Origin: Paraspadella gotoi
Lineage: Eukaryota; Animalia; Chaetognatha
Assembly (NCBI GenBank): GCA_051294375.1
Contig: CM119265.1
Span: 14,004,124-14,068,123, forward strand
Reading direction: 5' to 3'
Length of the DNA: 64,000 nucleotides
The translations under genes and the position numbers were made by a program. Under the pieces are notes generated by a model. It did no database searches and was not told where the DNA came from. It saw only the letters and a list, made by a program, of their open reading frames with translations. Below are positions 1 to 64,000 of this stretch, one piece after another. Each line of letters opens with the position of its first letter. Position 1 is the stretch's first letter.

Positions 1-218
1 TTTTGGAAGTATCTGTATGCATTAAATAATATTATGCTGTTAAAAAAATAATCTTTTTATTCAGTCGTAAGGAGGTCATACTATATATTAAAACCTATTT
101 ACCGGCCAAAAAATAATTTTGACAATAAAATTAACCGACTTTTCCAAACCGCGAAAAAATTTCTTTCCATCATGGTATAATACTGTTTTTGAAAAACGCC
201 TTTCATTAATTCTAAAAC

Positions 219-3200
219 TTAAAAATCCAGATTGATCTCATAAAAGTTTCCACCATTCGCTTCTGTCACTATATCAGCACTATCATGAGTAAAATAAATG
301 ACGGGCACTTGGCCATCCAAACAGTAATACCGAATTTCATCGTTCAAATCTTCCTCCCTCATAACCTCCGGTTGAGATCGATCAAAAAACACAATAAGAG
401 GAACCAAGCCTAACATCCACGAGTTGATCAATGTTTGCTCGATGTCCACCTCAATTTCGGATGTAACCATGATCACGCCCCTTTCTATCGGAGACGTTAG
501 GAAAGTCGTCACCTGATCCTCACGCTGAACCCTGTCGGATTCCTCATGGGGAAAGACGAAGGTGAACCGAGAGTCGGGATTTGTTTGAGACGATCGCTCC
601 GCTTGGTAAAAACTATCTTCTTCGCCGGCATTAGATGCCTGAAAAGCCTCGCGCAACCGTATCACAGACTCCCTGTTTCGCGAGATAACGAGCACACGAT
701 GAAAGTTGAGCCGGTATATTAAGCGTCGCAGGCAGTTCGCTCTTTTCCCCCAGCTGGGTAGCGGCACAGTAAAGTTATGAAAAAGCCGCAAAGTTTTCCA
801 TGGCAAAGGATCGACGCTATAGGGCATTGGCGGAAGAAACGACACTTGTGGTCGAAACATGGTCAAAGCAATGAATTTCGCGACGTCGTCGTCCAGGTCG
901 AGACTGTCAGTGTCGGAGTTGTCAAGAGCCACCAATTGAGCATCGTGGTTGATCTCAGAGACGAACCGCAAAATCGTGGCGAGATTATTTTCAGCAGAAC
1001 CACCATTATTTTCGTCAGAGTAGTTTTCAGCGCAGAGACAACGGATTTCATCCAAAAGAAGGATTCTTATGGATGTAAGGAATCTCGACTCCAAGAAAGG
1101 TATTTCACTAGGCAAGGCAATTATGACCTGCGGCGACGCTTCCTTGTTACTTTTTGTTACGTGGGAGGCTGTGGAAGACGCTGAACGAAACTCCGAAGAA
1201 GTTGTAGAGACGGACATCGTGACGAACGTAGAGTTTGAAGACTCGGTTGCTAAGGAGGTCGCCGAAACATCGGCGGGAAGACGAGAGAAGTTCGTAGTCT
1301 TGGCCGGAGAGGCACCACCGGATGAGGCGGTTGAAGAGGAGCAAGATTCGGAGTTAGACTGGTAGAGAACGGGAGAAGAAACGACTTCGGAAGCAAAGGT
1401 GATCGATATGGGGCAAGATAACGCGTCAAGAACGCCACGATACTGCCTGGCGCGATCTTGGTTGGCTACTAAGACGACACCCTGCAGAGAAGGAAGGGAA
1501 CTTTCGATTGCATGAAGAAATGGTAACATCGGCAGAAAGGACGGAATTTCCGCGTCACTGCAGCAACCGATACCGACTAAATCTTCGCCTGCTAAAAAAT
1601 TAGTCAGGAAGCGTTTCTCGAAGGACGTGAAACCGGCGGGCCGTCTCCAGTGATAAGCAAAAGCGTCGCTCCAGTCAGCTTCAATCCCCAAGTCTTTCAG
1701 ATCCTGGTAGATCTGCTCGCTCTCCTCGCTTCTCATCACGAGCGGACGTGAGGAAGACTTTAACCTCTCTGCGAAGGAGTTGATTTTATCCTCAAACACC
1801 TTATCTAAGCAGTTTTGAGCGAGAATAGGCATAGTTGCCAACCAATGAGTTGCTAGTGACTTGTCAAAAACCTTCAGTTCAACCCAACTGTTAATGAATG
1901 CGGAAACATCTTTCACAATCCGAGAAGGATTCGAAGTATGTAGCTTAAACGTTTCCAAGATGGCGTCCATTGCAGCCTTTTGCGATTGAGTGGAAACGTT
2001 GTCGATGACGTCGGAGCTAAAATTTCCATTAAATTTTTCCTCGGGACACATAAGAAGTTCCCTGTAAATGGCAAACCAGGATGAAGAGAAAGAGTCTCTG
2101 ATAATGCATTTCCGCTGAAGCTCTTTTGGGTTGAAATCAATGTCTTTTGACTTGGATGCTAAAGAGACAATGGCTTTGGTTAAAAGCCGAATGGCAAGGA
2201 GTCGTGATTCGGAGCAACTTGCAGTCAACCCGGCCTCCTCACCAAATCCCTCGCCCAGCACCAGGTTTAATGATGGGATAAGCCATTCACTAAGTTTTTC
2301 GAAATCCTCGTTTTCTTTGTCCTTTACCAGCATCAACTTCACAAACAGGACTTGAAGAAATTTTTTGCGACAAGACTTTTGAACTTCCCATGAGTCCATA
2401 TTGTCGCAGCGGAAAATTGTCAGGTCGCTTGGAGGAGTTACCGTTAAAGAGTCTGCCAGGGCGCACGCTTCCTCGGCGCCAATAAACGCCGTCGTTATAT
2501 CCCTAAGACATGCCTGGCTGTAGGCCATTTTAGCCTTGGACAACGCCATCGGTCGATCAAAGTCAACGAATGGTTGTTGCAACTCGTCCAGAATTCCTGC
2601 GTAAATCTTCTGTTCCCGTAAATACAACTTAATGGCAACATTCTGGTCCTCTATTCTCTTGGGACCAGAGCTTTTTCTCGCGACAAGGTAATCCGCCAAG
2701 CGCCCCACGCAGCACGCCGTCAATGGATGGAACTCGCCTAAAACTTTCTCTGACTCTGAAACAACAGTTTCCAGTCGATTCAGTGCGTCGTCACCTGCCT
2801 CGGAGGTCCGAATGGTTGCAAGCCGTAAATTGGCCTCACGCCACAAAAAGAAAACCGAAGGATCTCGAGCGAGTTCTGACGAAGGCGCGGCGACTCGGAG
2901 CAATGTTTCAGACGCAACAAGAAGCTCCTGGTCGTCGATAGTGGTGTCTCCACTCAATTCTCGGTGGTCCAACAATCGCAAACAGTAAAGGATATGCACG
3001 GAGATCTCAAGGTCCGACGCTGACTCCTCGTAAAGCCGACGCGCCTCTTCAAAATGTTGCTGCGAGTGCGAGTGTCGCTTCGAATGCCACTCGTGCGAAG
3101 CCAGGTGAAGCAGGAGAGAGAGACGGACGTCGGCGGCGAGGTGATCATGGCGGCCCTGAACAGAGGATTTTTCGTTCGAGACGAAGGCGAGAAGATCCCG

Positions 3201-3567
3201 GATGAAACAAGCGTAGACGGGTTTAGGGACGAATGTCTGAAGCACGTGTAGTGTGCCAAGGAGCGGACGCGGAGATAAGCAAACTTGAACGAATTCTGAG
3301 AAAATAATCAAGAGTTTGAAAAAACTCGTACGTTCAATCGATATTAATTATAAACATACCATCGACATGGAGCGTACTAACGCTTTCGTCCAACGTTGGA
3401 ATGACGGTCAAGTTTTCGTTGATTACTTGGCGATTGTCAAATAGCAGAGATAGACCGTCAGAGCAACGGTCTGTTTCGAAATACAGTTTGACAATTCGTT
3501 GAAAAAGTAGTTTCAATACTTCTGTGTGACCTAGTTTGATATTGTCCGATTTAGGACTGTCAAACAT
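219..3567 (-). CDS. Uncharacterised ~1094-aa protein: helical/TPR-like N-terminal half fused to a degenerate DEAD-box (eIF4A-like) helicase; exons 3567-3360, 3295-219
   Basis: The 77-aa ORF joins the 1030-aa ORF in frame through a GT-AG intron (3359-3296). The C-terminal half aligns by eye with eIF4A (FLAGEDLVG, LQGVVLV, IRILLLDEI, RVLVISRNRESV, GVIMVTS). SEKVLGEFHPLTA resembles kinesin-light-chain-type TPRs. Confidence 0.7.
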
Positions 3568-3990
3568 TATTTGAGTTCACAGGTTAACTAGTACCTAAAA
3601 CCCATGGAAAGACTGTCATGTCGTATAGTAAAATATTTGGCTTAAATAAATAAGATAATAGATCTTCGCGCGATCAAGGCCACGCGTTGTTTTTGCAACA
3701 GCCAAAAAATTACCTTTTTTGTAACTTTTATCAAAAATAGGCACAGTGGAATAGAAATTTATGACAAAAAACCTACAAATTAACAGAAGTTTTTTTTTTC
3801 AGGACAAAAAAGTTACAACGATATTTATTAAGCGATTTATTCATATTTTACTCCATTGAAGGCGAAAATCTAGACTAGAGTAGATAAGAAAGATAGCACA
3901 CTGGTAAATAAGAAAAAAATAACCAAAAGAAAAAGGTGAAAAGAAAAGGTATATTAACATGTACAGGAGGGTAGTCCAGTGGAAAACCCA

Positions 3991-4789
3991 TTAACTTCTG
4001 AGTGCATCCAATCTTGCCGCCATTGCTCCTACGTCCTCCTCCTCATCCGGATCGGCCGTGGCGGGAAGGGATAACGCGGGAAGCGTGTCGCCCACAGCGT
4101 CGGGAGCTTCTCCCAACTGACCTGAATTCGACGAAGGTTTAGAAAAACCCGCTCATATTGCAAAAACAATTCTTCAACCTAATTTTAACCTTTGGTCAAT
4201 TCCCACAAAACTTTTTCGACCTCCGAATCAGCGGCTTCTTCGAGCTCTTCATCATCAAGGCCTTCCATGGTATCTTCAAGCATTTCTTCGATGATTCCGG
4301 CTTTCATCATCTTGCGAAAATATGAAAATTTAAGCGAATAAAGAATTAATGGATGATCAACGGATAAATGTAGAAATCAGGGCTGCGCACCTCCTTTGAC
4401 ATTTCCTGCATCGTTGCTTGTATTTCTGGAATTTTAATGAGTCTTTGCATGGACTGCATGACGGCGGTGCTCTTCTCCAATGCGCCGGTCACCTTGACAA
4501 CGGACAACTGGTTCTGCATCTGCATCTGAATGGAATTAATGTGCGCCTTGGAAGCGTACATCTTCTTCACGGCTTTTCGAGAATTGATGACTTCCTTGGC
4601 CAGCACTTTGCAAACGTCCTTGTCACCCTTTTTCGCTGCCTGACGAAGGGACAGAGCGACTTTGGCTTCTTCCCGTTGGATTTGGCGGACTTGCCGCTCG
4701 ATGTGATTCTGTTCTTTGCGAAGTTTGGAATTCCACTCGCGAACTTGTTCTTTTGGATCTCGGCCTGACGATTTGCCAAACAATCCCAT
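3991..4789 (-). CDS. CHMP3: ESCRT-III subunit CHMP3/VPS24, ~216 aa; exons 4789-4391, 4310-4190, 4121-3991
   Basis: MGLFGKS...KMYASKAHINS...KIPEIQATMQEMSKE|MMKAGIIEEM; two GT-AG introns keep the frame. Confidence 0.95.
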
Positions 4790-5631
4790 GTTGTCTAAGT
4801 TTTTCAAACACACCGTTTGTTTGACGTATCTAAACCATAAAAAACTTCAACCAAAACCTTGGTAGACATTAAATGATAGTTCTGAAAATAGTTGACTAGT
4901 AAGCAATTCATTCCCAAAAATTAAACTATAAATATGTTGCTCCAAGTAATAAATTATGTATCTTGAAATACAACGCTAAAAATATATGTACCTCTATGTC
5001 TACTGAGAAGTAACAAATCAATTTAACATGGATAAATAAACAAACGCATATACTGGGTGACCATCACATTTACCCACCGCGAAAAACGGCCTATATTATA
5101 TATTTATATTATGTAATATATGCTAAAAAATATTTTTATTTGAAGCAAACTCATAGAAAGAAATTATTAATTTATTTTCAATTTTTTTGTTATTAATGAA
5201 AAGTATATAAAAATGATTTAAATCCAAATCTAAAATCGATCTACCGTATTCTCCGTATGAGAAAAAAATATTTTTATCTTCAAGCCCTTAGCAGTACGAG
5301 TACGGGGATGGTTGCGGCGATTTCTCCTACCCTCCGTAATAGAATGGCCTAATTAAGCATATATTCTGCTTTTCATTGAGGAAACTACTTTTCTTTTGAC
5401 AAAAAAATGTATTGGATGGAATAAACGACTCTTTGCAATGGACGTAGAAACAATTAATTTTTTACTTTCATTCTTTGCGTCCGAAAAAATGCTTTCGTAC
5501 TATTAGACCAGCATTTTCGTAGAAAATGTACTCTGATTAAAATCTTTAGATTTTCCGAAAGGCTGTCGTTAGCAGCGGGCAAGGGACAACCCACTAGAGT
5601 GAGGACATATCCAAAAGTGTTTTTTCAAACG

Positions 5632-6053
5632 TTAATTGTTTTTCAATTGGCTACGGTAATTGTAAATTCTACCCAACTGGTAAAGTCCGGTCGCCGCTAC
5701 GAAAATGTTGACGGAAAACAAATTCCAATTTTTGGGGATGATGACCATGGAATATCGGGACCAGATAATTCCGGTAGCGGCGAGCGCTCCGCTGTCGAAA
5801 AAGTCAAATTAAGCGAGCGTCATCATAAAGTCAAATCTGGTAAGAAATGGGTAAACAACCTTTGTGTGAGACTAAGTTTGTCCGCAGGTCTAGCGATGTC
5901 AGCTACCCCGGCAATCACCAAGCACCATTTCATCATTGGCGCCCAGAAAAAGACTGTTTTTGGGCCAGCAGGATGCTCCCAGACTCCCCTCAATTGCATC
6001 GGGACGAATTTGTCCACGGCTCCCACGACGCCTCGATAGAGAGACGACGCCAT
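5632..6053 (-). CDS. MPC2: Mitochondrial pyruvate carrier 2, ~117 aa; exons 6053-5860, 5791-5632
   Basis: HPAGPKTVFFWAP.MKW.LV.AG and, after a 68-nt intron, ALAATGIIWSRYSMVIIPKNWNLFSVN. Confidence 0.95.
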
Positions 6054-6143
6054 ATTTCCTTATCAAACACAAGCTACACCGGAGTAAACAAAAGCAACAA
6101 TAAACCCCCAAATCATGGCCGTTTATTGTCAAAAACAAAATTG

Positions 6144-6410
6144 TCATTTTAAAGATGATTTATTTTTATGTTTTTCCCATTGTTCTTTTGTCCAAGTTTT
6201 CATGGTTAGTGCATGGATGCCACCCATTTCTTGTTCCAGCGTCGAATATACGAGGCGATGCCTGTCTTTTAAAGGGACTCCATCGAACTTGTCAGAGACG
6301 ACGATGACGTTCCACTTTGCGCCGCAACCATCAGACAAATCATCCAATTCAAGATGTAGAGGATCGAAAGAAGCCGTCAACTTGGCCTTTAAAGAATCGT
6401 ACAACTCCAT
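6144..6410 (-). CDS. BOLA2: BolA-like protein 2, 88 aa, single exon
   Basis: DLSDGCGAK...VSDKFDG.PL..RHRLVY..L...IHAL.MKT BolA signature; the GCG motif fits the BOLA2 type. Confidence 0.9.
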   Translation of the reverse strand: MELYDSLKAKLTASFDPLHLELDDLSDGCGAKWNVIVVSDKFDGVPLKDRHRLVYSTLEQEMGGIHALTMKTWTKEQWEKHKNKSSLK

Positions 6411-6642
6411 GGTATTTTGTAAAAATTAAATCTGTATAAAAAATTTCAAATAAAAAACTAAGTATAAATGATTTGTAAAAAATAAACTACAGAGAAACCG
6501 TGGAAAAACCGTAAAATTAATATAATAAAATTGTAACCATTTAATTAACGAAGTCACTTAACCAACGAAAATGAGACGGAAAGTAACAATCGCTTTATTA
6601 TCGTTTATTGTTCCTAATCTTTGCATATAAACAAAGTTTCAA

Positions 6643-7681
6643 TCATTCAATCGGTTTTACACTAGTTACTTTTAAATTCTTTTTTTCTCGCTCGATTTGA
6701 TTGGCCATTGCCTCCACGTCTTTGGCATAAGTTACTTTCCACAGGTTTTCACCTCCCTCCACCAAAAAAGGGCGAGCCCCACCGTATTTTCGCGCCACTT
6801 CCAGACATTCAGTTCCTAAGTCAAGATCTTCGACAGAACAGGCCTCATAGGCGTTGAGTATCATGGGAAAATAAAAGGCCTAAAATAAAAAATAGCACAT
6901 TTATACAAATGCAATAAACCTAATTTTTTATATTCAATGTTTAGTTTCAATTAATCAAGACCGCCACCTAGCACCTGCGGCATCTCCGAAGCGCAATGAT
7001 CCGCACGGACGAGAGTTTCGGCCAGGAAACCTTCTTTGTCGGGACGCACTACGGTGGAGACGAGGGGTCGAACTGTTCCTGCTGCGCCATAACATCCAGC
7101 GGCATTTACTACCCGTTCCAAAGTTGAATTATCAAGAAATGGGCGGACGGCGTCGTGAATAACAACGATGTCGTTGTATAAGCTTTGAAAGGTCGAAGTT
7201 GATGCTAAAGAGGCACTGCTGGGAGCGTCCGATTCCTCCGCACTTAACGATTCATTATCGATAGATTTTCGTAACGCAGCAATTCCATTACGAATGGAGC
7301 GATGGCGCGTCTCTGCACCGTCGACGAGAATAACTTTTCGATAAACGTACGAGTCAGAGTCAGAGTCAAAACTGTCATCAATTTTGGCATCGATGAATTC
7401 CCGAACTTCGACTCGATAAGATGGAGGAATCACGAGGGCAACGCTGAACGAGGGTTCAGTATATATAAATTTGGTAAATTTCAATTCTCAGTACTCAGAA
7501 AAAAAAATCCCAACCGTTGGATCCAAGAGTGTCGGACAAATGTTTCCAGAGCGTAAGAATAAATTGGCCGTCCATCCACTTCGATAAACTGTTTGGGTTT
7601 AGGGTTTTCTAGCCTAGAACCGCTTCCACCGGCCGGGAGCACGGCGGTGACTCTGAGGCAAGACGATCCAGCTGCAGGCAT
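6643..7681 (-). CDS. CRPPA: CDP-ribitol pyrophosphorylase (ISPD/CRPPA-like cytidylyltransferase), ~290 aa; exons 7681-7515, 7443-6975, 6879-6643
   Basis: AVLPAGGSGSR...PKQF, TRHRSIRNG, IHDAVRPF, GAAGTVRPLVSTV, ASEMPQAF, DLGTECL, NLWKVTY match the animal ISPD family; introns keep the frame. Confidence 0.9.
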
Positions 7682-7831
7682 TGTAAGTTCTATTTAGTAG
7701 TCAACAAGTTTCAGATCATCTTCACTGCGGAGTGTAACTCGAATACAAACCAGAGAAAGCTGAAAAAAATTTTAACAAATAGTGAAAAACAAATATAAAA
7801 AATCCATAACAAAAGAAAAGTAAGCATTTAA

Positions 7832-8753
7832 TTAAAACTTCGTGAGCAATTCACGACACTTTTCCTCCAGGTTGATATAAAATTTCATTTTTTCCAAAAT
7901 CTGTTTTGCATTGTCAATGTTACCACCGGAAAAGGCTCGGTTCAATTCCTTTTCCATGACGGCCACGATCTCGCCGAGTTCCTGGCACATTCGCTCCGTG
8001 TCTTCCGCACTGCTTAAACCCTCCACATTCTCATTAAGTTCCATCATTTCGAGAAGAAAACCTTGGCCCAAATCAGAGCGAGTACCTTCGCTGATGGGAG
8101 CGCCGCGCAGTTGCAGTAGGTAGGCCCCGCGTTTGTATGGATTCGTTAACTGGGCGGCGGCTTCGTTAATGACAGCGCTCTGGTCGGCGGCTCTCTTCAA
8201 TTCATCCGGGGACGAGAGCGCGAATTTATCCGGATGTAATTTTCTAAGAAGATGGCGCTTGTGAAGGGTTAAGGCTTTAACGTCTACATCGTAACTGTGA
8301 AGAATTTGTTGAGAGACAGATTAAACATCCATTTTTCACTTAACATCATATTGAAAATTACGTCGCGGGAGAGTTGACGACATCAAAGTAACTCCTGGAT
8401 CTGTCAGCCGGGAGAACCGAGTCACATTTCGGGCAAAAGAAGACATAACTCGAGGAAGAAGATTCCGCATTGCAATAAGCGCAGCGAACTGGCGCCAGGT
8501 ATGCGGCGGAAGTTGAAGCTCGGCAAAAAGGGGCAGAGGAAACACTCAATGAAGGAGACCGTGCGACGATTACGCCGCAAACACGGGAGTCTCTGTTAGA
8601 TTCGGTCATCCAAATTTCAGAAAAGACTAGTTGACATTGCGAAAAGTTTCTGGTAACTACGTTAGAGAAGTTCAAAAGCCCCCAGCTCGAGGCCCTAGAA
8701 TGGGGTGTGAGCAGGACCAATGAGAGCGGCCGAATCATGGCTGCAAATCTCAT
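7832..8753 (-). CDS. HSCB: Mitochondrial Fe-S co-chaperone HSCB/HSC20, ~284 aa; exons 8753-8362, 8294-7832
   Basis: CxxC...CxxC (CAYC, CPKC), J-domain LHPDKF, INEA..LTNPYKRGAYLL, FLLEMMELNE; N-terminus resembles a presequence. Confidence 0.93.
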
Positions 8754-8999
8754 AGTGTCTAGTCTGTAGAAAAAGAAATAACCAAATTTTAAAATAATTT
8801 CAATCATTTAACATAAATTTGAGAGCCAAAACTCGCTGCTTACCGCTCACTCACTCAGAGTTCAGAACAATTTTATAAAAAAAATAAAGATAAACCTTCT
8901 CTATAATAACGAAATACTTGGAAAAAAAAATTCAATAATGTGTAATAAACTGTTAAGAGTTTTTGAATAAAAAACTACTAACCAACAAACAGCGCAGGC

Positions 9000-11897
9000 T
9001 TAGTTCGATGTTTTGAAAAATTGTTCAAGAAACGCATTGTTCTTTGCTTTGACGTTTGCCCGCATCTCTTTTAACTTCGTAGTGACCTCCTCTTGGCTCA
9101 TCGTATCGAGGGGCAAAAGCTTCCATTCCTTCAAAATTTTCTCGATGATTTCCTCGCCCACCTTTTGATCTAATGCTATCTTTTTAGCGACGTGATCATT
9201 GTCGCTCATGGACGCCGCGCTCACCCCCTGAAAATCTTCTAACTCAGACGCCTTCCGTTTAGCGTCTTCAACAACATGATCTGGAAAATGGGCCAATCGT
9301 GCAACGTGGATGCCGAAACTCTGTTAAGAGGGTAGAAAAGCGTGAAATAAAAAAATATTAACAATAGTTGTCATGTAAAGAGACACTGCAAAAACTTTTT
9401 TTAGATTTTAAATTAAGTTACTAACTTGATCGCAAACTCCGGGTTTCACTGTGTACAACAAGGTAAAAGCGTCTTCGCCCTCGTTATCCTCGGCCTTTAC
9501 CAGTGCTGTCACGTGAAGATTGTTCACGCGTTTTTGTTCGTTCGCCAAAGCTGTCAACTCATGAAAATGGGTTGCGAAGAGGCAGAAACTGTTCAGCTTG
9601 TCCACAATGTGCTCAGATATAGACCAGGCCAAGCCGAACCCGTCGTAAGTCGACGTACCGCGTCCTAATTCATCTATAATGATCAGCGAGTCGGCAGTAG
9701 CGGAGGCCAAAATGGATGCAGACTCAAGCATCTCCGCCATGAAGGTAGAGACGCCTTTGAGTTGCGAGTCTCCGGCACCTACTCGAGTGAGGACGGCGTC
9801 GACAATCGACACCTCCACGTTCTCAGCGCAAGGGACGAAGCACCCCATCTGAGCCATGATGACCAGCATACCGACGGAACGAATATAAGTTGACTTCCCG
9901 CCCATATTGGGACCTGTAATGATGGAGAAAGACGCACCTTCGGCCTTGTCAAAGTCTACATCGTTAGCGATGAAAGCCACGTCGTCTTGAACCTCCAAGC
10001 ATGGATGACGGGCCTGCGGCAGACGAAGCCGTCCACTTCCTCGAGAGAGTATTTTTGGTCGAACATAAGGAACCGGGGCGTTGCTCGTTACTGTGGCGAA
10101 ACTAAGCAACACGTCCAGTTGAGCGACGAGGTCGTTCAGTTGTTGCATCGGTTGAGTGTATCCCGCGGCTAATTCGATTAATTGCGTCTTGATGCCTTCT
10201 TCCTCCTCAGCATAATCTTTTCGATAAGCAAGGTACTGTTCGTTCAGCTCAGCCATACGAGGGTTATTGAACTTGACTCCTGATTTGTTCGTTTCAACCG
10301 AAGTGTAGTTTCGGTTATTTCTTAGTTTTTTTTCTTCTTTTTGGGTTACTCTCAAAAAGTATCCCAACTGTGGGGTAGATTCTAACTTGATTGACTTTCC
10401 AGCCTCTAAATTTAAGTCCCTTGCAGCCTTGTCGAGCTGTTTCGAAATTTGGGACTCCAGGTCGTCCATTTTGTCTCGCAAGTTTTGAAGAGAGTCGGCA
10501 AAAGAGGGTGCGATATAAAGTTCGTGAGGTTTAGAATCGTCTATAGTGGATTCAACCATTTCAACGTATTTCTCAAATTGCGCCGACAACTGGCGCAACG
10601 GCGAGACAAAAACCTCATTAAAAAGAACGATGTGCTTTTCCGGACAGGATCCAAGAGCGTCAATAAAAGCCGGCAGACGTTTAACGGTAAGAAACACAGC
10701 GTAAATATCTTGAAGTGTGCCTTTACCGCGCAGAAGCTTTTTTGAAAGTCTTTGGAGGTCGGGGAAACGTTTGAGATGACCCTCCTGCACAGTCTGCCGC
10801 AGCATGCCGTCAACGAAGGCTTCCACGACATTCAATCTCTCCTCGATCTTATTGAGATCCATAAGAGGCTGTTTGATCCATTGGCCGAGCAATCGCTGTC
10901 CAGGACTCGTGCAGCATTTGTTTAGAAGCCCAAAAAGATTCGTGTTTTTGCAATTGCTCTCGCCAGGGCCAGGAAGCAGATTTAGGGCTTTGATAGCGGA
11001 CGCGCCGATTCGCATATAGTTCTTCAGGTCGAAGCTTTCAATGGAATAGGTATTAAAATGGTTTTCCGACGATACAATTTCGAGGTACTTTAAAAGCGCG
11101 GCAAGGCAACTCATAGCGTGAGTCAGTTCCCATTCTGGTAGAGTGGTCACATTAAGATCACGTCCCTTTTTCTTTTTGAGAATTCTTGTTAAATCTTGAT
11201 TCAGATCTTTTACATTAAACTCCGCTCTCTTTTTCTCCGAAATTAATAAATTCATTCTTTGAAGAACCTGTTTGAAGTTTTCCGAATCGGCTACATCTCC
11301 TCCAGAGGGGAGTATAGCCTCTTTGGGCGAAAGTTGCACTAACAATGTCTCAAGATTGGCAAACATCTCTGAGTCATTGAACTCAGAAACTTTGATGCAT
11401 CTGTGAGTGGTGTCGCAGAAAGCAACTCCAACGACCCTTCGTCCATCTTCATTGGCCACTTTAATGGCAACTGCTCCGGCTCCCGCTGTATCTGTCATCT
11501 CGTGATTAGCATACAGCACATCTTCAAACTGCGTCAAGTTTCCCGGGGAGCCGCGAAATTGAAGCTCCCACTCCTCCTTGGACTTACCGCTCTTGCAGCC
11601 ATAAACTTCAACACGATACTGTTTGACGATGAGTAGATCACGTATCAGATATTGAAAATTTTTGGGACTTAAAGCAACGGAAGGCGTATTTCTGGGGCCC
11701 AACTTCTTGATGACGCCCGCACTCTTGAAAATCTCCTTGGCAGCAAAGAAAGCGTCTTCGTCGTAGGCGGTAAAGTACTCCCCGCGATCAAAGACGCGAA
11801 AAGTCGTCGGACTCTTTTCAGGAAGTTTCTTTAAAAAATCGAAGAGGCCTCTTTGATCCGAAGCTTCGAGTTGAATGTTGGATTCTAACGACGCCAT
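9000..11897 (-). CDS. MSH2: DNA mismatch repair protein MSH2, ~930 aa; exons 11897-9426, 9320-9000
   Basis: TGPNMGGKSTYIR, VGAGDSQLKGVSTFMAEMLE, IIDELGRGTSTYDGFGLAW, CDQ|SFGIHVA. Confidence 0.98.
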
Positions 11898-11980
11898 TTT
11901 TTTCTTTTTGAAAAAAATAATCTATAAAAATCAACAACGGTAAAAAAAATATTCAATACTAAAAAAATTAAATTTTAAGT

Positions 11981-14900
11981 CTAAAAAGTAAATTGCAAAA
12001 TTTCAATGCCAGCACCTACAACAATAAGATATCTTCTCTTCTTTATAGTCTCCATCGCAGTGGAAGCGATGTCAGGAACGTTTGAAAAGGCACTAATGCA
12101 AAACTCAACTTCATCAAGATTAGACTCATTCCTTACTAAGGACCAAACATTGATCCGTTGATCGATTCCCGCAGATAAGACATTATCAAGCGACTCAGAA
12201 CAAGACTGCACTGAGGTAACTTGAGAGGCGTGAGCTTTGGGAATTACTTTCTGACTCCACAGGCCATAATTTAAATCTTTGTTAAGTCTAGAGATGCAAA
12301 CGGAATTATCGTCTCCACCCGATATGATCAAAATAGAAGATAATTGTCGACCCAATGAAATTACGTCAATAGTGGAAAATCCCGATTGATGACAGTGAAA
12401 ACTTTGGATTAAATCGAGAGTTAAAATGGATTTCTTTGAGCCAGATGAATGATTTTCGCCACGTTCGACTTGGCTCTCTCGTGGGGCAAGCCTCCACACC
12501 CGAAGAAATCCGTCCGTTGATGAAGAAAACAAACAATTATCGCTATTTCCAAACCTAACAGTCAAAAAGCATTTTTGACATGAACTTATCGGATTTTTAG
12601 CCATCAAAGAAAGGCGTTTTTTAGAAATTTCGATTTCGAATACTTTTATAAGGCCATCGGAACACGCCGTAGCCAAAAGCAGTCCATCTTCACCAGTTGG
12701 TTTGAGGTCTAGAGACATGTACCTAATATCCATAGTCTGTGCTTCTTTATGACGTTTTTTGTGCGAGGTTCGTTCCTCGGCAAGGAGAGAAGCGAAAACA
12801 TTGAAGTCAGGTCCACTCTCATTGATGTCCAGCAACCAAACGCAGATCTGCCCACGACCTCCGCTAGAAACGAGGACAATATCGCGGGGTCTTTTGAAAA
12901 ACGTCATGTCTCGTACGCTGGATATGTGTCGCTTCAAGGTGCGAACAATTCTATGACTTGCTTTTTTAGAAGTCACATCGATTGAAACAGACCACAGAGA
13001 AACCGTGGTGTCTTCGCTTCCAGTCGCAACAAGCATACGATCCATCGAGGCTTCTTCGCTCATAAAACTTACCGAATGCAAAATGGCGACTGAGGTTATC
13101 TCCTTTCTGTGAAGAGCCTCGATCAAAACTTTGCCTCCATGATCATCATCGAACTCAGTTCTCTCGTAAAGCACGGCGTCCCCTTTCAACACTCCTACGA
13201 AGCGAGAACACTTCTCTCGTTTTACATAATCCCAAGACCTGTGGCCGCCGCCGCATTTAATCGTCCACCGACGTCTCCGCTCCTCCGGGTCCCACTCTAC
13301 AAACGTGTCGCCATGAAAACCGAGAACTACGTTGCGGCCGTCGCCGAAGCTTAGTCTCTCCAGCCAATCAAATCCTTTGCCGACTCTTTCACCGTTGGCA
13401 CAATCCAGAAGCCAGGAGTCCGCAGTCTGAATAATCCTCACGCTTCGACGAAACCCATCACGCCCAATCGTGTGGATGAGCGACGGTTCTTTGAGAGAAA
13501 CTGCAAGGCATGTCGTTCCCGCCTTGGAATGAACACGGTAAAGTGTGCTGATAGGATCACGTAAGTCGCTCCCAAAGAGATGAACGCTACCGTTCCGATC
13601 GCCACAGACGAGATGCATATGACGCCCGGGGGTGAGAAGCAGCAGACCGGTGGTGACCCAGCGCTGTTTAGAAGTTGGCAACGTGAACGTCGCTATAGTT
13701 TCGCAACATTTCATTTCGAAGTCAACGGTCAACAAGTAAAGCATACCGTCTTGGTAGGAAATCAGAACGTGACATTCGTCGGGTTCCTCGACTTCTTGGT
13801 CGTTGTCGTCCGGGTCGTCTCCGTTTTTGAGGGAAGACTCCATCTCGGAAGTTTTAAATTTCACCAAATTGAGAAAATGAATGGAATGAATTTTTTTGTT
13901 CGCCAGTTGAATCTCGAAATTCTCCGCGACGTCGCTATAGTCGGTGATTTGAAGAAACTTGAGGACTCCGTGAATATTTCCGATTGCGAATTGCCTCCTT
14001 CCATCAGTTGAGTCTCGTCGCCGACGCGCGGCCATAACCGAATAGGAAGCGAAGCGGACGTCGCTGAAGATTAAAACGGGAGACGGGTCGTCGAGATGGA
14101 AGGCGTAGACTTTTCCGCTCCCAGTCATCACGATAACTTCTTCCAGACAAGTAAACGCCACTGATTTAGCCGAATCTCCAAATTCTGAGTCACGAAACAA
14201 CACAATTTTTTCCGTATCTGATGAGGACTGCGGTGATTTGTTATCGTCGCAGCGGTCCGGCATGGTATTCTTTAACATTTCTACTTCGTAAACCGTGACG
14301 CCACCGTTGTTTCCACCAGAGAAGATGGAGCTACGACCTCGAGCGACGTTATGAGAAGCTTCAACGCATAACAGACTGGGTCCTCCTTCAACCTGAAACT
14401 TTTTCTCAATTCGATTCGTCGCCAAGTCCCATAAGAGAAGAGCAGCGTCTTCGCCGATGGACACCAACTTAGAACCAGCATTGAAAAAGGTGACGTCCCA
14501 AACTCGTGCCGAGTGACCGTAAAGTGTCGAAATTAGGACTGGGGTAACTTCTGACAGCGACGAAGACGTTAACGCCAAATCTGTTTTTTCGCCCTTTCGT
14601 CTAAATTTCCAAAGTCGAACGCTGCGATCGTCGGAAGCTGAAGCTAAAGTTTGAATTTCAGCCTCATATTGAAGAGCGAAGATTACTCCGTCGTGGCCTA
14701 AGGCAAACGAAAAGAAAAAAAAATATTTTTTTACCTGCCGAGACAGTAGGCAGTTACCACTTACAAATTAACATAATTTTTCTGTTTTTATTTGTTTATA
14801 CATTTAGGCAAAACAAATAGATAATTGTGGCGGTATATTCACACCGCCTCACGTCCACCATCGTTCAGCCAAATCCATTGGCTCAGAGGGGGAACACACC

Positions 14901-15803
14901 ATCCCAGGCGTAGTGTTCCATCCACAGTCCTAATGACTTCCCTCTGCGTTGGCAAAGCGAGACCGTCCTAGGGTAACCGCGCCAGTGACTGGAGGCGTCA
15001 CTGAGGGTCGGAAGCCCCCAAAGCCAACAGTGAGATGCCCCATCCCAATGGGCATCACAGGCGGCCCGGCTGTTGCCATATAATTAATATTTAGAAAAAG
15101 TATATAACCCGGTACGTGCTCCAAAGAACCTTATCCTGGCAGCACCTTTCAGTTCCAAGTAAGCGTCGTTCGTCGGCCCCCAAATTACGATGTGATTGAA
15201 GACTGTGCCGGCGGCGACGACGACTTGGCACCAGGCATCGCTGGTCACAATCGAAGCGCTGTATAGTATATGTTTCTTCGCGGCGTCCGCGACGTCCATC
15301 GTCTTCTTCGTAACGGTGTCGTAGCGTCGCAGTTGATTATGCGCAGTGACCAAAACAAGTTGAGGAGAGGAACCGAGAAAGGCAACTTCCCAAAGCCAAT
15401 CCGGCGCATCGACGATCTCGCGCAAAATCAAGCGAGCTTCTGCACCACCTCTTCTAAGAGCAGCTAAACGTAAACGCTTTTGTCCAAAAAATACGACGTC
15501 GTCGCAGTCGCCGACCGAGAAAGAGACGCGTGTTCGGACGCCGTGTATTCGACTGGCCGGAAGTACGTCACCCAGGGTGCAGATTCGCAGCCACGCGTCG
15601 ATGCGCGCATTTTCGGGGGCTGCCGCGGTAGAGAGAGGGTTCGAATTAAGGCAAAGACGAAACAAAATAACGGCAGGTCCTTGACAAGCAAACAAGTAAA
15701 AGCCTGACGAATCAAGTTTGACACAGGTTACCGCGCAAGATAAATGCACCGATTCAACCCTACCGATGGAGGGTAAATCGGAGTGATGTTCGGTCTCGGT
15801 CAT
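11981..15803 (-). CDS. WDR6: WD-repeat protein 6 (Trm734-like tRNA 2'-O-methylation cofactor), ~1124 aa; exons 15803-15146, 14697-11981
   Basis: ILYSA...VAAGTVFN, LKG|HDGVIF, SASDDRSVRLW, YGHSARVW, CGDRNGSVH, CGGGHRSW, ATGSEDT, SGGDDN. The donor at 15145 was chosen to restore the frame (KGH) and is the least certain boundary. Confidence 0.9.
14823..15079. other. GC-rich, multi-hairpin element inside the WDR6 intron (candidate structured ncRNA or retroelement 5' relic)
   Basis: At least seven short inverted-repeat pairs in ~255 bp of GC-rich DNA embedded in an AT-rich intron. Confidence 0.45.
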
Positions 15804-16254
15804 GGTCAAATCCCTTTTAAGCAGGCAATATCCCCAACATATCAATGCTGGACAAAAAAAGATGTTTAAAAAGGCACGGTTGGATCGCTGGAACATATCG
15901 GAAATAAGTAAAAAAGAGAAAAAAAGCAACCGATGCTTTTTGTGACATCGGTTTGTACAAGAACGTGAAATGAGTATGACAGGACCAAAGAAATCCAGGC
16001 AAAAATAGAAGTTTGCCTAATTTTTCTTAAAACTTAATAATCTATTGGAAGTATAAGTAGACAAATTATTTTGCTAATTGACATCATAGAAATGTTTAAG
16101 AGATACATTAGCTGACCTAACCCATGACCGGCTGGCCCAAAAATAACTTTTTCCCCTTAAAGTGGTAAAAGTTAACGATTTTAAAAGTGACTTCGGTAAA
16201 ATATGACTTTCGCCGACTACTTAAAATTAATAATTTTTAAAAAAAAATTTTACC

Positions 16255-16750
16255 TAATTACCCTAACCCTAAACCCCCTTAAAACTAATCACTAATGCGG
16301 AAAAAGGTACGTAAAAACTAAGAGTTCTGTGGGATAACGAAATTTTAAAAAAATTAAGATTTCCAAATTTTTGTTTTATCGGTTAAAATTAGCAAAAACT
16401 ATAAAAAATATGATATGATGATTTTTAATGGTTTATCCCTTATTTAACCCACTTATTATCGAAATATTAAAAAACATACTTTATGTAAATAATTTTTTAT
16501 ATGCTATTTAAAAAAAAAGTTTTTAAAAAAATTATTTTTATTACCTACGCATTGATAAATATTTAAATGCTTAAATATTATACTGTGCTTCACTAGTTAA
16601 AAAAGTGATAATAAATATTGATTAAGTATATGATGGACAAATAAATTTTATATTACAAAACTCCTAATGATAAAGAGTGATCAATTTTGGCCCGCCTTAC
16701 TAATTACCCCTAATCCTAAACCACCCTTAACCCTAAACCCCTCGTAACCC
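16255..16750 (+). repeat. Two short degenerate telomere-like CCCTAA tracts, probably part of a non-autonomous element
   Basis: taattaccctaaccctaaacccc (~16255-16280) and taattacccctaatcctaaaccacccttaaccctaaacccc (~16701-16741). Confidence 0.5.
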
Positions 16751-17939
16751 CAGTCTCTGAAAGTCAAATTATGTCTTCTAACCTATACTTCAGGTCGATT
16801 AGGACATAGGTACGTACATAGTATAAAATATTTTCTTCGTCTACGAAGAAAAACGAACAGGGTAAAAAAAAATGAAAGCAACAATTTAATCGGTAATAGA
16901 TTTTCATTATTTTGGTAACCATTGTTCTTTTATGAATGACACCAAAAACCCAGCAAGTTAATTTCAGGTTAGTGACCGATCATTTACACATCAAATTAAA
17001 TATAAATTTTCTTGAAAAATCTGCTTATTTCATAAAATATTCTTTACGTTCTCGAAGATAATTTAAAATAATTACACTTAATTACACCAGTAGTTTGATA
17101 TAAGTAAAATTTTTGGTTAAAATGACATGATGTATATATTGAATAGAAGAATAAAAGGTTTTATACGTATCATTCGTAAATAAGAGTCGGGTTAAAATCA
17201 AGTACAGGGACTTAAATCTGGACTGATACGAAAAAACTTGTAATATAATCGAAGTTAAAAGAATTTGGGTTGTAAAATTTTTTCATACTAATAAAAAAAT
17301 ACTTTTTTTTACCACCAATTGGTCACAATCTAGCTGGAATAGTTCCTATGTTATAAATATTTTCCTCGGAGGGTAAATTTCTGAAGAAACATTTTTTACT
17401 TTGAAAGTGGATCTTACTCTCAATCCTTCAGTTCCTATTAAAACAATTTTTTTTCATGCTTCATTTCTATGATTAATAAGTTACTGTAGTAAATGTATCA
17501 CGAACCAGAATAAAAAAGTTTATAACATAAATAATAATAATAAATCATGTTTTTTCTTTAAAATCTATTAAAAATAAAAATTTCAGCTTTTTTATAATAA
17601 ATCACCAAACTGCCTTTTTATCACAATTTTTAAATTTTTTTATGTCAGATAACTTCACAATTAGCGTTAATTCTTGTTAAAAACTTAAAATTTGGACAAA
17701 AAAAAGAAGAAAAGTTACTAAACGCTTGAGAGCCACTGTGATTATAATATTAAAAAATTTGAACATTTTTTTAGGTCAACATAAACGTCAAGTAGTTTTC
17801 TAACTAATAAATATTATAAAAAAAATATAAAGTGAAAGAATTACGAGTTTAATCAAATATTTTCGTATCGGTCCAGATGAAGGCCCTGTACTTACTGGAA
17901 TATCGAAACTCGTATAAAAATTAATTACTTTTGTACTTT

Positions 17940-20108
17940 TTATGCTCCCACGAAGTCTCGAATAATTGTTTCCATCTCGGGAGCGTGGACAAGCCACTTG
18001 TGACGATAACCAGCGCGGCCAGTGAATCCCACAAACTGGCGTCGAAACAGAGCACGGGATGACTTTGGAGCCGGCATAGTACCGACATCAGCTGGACCGT
18101 TCAATACTGGCTGGATATTATGGTCGACGGCGTCCCAAGTTGTTGCAACTGACTCACTCGAGGGCGTTTTGATGCCACGCAAAGCCATCGTAACTGCAAA
18201 CTTGCTCACGCCTTTAGAGATTTGTACACGCTCCTCACCATCTCGAATCTGATATTTTTTTTATAAAAATGATTATTCCACCAAAGGTATACGTAATATA
18301 TTAAGAATAAGTTATTATATTAAGTTTAAAAACGTTTTGTTTTTAAGGATATGTACAAGTTAAAATTTAAAAATGTTTCTTATATTTTTATAATTCACTA
18401 ATAAGAAATTCATAAAAATATCATAAGGATTGGTTTTTTCATTTGACCTGTAATTTTTTAGTTAGGTTTCTTTTATTTTATATTATATTAAAACCGATAA
18501 AAAATGGTATACAAATGCATCAAATGGTTAAAGTGTACATTTTCGGTAGCTCAGCTTATTGAATCTGTACTCCATTATGACCTATTTTTCAAGTAGATTT
18601 GAATGACCCTTTATCTTAAGAAATATATTTATATGCAATTTATGCATAGTCTGTTTGTCTCTGTTCTAAACTTACCTCAGAATTGTCCAACAGCTTTGAC
18701 GCCTCGTAAAGTCTTTCGCACAAATGATAAGGTATGACGTGATCATCGTCCGCGTGGAGAAACAATATCGGAGAGCGAATTCGACGCACGTGCAGATCAG
18801 ACCGAAAGTGAAGGTCGATGCGATCAAAAGCTCCCAAGAAAACAAAATCGAAGTAAGGCAGCCATCGGAAAGGTTTGGAAAATTTATGTTCCCGGACCTT
18901 TAAATGAATTTCGATAACCTCTGTTTACTTTTATAATAAATAAAAAAGCTCACTATCAAAATATTTCTAATTATATGAATGAGGTCTACAACAGATAAAA
19001 ATAGTTCAGAATACAGACTATTAAAATTGCACCTTATTTCATTCTTAATAGTTAACTATTTATTAACTAGTTAATACTACAAATATTGACTGTTATAGTT
19101 TGTCACAAGTCAAAATAGCTAGTTTATCAAATGAATGAATAGTTTTAAATTGGTTGTAACACTGAATTTCATGATAGTGTTTGACAGTTGCAATAAACAC
19201 ATAGCCCGTTCAACATGTCTTAGAAAATAATAATAAACAATTACGGACCTCGTCTTTGAGACTTGAGAAGGGAGATTCGAGGACAACGCCCTCAGGTTCC
19301 TTCAGTGTGGAATCGCCGGCGTCGATCTCGTCGAAAATCTTTCGGGTCACGTGACTAGCGACTCCAGTGCCAAGCGAGTGGCCCCACACGAAAATCTTAT
19401 TGGATCCGCAACGATCCACAATCCATTTGTAAACGATCTGAGCGTCATGAACGAGACCCCGCTCGCTGGGACTGCCAGTCGAATCCCCATAGCCGCGATA
19501 ATCGAAGGTGACGACGTTGTATCCCATGCCGGCCAAAAGCTGGTAAAGTTCAACCCTGTGCTGAGCAGCACGGTGGGCGCTGTTTCCATGAAGATACAGA
19601 ATGATTGGACGATCGCCAAAGGAGATTGTGCCGGCTGAGGACGCTTTAGTTTCGAGGAAGTTGTTTGAGGAGGTGTGATCAAGTTGCTTTGGTGGAATGT
19701 ACCAGACGCCCAGCGTCACTCCCGTTGATGAGCTCAGGTAAAAATTCCGAGCTCCTTCAAGACCGAACGATTTTTCAGGATCCTAATTTTTAAATGAAAT
19801 TAATACATATTACATAAATATATTGATACCAACATACGTAGATTAAGAGCAAATTGCCATAACGGAGAAAACTCGAAATATCGTCACCAATCACTAACTG
19901 TTATTGACAATAATATTGTGTTACTCACCTTGAAATTACAGAATCGCGCGGCGGGCCATCCCACCATATTGAGAAAAACAAGCACGGCGGGGATGGAAGG
20001 AAAACACAGAACCAATAATGGAATGATGACGTAGAAAAATACGCAAAATCCCGCCACGTATCGAGGCAAAGTGGTTGTAAGCAATCCATATAGCGTTCTT
20101 TTATTCAT
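17940..20108 (-). CDS. ABHD12: ABHD12 lysophosphatidylserine lipase (alpha/beta hydrolase), ~414 aa; exons 20108-19929, 19782-19249, 18897-18676, 18248-17940
   Basis: N-terminal hydrophobic anchor, YLHGN, FDYRGYGDS, WGHSLGTGV, LESPF, LHADDDHVIP, GYRHKW (catalytic Ser-Asp-His present). Confidence 0.93.
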
Positions 20109-20166
20109 AATTTGATTGTTCTCTTTATATTTAATTATACTTAAAATAAAACAAAAACGCAATAAT

Positions 20167-21247
20167 CTATTTATTCATGTAAATATCGTAGACGTTTATA
20201 TTTTTTTTCAAGATACTACCCGCATCGTCCATGATCAACACTGTCACGAATTGATCGAGATTGTTCAAACCTAACAACATGTCCCGACCAAGATCTAATG
20301 TGCTTCGACTAGTTTCGAATTCCCAGTGCTTCACGAGAAAACCGTTGGACCAAAACTGAACCAACCGGAATCCGATATCCGAGTCCCCAGTCGTAAAGCG
20401 TAACGAATCAGCGTCCAGCGCTATTCTTGAAATAGGTTTGGAGACAGAAGCATTCAACCAGGGATGCCTTTTCAGCACGGCGAACTGTTCGTCCAAAAAG
20501 ACAGCGGAGCTAAAGATTCGTCGAGGAACGAAGGTTTTAAGGTTGGGCAGACTGGGATAGTCTTTTAACAAAAATTTAAAAACGTCTAGGACATGTTCAA
20601 AATCTCGTCCCATTATTCCGCGGCTTGCGTGAGCCAAGTCGAAAGTGTGACACATTTCGTGCAGCATTGCCCCTAATTGTAGGGATAGCTTTTGTTTCGT
20701 CGTGGGGCAGTTTTTCTCCAATAAAGATTTTAACTGGCTCGCATTCTCAGGTAAAAATTCCACATTTGGATAAATCAACATTGCCAAGTCACCGGTGCCT
20801 TCGGCAATTATGGGTTCTGAGAGTAAAAAATACGTTTTCTTTTAATATCATTTGATAACCGTTTTACGATATTTAATTTTTATTGATATTACTAATACCA
20901 ACGTCAGTCGATTCCTGAAAACATCCGAGAGCCAACCATTTTTTATGCTTGTCGTTTTTAAAATCTTCTGCAATTTTAAGTGCACAATTTCTCCAAAATT
21001 TTTGTCGAGCAAATTTATCATTAACCTCCCAATCCCATCGCAGAACCTCTCTAACTGGGGCATCAATTAAACCTCTCGTGAAATCTGCGGAATCTGAAGA
21101 AAGTTTGAACGTTTTGGGGCCGAACCCGTGAGACGCCATGACCTCCATCAGAAAAAGTTGAGTGAGACGAACTAGGAATAAAAGCTTTTTTTCTGGGAGA
21201 TTTTGCTGGCGATTAAGCCGGAAAAGAACAACCTCAATAGTTTCCAT
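20167..21247 (-). CDS. Putative zinc metalloprotease (YIL108W/Metallopep-like), ~332 aa; exons 21247-20899, 20816-20167
   Basis: LGAMLHEMCHTFDLAH...GIMGRDF (HExxHxxxxxH plus a Met-turn-like GIM) and MASHGFGPKTFKL; the intron joins the two ORFs in frame. Confidence 0.8.
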
Positions 21248-21308
21248 CGCAAAAATTCTAATGACGAGTTTAAAAATTAAAAGTTAGTATTTTAAATAAA
21301 CAAAACAA

Positions 21309-22106
21309 TCAATCATTAATATGTAGTTTAATATGTTGTTTTAACAATGGTACTGTATTTAGTTTCTCATTGCATACGTGGCATTTAAGCTCGGTTTTTA
21401 ATAATCTCTCAAGTCTTTTATTACTCCAAGCAGCTACAAAACCTTTTTCCTGAAACTCCCCTTCAACGTCTTCGAAATCCCTGAAAAAATCCGTGGTGAA
21501 GGAATTCCAATGTTTCTTGTTTTTCAAAAAAACAGAGTTAAAATCTTGAGATATCAAATGAGCGTGAAGAGGCGGCATACTTGGCGACGCGTGAAAGCCA
21601 AAACGAAAACTCACTTTTGGATCCTGTTTTGACAATGTCCTTTTCAATTCGATACCATGTGACTTGATTCTTTCAAGCAAAATAGAATGTGACGGATCCG
21701 ATTTTTGCAACACGAGTAACGATCGAACCGAATGGTTTTTTGACAGAATTAAATAATGATGGCGGGCCTTAGGGAACTTGTCTTTGATTGTCACAGTCAA
21801 TTCGTCTTGCGATATAATAGACGAGTGATCCTTCATTGATGCAAAAAGGCCTTGGGACCAATGGGACGTAGCCGTTTTCCCGTTTTTTGCTTCATGATTT
21901 TCCTTGATATCGACCGCGAATGTTCTCGGGGTTTTTAGCGAAGGAGTTTCGTCTTCGCTGTCGGAGGAAGAAATGTCGGCCAAATTCCTCTTTAAGTAGG
22001 CCATTCGTAAGCTTTTGGTAATAGTGGTTGTACGGTTTGGCGCTAAAAACAAACGCGGCATAACGTCATTTAACAAACAGTCAATACTCAATAAACATCT
22101 AAACAT
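21309..22106 (-). CDS. APTX: Aprataxin (HIT domain + C2H2 zinc finger, no FHA domain), single exon; true start may be a downstream Met
   Basis: HWSQGL, IKDKFPKARHHYLIL, GFHASPSMPPLHAHLISQDF, KNKKHWNSFTT, LKCHVC...LKQH. Confidence 0.95.
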   Translation of the reverse strand: MFRCLLSIDCLLNDVMPRLFLAPNRTTTITKSLRMAYLKRNLADISSSDSEDETPSLKTPRTFAVDIKENHEAKNGKTATSHWSQGLFASMKDHSSIISQDELTVTIKDKFPKARHHYLILSKNHSVRSLLVLQKSDPSHSILLERIKSHGIELKRTLSKQDPKVSFRFGFHASPSMPPLHAHLISQDFNSVFLKNKKHWNSFTTDFFRDFEDVEGEFQEKGFVAAWSNKRLERLLKTELKCHVCNEKLNTVPLLKQHIKLHIND

Positions 22107-22234
22107 CTAAGAGTTATTATAAATAAAGCACTGAAAAGTAGCATTAATATACTAAGTCTTCAGATTCATTTATTATAATGATTAATACACATATTAATTA
22201 AATAAAACGAACTTCAGAACAAAAACTTCATGGT

Positions 22235-25200
22235 TTACACCCAAGGGGTCCAGCCTTCATACAATAATGCCAAATTTTCGACGGAGGTTGCCTCTTTGAT
22301 GATCCAATCAACCTGATCAGCGACCGTCGTCCTGGCGGCGGAATCCGGATCTCGGCCTTCGAGTTTCAGCTTGACACGACGCCAAACTCCGACAGCATAA
22401 GAGTTTCGTTCTTGCAAAGCTCGTCCCGTCCTGGGGTCACGCGATGAGTGCTGATTGCTGGATGCCTGAACAATGGGGATCTTTTGGGCGCCAACGGATG
22501 CGGAACCATCGGAGGAGCGGTTGGTAGTCGCTGAAGACGACACCTTTTTAAAAGAGTCGTTGGTTTCGGGATTGATTGCGCCGTGATCGTCGGCGGCTAT
22601 TTGGTTGACTTGGGCGACCCCAGTTTGCATAGATAGAAGTGGTTTGGCCAAGTCTATAAGACTTTCGTACATTTTTGGGGTATCTTGGATGAGGTTTAAG
22701 GTAACGTTAGTTATATCACCAATTTTCGTAGCGTTGTCAGGCTGATCATCGGCACCTGCCGCAGATGAGTCATCCGTCTTAGAGTTGTCCGATTCAGAAA
22801 TTGAACCAACAGAGGAAACAAACGCAGCAAGATTCTCTGAATATTTCTTATATCGTGAGAGATAACCCCTAACGCCATCATCAGGGTCAGAGCCTTGAAT
22901 TTGTTCCTCATACTTCGACAAGTTTTTAAGAACAGCACGGACCTCTGATATTAATTTGTGATGAGTAGCTAACTGTAGTTTTAGCATACTTAGGATTTGC
23001 TTAATTGATGACTTTCGCTGGTCAGACTTGTTTATAATAGAACTCTTCATGTCTTGAGCACTCTGAAGAGATGTATGAACAAAGTCCTTGGCGGCACTCA
23101 GCCATTCGGATATAATGGTATCATCTGCCATTGGAATGGCTTTTAAAAGCGCTTCCTCATCAAGAGACACGGATGTATGACATTTCTCCTGGAGCTGGGC
23201 CACATGATGGAATGCCTGCAATAAATCAAGAAAAGCTGTATCGGCATTTTTAGCATCCTGTGATGTTGATCTAAAAGATTCAAAGTGCAAGATGGCATTA
23301 CAAAGCCTAACTATTTCCATCGTTATTTTTTTTTCATTGTCAATGACTTTTTGTCTTGAACGCTGTGTTGCTTCAAACTGACTTAAAACTTCAACCAAAT
23401 TCGGATTTGCTCCTGCGGCCCATTTGAGACGTTGAACGATACCTTGCTCCAATGCCTCATGCTTTTCAAATGCCATTGCAATAGGAGCTTCCATTGCCAA
23501 AATAGCATGAACTTTATGCTGCAGTTCCGTCAATGATGGTTGACGCAACTTTAGTTTCAAGCCACCAGTGTGAAGATTCGGAGCCGTCAAAGAAACAGTG
23601 GAAGAAAGAACATCATCGTGCACCCAACGGAATGTGCTTAGAGCGAGATGGGCCTGCTGGAGTCGTGATTTGAAGTCAGCAAGGGTGGCTTCAGTTCGAT
23701 GATGAAGATCGCGCTTTCTCCATGCAGAGTCATAGCCAGTAATCAGAACGCTTCCGCGGCTGAGATGAAAAGTATCAAGGACACCGATCTTCAATTGTGC
23801 TTCCACAGCTTTTTTGCACAGCTCATCCAATGTTTTGCAAGAGAGATCATTACTTTCAATCTCGAAAGACATCTCGACTCCCATCATAGATATGAATACA
23901 CAAAGCAAATTTCCTAGAGTTTGCGAAGAAAGTCCTAATAACTGTTTCCTTACAAACTCGGCAATGAAAGCCTTAACTGGTTTTGCAAGATTATTTTGCT
24001 CTAAAATGTTTAAAGAAATAAAATCCTGTTGTACATGTGCTTTATTCAATCTATCCTTCACAAAAGAGGGTGTAAAAAATGAGGAAGCATCAGGTGTTGA
24101 TTCTTCCGAAGGAGAAATATTAGCCTTTTCGGGAAACGTAATCAATTGTGAGTGAAGAATAGCAAGGTCAAAAAACTCTTGCATGGCTTTGAGGCGTCGT
24201 AAAAAAAATAGACTTTGTAAAATTTCAACGGTAGAAGAGTTTAGCGCAGTTTTTTGCAATGATCGCCCTTCCTTAATAATGTCGACCTTTCTCCAATTTT
24301 CCGGAATTTCCCCAAAGATATCCATAGCTTTATACATCGCAATAGCATCCGTTTCTAACTTTTCAAAGAGTCCATTAAAACCCATCAAAAGCATCTGGCC
24401 TGGAGTGAGGCTAGAAGTAGAAGCATTTGATTCAGTGTTATTCTTTTCAAACCCAGAATGTTTCATTAGTGAATCAAATCGTGTTCTAAGTTCTGTAACA
24501 GTTTTCAGTAAGGGAGAATCTGTCGGCACTTGTACTCCAATGATGACGCACATTAACTTCTGCTCAACTTGCTTGATAAGATTATCAATCCCAGAGAGCT
24601 TCTCCATAGAATCTGAGTGTTCTTGCATGGATTGGTGTAACAGATTTAATGATTGTAATGATTTTTGACTATCAGAAAGTTTGGTTTCGAATGTTCCTAT
24701 AAATTCCATTTCAATAGAATCACAATCCCGTAACAACAAACTTAACGCTTCCGCAGCTTGGATTACAGTTATCTCTTCAGTTAAAAAACACTTTAATGAT
24801 TCTGGCAAAATAATAGTCTTAAAGTTGGTAAGAAGTTCTTGAAGACCGAGAAAGACGTTTCGTACCATTGTCACTGCATTTACACCAGCATCAACAAATG
24901 GTAAAAACTGACTTGACTCGGGATGAAGTTCCATCAATATAGATCCACCAACGGAGCAATCTTTTAAAAGAGACACCATCTGTGCAATATTGGAAGAAAT
25001 ACTACATAATTCCTCCAAAAACCAAGTGCCCGTCATTGAAGTCAAATCCACGAGGCTGCTGGCCATTGAAGCCGCCTTTTCCATTTCTAGAACTTTCTTA
25101 CAAGAATTCAAAAGGGCAGTTACGAGGACGCAGCTCAAACTCAAAGCTCCCGCAAGAGGTGCATTTTCTTGAGTGAAAAATGTAATTGCTCCAGCTGCTT

Positions 25201-28200
25201 CAGTAACGGCGATCGAAAGTTGAGTTGACAAGGCGCTTACAGGATCTGTCCCACTATGTTTTGGACGCCCAGAACTAGTAATTTGTTCCAAAGCAGACCT
25301 CTTCATTCTTTCCGTAATTTTCCCATACTTCTCAGAAGTATCTTGATGAATATTTTTTAGTTTATCTTCAACTGCCATAGCTGCTAGACCTTTGCCAGTT
25401 ATTCTTTCTGAAGAATCCCCAACACCTAAATCATAATTTAAAGACAGCTTAAAGTCCTGTAGAATATTAAGACAAACAGAAACGCTAGGCAATGAACCCG
25501 ATGCTTCTAATAGCGATCTTAACCATCCCTTCCACAAATTGCAACGATCTTTTTCAAGGTAAACTTTAGGAAATCTTGAAATCATGTTCTGATAACTTTG
25601 AAGAATGTTAAGAAGAGCAACACCACATGATTGACGATTGTGCAACAAACTTGTTAACTGCCCTTCTGATTCCTCACATGCTTGGATCGTGTGACTCTGA
25701 CCAGCACTTTGTAAAAATTCTATTGCTGAAACATAGGGTGGTATTCCAAGGGAAATTGGTGTACTTGCCTCGGTATAAAGCTGTGACATAGTAGTTGAAC
25801 TGTCTGGTGCTTGTCCAGTCAGCAACAACGTCAGAGCGTCTTGATGAATGCTCGACCAAGAAGAAAATTCTTTCAGTTTTGCTTTAGCTTGCTCAGTCAC
25901 CAAAGATTGCTTGCGTTTAATATCAAAAAAGTCCGAAAATCGGTTTTTAAGCGAGTTCAACTGATGATCTTTGTCTCTCAAAGCTTGAGAAACGAGATAT
26001 GCACGACGCTTGATTACTTCTTCTTCTTGTTGGTTTTCTTCCATTGTTTTTATGCAATCTTGTAACTCACTCAGCTCCTCCACCAATTCTAATAGTAGTG
26101 CGGAAAGTTCTTGGCCATTCTTTGTCCAAGCACTTTTCATTTCTGCAACGCGAATGTCAAACATCGAAATGTTAATGTCTCTTTCCATCTCTTGCTTGTT
26201 TGTTGCATGAACCTCAGCTGCCTGCAGGCCACCAGCACCTCCATAGAAGGCGCCCGCAAATCCATCATGCAAACTTCCATTCAATGTCCAGTCAACAAGT
26301 GGATCATAGACAAATGCTTCTAGCAGTGTCAGAAGAATCTCTTTGCCCTTTCTAAGCGTTTTCATTACATGCTCACATGAGACACGGAAAGTACCCTCCA
26401 CACCAGTTACACCCAAAGCGGTCTCTAAATTCTGGGTCATTCGAAAGGGAACTCTTTCAGGAACTCTTAGAGATTTTCCTTTCTCAAAACAAACATTGTA
26501 GTCAATATGAACAACCTCACCAGTGGAAATATCAATAAGAACATTGTCGAGATGGCGATCGCCTAACCCAATCACATATCCAATAACACTCATAACAGCG
26601 GAAGAGCGCGCATAATTTTGTGACACGGTCCACCACTCGGCAGCACCAGCGCTAGAACACCACAACTCTCTCGATAATAAATCGGAGGGAGTTTCATTTA
26701 TAAGCTCTTCCAAGACCTTTTTGAGAGTTTGCAAGGGCCACTCCTTTCGGTTTTCTAAAGTCGCACTGATTCCTAATTCTTTTAAGGCCGGATTCAATTT
26801 GTTGTAATATATTTCTGTAGGGCGTGGAACACTAGGAGGAGGTACCGATGAACTCCTTTCGGCAGAACCCTGCTGATCTTTCGTCCGACTCTCTTTAGCA
26901 AAAGCAGCTTCTCGTTGCTGCCATCTCTTGTAAAGACCAAATAGGGGCGTGGCGCCATCCACCCATTGGATAAGACCCGAACGGGAACCTAGTGGAGTCA
27001 CTGAGTAGTGCCGCGCAAAATATTTTGGCGTCTTGGACATGGCTACGGAAGAATTATTAGATTTTGAAAACATAGTATTAACAATTGAGAGAAACTGCAT
27101 GATTCGCTCATCCAAATGAAGATCTTCCAGTCCTTTAAAAAGATAAGCATGTTTCTTGCCATCAGAACCAAAAAACACTAATTTCTTTGGCTTTGTTTTT
27201 GTGGGGAGAATCGAAACAACGGTATCACAACGAGCAACATAAACTCCGCCCAAGATACTACACTGCTCATTCACTTCCTCAGCACAAAAAATGCCAGGCA
27301 TAGGAATGGTTGTTCCACACAAGCGAGCTAAGGCCGGCGAGATAAATCGCAAATCGAGAAGATGAGCCGCTTTTCTCTGAGCTCGTTGCTGGAGTGATTG
27401 GTGTAGCAAGCGGATTGGCTGCCACGTCTTTGTTGGTAGATGGGGCTGTGACGGATACTCAAGTTGATTGATAGTTGAGTCGATATGCGACTTGTAATTT
27501 TTTTGAAACCACTCTTCATGCGGGGTTTGTGGAGTTCTCGCAACAGTGACACTGCGAAGATGCTTAAGAACATAGAGCACAGGTTTCATGATTGTTTGGT
27601 GCTTTTCCCTAATGATAGCCTCTCGTTCTTCCTTGCTAAGAGCTGGGTTTAAGTTGACCTTTTTCAATTCGGACTCGAGACGAGCAATGCATTTGGCTAA
27701 ATCAGCTTGATTCTGATTTAGGGTACCGAGCCACAACTCGTCCCAAAGAAGTGTGATGCGTCTAAGTTCGGCGACAAACAGTTGTACCTAATGGGGAGGG
27801 AAAATATTGAGAGTTAAAAAACTGTAATTAAGTAAAATAGTCTCATACAGTATATACTATATTACGAGAAGGTCTGAAATGTAAAAAATATAAATAAGAA
27901 AAAACAAAAAAAAACAAAAAAAAACTATGAAGGAAAAATTATTGTTAATTATCATAGATTTTTTTTTCCTAAAATCGTATCTATAATTTTATACGAAACC
28001 AAAGAATTTTTGGTTCTTGCTCTTCGACATTTCACAATCTTTATTTCAACTACTGACACATTTTTTGAACCTGCGCAATCATAGACGAGCTCTTCGCGGC
28101 CAAAGTGTCGACGAAAGAAGCGTAGGAATTGCCCACCAACGCAGCTTCTTCCTGGGATCTCTCTTTATTGACGTAATCCTTCTCCTCGGTCTCAGAGATG

Positions 28201-31200
28201 TTCCTCACCAACAAGGAATTTAAGTTGTCGTATGGTGCCGCGGTTTCAACAGTTTCATCAGTACTCGACTTTCGTCCTCCGATCTCTCGCTTTGACCCCT
28301 CGTTGGCTGCGACAGAGATCGTCTGGGATCCGACCACCGCCGGATAAACGATGAGATGCGGCGTGTCGGCGGCGATACGACAGAGGAGTTCAGTGATGCT
28401 TCGCCGCACGTAAGGTTCTGGATGATTGAGCCGGCTGAAAAGTTGCGGGACGATAGAGCGCCAGGGGAGCGTTGGGGTTTTAGCCAGGCCAACCTCCAAT
28501 TCCGAGCGTAATTCGCCGGCATGCTTGACCAAAAGTCGAAGAAGACGCAGCGTCGCCGTGACGGCGCCCTCTTCACCCACACCGTCGTCGTTTCGTATGA
28601 CCGTCGAGATAGTTTCTCCGGCCCTGCTGTCATCGGATTCAGTCTCGGCGCCGATTTTAGAATCGGGGACAACCCCGGATATTAGTTTGAGGTATTTGAA
28701 ATATGCTTCGGCAGCAACTTGGTAGTGGCCATATAGGCGGTTGGAGATACGGCGCCAAGCGGAGACAATCTCTTGGAGACGTTCATCTAGAGCAGGATCG
28801 CGAAGACTAGGGCAGGCAGAGAGAAGAAGATTCTTAACCGCTTCGGCCCCATCGACGTAAAGGCTTTGGTCTTGATCCGTTACATCGTCTTCGTTGAGAG
28901 ATTGAGAACCAAAGTGCACCTTGTCACAAATCAAATAAAATCAAGTGAATTAAAATGGAATAAATTAAGATAAGGACAATCAAAGTCAAATAAACGAATT
29001 TAATCGATTTTAACAAGTATACACCATAATTAACGTCCCAAAACAGACCAAAACCAATGCGGACCTGTTCCAAAATACCAAGAGCAGTTTCCACTTCGTC
29101 CTGTGTCATCCATTTTGTCGGCAGAAGAGACAAGAAGAATTGCCTATCTGAGTCGCGTTGCGTCTTTGTCGTTGTCATAACCACCTCCGGCGCAGGTGAG
29201 GAAGTCATGAGACTGGCGTCCACTGTTTTTCGCCCTTTTTTATAGCTCCAGCCCGCCAAAGTAAACCACGATTTTGCAAGCGTTCTTTAAAAAAAATGTA
29301 TTCAGATTAAACTAACAAAAAAACAATTGAAAAACTTTTAGATAGTTCATCATAAGTCGTTCAATTTATTTAACCTGCAGTGGACTGTGCTGAGATTAAG
29401 CATACTGGCGACGAGATGATCAATGCTGGAGGTACTGTCGCCAGGTTGTCCAGAGGCGCCAGCCGCGAGCGCTAAAGACGACAACGTTGCTTGAATCACG
29501 TTCGAAGAAGAGCAGTAATCGGCGGGATAAAGTTGCTCCGTGAACATAGAAAGCGTCTGAATATTCTATAAAACAAATAGATATTAACTTTAAAAATTTG
29601 AGACAAAGAAATCAACCAACGATATCAGCATTCGGTATTATTTATTTATTATTTAATTTGTCTCGCGCATTCTTCCGATAGCAAAAGGAAAATAGTCGGA
29701 ATGAAAGGACTGAATTATGAAAATAAATACCTGCATCAGTGTAGGAGCTGACGAGGCCTCCGGGGTATCATTCAGGTTCAGCCCCACCAACGACGGAAAA
29801 GGAAAGGCAGAATCAGAGAGCGTGGGTTGAGTTATAAAAACAGCACTTTCTTGCTGTTGACACCACTTGGCCAGGTTCAACAACGATCGCGAAATACATT
29901 CCCGAACCTGAGCAAATATGTTTTTTTGATAATTTTAAAGCTTCAGTCGAAACATCCCTCAAATTTTTATTTTAAACCAATTGAGAACAGTGGATTACCT
30001 TATCAAGACTTCTCTTCGGTAGAGCTTGACCGGATACGGACATCGACCAAACAACATCTTGTAAACAACCGCTCAGCTGTTCGATGGCGATCTTGGTTAA
30101 ATTATGGCGATTCGGCGCTCCCCAAGCATTTTGAGCAGAATGCAAACCAGCTAATTGGGATGGAAAAAAACCTTATAACATTTTAAAATAATGGGAAAAT
30201 TAACTTTTTTTAAAAAATTGGGTTGAATGGATTTCTAAAAAATGTTATTTAAAATACTACGAACTCACCTGTGCCGATACTGAAGGCGTTCATTAACTTG
30301 CAAATTTCTCGGGTTAAAGTTAAAAAATGTAAGGGGTTCATTTCAGGGCAGAAAGCCCTTAACGGTTCCAACAACTTTGGGAGCGCGTGTCCGGGCTCGA
30401 GCCTTTCGTTTTTCATTTCGGAAGAAATTCCCGGAGTTTCCACGAAGCTCTGTACCTCTTTAATCAACAGTTCTTGTGCCAAGGCTGGGTTACGTTGCTT
30501 TCGGCAAAGTCTGGCGACACAGAGTCGAAGATTACTGAGCGGAGGCAGCAAGTGATCCGACGACAATTTAGTCCCCTTGAGTGCATTTGGCGCCACCAGC
30601 AGCAAATGGAGAAGAGGTCGAAGACGACTGGTCTCTGGTTCCAAATACGACAACCGACCCGACGAGCCTAGGATGTCGGCTATGTTCTGAGCGATTCCTC
30701 CTTCGGGATTCCGAAGACATTCAAGAATCCGAGCGTCGATATGCAAACGTTGACGATGTTCGAGAACGCTAGTCGGAGCAACGGGTCTACGAAGCATTTC
30801 GGCAGAAATGCAGGAATCGAGAAGAGAAGCAGCGAAATCAACATGATCCGTTTGATCTTTCTGACCGTGAATGGAATCGAGGAGAGTTTGGGTTGCAGAA
30901 ACAAAGAGTGTTTCCCGTTCCGCGGATCGAAGACACTCTTCATGACTCCAAAGAACCGCTGGCCGTCTGAAGTGGCTGTTTGAAGAAAAAATTGTTTTTT
31001 TTTTATTTCTAAAGGGAAACCTTTTTCTGCTTAAATCGACGGGCAGACGCGACGGTCCATAACGGTTATCTATGTACAAATTTTGATTTCGTAAAATCTA
31101 ATATTTTCATGGGAATTGTGAGTTCAAGCGGTTAAATATCAAATAAAACTAAAAACGGACTACACTTACCTCGAAGTCCCATCTTCCGAATTTGCTAATA

Positions 31201-34200
31201 TTCTGCAAGTTTCTGAGGCGTCACCGGCAGCAAAAGCAGAGAGGGCCGATACGTACGAAGCGTCGGAAGGCGACTGACAAAAGACATGGGGAAGAGCTGC
31301 GGAAACCTTTTCCCGATTCTCAGCAATCACCCCGCTCCAACGAAGATACTCGGACCAGTTTCCAATGTTTAAGTATGAATCCAATAGCTCCTCTCCTAAG
31401 AAAGCCAACGGCCTCGTTGGCTCTAACGTGGGACCTCTGATCGGATTCTCCTCCTCGTTATCTTCCTTCTCATCGATCACCTTCCCTTCCTCGACCTCGT
31501 CATCATCCATGCCTAAAGAAACGAATAAGCTGCCCTGTTCCAAGGAATTTAGCGACTCCATCAGTTGATCTCCCGGAGAGAGTTGAAAATCGTTCTTTTT
31601 GCTCGGAGATTCAACTTCATGTAATTGCGAAAAGTCTTCTTTCTCGGAGGCGGTCAACCAAGGCATTAATAGCGTGGACACTTGTTGACAGCATTGCTCC
31701 TCCTGACCTCCGGCCTTCTCAGCAAGGCAACGAATCCAGGAAAACTTCTTGCCCAAAGCTTTTTTACACCATTGGTAAAGACCGAGAACCATTCCAGGTG
31801 CTCTGACATTGATTAAGGCCTTCACATACAGCATCATTGCGAGTTCCAATTGTTCATATTGCTGAGTATTAAAAGACTTTGTGGAGAAGTTGGATCCGTT
31901 AATACCAGAGGCAGACGAAGCAGCAGCCATTTCCCGAAGCAACTCGTTGCCGTGCCAGAGACTCAAATAAGGATTACCCTCTCCTAGACTCACAATCATC
32001 ATCGTAAGACGATTCCGATGAATCCATTCCTGGCATGAGGATTTGTTTGTTCGAAAAAAAGTTCGCACAAGTTTACTTGGCGCTGGCAGGGCAGCCGAGG
32101 CACAACCTTCATAAGCGTTATAAAGTTGTTTTTCCAAATGGTCGACAAAAAGGGTAAGAGAGTGTACACGTTGATGGCTTCCTGAAACAAGGGGCAACCA
32201 TTTGGAAAAAGCTTCTTCAATTACAGCGGCGTCGCTTCTTATTTTTAACTGCAGGGCGAACACTTTTAAAATGTTCTCAACAGCGGTAAACGTGTCCAAA
32301 GCTTTCCCGAGAGGGCTGCGAAGTTTGTTGACGATGCAAAAATGGGCAGTTTCCCAACAGGCCCAGTTCCAGAGGAAAGACTTGTCGCGCTCAAAATAAG
32401 GTGAAGTCCCTTGAAAATCGTTGCAGATTGGCCCTTCATCTCGTTGGCACGAGTGAAACAGCCACTCCAACCAATCTTCGTGGTCCAAAAGGTGCTCTTC
32501 TAAATGTCCAAACAAAATGTAACCCATAACTACTCTAAAGTTTAATGCGTGAAAATTTCCCTGCCAGCTTTGAGCGACGTGATTTTTAAAGGCTTTCGTC
32601 GCTGTTGTCGTCGTCGTCTCCTCCGCCGTTTCGCCTTTGGAATTCATGGTTTTATAGGGTAAAGAGTTCTCCTCTTGATTGATATTCAAACGGACTTCGT
32701 CATTTACAGCGTTATTTGTAGAAGAAAAAACAACGTAGAGTGGTTGCGCTTTAAGAAGCGTCAGAAAAGCTGCAGAAACAGTCGGTAGGGTAGAAGCCGC
32801 CAACGACTTAGCTAGTTCGAAAAGAAGGAAAATTATTTTCACTGGAACTGCCGTCGAGTGCAAAGCTAGTAACAACAGTGGCCCATGGGTAGCTAATATT
32901 ACATCCTCGTATCTTGTTGCCCTGGCGAGGTTAATGATTGCCATAAACAAACGAATCGTATCTGGATGTCTAAATACGGGTGCTTCCATCTGACCCTTAA
33001 TAACGGCTTCAAAAACATCGTTGGTCCAATCGAGACAGAGCAACAATGCGGGTTTTGATGTAGATGGATTTTCAAAAACGAGTGTCAATACTTTAATGCT
33101 CTTGTTGAGGTGGGTTGATGTTGAGGGGTTCATATTCGCCAACAAAGGGGATGACTCTTTCTCCGACAGCACCATTGAAGTGCTGGTGAGGAAGTGACCA
33201 TGCTTCTGTGAGTGAGCCTCGAGTGCTTTGAGTGTCGCAAAAAAAACTGAGGGAAAATGTCGTGCGAGGGTGTCGTCACTGGGGCGAAGATGTTGACTGA
33301 AAAGAGAAAACAAGGACGGACGAAGCGCCCACATTCCCATGAAGGAGTTCTTATGATTTCCCATTTCCGTCAAGGCGTAGAGATTAAAGATGACAATGAC
33401 CTTAAAAGAAACAGTTGGAAAAAAAAAGACATTGAGAGTTAGGTACATTCACAAATAAAATAATAATAATAAATTAATAATAAAATAATATGAGAAATAC
33501 CTGGGCCTCGTTAACCTCGAGACTCCATTCGGCATGAGGGTTCTCCTTCAGAATAGCCACCAAAGCTACACCTTCTTCCGACGTAGCGAGCAGCAATGTA
33601 TTGAATGCCACTTGAAGTTCTCCCACGATATGCGAATAGGCCTCCTCCAGTAAAGAGGGACTTTTCACAGATAATATTGTCGTATAAAATTCCATCACGG
33701 CGTCGACGAGACGAGAATCCTGCTCTAGCTTAAGGCGTGGAATCACAGACGAAGGCCCCAACAACTCTTTCAATAACTGTTGCGGGGTCGAAGAAGCCGT
33801 CTTTTCCACAGTCTTCGTCAACATCGTGAGGAAGCTGTCTACGAGTGGTTCAGGAAGAATAGGATTAGCACCTCGGCGAGATCGAGTAGAAAGTCGTGGT
33901 CGACTGCTGTTTATTCTACTATACTCGGCCTCAAGAAGAGAAGATTCCCAAATGAAAAACTTTCCAATTTGCTCGCTAACTGAAATAAAAAAATGACGAT
34001 TGACTATCGAATTTTAGATATAATTTCAATTTTACAGACAAGTCAAACCTTACCGGAAAGGATTTCTTTTTGTAGACTTTCCACAAACAGGGTGACGCAT
34101 CTATTCGTGAGTACAAGATTTTCTTCCGAAAATTTTTTTTCGCAAGAACAGGTGACTGTAGGGAGAATTTTATCGAGGCATTCCGCGACGAAAGGGGTTT

Positions 34201-35990
34201 CCATACCCGGAAGATTTGAGAAATCGTCTCCGAGACACTAAATAATCAATTTCAAGAAGTTAAAGAAGGAATAAATTGATAAAAAATTGCTCGTCATACT
34301 TTCAAAACTGTCGTAAAAACGTTGATAAGCGCCCCGATTTTTGCAGTCGCCTCGACTATCTCGTTTTTGTCCTCCGCGCGAGAAATGTCGCTCTGATATT
34401 CTTCGAGATCTTCCAGAAACTGTCCGATCAGAGTTAAGGAATAGTCCATGTCTTTCATCCAAAACTGTCTCATACTGATCAGAGTATCGGAAGTTTTTTT
34501 AATTAAATCGGACCGCTGTTGTGTATCGATGTGCCACCCGACGAGGATGTCCACGATGTCTTGGAATCCGTCACAGAGAACATGAGGATATAGCGCAACA
34601 ACAGTGTCGATAACGCCCAAAATGCCGATCAACGACGAGGCGGTCTCGGCGTTTTCGAGGCACACCTGAACTCGGCTCATTAGAGAACCGACTGTGGACG
34701 CCGTCGCACGAGACTGGTTCTGATACTTAGAGGCTTTGGATGAAAAAGAGCGTAGACAGGCGGAGAGAACCTCGAGGTGAAAGACTCTCCACTCATCCTT
34801 CTCCAAAGAATTTAGCCGTTCGAAAAGACCGTCGAAAAAGTTTTCCAGCGAGTCCAACGAGCTTTTTCTCATCATCACGCCGCCGAGATTACCCAAGCAT
34901 TGAAGGATCTCCACGCGCAAGTCGCCAAAGCTCTTAGATCCGTCGACAACGGCGTTGCTGAGTGCTTTCAGGACGAAGGGAGCGGATCGTTGCAGTTCCT
35001 CGAAATCAACATAGTCGACATATTCTTGAAGTTGACGAGCGGCTGCAAGACGACGATCTCGATCTTCGACGTTGACAATTCGACGAACGAGTTTAGAAAG
35101 TTTGGTATCGTCCTCGAGAAAAGCCTGAATAGTAATTAAATCTTAATAATTAAAACAACACTGAATAGTGAAAACAAAAAATATTTCAAAAGAACCTGCA
35201 GCGGAGTGATTCTCTCCTCATCCCTCGCTGGGGATCGTCGCCGACGAGTCCTCGTTTCTTCTGAGCCTAAGTTTCGAGTCCTCCCCATAGACAGCTTCCC
35301 CCTCCGAGTGTCTCTCTCGTCGTCGAACTGTTGCCACTGAAAGTCCTCATCCTCTCTCGGTGACTCTCCGCCCCCAAAATCGTCGTTTGCTTCGTCCTTC
35401 CAACCTTTGTTTCGGCGGAACCGCTGGGGTCTTTCCTCCGGTCGGCGGCCATCTCGTCCGCCTCTGAAACGGTTGCCTCCGCCGCCGCCCCCACTTCTGA
35501 CGCGAACGCCCCGATCTGCCCCAGGATTCACCGTCGAGTGGTCGTTCGAATCCAAGGAACTCTTATCGTCCGACTCCTCGTCGTCCATGGGACCGTCCGC
35601 TTCATCTGGGGCAGGCTCGCCTCTTTCCGCACTGTCGTCAAACCTCGGTCGTGCGTGGGGAGGAACCCTTTCAGGAGACTGATCAGATTTTGTCTGAACA
35701 TTACCGTGGCGATCGTTCCGTTCGGACCGACCGCTAAATCTTTCGTAGCGACCTGTCCTCCTTTTGTCATCGCGTCCACCGCGATCGAAACGATCGAAGC
35801 GATCCCCCCTCTCTCCTCGATCTCGACGCCCCCAACGTTGATCTCTACGATCAAGTCTGTCGGCATTTCCGGTTCCGCCGCCCACTCCACGTTCATGTCG
35901 TGGATCATCCACGTCGTCATACTCGCGTGGCTCAAAGTTTTGCGGACGTCTGGGCCCTCGCCTATACCTATGCTGATCGCGAGGACGCAT
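22235..35990 (-). CDS. SMG1: PIKK kinase SMG1, ~4117 aa; 12 exons: 35990-35196, 35124-34300, 34237-34054, 33979-33501, 33400-31170, 30966-30269, 30150-29999, 29907-29731, 29565-29375, 29284-29065, 28919-28071, 27787-22235
   Basis: LPTKTKPKKL, YLFKGLEDLHLDERIMQ, IGLGDRHLDN, HIDYNVCFEKG, FATC end LYEGWTPWV, DIVDILVGWHID, IVPQLFSRLNHPE; summed exon length (12354 nt) is divisible by 3. Confidence 0.95.
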
Positions 35991-36417
35991 AATCCTAAAT
36001 AAAAGCGGGGACAATATCTCCAACTTTCAAATTATAACGTACAACCTATGAACAATAATATTATAATTATAATTAAAAAAGAACTAATTCGAACAAACTA
36101 AAAGCTTTCAGCTACCTAATGTTCCAAAAATAGCAAAATTCCCAACTAAACAATGAATATGATATTGAAAAAATGACTCCTATCGGATTCAATGAATTTG
36201 ACGAGCGCCCTCCATTTATTTTACTTCTCTTAAAAAATAAATAAATTTAAAAAAAATCAAGTATCAAGTATGCATGATTAAGCGTCATAACTTCCCATTG
36301 CATTGGTTTCTTAATTTAACCTTTTATTATCTTCGTATTATACCTCGCTAAATTTTGAACCACGAAGAAAAAAAAACATCAATACGAATTAATAAGTTCG
36401 TAAATTCAAATTAAATT

Positions 36418-36789
36418 TCATTCGAAGTGCATGGCGGAATAAAAGCAGATCCACGCAACGAGAAAAGCGGCGAAGGAGGTAAGGAATCCCTCTTTGACCA
36501 TTTCGAACGCCCCACCGTACTCTTCTTCGTCGACATTCTGAAAATTGTTTGAGTACACATAGAGAGAACCGGCGTTGATGGCGGCGAAGCTGGCGAGTCC
36601 CACTATTCCCCTCATGGGGATGAGGCCCCAAATGACACCAAGAACCACGCCTAGGATTTGGCGAGAGTAATAAACCACGTCTAGGAATTCGTCCTTGTCC
36701 GGCCACTGAGAGGATGGGGTGAAGGCACGAGTCCAAACCGACGGAAGGACGGGCTCGCTTTGGCGAGAGGATCGGCTGTGACTTTGCAT
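36418..36789 (-). CDS. RAB5IF: RAB5IF/C20orf24 (OPTI, GEL complex subunit), 123 aa, single exon
   Basis: WPDKDEFLDVVY..RQI.GV..G.IWG.IP, DEEEYGG, KEGF.TSFA.FLV.WI. Confidence 0.93.
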   Translation of the reverse strand: MQSHSRSSRQSEPVLPSVWTRAFTPSSQWPDKDEFLDVVYYSRQILGVVLGVIWGLIPMRGIVGLASFAAINAGSLYVYSNNFQNVDEEEYGGAFEMVKEGFLTSFAAFLVAWICFYSAMHFE

Positions 36790-37521
36790 CTTTAAAATTA
36801 CGGCCTTATTTTTTGGTCTTCGAAACGTTAAATCAAATGAAATGTAATAAATTAATATGCGGTTTTTAACGTAAAGGTCTCCTTCGGTTTCCTAGTTAAT
36901 GAAGGAGACATAATACAGAAACATCAGAATTTGGAGATATAGACTTGGATTGATTCGCCTGAGAAATGACGAGAAAAAAAATCATGAAAATTAAAAAGAC
37001 AACATAAAATTCAAAGCATCATCGTATCTTCATTTTTAAAAGATACAAAACAGAGCCATTTTGGCCTAGTATGAAATTTATAAAAGTATGGCTTTAAGTT
37101 TGATAACAAGACTTACATATTTTTAAACCATTTGTATTTCTTTTAAAGAACTACAGGATGAACAAAAAAAAAAGACCTCCATTGCAAACGAATATAAACA
37201 AACGCCAAAAAGCGTTCCGGTCTAGTCTACAAAAATCTATTTTTAAACTTTTTGTTGTATAATTTTAATTATTATACATTTTTTAACATGGGAAAGTGTA
37301 AAAACTTCTCAAAACCTTTACCTTAATATTTAGTACTGTTATAAGATCGCCTCAGCTCAAAAATTCCCTAACTCCAGAACGCCCATGTTGATAAGAATAT
37401 AATTTTTAAAAAAAATAAACCAGTTGACAGGTTTTTCACTCGGCAACCGATGAGGAAAGAAAAAGTATCCATGAATAGAGTTATTTTCAGATCTTTACAT
37501 TTTATCTGACATTGGTCTTTG

Positions 37522-40500
37522 CTAAACGATCTCCATCGTTCCTCGCGGCTCCTCCAACCTGCTCAACTTCTGGCGAAACTCTCTCTCAATATCCTCTCGA
37601 CGTGCGGCGGTGGGCAGCTTGTACTTTCCCTCGGTCTTCTTAGCCTTTTGTTTTCTTTTTTGAATCTTGGCTTTAGTGAGAACGAAGTCGCTCTTTCGCT
37701 TCTTGCGCGTGCCCATTAGAGAGGCGGATCCGAAGGCGGAGGGAGGCGGTGGCGGTGGAATGGGTGGACGTGGTCGTAGAGAGGAGGACCGCTTCGGATG
37801 TATCTCCGTTTCAGAGTTTACGTCGTTAGGCTCCTCCGCTATAACGTCTTCGGCTTCCATGCTCTCCGTCTCTTTCTCCGCCACAAAGCCACCCTCTTCC
37901 AACTCGGGCTTTTCAAAAATTGTCTCCCACAATTTTTCCTTTGGTGGAACGTAGTTTTTGTTCTTATATATTTCTTCGACCGTGTACTTTTTTTTCTTGG
38001 CGTATTTAGGCTTTTCCTCCGGTAGACCGTTGGAAATGATGGGAGTCGAACCGCGCGAGGAGCGTTCCCTCAAGTGAGCGAAGGCGCCAGAAGAATCAAG
38101 GTCGAGCTCTCCCCTTTCCCCCACGCGAATGTTTTTAGAAGGCTTCCACTCGGCTTCACCGTCGGAAGGAGCGTCGTCGTCATCACCAACGGCACCGAGG
38201 CGACTGTCGGGGAAATCGTCGTCGTCGTCGTCAAAAAAAGAAGAATAATTCACTCGGCGTCGATTTCCGGCTGCGTAAACTCGCGTAGTGTCCGTAATTG
38301 TCGTCGTCGACGTGGAGATCTTGGGCGATTGTTTTTTTCGTCCTGCTTTTTTTTTAGCGGGAGGATTGGAAGTCGACGACCCCGCCGCCGCCATTTTAGC
38401 GTTTTTGGCTCCCGGGACTTTCGTCGTTTTTTTCGACTTAGCCCGCGGAGCCAGGTTAGGAATTTGGTTTTCCTCTTCGCTGTCCTCCGGAGAGACGGGA
38501 ACAAGAAGCGAAGTCTGATGTTGCTGAAGTTGCTGCAGTTGTTGCTTTGCAAGTGTCAAATCCTCTTCAACGTTTGATGTATGGAAATCGTCATCCTAAA
38601 AATGACAGAAAATGCTATTTTAATTAACCATTCGAAGAACCTATCAAAGTCAATCAAAAAGTAATGAAAAAACCCAAAACATACATGTATTCCTTATAAA
38701 TGTTTTCACATCATACCGAATTTTAAGGCAAAAACAATAATTTTGAAATTTTTAAACGATTCCTTTTCAGATGAAACAAGCATATCACAAACGCACGGTC
38801 GAGAAACAAAAATGCAATCAAAATGGCTTACTGTTCAATAATTCCAAGTTAAAACATTCGGTCATTATAATAAAACTAATGTCAAATAATAAAGAAAATC
38901 ATACATACCAAATCGTTCCTATTAAATTCTGAGCCCGACTGAATTCCAGCTAGCGGAGAAGAGGCGTAGAGGTGATCGTGAGTAAGCGAGGGCGATGACG
39001 GGGACCGCACCGACTGATTGGCGCGACCGATTCCGTTCGAATCCTGCACGCTTCTTTGCTCCTCGACATTGTTAGTGGCCTCCATAGGAACGGGCGCCGA
39101 GGACAAAGACGTCGACGCCGACGCCACCGCCCGTGGAGGAGAGTCTTTCAGAGTCAGGTTGGCAATGGAAGCGTTGGGCGGCGAAATCGAGGAAGGCGAA
39201 GCCGTTGACGTCGCTTCATTCCAAGGCAAAAAGGTGAGGCTTTTGTGAGAGGAACTGGAATCGCTCGGTTTTCGTCCGTGACTTCCTTCCTTTCGAGGTG
39301 GAGGAGCGTGGCGAAGATGGTCGTCGTCCGGGATGTCGATTTCTTTGTCCAAAGAGATAAAGGAGGTAGTCAAGGATCTTCGAGGATCTGCGCTCGAGGT
39401 AGAAGCAAAGGGGGTCGAGGTTGAAACAGTTGAGGTGGAAGAAAATTCCGTCATGGCACGAGAATGATTCGCTTTACTTCGTCTCTTAGTGACTCCGCAG
39501 CTTTTTACTAAAGTTGGAATTGCAAACGAGACCGACGAAGACGCTGTAGAGGAATAAAATAAGAAAATATCAAAATATACAACTCCATGAAAAGACTTGA
39601 GGTCGGACGAAAAGACGGACAATGCAGAATCTCTAACGACCGCTGAGCAGCCATAGTTCCTCGTACCCAGTTAGTGAACTTAAGCATATCATTTACGCTA
39701 TCTAAAAAATTATGAGACCAATAATGGGCATCACAGTATATCACAAATGTTAAGGAACTCACCTTCCACAGTTTTCACGCTGATGTTAACGTATTCCCCC
39801 TCGGATGAACCTTCCGTTTCGTGATTAACGATGGTAAGATGGTTCAGCACTGGAGAAGGCCATTTGGTAACTTCCTCTCCGATTACGGAATAGTCGGACG
39901 TCAAGTTTGAACTGAGGTGAAATGTAATTAAAGTAACAGCCTTAAATAATGGTTAAAAATAGTAAAAATACTTAGGTTAATATATCCCAACAAAAAAATC
40001 TAAAATTAAGATGAACTCGCCATATCTTCAATCTTTCTCGCCTGTCAAGTAATTTTATCTAAATGGAGTTTCCGTATCAACGACAACGACAACAGCACCA
40101 ACATGGTCGAAATTCAAGCTAAGCTAACAGGTATTATATATTTTATATATATTTTTCATCTATTTACATGCAAAAATCGTTTGGGTCCCACTGCTTAGAA
40201 CGTCTTCTCATCTTTGTTGATTTCCTCTGACTAAATGAAAAAAACATTAACTGTTTATGGATTATTTCACATTAGTTTTGATGAATGAATAATTGAGTAT
40301 AACTTTTTATAACCGAAAGCTCGTTAAGAAGTTTTTGCTGTTTAGCTTCAATAAAAATTTTAATTATAAATATCATATGAAAAGAAAAATCATTATTACG
40401 GTGTAAAATCAGTGAAATCAGTTTTTAGTTGCGCCGCGAGTACTCGCGGAGAAACTCTATAAGTCACTTCTGAGTCGGTCGGTATATCTGTCCGTTGGTC

Positions 40501-41913
40501 TGTCCCACTTACATAACTGTCATAACTCACCTATAGTTTTATATTAAGACAGAAAAAAAACCTCAAACCTAAGAGACTGCTAGTGCTGCCTTTAGGAAAT
40601 TCTAAAACTATAAAAAATTAAATTCCAATGCAGTGTATGCCATAAATACAAATACAATATAAAGACTTTTTGATCACAGAGAAATAAGTGTGAAAAGAAA
40701 GTCACTGAGGCGCAACACATTGGATGGACCGATCTTGTTTTTATTACAAAAGCTGAATCTCGTTCTGGTTAACGTAATTTTAGATTGAATGAATCATCCG
40801 TTTTGTGATTAACAATGGTAAGATGGTTCAGCATTTTAGATTTTTTTGATTGCATACGAACCTACTGAAGTCCTTATTTGTTAAATTTCGTTCCGTTACT
40901 TACATTTTCTCATCGGCAGCGGTAGGCAAAGAAGAGCTACTCATCTTTGGCGCCTTCTTTAAAGGAGAAATAAGGATCTTCGGCTGAAAGTTTGGGTTTG
41001 TCACAGCGGTCGTGCCCGGTTGGTAAGTACTTGTTTTTGGGTCGAGCCAGCGCAGACCTGACGGTTCCTCGGCGTCAGCTTCGCTTAAATCCCTTCGGCC
41101 TCCTTTACTATAGTCCCGTTTTCTAGCAGCTTTCTTTTTAAATTTGGGTAAGCAGTTCGAGTTGAGTTTGAGCGGTCTCTTTCGATACGAAATATTATTA
41201 GTGTTTACATCGCAGAAATTTGCTTCCTTTCCGATTATATTACCGGAGCTTAAGTTACAGAAATTAACGGGTTCAATCTTCATCTTCTTGGCTGTCTTTC
41301 TCGGAACGACTTTAACGACGACTGAGTCGCTTCCGCAAACGCCCTCGGGTTTCGCTTCCGGCGCCAAAATGACAGGGATTTCCTCGGAGACCGACGAGGC
41401 TGCAGAGATTACCATCGTCGGAAGAGCATTCACAGAAGATTCACCTGCGTCGTCGTTTGGACAGACGTCGGTTTGGACGAAATTATAAGAGGGATTGGGG
41501 CTGCACGAGGCGGGGTCAGTATAGTCGCTATCATTGTCGGACGGAGATTCCTTCGGAATGTCATCGAACTGATCATTGTCAGCTTCCCTGGAGTTAACTC
41601 GAACGTACGAGACATCTTCGACGCTCGACAGGTTAAGGGTCTCCTCGATGGCTTCTGACGCCATACCTGAAGATCCCTGTTCAGCGTCGTTAACAGTCAA
41701 TTTTGCAGACATCTGATTCCTGACGTGGAGAGCGCTCTCGTCGGTTTTAAAATCGGTGAAGAATATGTCGACTGGTTTGGAAATCGTTTCAACACGATCA
41801 TCCAATGGTCCGTTTCTAGGGTGGCCTTGCAGATGCGAAGTTGGCGGTTCGAGAAATTCCTTCGGCGGATGGAATAGGTAACCCGCGTATGCGACGTCGT
41901 CGTTGTCCAACAT
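37522..41913 (-). CDS. Tantalus-domain (PRR14/PRR14L-like) low-complexity protein, ~955 aa; exons 41913-40904, 39911-39763, 39543-38909, 38595-37522
   Basis: YTVEEIYKNKNYVPPKEKLWETIFEKP matches the Tantalus motif; three GT-AG introns join four open frames with consistent phases. Start codon uncertain. Confidence 0.75.
40422..40740 (+). mobile_element. Helentron/DINE-1-like non-autonomous element (HINE) in an intron
   Basis: Starts TTTTTAGTTGCGCC with a hairpin, then ACTCTATAAGTCACT and a GTCG/GTCC microsatellite. Subterminal inverted repeat GTTGCGCC (40428-40435) / GGCGCAAC (40709-40716); ends CTTGTTT. Confidence 0.65.
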
Positions 41914-42256
41914 CCGGACGGCGCTGGCTTCCGAAGGGTCACCACCCGACACAACCAAGGCACCAGTGGCTCGTAAAGAACAATCCGAACTTATCACGGA
42001 ATTTTAATTCGGAATTACAAAAAACTTTTTGAAGCAATACATCTCTGAAACACTAACAAGTTATCATAAATAAATGAGAAACAAAATATATTCTGAACGA
42101 TACTTCAAGTTGTACAAATCAGTACCGGCCCTGGGATTGAATGTAAATATATTCATTCGAGTCATTTTTAGGTTATGTTTTTAAGACTTAAAACCACTTC
42201 TAGTGGGCCCATAAATCGATAGGAAAGTCATCGACCCAAATAAGCCGCAGTTCTCT

Positions 42257-42790
42257 CTAGTCGCAGCGACTGCCAGCCCTCTTGGCAGGTCTCGTAGACG
42301 GATTCCACGGTTCAATCTTGTTCTCGGTTGTGGAGTAAGGTACGTAGCGATCGATAGATCCGGTCATGTTTTCGATGTTATCCAGCACCTCCCAACGCTC
42401 TCTCGGACGGGGATGAGTGGAGGGTGGGAGGTCGGTTCCGTGATGCATCCAGCGGTGCCATTCCGGCGGGATGTGAGATGCGTCGTAGTCAAAACCATAC
42501 TTGTCGGAATGTGCGACCCAACGGTTCCTCAGATAAAAATAATCGTTGTTCTCATAGTATTTGTTACCGTGCCTGTCTGTGCCGACGAGTTTTCCATATT
42601 TGTAGGCGTCACGGCGAAAGACGTCGACAACGGTGGCTTTCAAAAAGGTAAAGTAAAATTGGTCGAATTGTCAAACATTGGAAGGTAATTTGAAATCTTT
42701 ACCTTTTAATCCCCCGTTGTGCTTCAATATTTTGCCCCAATTGTTCCACTTCTCACGCATCGCCCTCAGTTGCTGACCGATCAGCGACAT
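42257..42790 (-). CDS. NDUFA12: NADH:ubiquinone oxidoreductase subunit A12, ~155 aa; exons 42790-42703, 42636-42257
   Basis: GKLVGTDRHGNKYYEN, RNRWV, DASHIPPEWHRWMHH, YVPYSTT..KI..W. Confidence 0.95.
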
Positions 42791-42919
42791 TTTGCAGGAC
42801 GAGGCTGATAAACCAGCGTTTTATTATTGACTTTTAAGTAAAATATCAAATGAAATAAATCTACATAAAACAAAACAAAAAAAAATAAAAGATAAAAAAA
42901 AAATCTTAAAAGTATAATG

Positions 42920-44145
42920 ATCTCGCCAGACGTTACTATCAAATAAAATTAACGAAAAAATAAAAATATGAATGATTGATGCGATAATGAATTATTAATA
43001 TAATAATGATTGATTAATGTCATAATAATTTATTGATTGATGTAATAGTAATCGATAGATCGATATAATAATAATAGATTAATTAATGTAATAGTAATTG
43101 ATAGATTGATGTAATAGTAATTGATAGATTGATATAATAATAATTGATAGATTGATATAATATTAATTGATAGATTAATATAATAATAATTGATATAATA
43201 ATAATTAATTGATTAATATAATAATAATAATTGATTAATGGAATAATAATTTATTATTAATACATTGATAACCAAATATTGATACGATGATAATCAAAAG
43301 TTTGATGCGATGATAACCAAAGGTTTGATGCGATGATAACCAAATGATTGATACAATAATAACCAAAGGATTAATGCTATGATAACCAAATATTAATGCT
43401 ATGATAACCAAATATTGATATTATGTTAACCAAATGATGGATGCGACGATAATCATTCATCCATTAATAATCATTTATTAATACGATAATAATCATTCAT
43501 TGATGCGATAATAATCATTCATTGATACAATGATAATCATTCATTGATGCGATGATAATCATTCTTTAAAATCTCTCAAATGAGCTCACGTTAAAACATT
43601 TCCAAACGGGTAAAACCTCAGCAAAACGTTCGTCTCCGTTTGGCATAGAAAATATAAAACATTTTTTACAATAATTATTTATTGATGCGATAATTATTCA
43701 TTGATGCGATAATAATCATTCATTGATGCGATGATAGTAATTCATTGATGCGATAATAATAATTTATTGATTCAATAATAATCTTTCATTGGCGCGATGA
43801 ATCATTCATCGTAAAGAAAAACAAACAAATGCGTTTATGAGTAAAGAGAGAAAAAGAGAGAAAAAGAGAGAAAAGCTGGACAGCTGCTGCAGAGGGACCT
43901 CGTTTTTAGACGAATCATAAGAAGTTGCGATAGAAAAAAAGAGTGACATAATTAAAAAAGAATATAAAACATAACAATTTTAAAAACCTCAATGATGAGA
44001 AGCCATATCTAAATTTTCAGCTTTTTATGGTTACACACTTGAGCTATTTACAATGGTAAAACAGCATGACAACGACAACGACAACTATGGTCAAAAGAAG
44101 CAGAAACAGCTCGCCCAAGTCGGACTTTCGCCCGTCTGGCGAGAT
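42920..44145. mobile_element. ~1.2-kb inverted-repeat-bounded element carrying AT-rich minisatellites
   Basis: Perfect 13-bp inverted repeat ATCTCGCCAGACG (42920-42932) / CGTCTGGCGAGAT (44133-44145); CTCGCC...GGCGAG stem-loop at the right end. Confidence 0.55.
42970..43810. repeat. Degenerate ~19-21-bp tandem arrays (e.g. ATTCATTGATGCGATAATAATC, TTGATGCGATGATAACCAAA)
   Basis: Directly visible tandem periodicity. Confidence 0.85.
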
Positions 44146-44630
44146 TAAAAAAAGAAAAACACAGGAAGTAGTAACCCAAATTCCTTTAAAAATGTTTCGA
44201 ACGGATATTGAATTCGAAGCAGTAATCGCGATGTATTGAGTTATAGTCTACAATAAAAAAATTTAAGAATCAAAATACCACCAGTAAAAATTACTCCGAA
44301 ATACATGGTTAATAAGTATATACATTTTATTATTCTTTGTATTAATAATATTTCTAAAATTAACAACTCGGGTTGAAATTCCTTGTGAAGTTATAGTATG
44401 TTCGTAGTAAGGAGGCGCGAGATCAAAAAATTTTAACAACAAAAATAAATAAACTTATAAAGGTTGCTTCGGTCAGTTGTCTAAGTCTAAGCATAAGCCT
44501 TTGAGGCGCAGTCGTACCAATGAAAATCCTTTGATTAAACCGTTATGATTCGCTAGACTTGCAAAATTTCAGGAAAATGAACCTTTAATTATCGCAGCCA
44601 CGAGTTTCGACAAAAGTATGACGGAATATT

Positions 44631-47600
44631 TTAACGTTTATTCCGCGCACTTCGCCGCGTCTCAACGGCGGCGCCACTTTTTTCAGACTTTCGTTTGCGC
44701 TCAGCGGAAGAACCGCCGTCAAATAAAGAAGTCATCCATTCTGCAACATCCGGCAGGTTTTGCGATCCAGGTTGCAATACGTTCATCGATTGTTGCATTT
44801 CCCGTTGAACCTCGGGGTCTTGGCTGTTCATCAGTTTAGGAAGGATTCCTTTTTGGAAAAGAAGTATAAAAGGAAGCATTTGTTTACAAATAACATGTCA
44901 TATACTATTTAATCATTGATACTGTGCACTAGGGTGAAGTGAAAGTTTGGAATAAAAATTTAGCAGTTATATCATGAAAAATATCATATTAGTGAATACT
45001 AATCTATAATTATTTTTCTTTTTTTACAAATATAGTAACCCTGTCAGCTTATTTTGTATATAGTATATTGTATATTGGTCTTTTCATACAATTGAAACAT
45101 TCTTTGAAATATTTTCCACTTCATTGATAGGGAAGCCAGGTACTCTGGGAGTGAATAAACAAGACTGTGAGAGAGTCTTGATTGAAAGCTTGCAGGGACC
45201 TGCTATGTCATTATCTTGTAAGAGTGATGGAGGCCATAAACCACCAAAGCCTGTCCAAAGTCAGGGGCAAGATAGCTTATTTATTAAATGAATGGATAAT
45301 TTTTATATTGGTTCTACCAATTTCATATAACCCTTATAAAATGTCAAAATTTGAAAATGTTTTTTTTTTAATTCTGACAACAGATTCAGATTCTTCGTTA
45401 AAAGTTAAAAGAAAATATAAATCTTTTTCAAAAATTATGTTATTAAGTATGTTAAAATTACAAAAAACTATATTTTTAAGCTGGAAATTGAAAATCGGTA
45501 TTTTAGTTTCAGTTTTTTATATTTTTGACCAACTTTATAAAATATTTTTTTAAAAAGAATTTTACTTTCTTAAATCAACGTTTTTCAAGAAATCCAAATC
45601 CGATCTTAAAATTTTAAAATTTGCATTTTAAAATTTTAGCCTATTATATACTTATTACTACCCGTTGGATAAGACTGTTCTAAACTTCAGCACCGTAATG
45701 GCGCAGTGAGCTAACGCTTCATCTCGGGTTCTAGCCCTTGTCGGAACCGTCCTTACAAAAGAGTGATGGGCCGGTTCAAACAACAGTAGCCAGTCTATCG
45801 GCGAATCCTAGTTCCGGAAAGAAAGGCAACTGACGCAAAAATCTCCCACAGGGGCACACAGTGTGGGGGCTAGTCTGTGGAACCCTCTCCTATCGTTCAG
45901 TTAACATGAGTTAGAATTTCCGCCAACTTCCTTTATTGACATATAAAGTACTATATACCTATCAGTATCACTGGTAGAATCATCATCATCACCATTGGAT
46001 TTTTAACAACGTCAGTGATGCGCCACTCTTCTCGTTGAAGAAAATATTGGGTCGGCGCCTATTTTGGGAAGTTTTGAACGAATTATTACTCTGAAGCAAA
46101 ATAATACATCACTCAATATTTATCCGGGGAAAAAAACGAAGGATTGATGCGATGATAAATTATATATTGATGCGATGATTACGAATTATATATTGATGCT
46201 GATGATTACGTAATGATTGATTGATGCAAAGATAGCAAATGATTGATTGATGCAAAGATAGCAAATGATTGATTGATGCAAAGATAGCAAATGATTGATT
46301 GATGCAAAGATAGCAAATGATTGATTGATGCAATAGATAGCAAATGATTGATTGATGCAAAGATAGCAAATGATTGATTGATGCAAAGATAGAAATGATT
46401 GATTGATGCAAAGATAGCAAATGATTGATTGATGCAAAGATAGCAAATGATTGATTGATGCAAAGATAGCAAATGATTGATTGATGCAAAGATTGGCAAA
46501 TGATTGATTTGATGCAAAGATAGCAAATGATTATTGATTCAAAGATAGCAAATGATTGATTGATTCAAAGATAGCAAATGATTGATTGATTCAAAGATAG
46601 CAAATGATGATTGATTCAAAGATAGCAAATGATTGATTGATGCAAAGATAGCAAATGATTGATAGGATGATAACAAATCATTGATTGACTTTCACCGACC
46701 GCGGTTTTGGCGGCTTTTGAAAAATCATTAAAAATACTAATTTTTTCAAAAGTTAAAAAAAAAAAAAAATCAGATCAAACAATCCATTTCGTATCTCATT
46801 TTAACCAAAATTGCACCAATAATTATTTCCCCTAAATTTTATTGATCTATAATATCTTTCAGAATAAAGGAACCTAAAAAGATTTAGTGGCGCATTAATT
46901 TAGGGCGTCCCTTTTTTTGCATATGACTGTACATAAATGCGAAATTAACTACGTTAAGGAAAAATCTTCAAAACCACTTGGTCCAACCACAAGAAATAAA
47001 AACTTCATAGATTATTTTTAACCAATGAACCATAAATATTTTACCTTAGCTTTTAATCGAAGTGGATAGGTAAGAACTTCTCCAGAAGAAGGTCGGCTTT
47101 GAAAGGGCTGCAAATTGTTTACACGGCGCGCGCGCATTCGTCCACGTGATGTAATATCCACTCGAGCAGGATCGAAGACGTAATCAGGCGACGCCACCTC
47201 CACAACGTATGAGCCTTAAATTAAATTAGTCAATGTTCTATGTATGAATACATCTTTTGCTCGACATAATGAAATTGAAAAGTAATATTCTTAGTTACAA
47301 CGACCAAAAAATTACCAGACAAGTGCACTATCATCGATTTAAGATTTTAAGTCGGAATTAGGGTAGTACAACATACAGAAATATTTATGCTTTTAATCAA
47401 TGGGTATCAGGGAAAACTTTTGGTGCAATATCAGTTGAAAACATTTAGTTCTTTAGAAGATATAAGGGTTTTTCCTTTTTTGGACTCTTTGTCGAGCTAT
47501 AATCCAGGAACTTTGTGATAAATATATATATAAATATATATAATTTTTATATTGGTTGTACCAATTTCATATTATATTCCCTACGGGAAGGGGGGATGAA

Positions 47601-48575
47601 TGGTGGATGAAAATACACCATCCGTTCAGACTCAGACAATTTCACTAATTTATTTCTCAATGAGTAATTTTTTGATAAAAAATAGAATTTACCATGAAAA
47701 CAAAAACTTCATGGCTTTAAAAAAAGTGCGTACTGTTTAATTATATATTTTTCGGTTTTAGCGATCTCAAATTTTTTTTTAGAATATTTATTTGCATTTA
47801 CGGCGGGTTCCAACTATTTTTTTAAAAAACTATTATTATATATCCCAATAATGACTTTAAAAAAACTATCCGATTTGGCTATATGCAAATTTTTCCGATT
47901 TTAGCTTACGAATCGATCATAGTGAAGTGTATGGAACATGTCATTTTAATTGCAAACTGGAAATAATATTTATTATTTTTATTAAAAAATTTGTCTTTGT
48001 TGTTAATTAATTAATTAATTAATTTTTACAAACAATCCGTATTCCGTAAGTGGATATACTATTATGGTGGACTAAAATCCACCAACCGTTCATCAGTGGC
48101 CATTGGTGCCGGAGACAAGTCATTCGCCTCCCAACCCAAAGGTCCGGGGTTCTAGCCCGGTGGCCGCCTAGCAGTTAAGAGGGACGGGGCGCTTAACCCG
48201 CCTGTAACTTGGTGTTACAGCCTGATCCGAAGCTCAGGGACTGCTTATATTGAACGGTTCTGTCACTAACACATAACAATAATTACTGTCTCTTCACTAT
48301 GTTGTACAAGCTGTACAAACACTAGCGAAAAGAGAACCAATTCACTTACCAGGGGGAACATTGGTGACGACGAAAGATCCGTCTTCCTTAAGGAAACCAA
48401 TATATTTTCCTCCGTCTACTAATATTCTAGTGGAGGTAACCCAATCCAAGTCGGGGGAATGAGGTATCGAGACCTTGCCTTCCAAGGTGAAAGAGCTCGT
48501 TGAAGAATCTTCCTCTGCACCCGAAATGGTCACAAAGAAAGCTAGCGTTGCAATCCATATCATAGGCCGCTTCAT
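44631..48575 (-). CDS. EMC7: ER membrane protein complex subunit 7, ~237 aa; exons 48575-48350, 47214-47045, 46058-45959, 44848-44631
   Basis: Signal peptide; [21 protein letters not shown]; [18 protein letters not shown]; QREEWRITD...NPMVMMM.LP; [11 protein letters not shown]. Confidence 0.95.
45690..45910 (+). mobile_element. tRNA-derived SINE-like insertion in an EMC7 intron
   Basis: Pol III A-box-like TGGCGCAGTG and B-box-like GGTTCTAGCCC followed by a GC-richer body within an AT-rich intron. Confidence 0.55.
46215..46662. repeat. 26-bp minisatellite GATTGATTGATGCAAAGATAGCAAAT, ~17 copies
   Basis: Near-perfect head-to-tail copies without spacers. Confidence 0.95.
48095..48280 (+). mobile_element. 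tRNA-derived SINE-like insertion in EMC7 intron 1
   Basis: tRNA-like head (TGGTGCCGGAG...CCTCCCAACCCAAAGGTCCGGGGTTCTAGCCCGG) followed by a hairpin-rich body and an A/C-rich tail. Confidence 0.6.
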
Positions 48576-49899
48576 TTTTATGTCGTTTTTATGTCTTTGA
48601 CTTATTAAATCAATTCTGCGACAGAATAAAATAAATTATCACGGACTGACTTCGAACAGAAAATGCGAAATACGCTTTTTAAGTTACTGGTAGCCCAGCG
48701 CAATCATTCCCCATTAAAATACAAAAACTTTAAACCGCTCTATTAATAAGAGAAAAAAATATCTTTAAGCAAATTAAAAATGTTAGCTGTATGGTATAGT
48801 AAAACCTGTATTTGAGTCCTTATGTTTTCGATAAGATTTTTTTTCTATATGGGCTAAAACTATTTATAAATAAAAATTTTACAAATCCCCCCCCAAAAAA
48901 GAAATATATTCATTCGAATTTTGTGGCATTTCTCATTTCCTGATTCAGTTTAACTTTTTTAATATATAATGGGATGAAATAGAAATACGAAACAAATTTT
49001 GTCCACCGATAAACACGAGTTGATATGAAGTACGTATCAAATTTGTATAGTAAGTACAAGACAAGTGTGGACAAATAAAAAAATGTGCGAACACTTTAAC
49101 GCTCAACAATAATGAGCCACAAGAAAAAAATTATGACTATATAAATCACAAACACAATATTACTATTCAGTTATGTAGTAAATTGCAACTTTGGCTTTAA
49201 TCTATGTTTAAACTTATTGATAAAATTAGTTGATAGATTAGATATAATCATAGTTAACAACTTGGTACAGTGAGGATTTAGGAGTTTACTGTTTAGGCAC
49301 TAATAATGCATGAGCACCACAGGTGGAAAGGTCATGGGTTATAAAAATGATTCAAGAGGTAGTTTACTACTTTACATACTAGATAAAACGGCTATATCAC
49401 GAGCCTGAACTATTTTTAACGTCCTTATTATGAAAACCAACTTAGATTTTTTAAATGTTAACAAGTACCTATCGAATGGAAGACTACGAAATAAATATTA
49501 CGTGAAAGCGAAATTGGGTTGGTTGTTAAAAGAACCAACAAGGTAAAGATGAAAGAACTCGAAGCATGTTGACCATTTCAAAGAAGGGACTGTTGACAAG
49601 CGTCTCACAGCTTCAGTTCTTCACATCAATACCTAATAATGAACATAAAAATAACGGAAACAACAAGTTGCTTCCCTTAGGTGATTCCTAGTCGTGCAAT
49701 GTGAGTTAAATACGAAAAAATTCCGGAAATGCCTTAAATTTTTAAAAATCCACAAATTCATTTCTAACTAATAGCATTACCAATATTAAGCCGATGATAA
49801 TATTAATAGTTACCATGCATACATAAACATTGTTCTAATATTCTTTCTCTGCGACATTGCGACTTCAAGTAAAACCTTTAATTTTTGAAAAGACGTCGC

Positions 49900-51121
49900 T
49901 CACAAATCAATAATGACTTCGACGTAATTGCAAGGGAAGTAACCGCGTTGTCCCCTCAATTCCCCTTCATACCAGTTGTCGTCGAGCCTGGCTAAGAGAT
50001 CAATGATATCCCCTTCCTGAAATGCGAGCTCTCCCTCGTTTTCCACCTCGAAATCGTAAAGGGCCTTGCAACAGGCGCGACTCTGCCTCGACGGCGTAAC
50101 TGAGGCGCTGAGGCTGCTCCTAGAAGCGCCGTTGGTCGGAGCCAGTTGGCCATCCACGGCGTAATCGGAGGCGGTACCGCGGCCGTTGGCCATTCCTGTC
50201 TTGTTAGCCCCGTACAGGTCGAGCGTCGATGGCGGCTTGAGCTCATGCATGGAAGCCACGCGCTTGGGCTTGTGTTCGTCTCGTGGCTTATTCTGAGCCT
50301 GGCGCGCCTTCTCCTGCAGCAGGTCGTTTAGCCTCTCGAGGATATCGACGGTCTGCTTGTGGTAATTGAGTTGCGCCTGACCGAAGGCGGCAAGTTGTGA
50401 GACTTGCTCCGCGTCGTTCTCCAACAGATTAAACATGGACATTTCAGCTAACTCCTTGGTTTCCTCAAATTTGTCCATCGCAGCTCTGATTTCCTCGTCG
50501 GTGGCTCCTTGCTTTCTCCGTTTGCAGTCGAAGTCGAGTCGACGGCCCGACAACTTCTTGCGATGGTGCGCCACTTCCCTCAGATCCTTGTTTTCAAGAT
50601 TTGTCAGTGGATCGAGAAAGTTTTGCTTGACGTTGTCCTCGAGGGCGTATTTGACGTCGGCCATTTGATGTAGACTCTCGCCGTACTCGATGAGTGCAGA
50701 GCCGAAGATCGAATCGTCTCCCAATTCCCGCCCGCTCTTGACCATGCAGTCTCCGAGGAAGCCCTCCGGTTGTGGGCACGTTTGCTGTCGGGGGTTCTGC
50801 CCCGAACCGCGGACCTTGGAGATTGTGTTCAGGGTGAAGAGGCGCGCACGCGATGCCGGGTTGGGCTGAAGATATTCTTGAGTCCTTGCTTGCACTTCCG
50901 TCACTAAGCTATTCATTACATCAACTTTTCGCTCCATTTCCGTGAACTCCTGAGAATGAAGAAGGAAAAATTGTATATAAATAATAAAATTGTAATTGTA
51001 TTTCTCTGAGAATCAACGATCAACCAACCTCGTCGAGTTCCGTCCCCTTAACTCCTCCCATTTTTTCCGAGACATACTGGTTGGCTTTGTTTAATTGCTT
51101 TTTAAAACCAGCTAGAGACAT
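49900..51121 (-). CDS. SH3GL: Endophilin A (N-BAR + SH3), ~380 aa; exons 51121-51029, 50949-49900
   Basis: MSLAGFKKQ.NKA.QY.SEK.GG..GT.LD; EYLQPNPASRA; KKLSGRRLDFD; SH3 ALYDFE.ENEGEL.F...WYEG...GYFP.NYV. Confidence 0.95.
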
Positions 51122-52213
51122 TTTTTATCCGCGTTAAGTAACATCCACAAGGTCAAGTCAAATAAACAAACAAAAAAAAAGATTGAAAAAAAATAAAGGT
51201 TTTCTCGCGGCCGAAAAAGTTTGCTACATGAGTTTGCCCATCGTATCACTTTTAGCCTATACAAATAAAGTTTATTTAAGCAAAACAAAACGAGAATATT
51301 TAACACTTTAATCAAATTAGAACTGTTTGCATTCGAAAAGGATATCGAGTGTAAAATAGAGGCCGGAATTGGAAGTTTTATTCTTTGAAAGGGAGTAAGT
51401 TGAAAGCAGGGAGTAACTCGTCGAAGAAGCGAGCTGACGACGGTTTTCCACCTTCAGTTTAATCATGAAAAACGAAAGATGGAGAAAAGTGGAGAAAAAC
51501 AAAAAACATCCACATCAAGCAGTGACAAGTTTAGATTTATACTAGAAATCTACAAATTGTAGTACAATGAAATTAAATTCAATTGGGGCGGGGGTTCAAA
51601 ACTTGCAGGTTAAAAAATATTTTTTAAAAAAGTTCGATTTTAATGCTTTAAATAAAAATATAACAACAACTTTCAAAATTTTTTTACTCTTTCGAGTAAA
51701 AAAATTATCGAAAGATGATGATGATAAATAGTTTTTCATATTTTTCACACACTTTGATCAAAATATCGAAACAAGAATTATACTTTGTGTAGTCTGTAGT
51801 CGTAAGAGTAAGACAACTTTTTGCAAGCTACCTGAATCTTATCTTAATAAAAAGAAAAAATCCTAAAAAATTTTAGCCTTTCCTATTTATAAATAAATAT
51901 TAAAAAATTAATATATGGGGTATGACGTAATATTAAAATTTTTAGTCTATTCAAATTTTTTTACTGAGTTAGGCTACCCTTATTTATACGTCGATAATAT
52001 ATTGTTTTTGCCATATTGGTTGTAATAATTTCATATCAATAAATAATACAATAATATGTATATCTATAATATCCATTGTTAGAATCTTAAAATATTTCAT
52101 ACTAGGTTTAATTTTTATTAAAAACTTATTATTTCAATAAAATTATTAATATATTTTTCTTTGTGATATATTCCTTTCGTTTCGTTGTGTTTTATAATTA
52201 GAAGAAATTGGCG

Positions 52214-52250
52214 CTGATGAAGGCTGGTACGAAAGCCGAAACATATGGTT
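52214..52250 (+). ncRNA. Hammerhead-ribozyme-like core (Penelope-type relic), probably inactive
   Basis: CTGATGA (52214-52220), stem II GGCT/AGCC, GAAAC (52238-52242), AATAAA about 17 nt downstream; stem I is not recoverable. Confidence 0.45.
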
Positions 52251-55200
52251 TTCTCATGAAATAAAAATCGTTGTAGAAATTCAATTTCAAACTTCTTCTA
52301 ATTATATGTTTCAAAAATATTTTCTTTAAAAAATAATGTAAAACAAATAACCTTGTAACTTTCATAAAGGGATAACTTTGAGTGGACTGAAAACGTATAA
52401 AGAAATTGACGTCTGTAAGTTTAACGTGCTTAGATTTTCCTCCCTCCTACACCGTTTCTAATCTTGCGTTAGATTTCGGTTCAAATTGCTTAGTATCATT
52501 TATTTAAATCTTATCTTATTTTATCGTATCTTATCGATGATATTAATTAAATTTTATACTCAAACATTGAGTTATTTTCTTTTATCGGTTTCATTTCGGT
52601 TTTCTCTGATAGAGAGCGAAATCGCTAGAGAAAGCGCATTCAGGAATTTTAGCCACAGGTAGCAGAAATATATCGGCTTTTTGGGCTAGAAACTATTGAA
52701 CTAACAATATTAATCTGACTGGCCTATCATTTAATTTCATTTATTTAATAAAAAGAATTACAATTATGTACAATTCATTCATGATTTCACAACTATCAAT
52801 GAATACAATGCTACGACAGTTTAATGAAAGTTTAGACCTTTAATAATTAAATTTGTTTTGTAAAAACTTACCATATATGCAAACCAGATGTGACAGTCTC
52901 TGATTGAATATACCCTTAATTCTGTGGTAATTAGGACACAAGACACGTCTTGGCACAGTGTATTGAACTAAAATGTAATGTATTTATAATGGTATGAGAT
53001 GGATTTCTCAATACTAATCAGCAAAGTAACAGTATTAAATTATTCATACAAGGTGATTTTTAATAATATTTGTGAAAATTTTATCCTTTTTACATGCAAA
53101 TTTTTTTTTTTTTTAAAGTGAATGTAGTCTTGTACCATATGAAAGAGTGCAACATGCTGCAAACTACGAAGTTAGGAGCATGCTGTGTTTCTCTTTTACA
53201 ATAATTCACTATTATTTATTCTAATTTTTTACTCAGGGTACACATTTAAAAAATGTGATTCATACTTGCAAATGAAAATATTATCTTTTTCGTTTTTGAG
53301 ACTAGAATCTAATAGTTTTATTTTGAATTTAAACTATTTCAAATCTTTCCTGAGCTAAGTATAGGATAAGTATTAAAAGGAATAGGGCAAAAAGCTATTA
53401 ACAAAGAATTGGGGAAAAACATGAGAGGTAAATGTAATCCATTGATCATTAAAGCACGTTTGCTTGTTTTTGTGACTAGGCAAGAAAACCTTTTCCTTGC
53501 TTTTGAAAAGAAAGTTAACTAATATCGAATCCAGTTTTATCCATTTTATCGCCACCGTTGAAACATCCGAATACATACTTCTGTGATTTGAAATTAAATT
53601 AGTATTAAGCTGCTTACTCTAAACCGACGATTTTCCTCGTCTCTATAAAGAAGCTGATTGACAACATACTGAGGCCCGCAACAAAACACGCTTCATAGAA
53701 GGGCCTGAACTGTAATCTGGTTTAGATGATAAAGGTCCATATCTTGATATAACGGCTACAGAGTTCACAACACAGTTCACTTGACGGTTATCAAAACGAA
53801 TCATAATTAATGAATGACACAGAGGCAAACAATGGTGTTTAGTTTTAAAAATGATTCAAATGAAACGTAATGAACGTGAAATGCTACTGTAGTTCCTAGA
53901 AGGTCGTAAAATTCAACGTAATTTTGAAAATAATTAAAAAAATGAGGTTCAGCTGAAATTTTGAGGAGAGGAAACATTAGTAGGGCTGAACTAATGTTAA
54001 ATGCTGTTTTGGAGGAGAACTGAACATTTTATAGTATATATATTATATAACATCCATGCGTCTTATGGTTCTCCGTTTGTATAAAAAAATAATTATAAGT
54101 CATGGAGTAGTGCTAATTGTAACCCAAATGTTTTCATGCGATTTTGGTCGAGATCAGACGAAATAAATAATGTCAGTCTTTTCGTTTTGTGAACTGATAT
54201 ATAGCTTTCGTTTCAAAGATGACAGACATGCTTCTCGGGAGTGATGGGACCAATTCGTGGCTTAATTTTGCATCATGATTCTCAGAAAAATCGCAGGCAA
54301 ATATGCATGAATATAATATTAATATCCTACGGAGTAAGACTAGAAAAAACGAATGTGAAAAGAATATTAAAAAAAATTGCGGTTTTGCCGCTTCAAAGGT
54401 TCTAATATTTCCAGGGTGGGTGGCTCCATCGTAAGTTGTGTAAGAAATTACTAGTTTGAAACCAATTCACAAAATGCCTTTTTTTAATTTCTTGCAAAAA
54501 TTGTAGTGTATAAAAGTTCAAGATGGAATAATTACGTCTTTGTTTAGGCCTTTCCAAGGGATTTTATCCCTTGACATTCAAACATGGCTACATAAATGGG
54601 GTGTCTACCGAACAGGCGAGCCAGAGTACAATCAGTCATTTGCAAATTCGTAGCGAAAATATGAATTAGTAAAAAAAAAAAAAAATTCAAAATCAAATTC
54701 TATATACATTTATAACTTTATAATTTATTATCCATTTACTTCAACTATTAACAATTTTAAAGCCCTTCCTTGATAATCAGATCATTTTCAAAAATTCAAA
54801 TTTTTGGCGCAGTTTGAAGATTTTGTTGATTTATGATTTGTTTATTAGGGAGAGGCTTCAAAACGTAATGTCTTTTGTATTGCTCACTCATATAATCGTT
54901 ATGAATTGCAAAAGGCTGAATTACAAACATGCGGGTGCATCTAGGATTTGAAGGATGCAATTAACAATTATGAGGAGGAATTTTTGGCTACCAATAAATG
55001 GATGCCGAATGTATGGGAAGCAAACTATTAAAGGGAAGATCTGTTTCTGTAAGACATGGCCGTCTAATGTCAAATGTGAAAAAAGAGTGATTGGTCAATA
55101 CTAATAATTGGGTAAAAATAAACTGTTTGAAAGATAGGCAGCCTAAGTTTGAAGGTGCTTCTAATCAGTAAGATACTAAAATTAATACTGCTAGATTGTT

Positions 55201-55490
55201 AATAAGAGAATATGAAATACAAACAACTTTACTTGCCTTCAGTGTATGGCAATAGGAATGAATCTTAATTAAACTAAGGCACGTCTCTTACATTGTAATG
55301 TAAAATTTCTTAAACTCACAGAGAAATCTAAATTTAATTTCTATAATTTTTATTTTACTTAATGCCGTTAACAAGATTACAGCCACTTTCGAAGTCCATT
55401 CAAGGACGGATGTAATAAATACGATGGCAAGGATGTTAATTTCTGTCAAAACTTTCCTTGTTAGACGTCTAGTATTTGTGAAGGTGCGAG

Positions 55491-58400
55491 TCACAATATT
55501 TCGCAGGGCCATAAGGATTGGAAGCAGTTAGCTGAAATACAATGAAAAATTGAAAATGTAATGCTAATTAATTTTGTAAGTCAAACGCAATGTTACTCAC
55601 ATCTTCTTCTGGATGAATCCGATGACGCGCTACTATTTGTCTGAAAAAAAAAAACATGTTGGTGATTTAGTATTAAACTTATTGTTATCCCACTAAACTA
55701 AAAAAATATATATGAAAAAAAAGGATAATAATCAAGAAACAAAGATTTAAAAAATCATTACAATAATATTGAAAGTCGAAAGGCAAAATTTTCATGTAGG
55801 AATAACTAAATGTGAAATAAGTGTTTTAAATTTGTTTATTATTATAAGAACCCAAAACAACAAGCTGACGAAGTACGGCAAACAAGCGATAAGGCAGCAT
55901 GATAATATGATAAAACAAAAATGGAATGTAACGCAACATATTCTTTCTTTGTTTACTTTACTCTTTGCATTAATTTAAAATTTATGGTACAGTCATGTGC
56001 AGTCGCGCCACTTTATTTCAGAATTTAAAAATAATTATATATATATATACTTTAATATAATTTAAAAAAAATTAAAGTTTATTGAAAAATGATAATTTTA
56101 TTAAAATTGGGCCATCCGTTTAGGAGCAGTGATTTTTTTAAAATGAAGTACTCTACCGCAAAGCTGAATGTAAAAAAAAATCTGATTTTTACTAACCTTT
56201 TTTTTTATTTACTTTGCATTCTTTGTGGTTAATAAAAAAAAAATATACTGGACATCTAGATAGCTGGATAAGTGGATTGACTCAGATCCCTAAATAATTA
56301 AGGTATTTGAAACATATGATGAAAAACAGGTCCATGATTTTAAGCTTTTAGATAAAAGTCGATTTTCCCGTTTAATTTAATTAAAAATCATATCTCTTAA
56401 AATTGTAATATAATTTAAACGCATTGATTCTTTTTTTTAATTTATTTTTCTTATATATTTTTTAAAAATATTTTTATATAGAGTGTCTTGAATTTAAAGT
56501 TATAAAGTGGCGCGTTTCTTTTGCCCAGGAGTGTAATGCTTGATGGATAAGAATATGCTACTAATTAATTGTAAAATAAAAAGAACATATGGGAGAGAAA
56601 CAAAAATGAGATGACTTTTAAGAACCATGGCTTCAACAAAAAACAAAAAAAGTCAACATGTCCTCATCACTCATTCATCACTAGTGAATAGCTATGAAAA
56701 TTAATTGGAAAGTTAAAAATTCTCAGAAAATTATACAATTTATGAGAAAATAGCTACGTGTTTTCAATTCCATAATAGAAAAGGTCACAAGACTAGTTTC
56801 TGTGTCAAATTTAGAAAGCAAAAAAGTATTCCGTGCTGCGGCGTAAGATTCCGGTCGCAAATTTTGGAGAGTGATCGTTTCTGACAATGATGTTAATATA
56901 CTCGATTCGGGTAGTGATATGTCAAAAAATGACGATTATAAAAATCATACTTAGTTAATAATCAGTATAATAATAATGTTATTATTAATAATATTAATAA
57001 TAATGATAAAATAAATATTAATAATAATTTGAATTATGATACAATTTAAAAATTTGGACTAAAATTATCAAAAATATTAATCAAAATCGATTTTATCTTA
57101 AAAGTTCCTATAAATTCTTAGGTTCAAACATCGCTATAAAGGCGATTGTACTCTATCATTTGATCGCTCTTGTGTGTTTTTTCCGGTCAATTTTTTTTTG
57201 TTTTTATGGTTCCAAAGTATAGAGCAGACAAAGAAAAACCAAATAAAAGAAGTCGTTAAGAGAGATCTAGTGTGATTATTGATTTTTGGTTGATCTAATG
57301 GATATTGGATAATTGTTGTATTGGTTGTTTCAATTTTAGTCATATTAACTTTATAGAAATAAAGAAGTATTCAGTTCTTTCAGAGAGGAATGAGCCATTT
57401 TTATGATGAGGACATGCATACAAACAGCCCTAGAACAAAAATCGGGTTAATGATTGATGAAGGATGAGAAATGATTCCGTACTTCCGTCACCATGCTGTC
57501 AGTGCCGCCGCCGGTCAAGCAGACGAGGCATTCTTGCCCGATGTCCGGTTTGCCCGGCGGCTTTCCCTCCGTTTTTTCATGATAACATCTTAAAGCTGCT
57601 GTCGTCTCGCCGTTCGACTTTGGTTGGTCACCACTTCGCCCTGTACCGTGAGAATTTCCCGGTCGTCCGTTGGCGTCGCCCGGGTCGCCAGGGGGTCGCT
57701 TTCCGGTCCCGTTCTTCGTACCGTGACCCCCGTTCTTTTTGCCATAATCGCTGTCACCGACGTCGGGGAAGTCAAGACCCGGATGCGGCCGCGACTCTCC
57801 CGGCGCGGAAGGAATGATAGACGTAGAAGGACCCGCCGCTCCTGGGAATTTGAGACGCACAGAAAGTGAATGAAGTCATTATCCTCCTAAGAATTCAAGC
57901 TAAATTTTGGAACAAAAACTCCATTACGAATTTCACAAAGAACATTTGCTTTCTTTCTAAAAATACACCGCATTTTCTTTCTTCATAGAAATAAAATCTT
58001 TTAACATTAAACGGTATAATCGTTAAATATCAGTATAAATATATATATATTTTTTTAAAACCGCGTCAATATCTACGAATGCACCTGCGGAGAGGAGTCC
58101 TTGAGCAATGGCACTTTGATATGCGGATGACTGAAAAAAAAATTTCCATTAATTGTTAAAGATAGCAAGATAAAATTATAAAACCATTTTTAAAATCTTA
58201 CCTCCAATTCCTTGGCTTTCAACTTAGCTCTGTCGTTTTCTTCTCGGTACGTTTGAATATTCTTGAGCAGTTGTGCTCTGATGCCCATCTGGTGAACACC
58301 CATCTGTTAAAAATTTTATAAAAAAAAAAACCAACTGATAATTGGGGATTTGTCGATGAATATAAATAAGTGTTTTTACGAGACTAAATTTTAAGACCTG

Positions 58401-61302
58401 TTGTAGCTCTTCGTCGGTTAGCTGCACCATAGATTCTATGGTGATGCGATGCCTTGCAAACAAAGGGATGTAATCATCCGCGCCGGCATCTTGCAAAATA
58501 TGTAGCACGGCATATTCAACTTGATGTTCCTTCAAACAAAATTGTTTAATTAATCAAAAGAACAACAGGGGCGCTAATCGGTGGTGGTTTTCTACGAATA
58601 AAACTCGAGATTGTGGACGACGTTAATTTTTTCATTTGTTGCACAAGTAAATTTTACCCTCGTGAACTCATGACGATAATCAATCAATCAAAGTGATTAC
58701 TTGAAGTTGTGTTTTAGAAAAATGGCAGAAGAACAGTTGGTTTTTAGTTGGTTGTTAGTCACATTCATCTCCTCTTACTCTTTTATGAATTATGATACAA
58801 TTAATTATTAACTGTTATTGAGAGCTCTTCGGCAGCAATCTTCGCTTCTTCACTGGTAAAAAAAAGTGTAACTGAAAACGTTAGTAGACTACATCGTGTA
58901 CTGTACGCGCGAACATTAATATTTTTGAAATACATAGAGTCTCGATCTAAAGAAACGGCTAATACCTTGCTCAACTCAATCTCTTCGTCCAGACTCAAGT
59001 CGACAGCCGATGGCAATTGACGCCAACTCTTTTGCTCTTCAGGATTCGAATTCACAGAAATCCCATATCTCTCAGAAATTTCCTTCTCCAATTCCTTCCA
59101 TTGATGCCACTTATGCTTTTTTTTTTATTACACAACACGTAAAGGAGAAAGACAGTATGAAAAAAAAATTTTCTTTCCTATTCGCAATATTTGGAAAATG
59201 GCCGATGTTAATTTTAAATACCGTTCTCACCTTGTCTATCAAGGCCTGGGGCTTCTTATCCATCAGCCGTTGATATTGCACCAGCCAGTAAAACGCTTCT
59301 GTGTCTTCTCTCTGCTCTTCCATCTCGTACTGAAAAAGTCAACGATCGAAATTTAAGCCGACCGCACGACGCAGTGGAAATAATATGTTCAAAAGACATT
59401 CAGTTGTGACACTAACCATAAAAAATGACCAATTTTTTGGGGGTTATATTTTTAGTTCTGATTGATTGCAAATTTGATTATTCGCTATATTTTTATTCAG
59501 AATAGTTGAATTAATATGTTTTATAATGATAGTATCATTAGAAAACATCTTAATTCAATTAGTAATGATACTAGTGATACAATTGATTCCCGTCTCAGCG
59601 TCTCACCAGTCGTTTCTTCAACTCTTCTTCCCTCGCCGCCTTCTCGTCCACCAACTGGTGCATCACTCGCATGAGCATGTCCCTGTGTTCCGCCAGGATG
59701 ACCTTGTCCTGCTCAGCCTTGACCAGTTTCCTGTCCAATTCGAGAGCAGTGAGCCGCTTCAGCTCCTGCTCGATCAGAGTGATCTCGGTGCGAAGCCGCT
59801 CGTGCTTCACGTCTTTCTCCAACACCAGCTGCTCGTAGGCCTCTCGCTGGAATTCAACCTGTCGAATGGAGATTAATGTTTACTAAACAGTTTAGGTAGT
59901 ACTTTCATTTGCAGTTAAGTACTTATCTGTCATTTCATTGATTTGTTTATTACCTTTGTGTTATTGTCTTTTTAGTGTCATTTTATCAATAGTTAAAAAG
60001 AGCATAATGTTTGGGTGGTTTTTTTCTTTTTTCTCTCACTATATTTTATTGTCATTTCAATTACTTGGAGGTCTACATCCCTTCTCTTCCTACCTCTTCC
60101 ATGAATTCCTTGAGCATCTCGTCTCTCGAGCGCCACTTTTGTTGAAGTATATTGTCGACAGCGTCCTGGCGCTCGGTGATCTCCTTGACGGCGCGGTCGC
60201 GCACCTCCTCTTTCTTTTTTTCGTATCTCTCGAAGGCTGCCAAGAGTTGGGCCTCGCTGTACTGTTCCAACTGGTCTGACATGGATTCTGGAGTGAAATG
60301 AGAGAATTAAAAGGAAATTGCGTTTTGTTATATATTCTAAAACTAACAAACCTAGATATTATGTTTCTGAAAAAAAGTATTACGTAAGTATCTAAAACAA
60401 ACCTAAAACTTCTTTTTGTCTGAGATGCATAACTTCCTCTTGCGTGATTTGGAAGAGATTTTCCTCTTCCGCCCTGTATCTCTCCGCTGCGTCCAAAATC
60501 TCTTCGTATTCTTCCGCCCTTTTGTAAATAGAGTTAGAAACAGATTGTATTTGATTTATTATAAAATGATAGAAATTAATATTTTGAAAAAAACATTTCG
60601 AGTTTAATGCTGCAGTATGTAGAATAAAGCATAAACAGTTAAGTGACTTTTAAGTACGTTTCTTCAAATAAATATTCTCTTTTACACTTACTAATTCCCA
60701 GTTGTATATATATAAAACAGCTTAAGTCTTCATTAATTCACAAAAAAAAAAAAAAAAAACTTCACGAAGACAATGAAATTCGCGACGACGTTACCCGTCC
60801 CACCTTTCGTTAAGATCGAGAATTTGTCTGAGGAGTGCGTTGACTTCCTCGTCGGCTTCTTTGACGGAGACGAGAAGACGTCGACGATCCGCTTCGCGCT
60901 TCTGGTAGATGACGTCCAAGTCCGTCAGCAGCTTAACCTGTTCCTCCGCGACCTCGTCCAGGAGGTAAGCCTTCTTGGCCTATGTAGAAAAGGTTATTAG
61001 TAGATTGTGAAGAAGATCAAAGATTAAAAACGCCAATTAGAGGGGGCGGGTTTCAGAGTCCAAGAGAGAGGAATTTGTTTGCATTTATCAGTTTTATGGA
61101 TATAATCGTTGAAATTTTGAATTTGAAGAGCACCGAACCTTAATTTCAGCGACAAGCTGCATCTCTTGATCTAACATTTCGTGAATTTGTTTCTCGGCCA
61201 TTAGCCTCTCCTGATTTTTCATGTGCTTGTTCGTCTCGTAGTCTCTTCTCCTTTCCTGTAATAAAAAAATAAAAAGATAATCAGGAAATAAGAAAGAAAA
61301 TA

Positions 61303-61338
<36 letters not shown>

Positions 61339-61821
61339 ACTAGAAAGAAGAAGAAAGAAAAGAAAAGAAAGAAAGAAAGAAAGAAAGAAAGAAATAGAAA
61401 GAATTAAAATGAATAACGACAGAAAGAAGGAAGCCAAAATCAGTTTTACTTCACTTGGAAACATTGCACCTCGAATTTGGTTTCCGCGATGACGGTGGCG
61501 CTGAGCTTCATCTTGTTCCTGGTCGCCTCCTCGTCGACCAACTCCTCGGGGGTGAATTCCCCGATGACTGTCTTGCCCCTGGGCGCTTCGAGGAAGGCGG
61601 GCGGACCCGCGTACCCCGGGGCGAAGACCCCGCCGGGAGGAATGCCTTGCTTTCGCACTGCGTACGAGTCGAGGGAGTAACAGGAAGTGGGCGTGGTCGC
61701 GTCGGACGGCGCCTCGTAGTCCAACCCGTACTCTGTCGAAGTCGATCGAGATATTTAATGTTTCGTAGTTTTATTTCACTATATAAATACCGAATTTTTA
61801 GCTCTCTCTCTCTCTCACTTA

Positions 61822-61893
<72 letters not shown>

Positions 61894-62669
61894 ACTCACT
61901 CTCTCTCTGGAAATTCGTCATTCCTCACCTTTACACAAAAATTTCATGATGGCCGCCGTCCCTTCTTCGCAAATGATTGGATCCGGATGCCTCATAGCGT
62001 AAGTATCAACGACCAGCTTCTTCATAGTTCCGGCACATCTGGAAGCGGTAATGAAGCTAGAAAACCAAGCTCCGAATAACGAAGACGAAAAACAAAATTA
62101 ATTTCCTCACCTGGCGAATTCCGTTGGCAGTGAACGCACGTGAGAGTTTTTCGTCAGGTCAACCGCTTCCAGCAAAGTTAATTCGCAAAGAATCATGGGG
62201 AATTCTAAATGAAAAATAGAAACGGCGCAATGCGGTTTTTTGAGGTTATAATTTAGTAAAGCGGGTCAAAGTACTACCTCTGAGTTTATTGTGTCTGAGA
62301 TTAATCTGTTGCAGTTTAGTCAAGTTCCTGATGGACGCCGGAAGTTTCCTGACTTTGTTGTTGCGTAAATTGAGAGCGCGGAGATTCGGCAATAATCCAA
62401 CTTCATCGGGAACAAATGTGAACCAATTCTCGCTCAGGTCAAGTACCTTGAATAATATTTAAAAATCGTTAAAATCAAACAACCAATCAATTAATCAATA
62501 AACAATTTAATCAACGAATATATGAAATCATTTTTATCAATCAATCAATCCGTCAATTAATAAATCAATCGATCAATCAATCAATATTATCAACCTGGAT
62601 AAGAAAAAGATCCGCAATTTTTCCTCCCCCACGAATGGAAGTCAAATAATTGTTACGAAGAATCAGAGT
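55491..62669 (-). CDS. LRSAM1: LRSAM1/Tal-like protein (LRR, coiled coil, SAM, PSAP); many exons; first coding exon(s) not identified and terminal exons uncertain
   Basis: LRR exons 62669-62595, 62446-62278, 62204-62111; ICEEGTAAIMKFLCKEYGLDYEAPS; AFYWLVQYQRLMDKKPQAL; SAM YIPLFARHRITIE...LTDEELQQMGV; PSAP; ECLVCL. Confidence 0.8.
55988..56535. mobile_element. Tc1/mariner-type MITE-like element
   Basis: Imperfect terminal inverted repeats TACAGTCATGTGCAGTCGCGCCACTTTAT / ATAAAGTGGCGCGTTTCTTTTGCCCAGGAGTGTA with TA at both ends; non-coding AT-rich interior. Confidence 0.6.
61288..61402. repeat. (GAAA)n microsatellite in an LRSAM1 intron
   Basis: Direct sequence. Confidence 0.9.
61802..61908. 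repeat. (CT)n microsatellite in an LRSAM1 intron
   Basis: Direct sequence. Confidence 0.95.
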
Positions 62670-63169
62670 CTGTAAAAAAACAAAAACGTTGGCTTATTTT
62701 ATTTTCTATTTTTTCTATCAACGCCATAGCATTTATTTAACTACATTGTATAAAAAAAACCAACCAACCGACTAAATACCACCTTGCTCTTCTGTTTTTC
62801 GCGATTTCCCACGTTTATTCTAGCAGCTCCTCTGCTTTATAGTCAGATTCCTAAGACAAGCCGCACCGCCAAACATTGGCAGTCATAGAAGAAATTTGAT
62901 TGGACGATGCCATGGCGAGCTTCGGCTTTCTATTGGTTCGTTCACTGACTGAAAGCGTTTTGTCTCGCAGAAAACTCTCCTCTCTATTCTTCCCCGACGC
63001 CCCCCTCAAAATCATTGTCGTCCAGTTATGGATTCATGTCTTCGTAAAGAGAAAACGAACGTTCAGTCAAAAAATCCATCTCTCGTCTTTCCCTGTGCCT
63101 TTCTCCAAATTCGTCGTCCTCGACTTTAAAAAACCGCATCGCAAACTATTTTTCCTCGGCTCTCCGCAC

Positions 63170-63220
63170 AAGTCAGCCATTTTGGAGTCACATGATAGTG
63201 ACGCAAGGCACGTGACCAGA
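63170..63220. promoter_or_regulatory. Promoter-like motif cluster (YY1-like, two E-boxes, CRE-like)
   Basis: GCCATTTT 63176-63183, GTCACATGA 63187-63195, GTGACGCA 63198-63205 and CACGTGAC 63209-63216, next to a CpG-rich block. Confidence 0.35.
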
Positions 63221-64000
63221 GTTGTTTTGTTCCCGTGATTTTCGCGTCCAGTTACGCGCCCCTACCTAGCTCTACGACGCCGCAGACGGGCGCCGCGATG
63301 AGTTCGCTTCCGGCGACGATGAGGGCCGGAGTTCGGCATTCCAATTCCGGCGCCGATGGAATCGAAGACTTCCGGAGAGGTTGGATGGATTCCTTTTTAT
63401 CATCTTTATGATTCCAATGAAAAACGAATAAGTCTTAACCATTTTCCACTTCCGTCTCCACAGACCGACACGGCCTTCCGATAAACGCCGTTCCCGTGAC
63501 TCAGACGGCGCATCTCTCGCCTGCCAACGCCGCAGCACTGCAATACCAGGTCCGCGCCGGGGACGCCGCCACGCCTCTCCTTTACCACAGCGCCCTCCAA
63601 GGTTTTCCCGGATCTCAGGTGGGTTGTCATTCTTCGTTTTTGAGTGGAGTCGGTTATTTTTTTTAATGAATTAACCTTAGACAATAAAAGATTAAAAAAT
63701 TATTCAATTAGCTTATCGGACAAGCCACCGCATCAACCTCTAACTCTAGTCCAAACCAAGAAGCCATTGAACGGTTCCCGTTTCAGTATTCGACGGGCTC
63801 TGTGTCAACGGACTCCAACGGTAAAAATATTTTATCACTTTTAGCTGGAATCAACAAAGAATTAGTTTAGTTTAGTCTTTGCTTAATTCTGCCAATCAGA
63901 TGACCAATCACATTTTAACTTTTAAAAACAATTCGCTGTCATTTTTCGCACTCTTATCAACCAACTCTGAACTGCATCTGTTTTTAGGCTTAAATTCCAT

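Follow-up and report, generated by a model that had tools for sequence, protein, structure and literature searches.

Eighteen co-oriented genes occupy positions 219..62669 of the window, the 64,000-nt stretch of DNA that was analysed, and we consider it probable, at roughly 65%, that two blocks of them are operons resolved by a spliced leader (SL): an eight-gene block running from WDR6 to a helicase-like gene, and a block of five to seven genes running from RAB5IF or NDUFA12 to ABHD12. RNA polymerase II would read each block from one putative upstream promoter, polyadenylation of each gene would free the upstream mRNA, and a spliced leader would be trans-spliced onto an AG acceptor ahead of the next ATG.

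All 18 genes, modelled from open reading frames (ORFs), lie on the minus strand (Table 1). They are mutually unrelated and follow one another head-to-tail, with no divergent or convergent pair, and 8 of the 17 gaps between these adjacent one-strand genes measure at most 250 bp. Pfam matches were confined to minus-strand ORFs: none of six long plus-strand ORFs had a match, and the 55 top-scoring ORFs (of 225, taken on both strands from gaps, the top of the window and large introns) yielded no convincing family, one of them matching at E=0.008, below its cut-off. The original prediction placed every gene of the 64 kb on the minus strand, which holds within 219..62669 (18/18 gene models) but not outside it, where 63298 is the start of a two-exon ORF on the plus strand whose splice sites are canonical. 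The accompanying odds of 1 in 2^17 were recomputed as 7.6e-6, a value that presumes independent orientations and one window. The plus-strand ORF lies in a GC/CpG-rich island containing three CCAAT boxes (minus strand), CACGTG and GCCATTTT. This island, near 63 kb, was dropped as a demonstrated head promoter because the N-terminus of LRSAM1 (first ~60 residues) was not found in 62250-64000 by tblastn or by a 14-sequence profile (best 1.8 bits). Both ends of the LRSAM1-like model are incomplete, the 3' end being approximate, and an exon of this gene used as query gave 0 matches in a word-indexed search versus 53 in a HMMER search. For the helicase-like gene, the best Atlas score (0.83) is a lead only.

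The short stop-to-ATG gaps reported earlier were reproduced (61, 58, 83, 246, 150, 232 and 90 bp), as were the long EMC7-NDUFA12 (1,840 bp) and ABHD12-WDR6 (2,136 bp) gaps flanking the first block, and the repeats within them, minisatellites in the former and dispersed repeats in the latter. The SMG1-APTX gap is indeed 128 bp when measured to the first ATG (22106), but 230 bp if the later ATG (22004) is used. Towards the window top, the endophilin-EMC7 gap is 1,324 bp and the LRSAM1-endophilin gap ~6.3 kb. Besides the eight gaps of 58-246 bp, the blocks described as tight contain longer spacers of 343, 732, 427, 842 and 423 bp, the 343-bp value depending on the uncertain PRR14 start. The 58-90 bp spacers have a GC content of 13-36% and lack every promoter motif that was counted. 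An AATAAA or ATTAAA lies on or beside the stop codon of the peptidase gene, HSCB and BOLA2, and in the peptidase gene AATAAA overlaps the last codons.

Evidence for transcription across the spacers came from contigs of one public run of one study (X1), whose RNA status was read from splicing. Among the 15 X1 joints listed (of 38), 13 have CT..AC ends, corresponding to GT-AG on the minus strand, and 12 of these 13 are modelled introns; because its contigs skip GT-AG introns, X1 is taken as spliced RNA. Two other runs, X2 and X3, were discarded, as they gave only short, divergent matches to the window. Unbroken contig pieces span six of the 11 junctions examined (SMG1-APTX, APTX-peptidase, WDR6-MSH2, MSH2-HSCB, MPC2-CHMP3 with its 842-bp spacer, and CHMP3-helicase-like), length and depth arithmetic bridges two more, and a splice links HSCB to ISPD, leaving ISPD-BOLA2 and ABHD12-WDR6 as the two without a bridge. 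By length arithmetic, record 1 extends over 6150-128, record 2 over 8086-16600 and record 3 from 17795 to ~37393, and these extents add peptidase-ABHD12 (bin depth 99.1, 99.0 expected), the BOLA2-MPC2 spacer and RAB5IF-SMG1. Depth corresponds to one spliced contig in six of the seven bins checked, with no leader-bearing side contig there. None of the 16 loose ends listed (of 202) is leader-like; contigs drop leader branches, so that these ends neither show nor exclude a leader. Taken together, the spliced contigs and the cross-gene splice support the predicted co-transcription from WDR6 to the helicase-like gene (save ISPD-BOLA2) and from RAB5IF/SMG1 to ABHD12. A contig over two genes does not equal a single transcript, overlapping units being inseparable in contigs; we infer that the RNA continuity reflects one precursor.

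Table 1 Genes and other features of the window, with the basis of each assignment
Feature	Position	Strand	Basis and remarks
GC/CpG-rich island, candidate promoter region	62750..63750		composition and motif scan
LRSAM1-like (LRR, coiled coil, SAM), at least 14 exons	57450..62668	-	Pfam LRR and SAM; exon matches to full-length relatives
Endophilin A, 2 exons, 380 aa	49900..51121	-	Pfam BAR and SH3; named homologues; model
EMC7, 4 exons	44631..48575	-	Pfam; open model
AT-rich 22-23-nt minisatellites	42968..43809		fill ~0.84 kb of the 1.84-kb EMC7-NDUFA12 gap
NDUFA12, 2 exons, proposed head of block 1	42257..42790	-	Pfam; model
PRR14/Tantalus-domain gene, 4 exons, start codon uncertain	37522..41913	-	Pfam Tantalus; model
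RAB5IF-like (EMC6 Pfam family), single exon	36418..36789	-	Pfam; within X1 record 3 by length arithmetic only
SMG1, 12 exons, 4,120 aa	22235..35990	-	Pfam SMG1, PI3/4 kinase, FATC; open model
Aprataxin-like (APTX; HIT and zinc finger), single exon, ATG 22106 or 22004	21309..22106	-	Pfam; spacer to SMG1 lies in an unbroken record 3 piece
Putative metallopeptidase (PF12044), 2 exons	20167..21247	-	Pfam; model; intron and upstream spacer in X1 RNA
ABHD12-like hydrolase, 4 exons, end of block 1	17940..20108	-	Pfam; 3 introns are X1 joints
ABHD12-WDR6 gap, 2.1 kb, dispersed repeats	15804..17939		record 3 stops at ~17795, record 2 at 16600
WDR6-like WD40 gene, 2 exons, proposed head of block 2	11981..15803	-	Pfam; X1 record 2
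MSH2, 2 exons, 930 aa	9000..11897	-	Pfam; homologues; both flanking spacers inside unbroken record 2 pieces
HSCB, 2 exons	7832..8753	-	Pfam; X1 record 2
Cross-gene splice, joint 7759/8086	7760..8085	-	X1 joint; acceptor score 9.0
ISPD/CRPPA-like, 3 exons	6643..7681	-	Pfam; 2 introns are X1 joints
BOLA2-like, single exon	6144..6410	-	Pfam; model
MPC2-like, 2 exons	5632..6053	-	Pfam; model; X1 record 1
CHMP3-like (Snf7), 3 exons	3991..4789	-	Pfam; both flanking spacers inside unbroken record 1 pieces
Weakly DEAD-box-helicase-like gene, 1,094 aa, 2 exons, end of block 2	219..3567	-	model; intron in X1 RNA

The same contigs could derive from a series of operons, small or hybrid, of two to four genes each, with extra promoters in the longer spacers and 3' run-on fusing the contigs. 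Such a series, which we regard as unlikely, is favoured by the five longer spacers (343-842 bp) inside the supposedly tight blocks, by the inability of contigs to separate overlapping units, and by the size of most known operons, two or three genes according to PMC8629364 and PMC4122922. By contrast, record 1 runs through both the 842-bp and the 423-bp spacer, unbroken and with no additional contig in the bins examined, and the composition scan of the 17 spacers, which AT-rich promoters would escape, detected no GC/CpG island like that at the window top.

The cross-gene splice connects a GT donor within the HSCB coding exon to an AG acceptor located 78 nt before the ISPD ATG, and therefore reveals read-through RNA from HSCB into the ISPD leader, for this junction only. 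No more than 30 letters of the ISPD contig lie past the joint, and record 2 stops at the same base, which points to the absence of an unspliced path over the acceptor in the assembly graph and argues against DNA as the bridge. The ISPD acceptor works, without a regular partner donor, and seems always to be used. Over the 110 nt preceding 17 ATGs, acceptor scores are weakly enriched (8/200 dinucleotide shuffles reach the sum) and are not higher than in 84 background windows (p=0.21), with poor scores at endophilin, RAB5IF, MPC2 and NDUFA12. A search of the window with chaetognath leader pieces from the literature gave 0 and 1 matches, and 21/100 shuffles reach that one match; Rfam gave 0 matches.

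This statistically weak acceptor signal would suit a locus with no operons at all, in which a minimal promoter for every gene lies within the 3' end of its predecessor and the contigs are fused by leaky termination or trace DNA. Compact operon-free animal genomes do exist, as in Dimorphilus (PMC7854359), and the loose ends listed, from contigs that drop leader branches, fit as well. We nevertheless judge this explanation quite improbable, since it accounts neither for 18 genes on one strand (7.6e-6), nor for spacers of 58-90 bp, nor for the ISPD acceptor, which lacks a regular donor but is seemingly always used. Very improbable, finally, are polycistrons without a spliced leader, either stable multi-gene mRNAs or products of cis-splicing to spacer acceptors, with translation re-initiation: the sole resolving event seen is the HSCB to ISPD cis-splice and X1 contigs are both spliced and multi-gene, but after this splice ISPD follows a truncated HSCB frame, internal genes end in poly(A) signals, and the published animal operons cited here are SL-resolved.

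Beyond the two proposed SL-resolved blocks, we view as doubtful that 15-18 genes constitute one 40-62 kb polycistronic unit, grown as housekeeping genes with few introns, probably retroposed, were captured behind a head gene rich in introns. Capture by retroposition is suggested by the contrast in intron density, the 17 downstream genes carrying 0.96 introns per kb (32 in 33.3 kb of coding sequence) and LRSAM1 6.6 per kb (13 in 1.96 kb). One unit of 15-18 genes would exceed the published animal maxima (8-11 genes), and, were its host something other than a chaetognath, would extend operons to a further animal lineage. The term giant, used in the original prediction, would be justified only if the blocks join; on their own, blocks of seven to eight genes sit within these maxima.

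The locus shares features with several known operon systems. In PMC12460157, 18% of P. gotoi genes are in operons (gaps under 250 bp), the longest of nine genes, compared with the co-oriented run of 18 here; three supplements of that paper other than its operon list gave no match to the window's gene names. Another chaetognath operon, RP S14-PCNA, is from Spadella cephaloptera (PMC2481426). Chaetognath operons resemble the locus in their co-oriented housekeeping genes, very short spacers and poly(A) site near the next acceptor. In Macrostomum lignano, operons reach nine genes and contain conserved genes and repeat-inflated spacers, with RNA-derived units split at repeat-rich spacers, as are records 2 and 3; there the SL is known and mapped, whereas at the present locus it is a predicted one (PMC8629364). 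The conserved housekeeping content of the locus agrees with known operons (PMC12460157 and PMC8629364). Operons of C. elegans hold 2-8 genes with ~100 bp between them (as cited in PMC8629364 and PMC7986045). Like them, the locus has short T-rich spacers in which a poly(A) signal precedes an acceptor. TTTTCAG is the nematode acceptor consensus, and, unlike those of C. elegans, the locus acceptors do not follow it strictly. Tunicate operons (Oikopleura dioica, Ciona) comprise up to 11 genes (PMC4122922); they too are head-to-tail, with functionally loose housekeeping genes and near-zero intercistronic DNA at some junctions, whereas the splice sites of the locus are canonical.

With respect to relatives, the window proteins fall in a long-stem clade (for MSH2, in a quick tree), with no named chaetognath sequence among the matches; the host looks bilaterian-like and is, as a tentative estimate, somewhat more likely than not a chaetognath. 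Macrostomum was absent among the 120 best matches listed for MSH2 and endophilin each, and no tunicate was named among the best matches listed for these two proteins. The endophilin tree displays two subclades that mirror each other, the pattern expected of old duplicates. A metagenome scan with MSH2 returned 80 loci. Most share 36-49% identity with it, and by that measure none belongs to the window's clade; one locus (68% over the conserved part) was rejected as synteny support, being a poly(A)-ended single-gene piece.

If true, operons of eight and five to seven genes would rank with the longest recorded in animals. Should the two blocks form a single unit, one Pol II transcript would have to pass 15 or more poly(A) sites in the course of tens of kb, an arrangement nearer to that of trypanosomes than to known animal operons. 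Three questions could then be addressed at the locus: by what means an operon avoids termination along its length, how one promoter yields very different mRNA levels, and whether retroposition makes operons grow.

Pfam matches and gene models across the whole window (GC content 40%; introns short and non-coding DNA AT-rich) yielded 18 genes, all on the minus strand as the original prediction held, and the models reproduced its stop-to-ATG gap lengths exactly. Homologues supplied the names of MSH2 and endophilin A; the remaining 16 names combine a Pfam family with what we take to be the orthology. None of six long plus-strand ORFs had a Pfam match, and no convincing family emerged from 55 ORFs, taken from the top-scoring of 225, in the gaps, large introns and window top. 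Eight of the 17 gaps measure at most 250 bp, the other nine being 343, 423, 427, 732, 842, 1,324, 1,840, 2,136 and ~6,270 bp long.

Genes in order of transcription, and other features of the window
Feature	Position	Strand	Remark
Genes 1-6		-	LRSAM1-like, endophilin A, EMC7, NDUFA12, PRR14/Tantalus, RAB5IF-like
Genes 7-10		-	SMG1, aprataxin-like (APTX), PF12044 peptidase, ABHD12-like
Genes 11-14		-	WDR6-like, MSH2, HSCB, ISPD-like
Genes 15-18		-	BOLA2-like, MPC2-like, CHMP3-like, 1,094-aa helicase-like gene
High-copy repeat	14826-15080		WDR6 intron
SMG1 model first exon	35196-35990	-	265 aa, Arg/Gly/Asp-rich, low complexity
Duplicated 52-nt piece	39805-39856, 40789-40840		small PRR14 exon and its preceding intron, 87% identity
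Minisatellites, related ATCGCATCAAT/GCATCAATC types	42968-43809, 46143-46663		EMC7-NDUFA12 gap and EMC7 intron
Leader-like match	51271-51289	-	150 nt before endophilin ATG; three mismatches to 3' part of published chaetognath leader; not significant (21/100 shuffles score as much)
LRSAM1 exon	59676-59861	-	matched by sequences P0268 and P0269
Two-exon ORF	63298-63618	+	canonical 84-nt GT-AG intron, second donor at 63619, inside GC/CpG island

Evidence that RNA crosses gene boundaries comes from X1, a single public sequencing run of one study, available as contigs whose RNA status is not on record and compared with 11 of the 17 junctions, from SMG1-APTX to CHMP3-helicase-like. X1 contains 0.87 of the sampled words from 3300-13200. 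Over 3001-23000, 13 of the 15 joints listed (of 38 in all) have minus-strand GT-AG ends, and 12 of these 13 are modelled introns, indicating that X1 is spliced RNA. Of its three long contigs, record 1 is continuous over 4391-5791 and 3360-4119, crossing MPC2-CHMP3 and CHMP3-helicase-like; record 2, over 9426-14696 and 8362-9320, crosses WDR6-MSH2 and MSH2-HSCB and extends to 16600; record 3, over 20899-23000, crosses SMG1-APTX-peptidase. Judging from record lengths and exon models, records 1 and 2 would span 6150-128 and 8086-16600, and record 3 17795 to ~37393, which would take in RAB5IF. Depth equalled one spliced contig minus introns in six of seven bins checked, among them the bin with the 58-bp peptidase-ABHD12 spacer. 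The higher depth of bin 11672-12338 (109.9 versus 105.4 in its neighbours) points to a small additional contig close to the spacer between WDR6 and MSH2; it may be a branch carrying a leader, a poly(A) tail or another allele, among joints and ends beyond those listed. Altogether, displayed contig pieces bridge six of the 11 junctions, arithmetic two (including BOLA2-MPC2, where record 1 enters BOLA2 by 7 nt only) and a splice one, a contig spanning two genes not being equivalent to a single transcript. Among the pieces displayed, ISPD-BOLA2 and ABHD12-WDR6 have no bridge. Records 2 and 3 each end within repeats of the ABHD12-WDR6 gap, much as RNA-derived units of Macrostomum split at repeat-filled spacers (PMC8629364, available portion).

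The bridging splice, joint 7759/8086, connects a GT within the coding exon of HSCB with the AG that lies 78 nt upstream of the ISPD ATG, and truncates the HSCB frame. Such a joint requires an RNA extending from HSCB beyond the HSCB stop as far as the ISPD leader; it could not arise from DNA. Past 8086 the ISPD contig holds only 30 letters and record 2 terminates at the same base, so that the assembly graph appears to branch at 8086, with no unspliced path over 7760. This assembly behaviour, rather than a control, argues against a DNA origin of the contig bridges, and we infer from it that the ISPD acceptor is efficiently used without a regular donor, resembling a trans-splice site. No spliced leader (SL) was seen among 16 loose ends listed of 202 in X1, whose contigs discard such side branches. 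Each of 17 ATGs was given the score of its best AG within 110 nt upstream, using a matrix built from 40 cis-acceptors; the excess was weak over dinucleotide shuffles (reached by 8/200) and absent over 84 background windows (p = 0.21); HSCB, ISPD, WDR6, SMG1 and BOLA2 scored like introns, and endophilin, RAB5IF, MPC2 and NDUFA12 unlike them.

Non-coding windows of 200 nt (364 in number) had a median GC of 0.295, and GC was highest in three intronic patches, in two lone windows at 0.405 and over 62.75-63.75 kb. The WDR6 patch is a high-copy repeat (summed X1 contig depth up to ~28,000), and the other two patches are repeat-like by eye. The 62.75-63.75 kb island, a candidate promoter region, carries three CCAAT, one CACGTG and one GCCATTTT, presumed motif identities picked after viewing the sequence and matched in number by 7 of 2,000 shuffles; the eight short spacers contain none of them. 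The conserved N-terminal ~60 residues of LRSAM1 were not found in 62669-64000 (-), so the island may instead be LRSAM1-intronic; LRSAM1 either starts past the window edge or is truncated. The plus-strand ORF at the island, without a Pfam match, belongs either to a divergent gene or to a gene that overlaps the 5' part missing from LRSAM1. Both P0268 and P0269 are 95-100% identical to the tabulated LRSAM1 exon over ~60 residues and then stop matching at one point, suggesting that close relatives may carry an additional intron there.

Introns number 0.96 per kb coding in the 17 downstream genes (219-51121) versus 6.6 in LRSAM1 (58085-62668), a sevenfold difference that, with one comparison gene and predicted upper gene models, is a hint of growth through retroposition. 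MSH2 contains a single intron, and the last SMG1 exon measures 5.5 kb. Since related minisatellites fill both the EMC7-NDUFA12 gap and an EMC7 intron, the gap behaves as transcribed intron-type DNA. Among the matches listed, MSH2 has three close relatives at 69-76%, with molluscs, hemichordates, echinoderms, vertebrates and corals at 52-56%; endophilin has nine close clusters at 60-84%, with named bilaterians at 45-53%. Quick trees of subsets of these matches (37 rows for MSH2, 49 for endophilin; nematodes, flatworms, rotifers and tunicates unrepresented) place the window sequence on a long stem, grouped only with taxonomically unlabelled sequences. The endophilin tree has two mirrored subclades, as would be expected of retained old duplicates. 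This fits chaetognaths, of which duplicates, SL splicing and operons are known features (PMC2481426, PMC12460157, in the parts available); with no named chaetognath among the sequences compared, a chaetognath origin is somewhat more likely than not.

The proposal of one or two very long operons stands in part: co-orientation holds, and spliced contigs spanning junctions make co-transcription likely for an 8-gene block (WDR6 to the helicase-like gene) and a 5-7-gene block (RAB5IF or NDUFA12 to ABHD12). We give roughly two chances in three to co-transcription of both blocks with SL resolution; a single unit of all 15-18 genes is doubtful. In the available portions of the sources, genome compaction is possible without operons in Dimorphilus (PMC7854359), and the longest operons hold eight genes in C. 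elegans, nine in Macrostomum (PMC8629364), nine in P. gotoi (PMC12460157) and up to 11 in tunicates (PMC4122922). The literature searched, partial and lacking the P. gotoi operon table, gives no account of this cluster, nor, in its incomplete coverage (including PMC7986045, PMC2776167, PMC11067885 and bioRxiv 2025.03.14.643333), of any animal operon above 11 genes. With SL-operon membership putative and hinging on the leader, the locus behaves like an established type of operon, towards the top of the reported size range.
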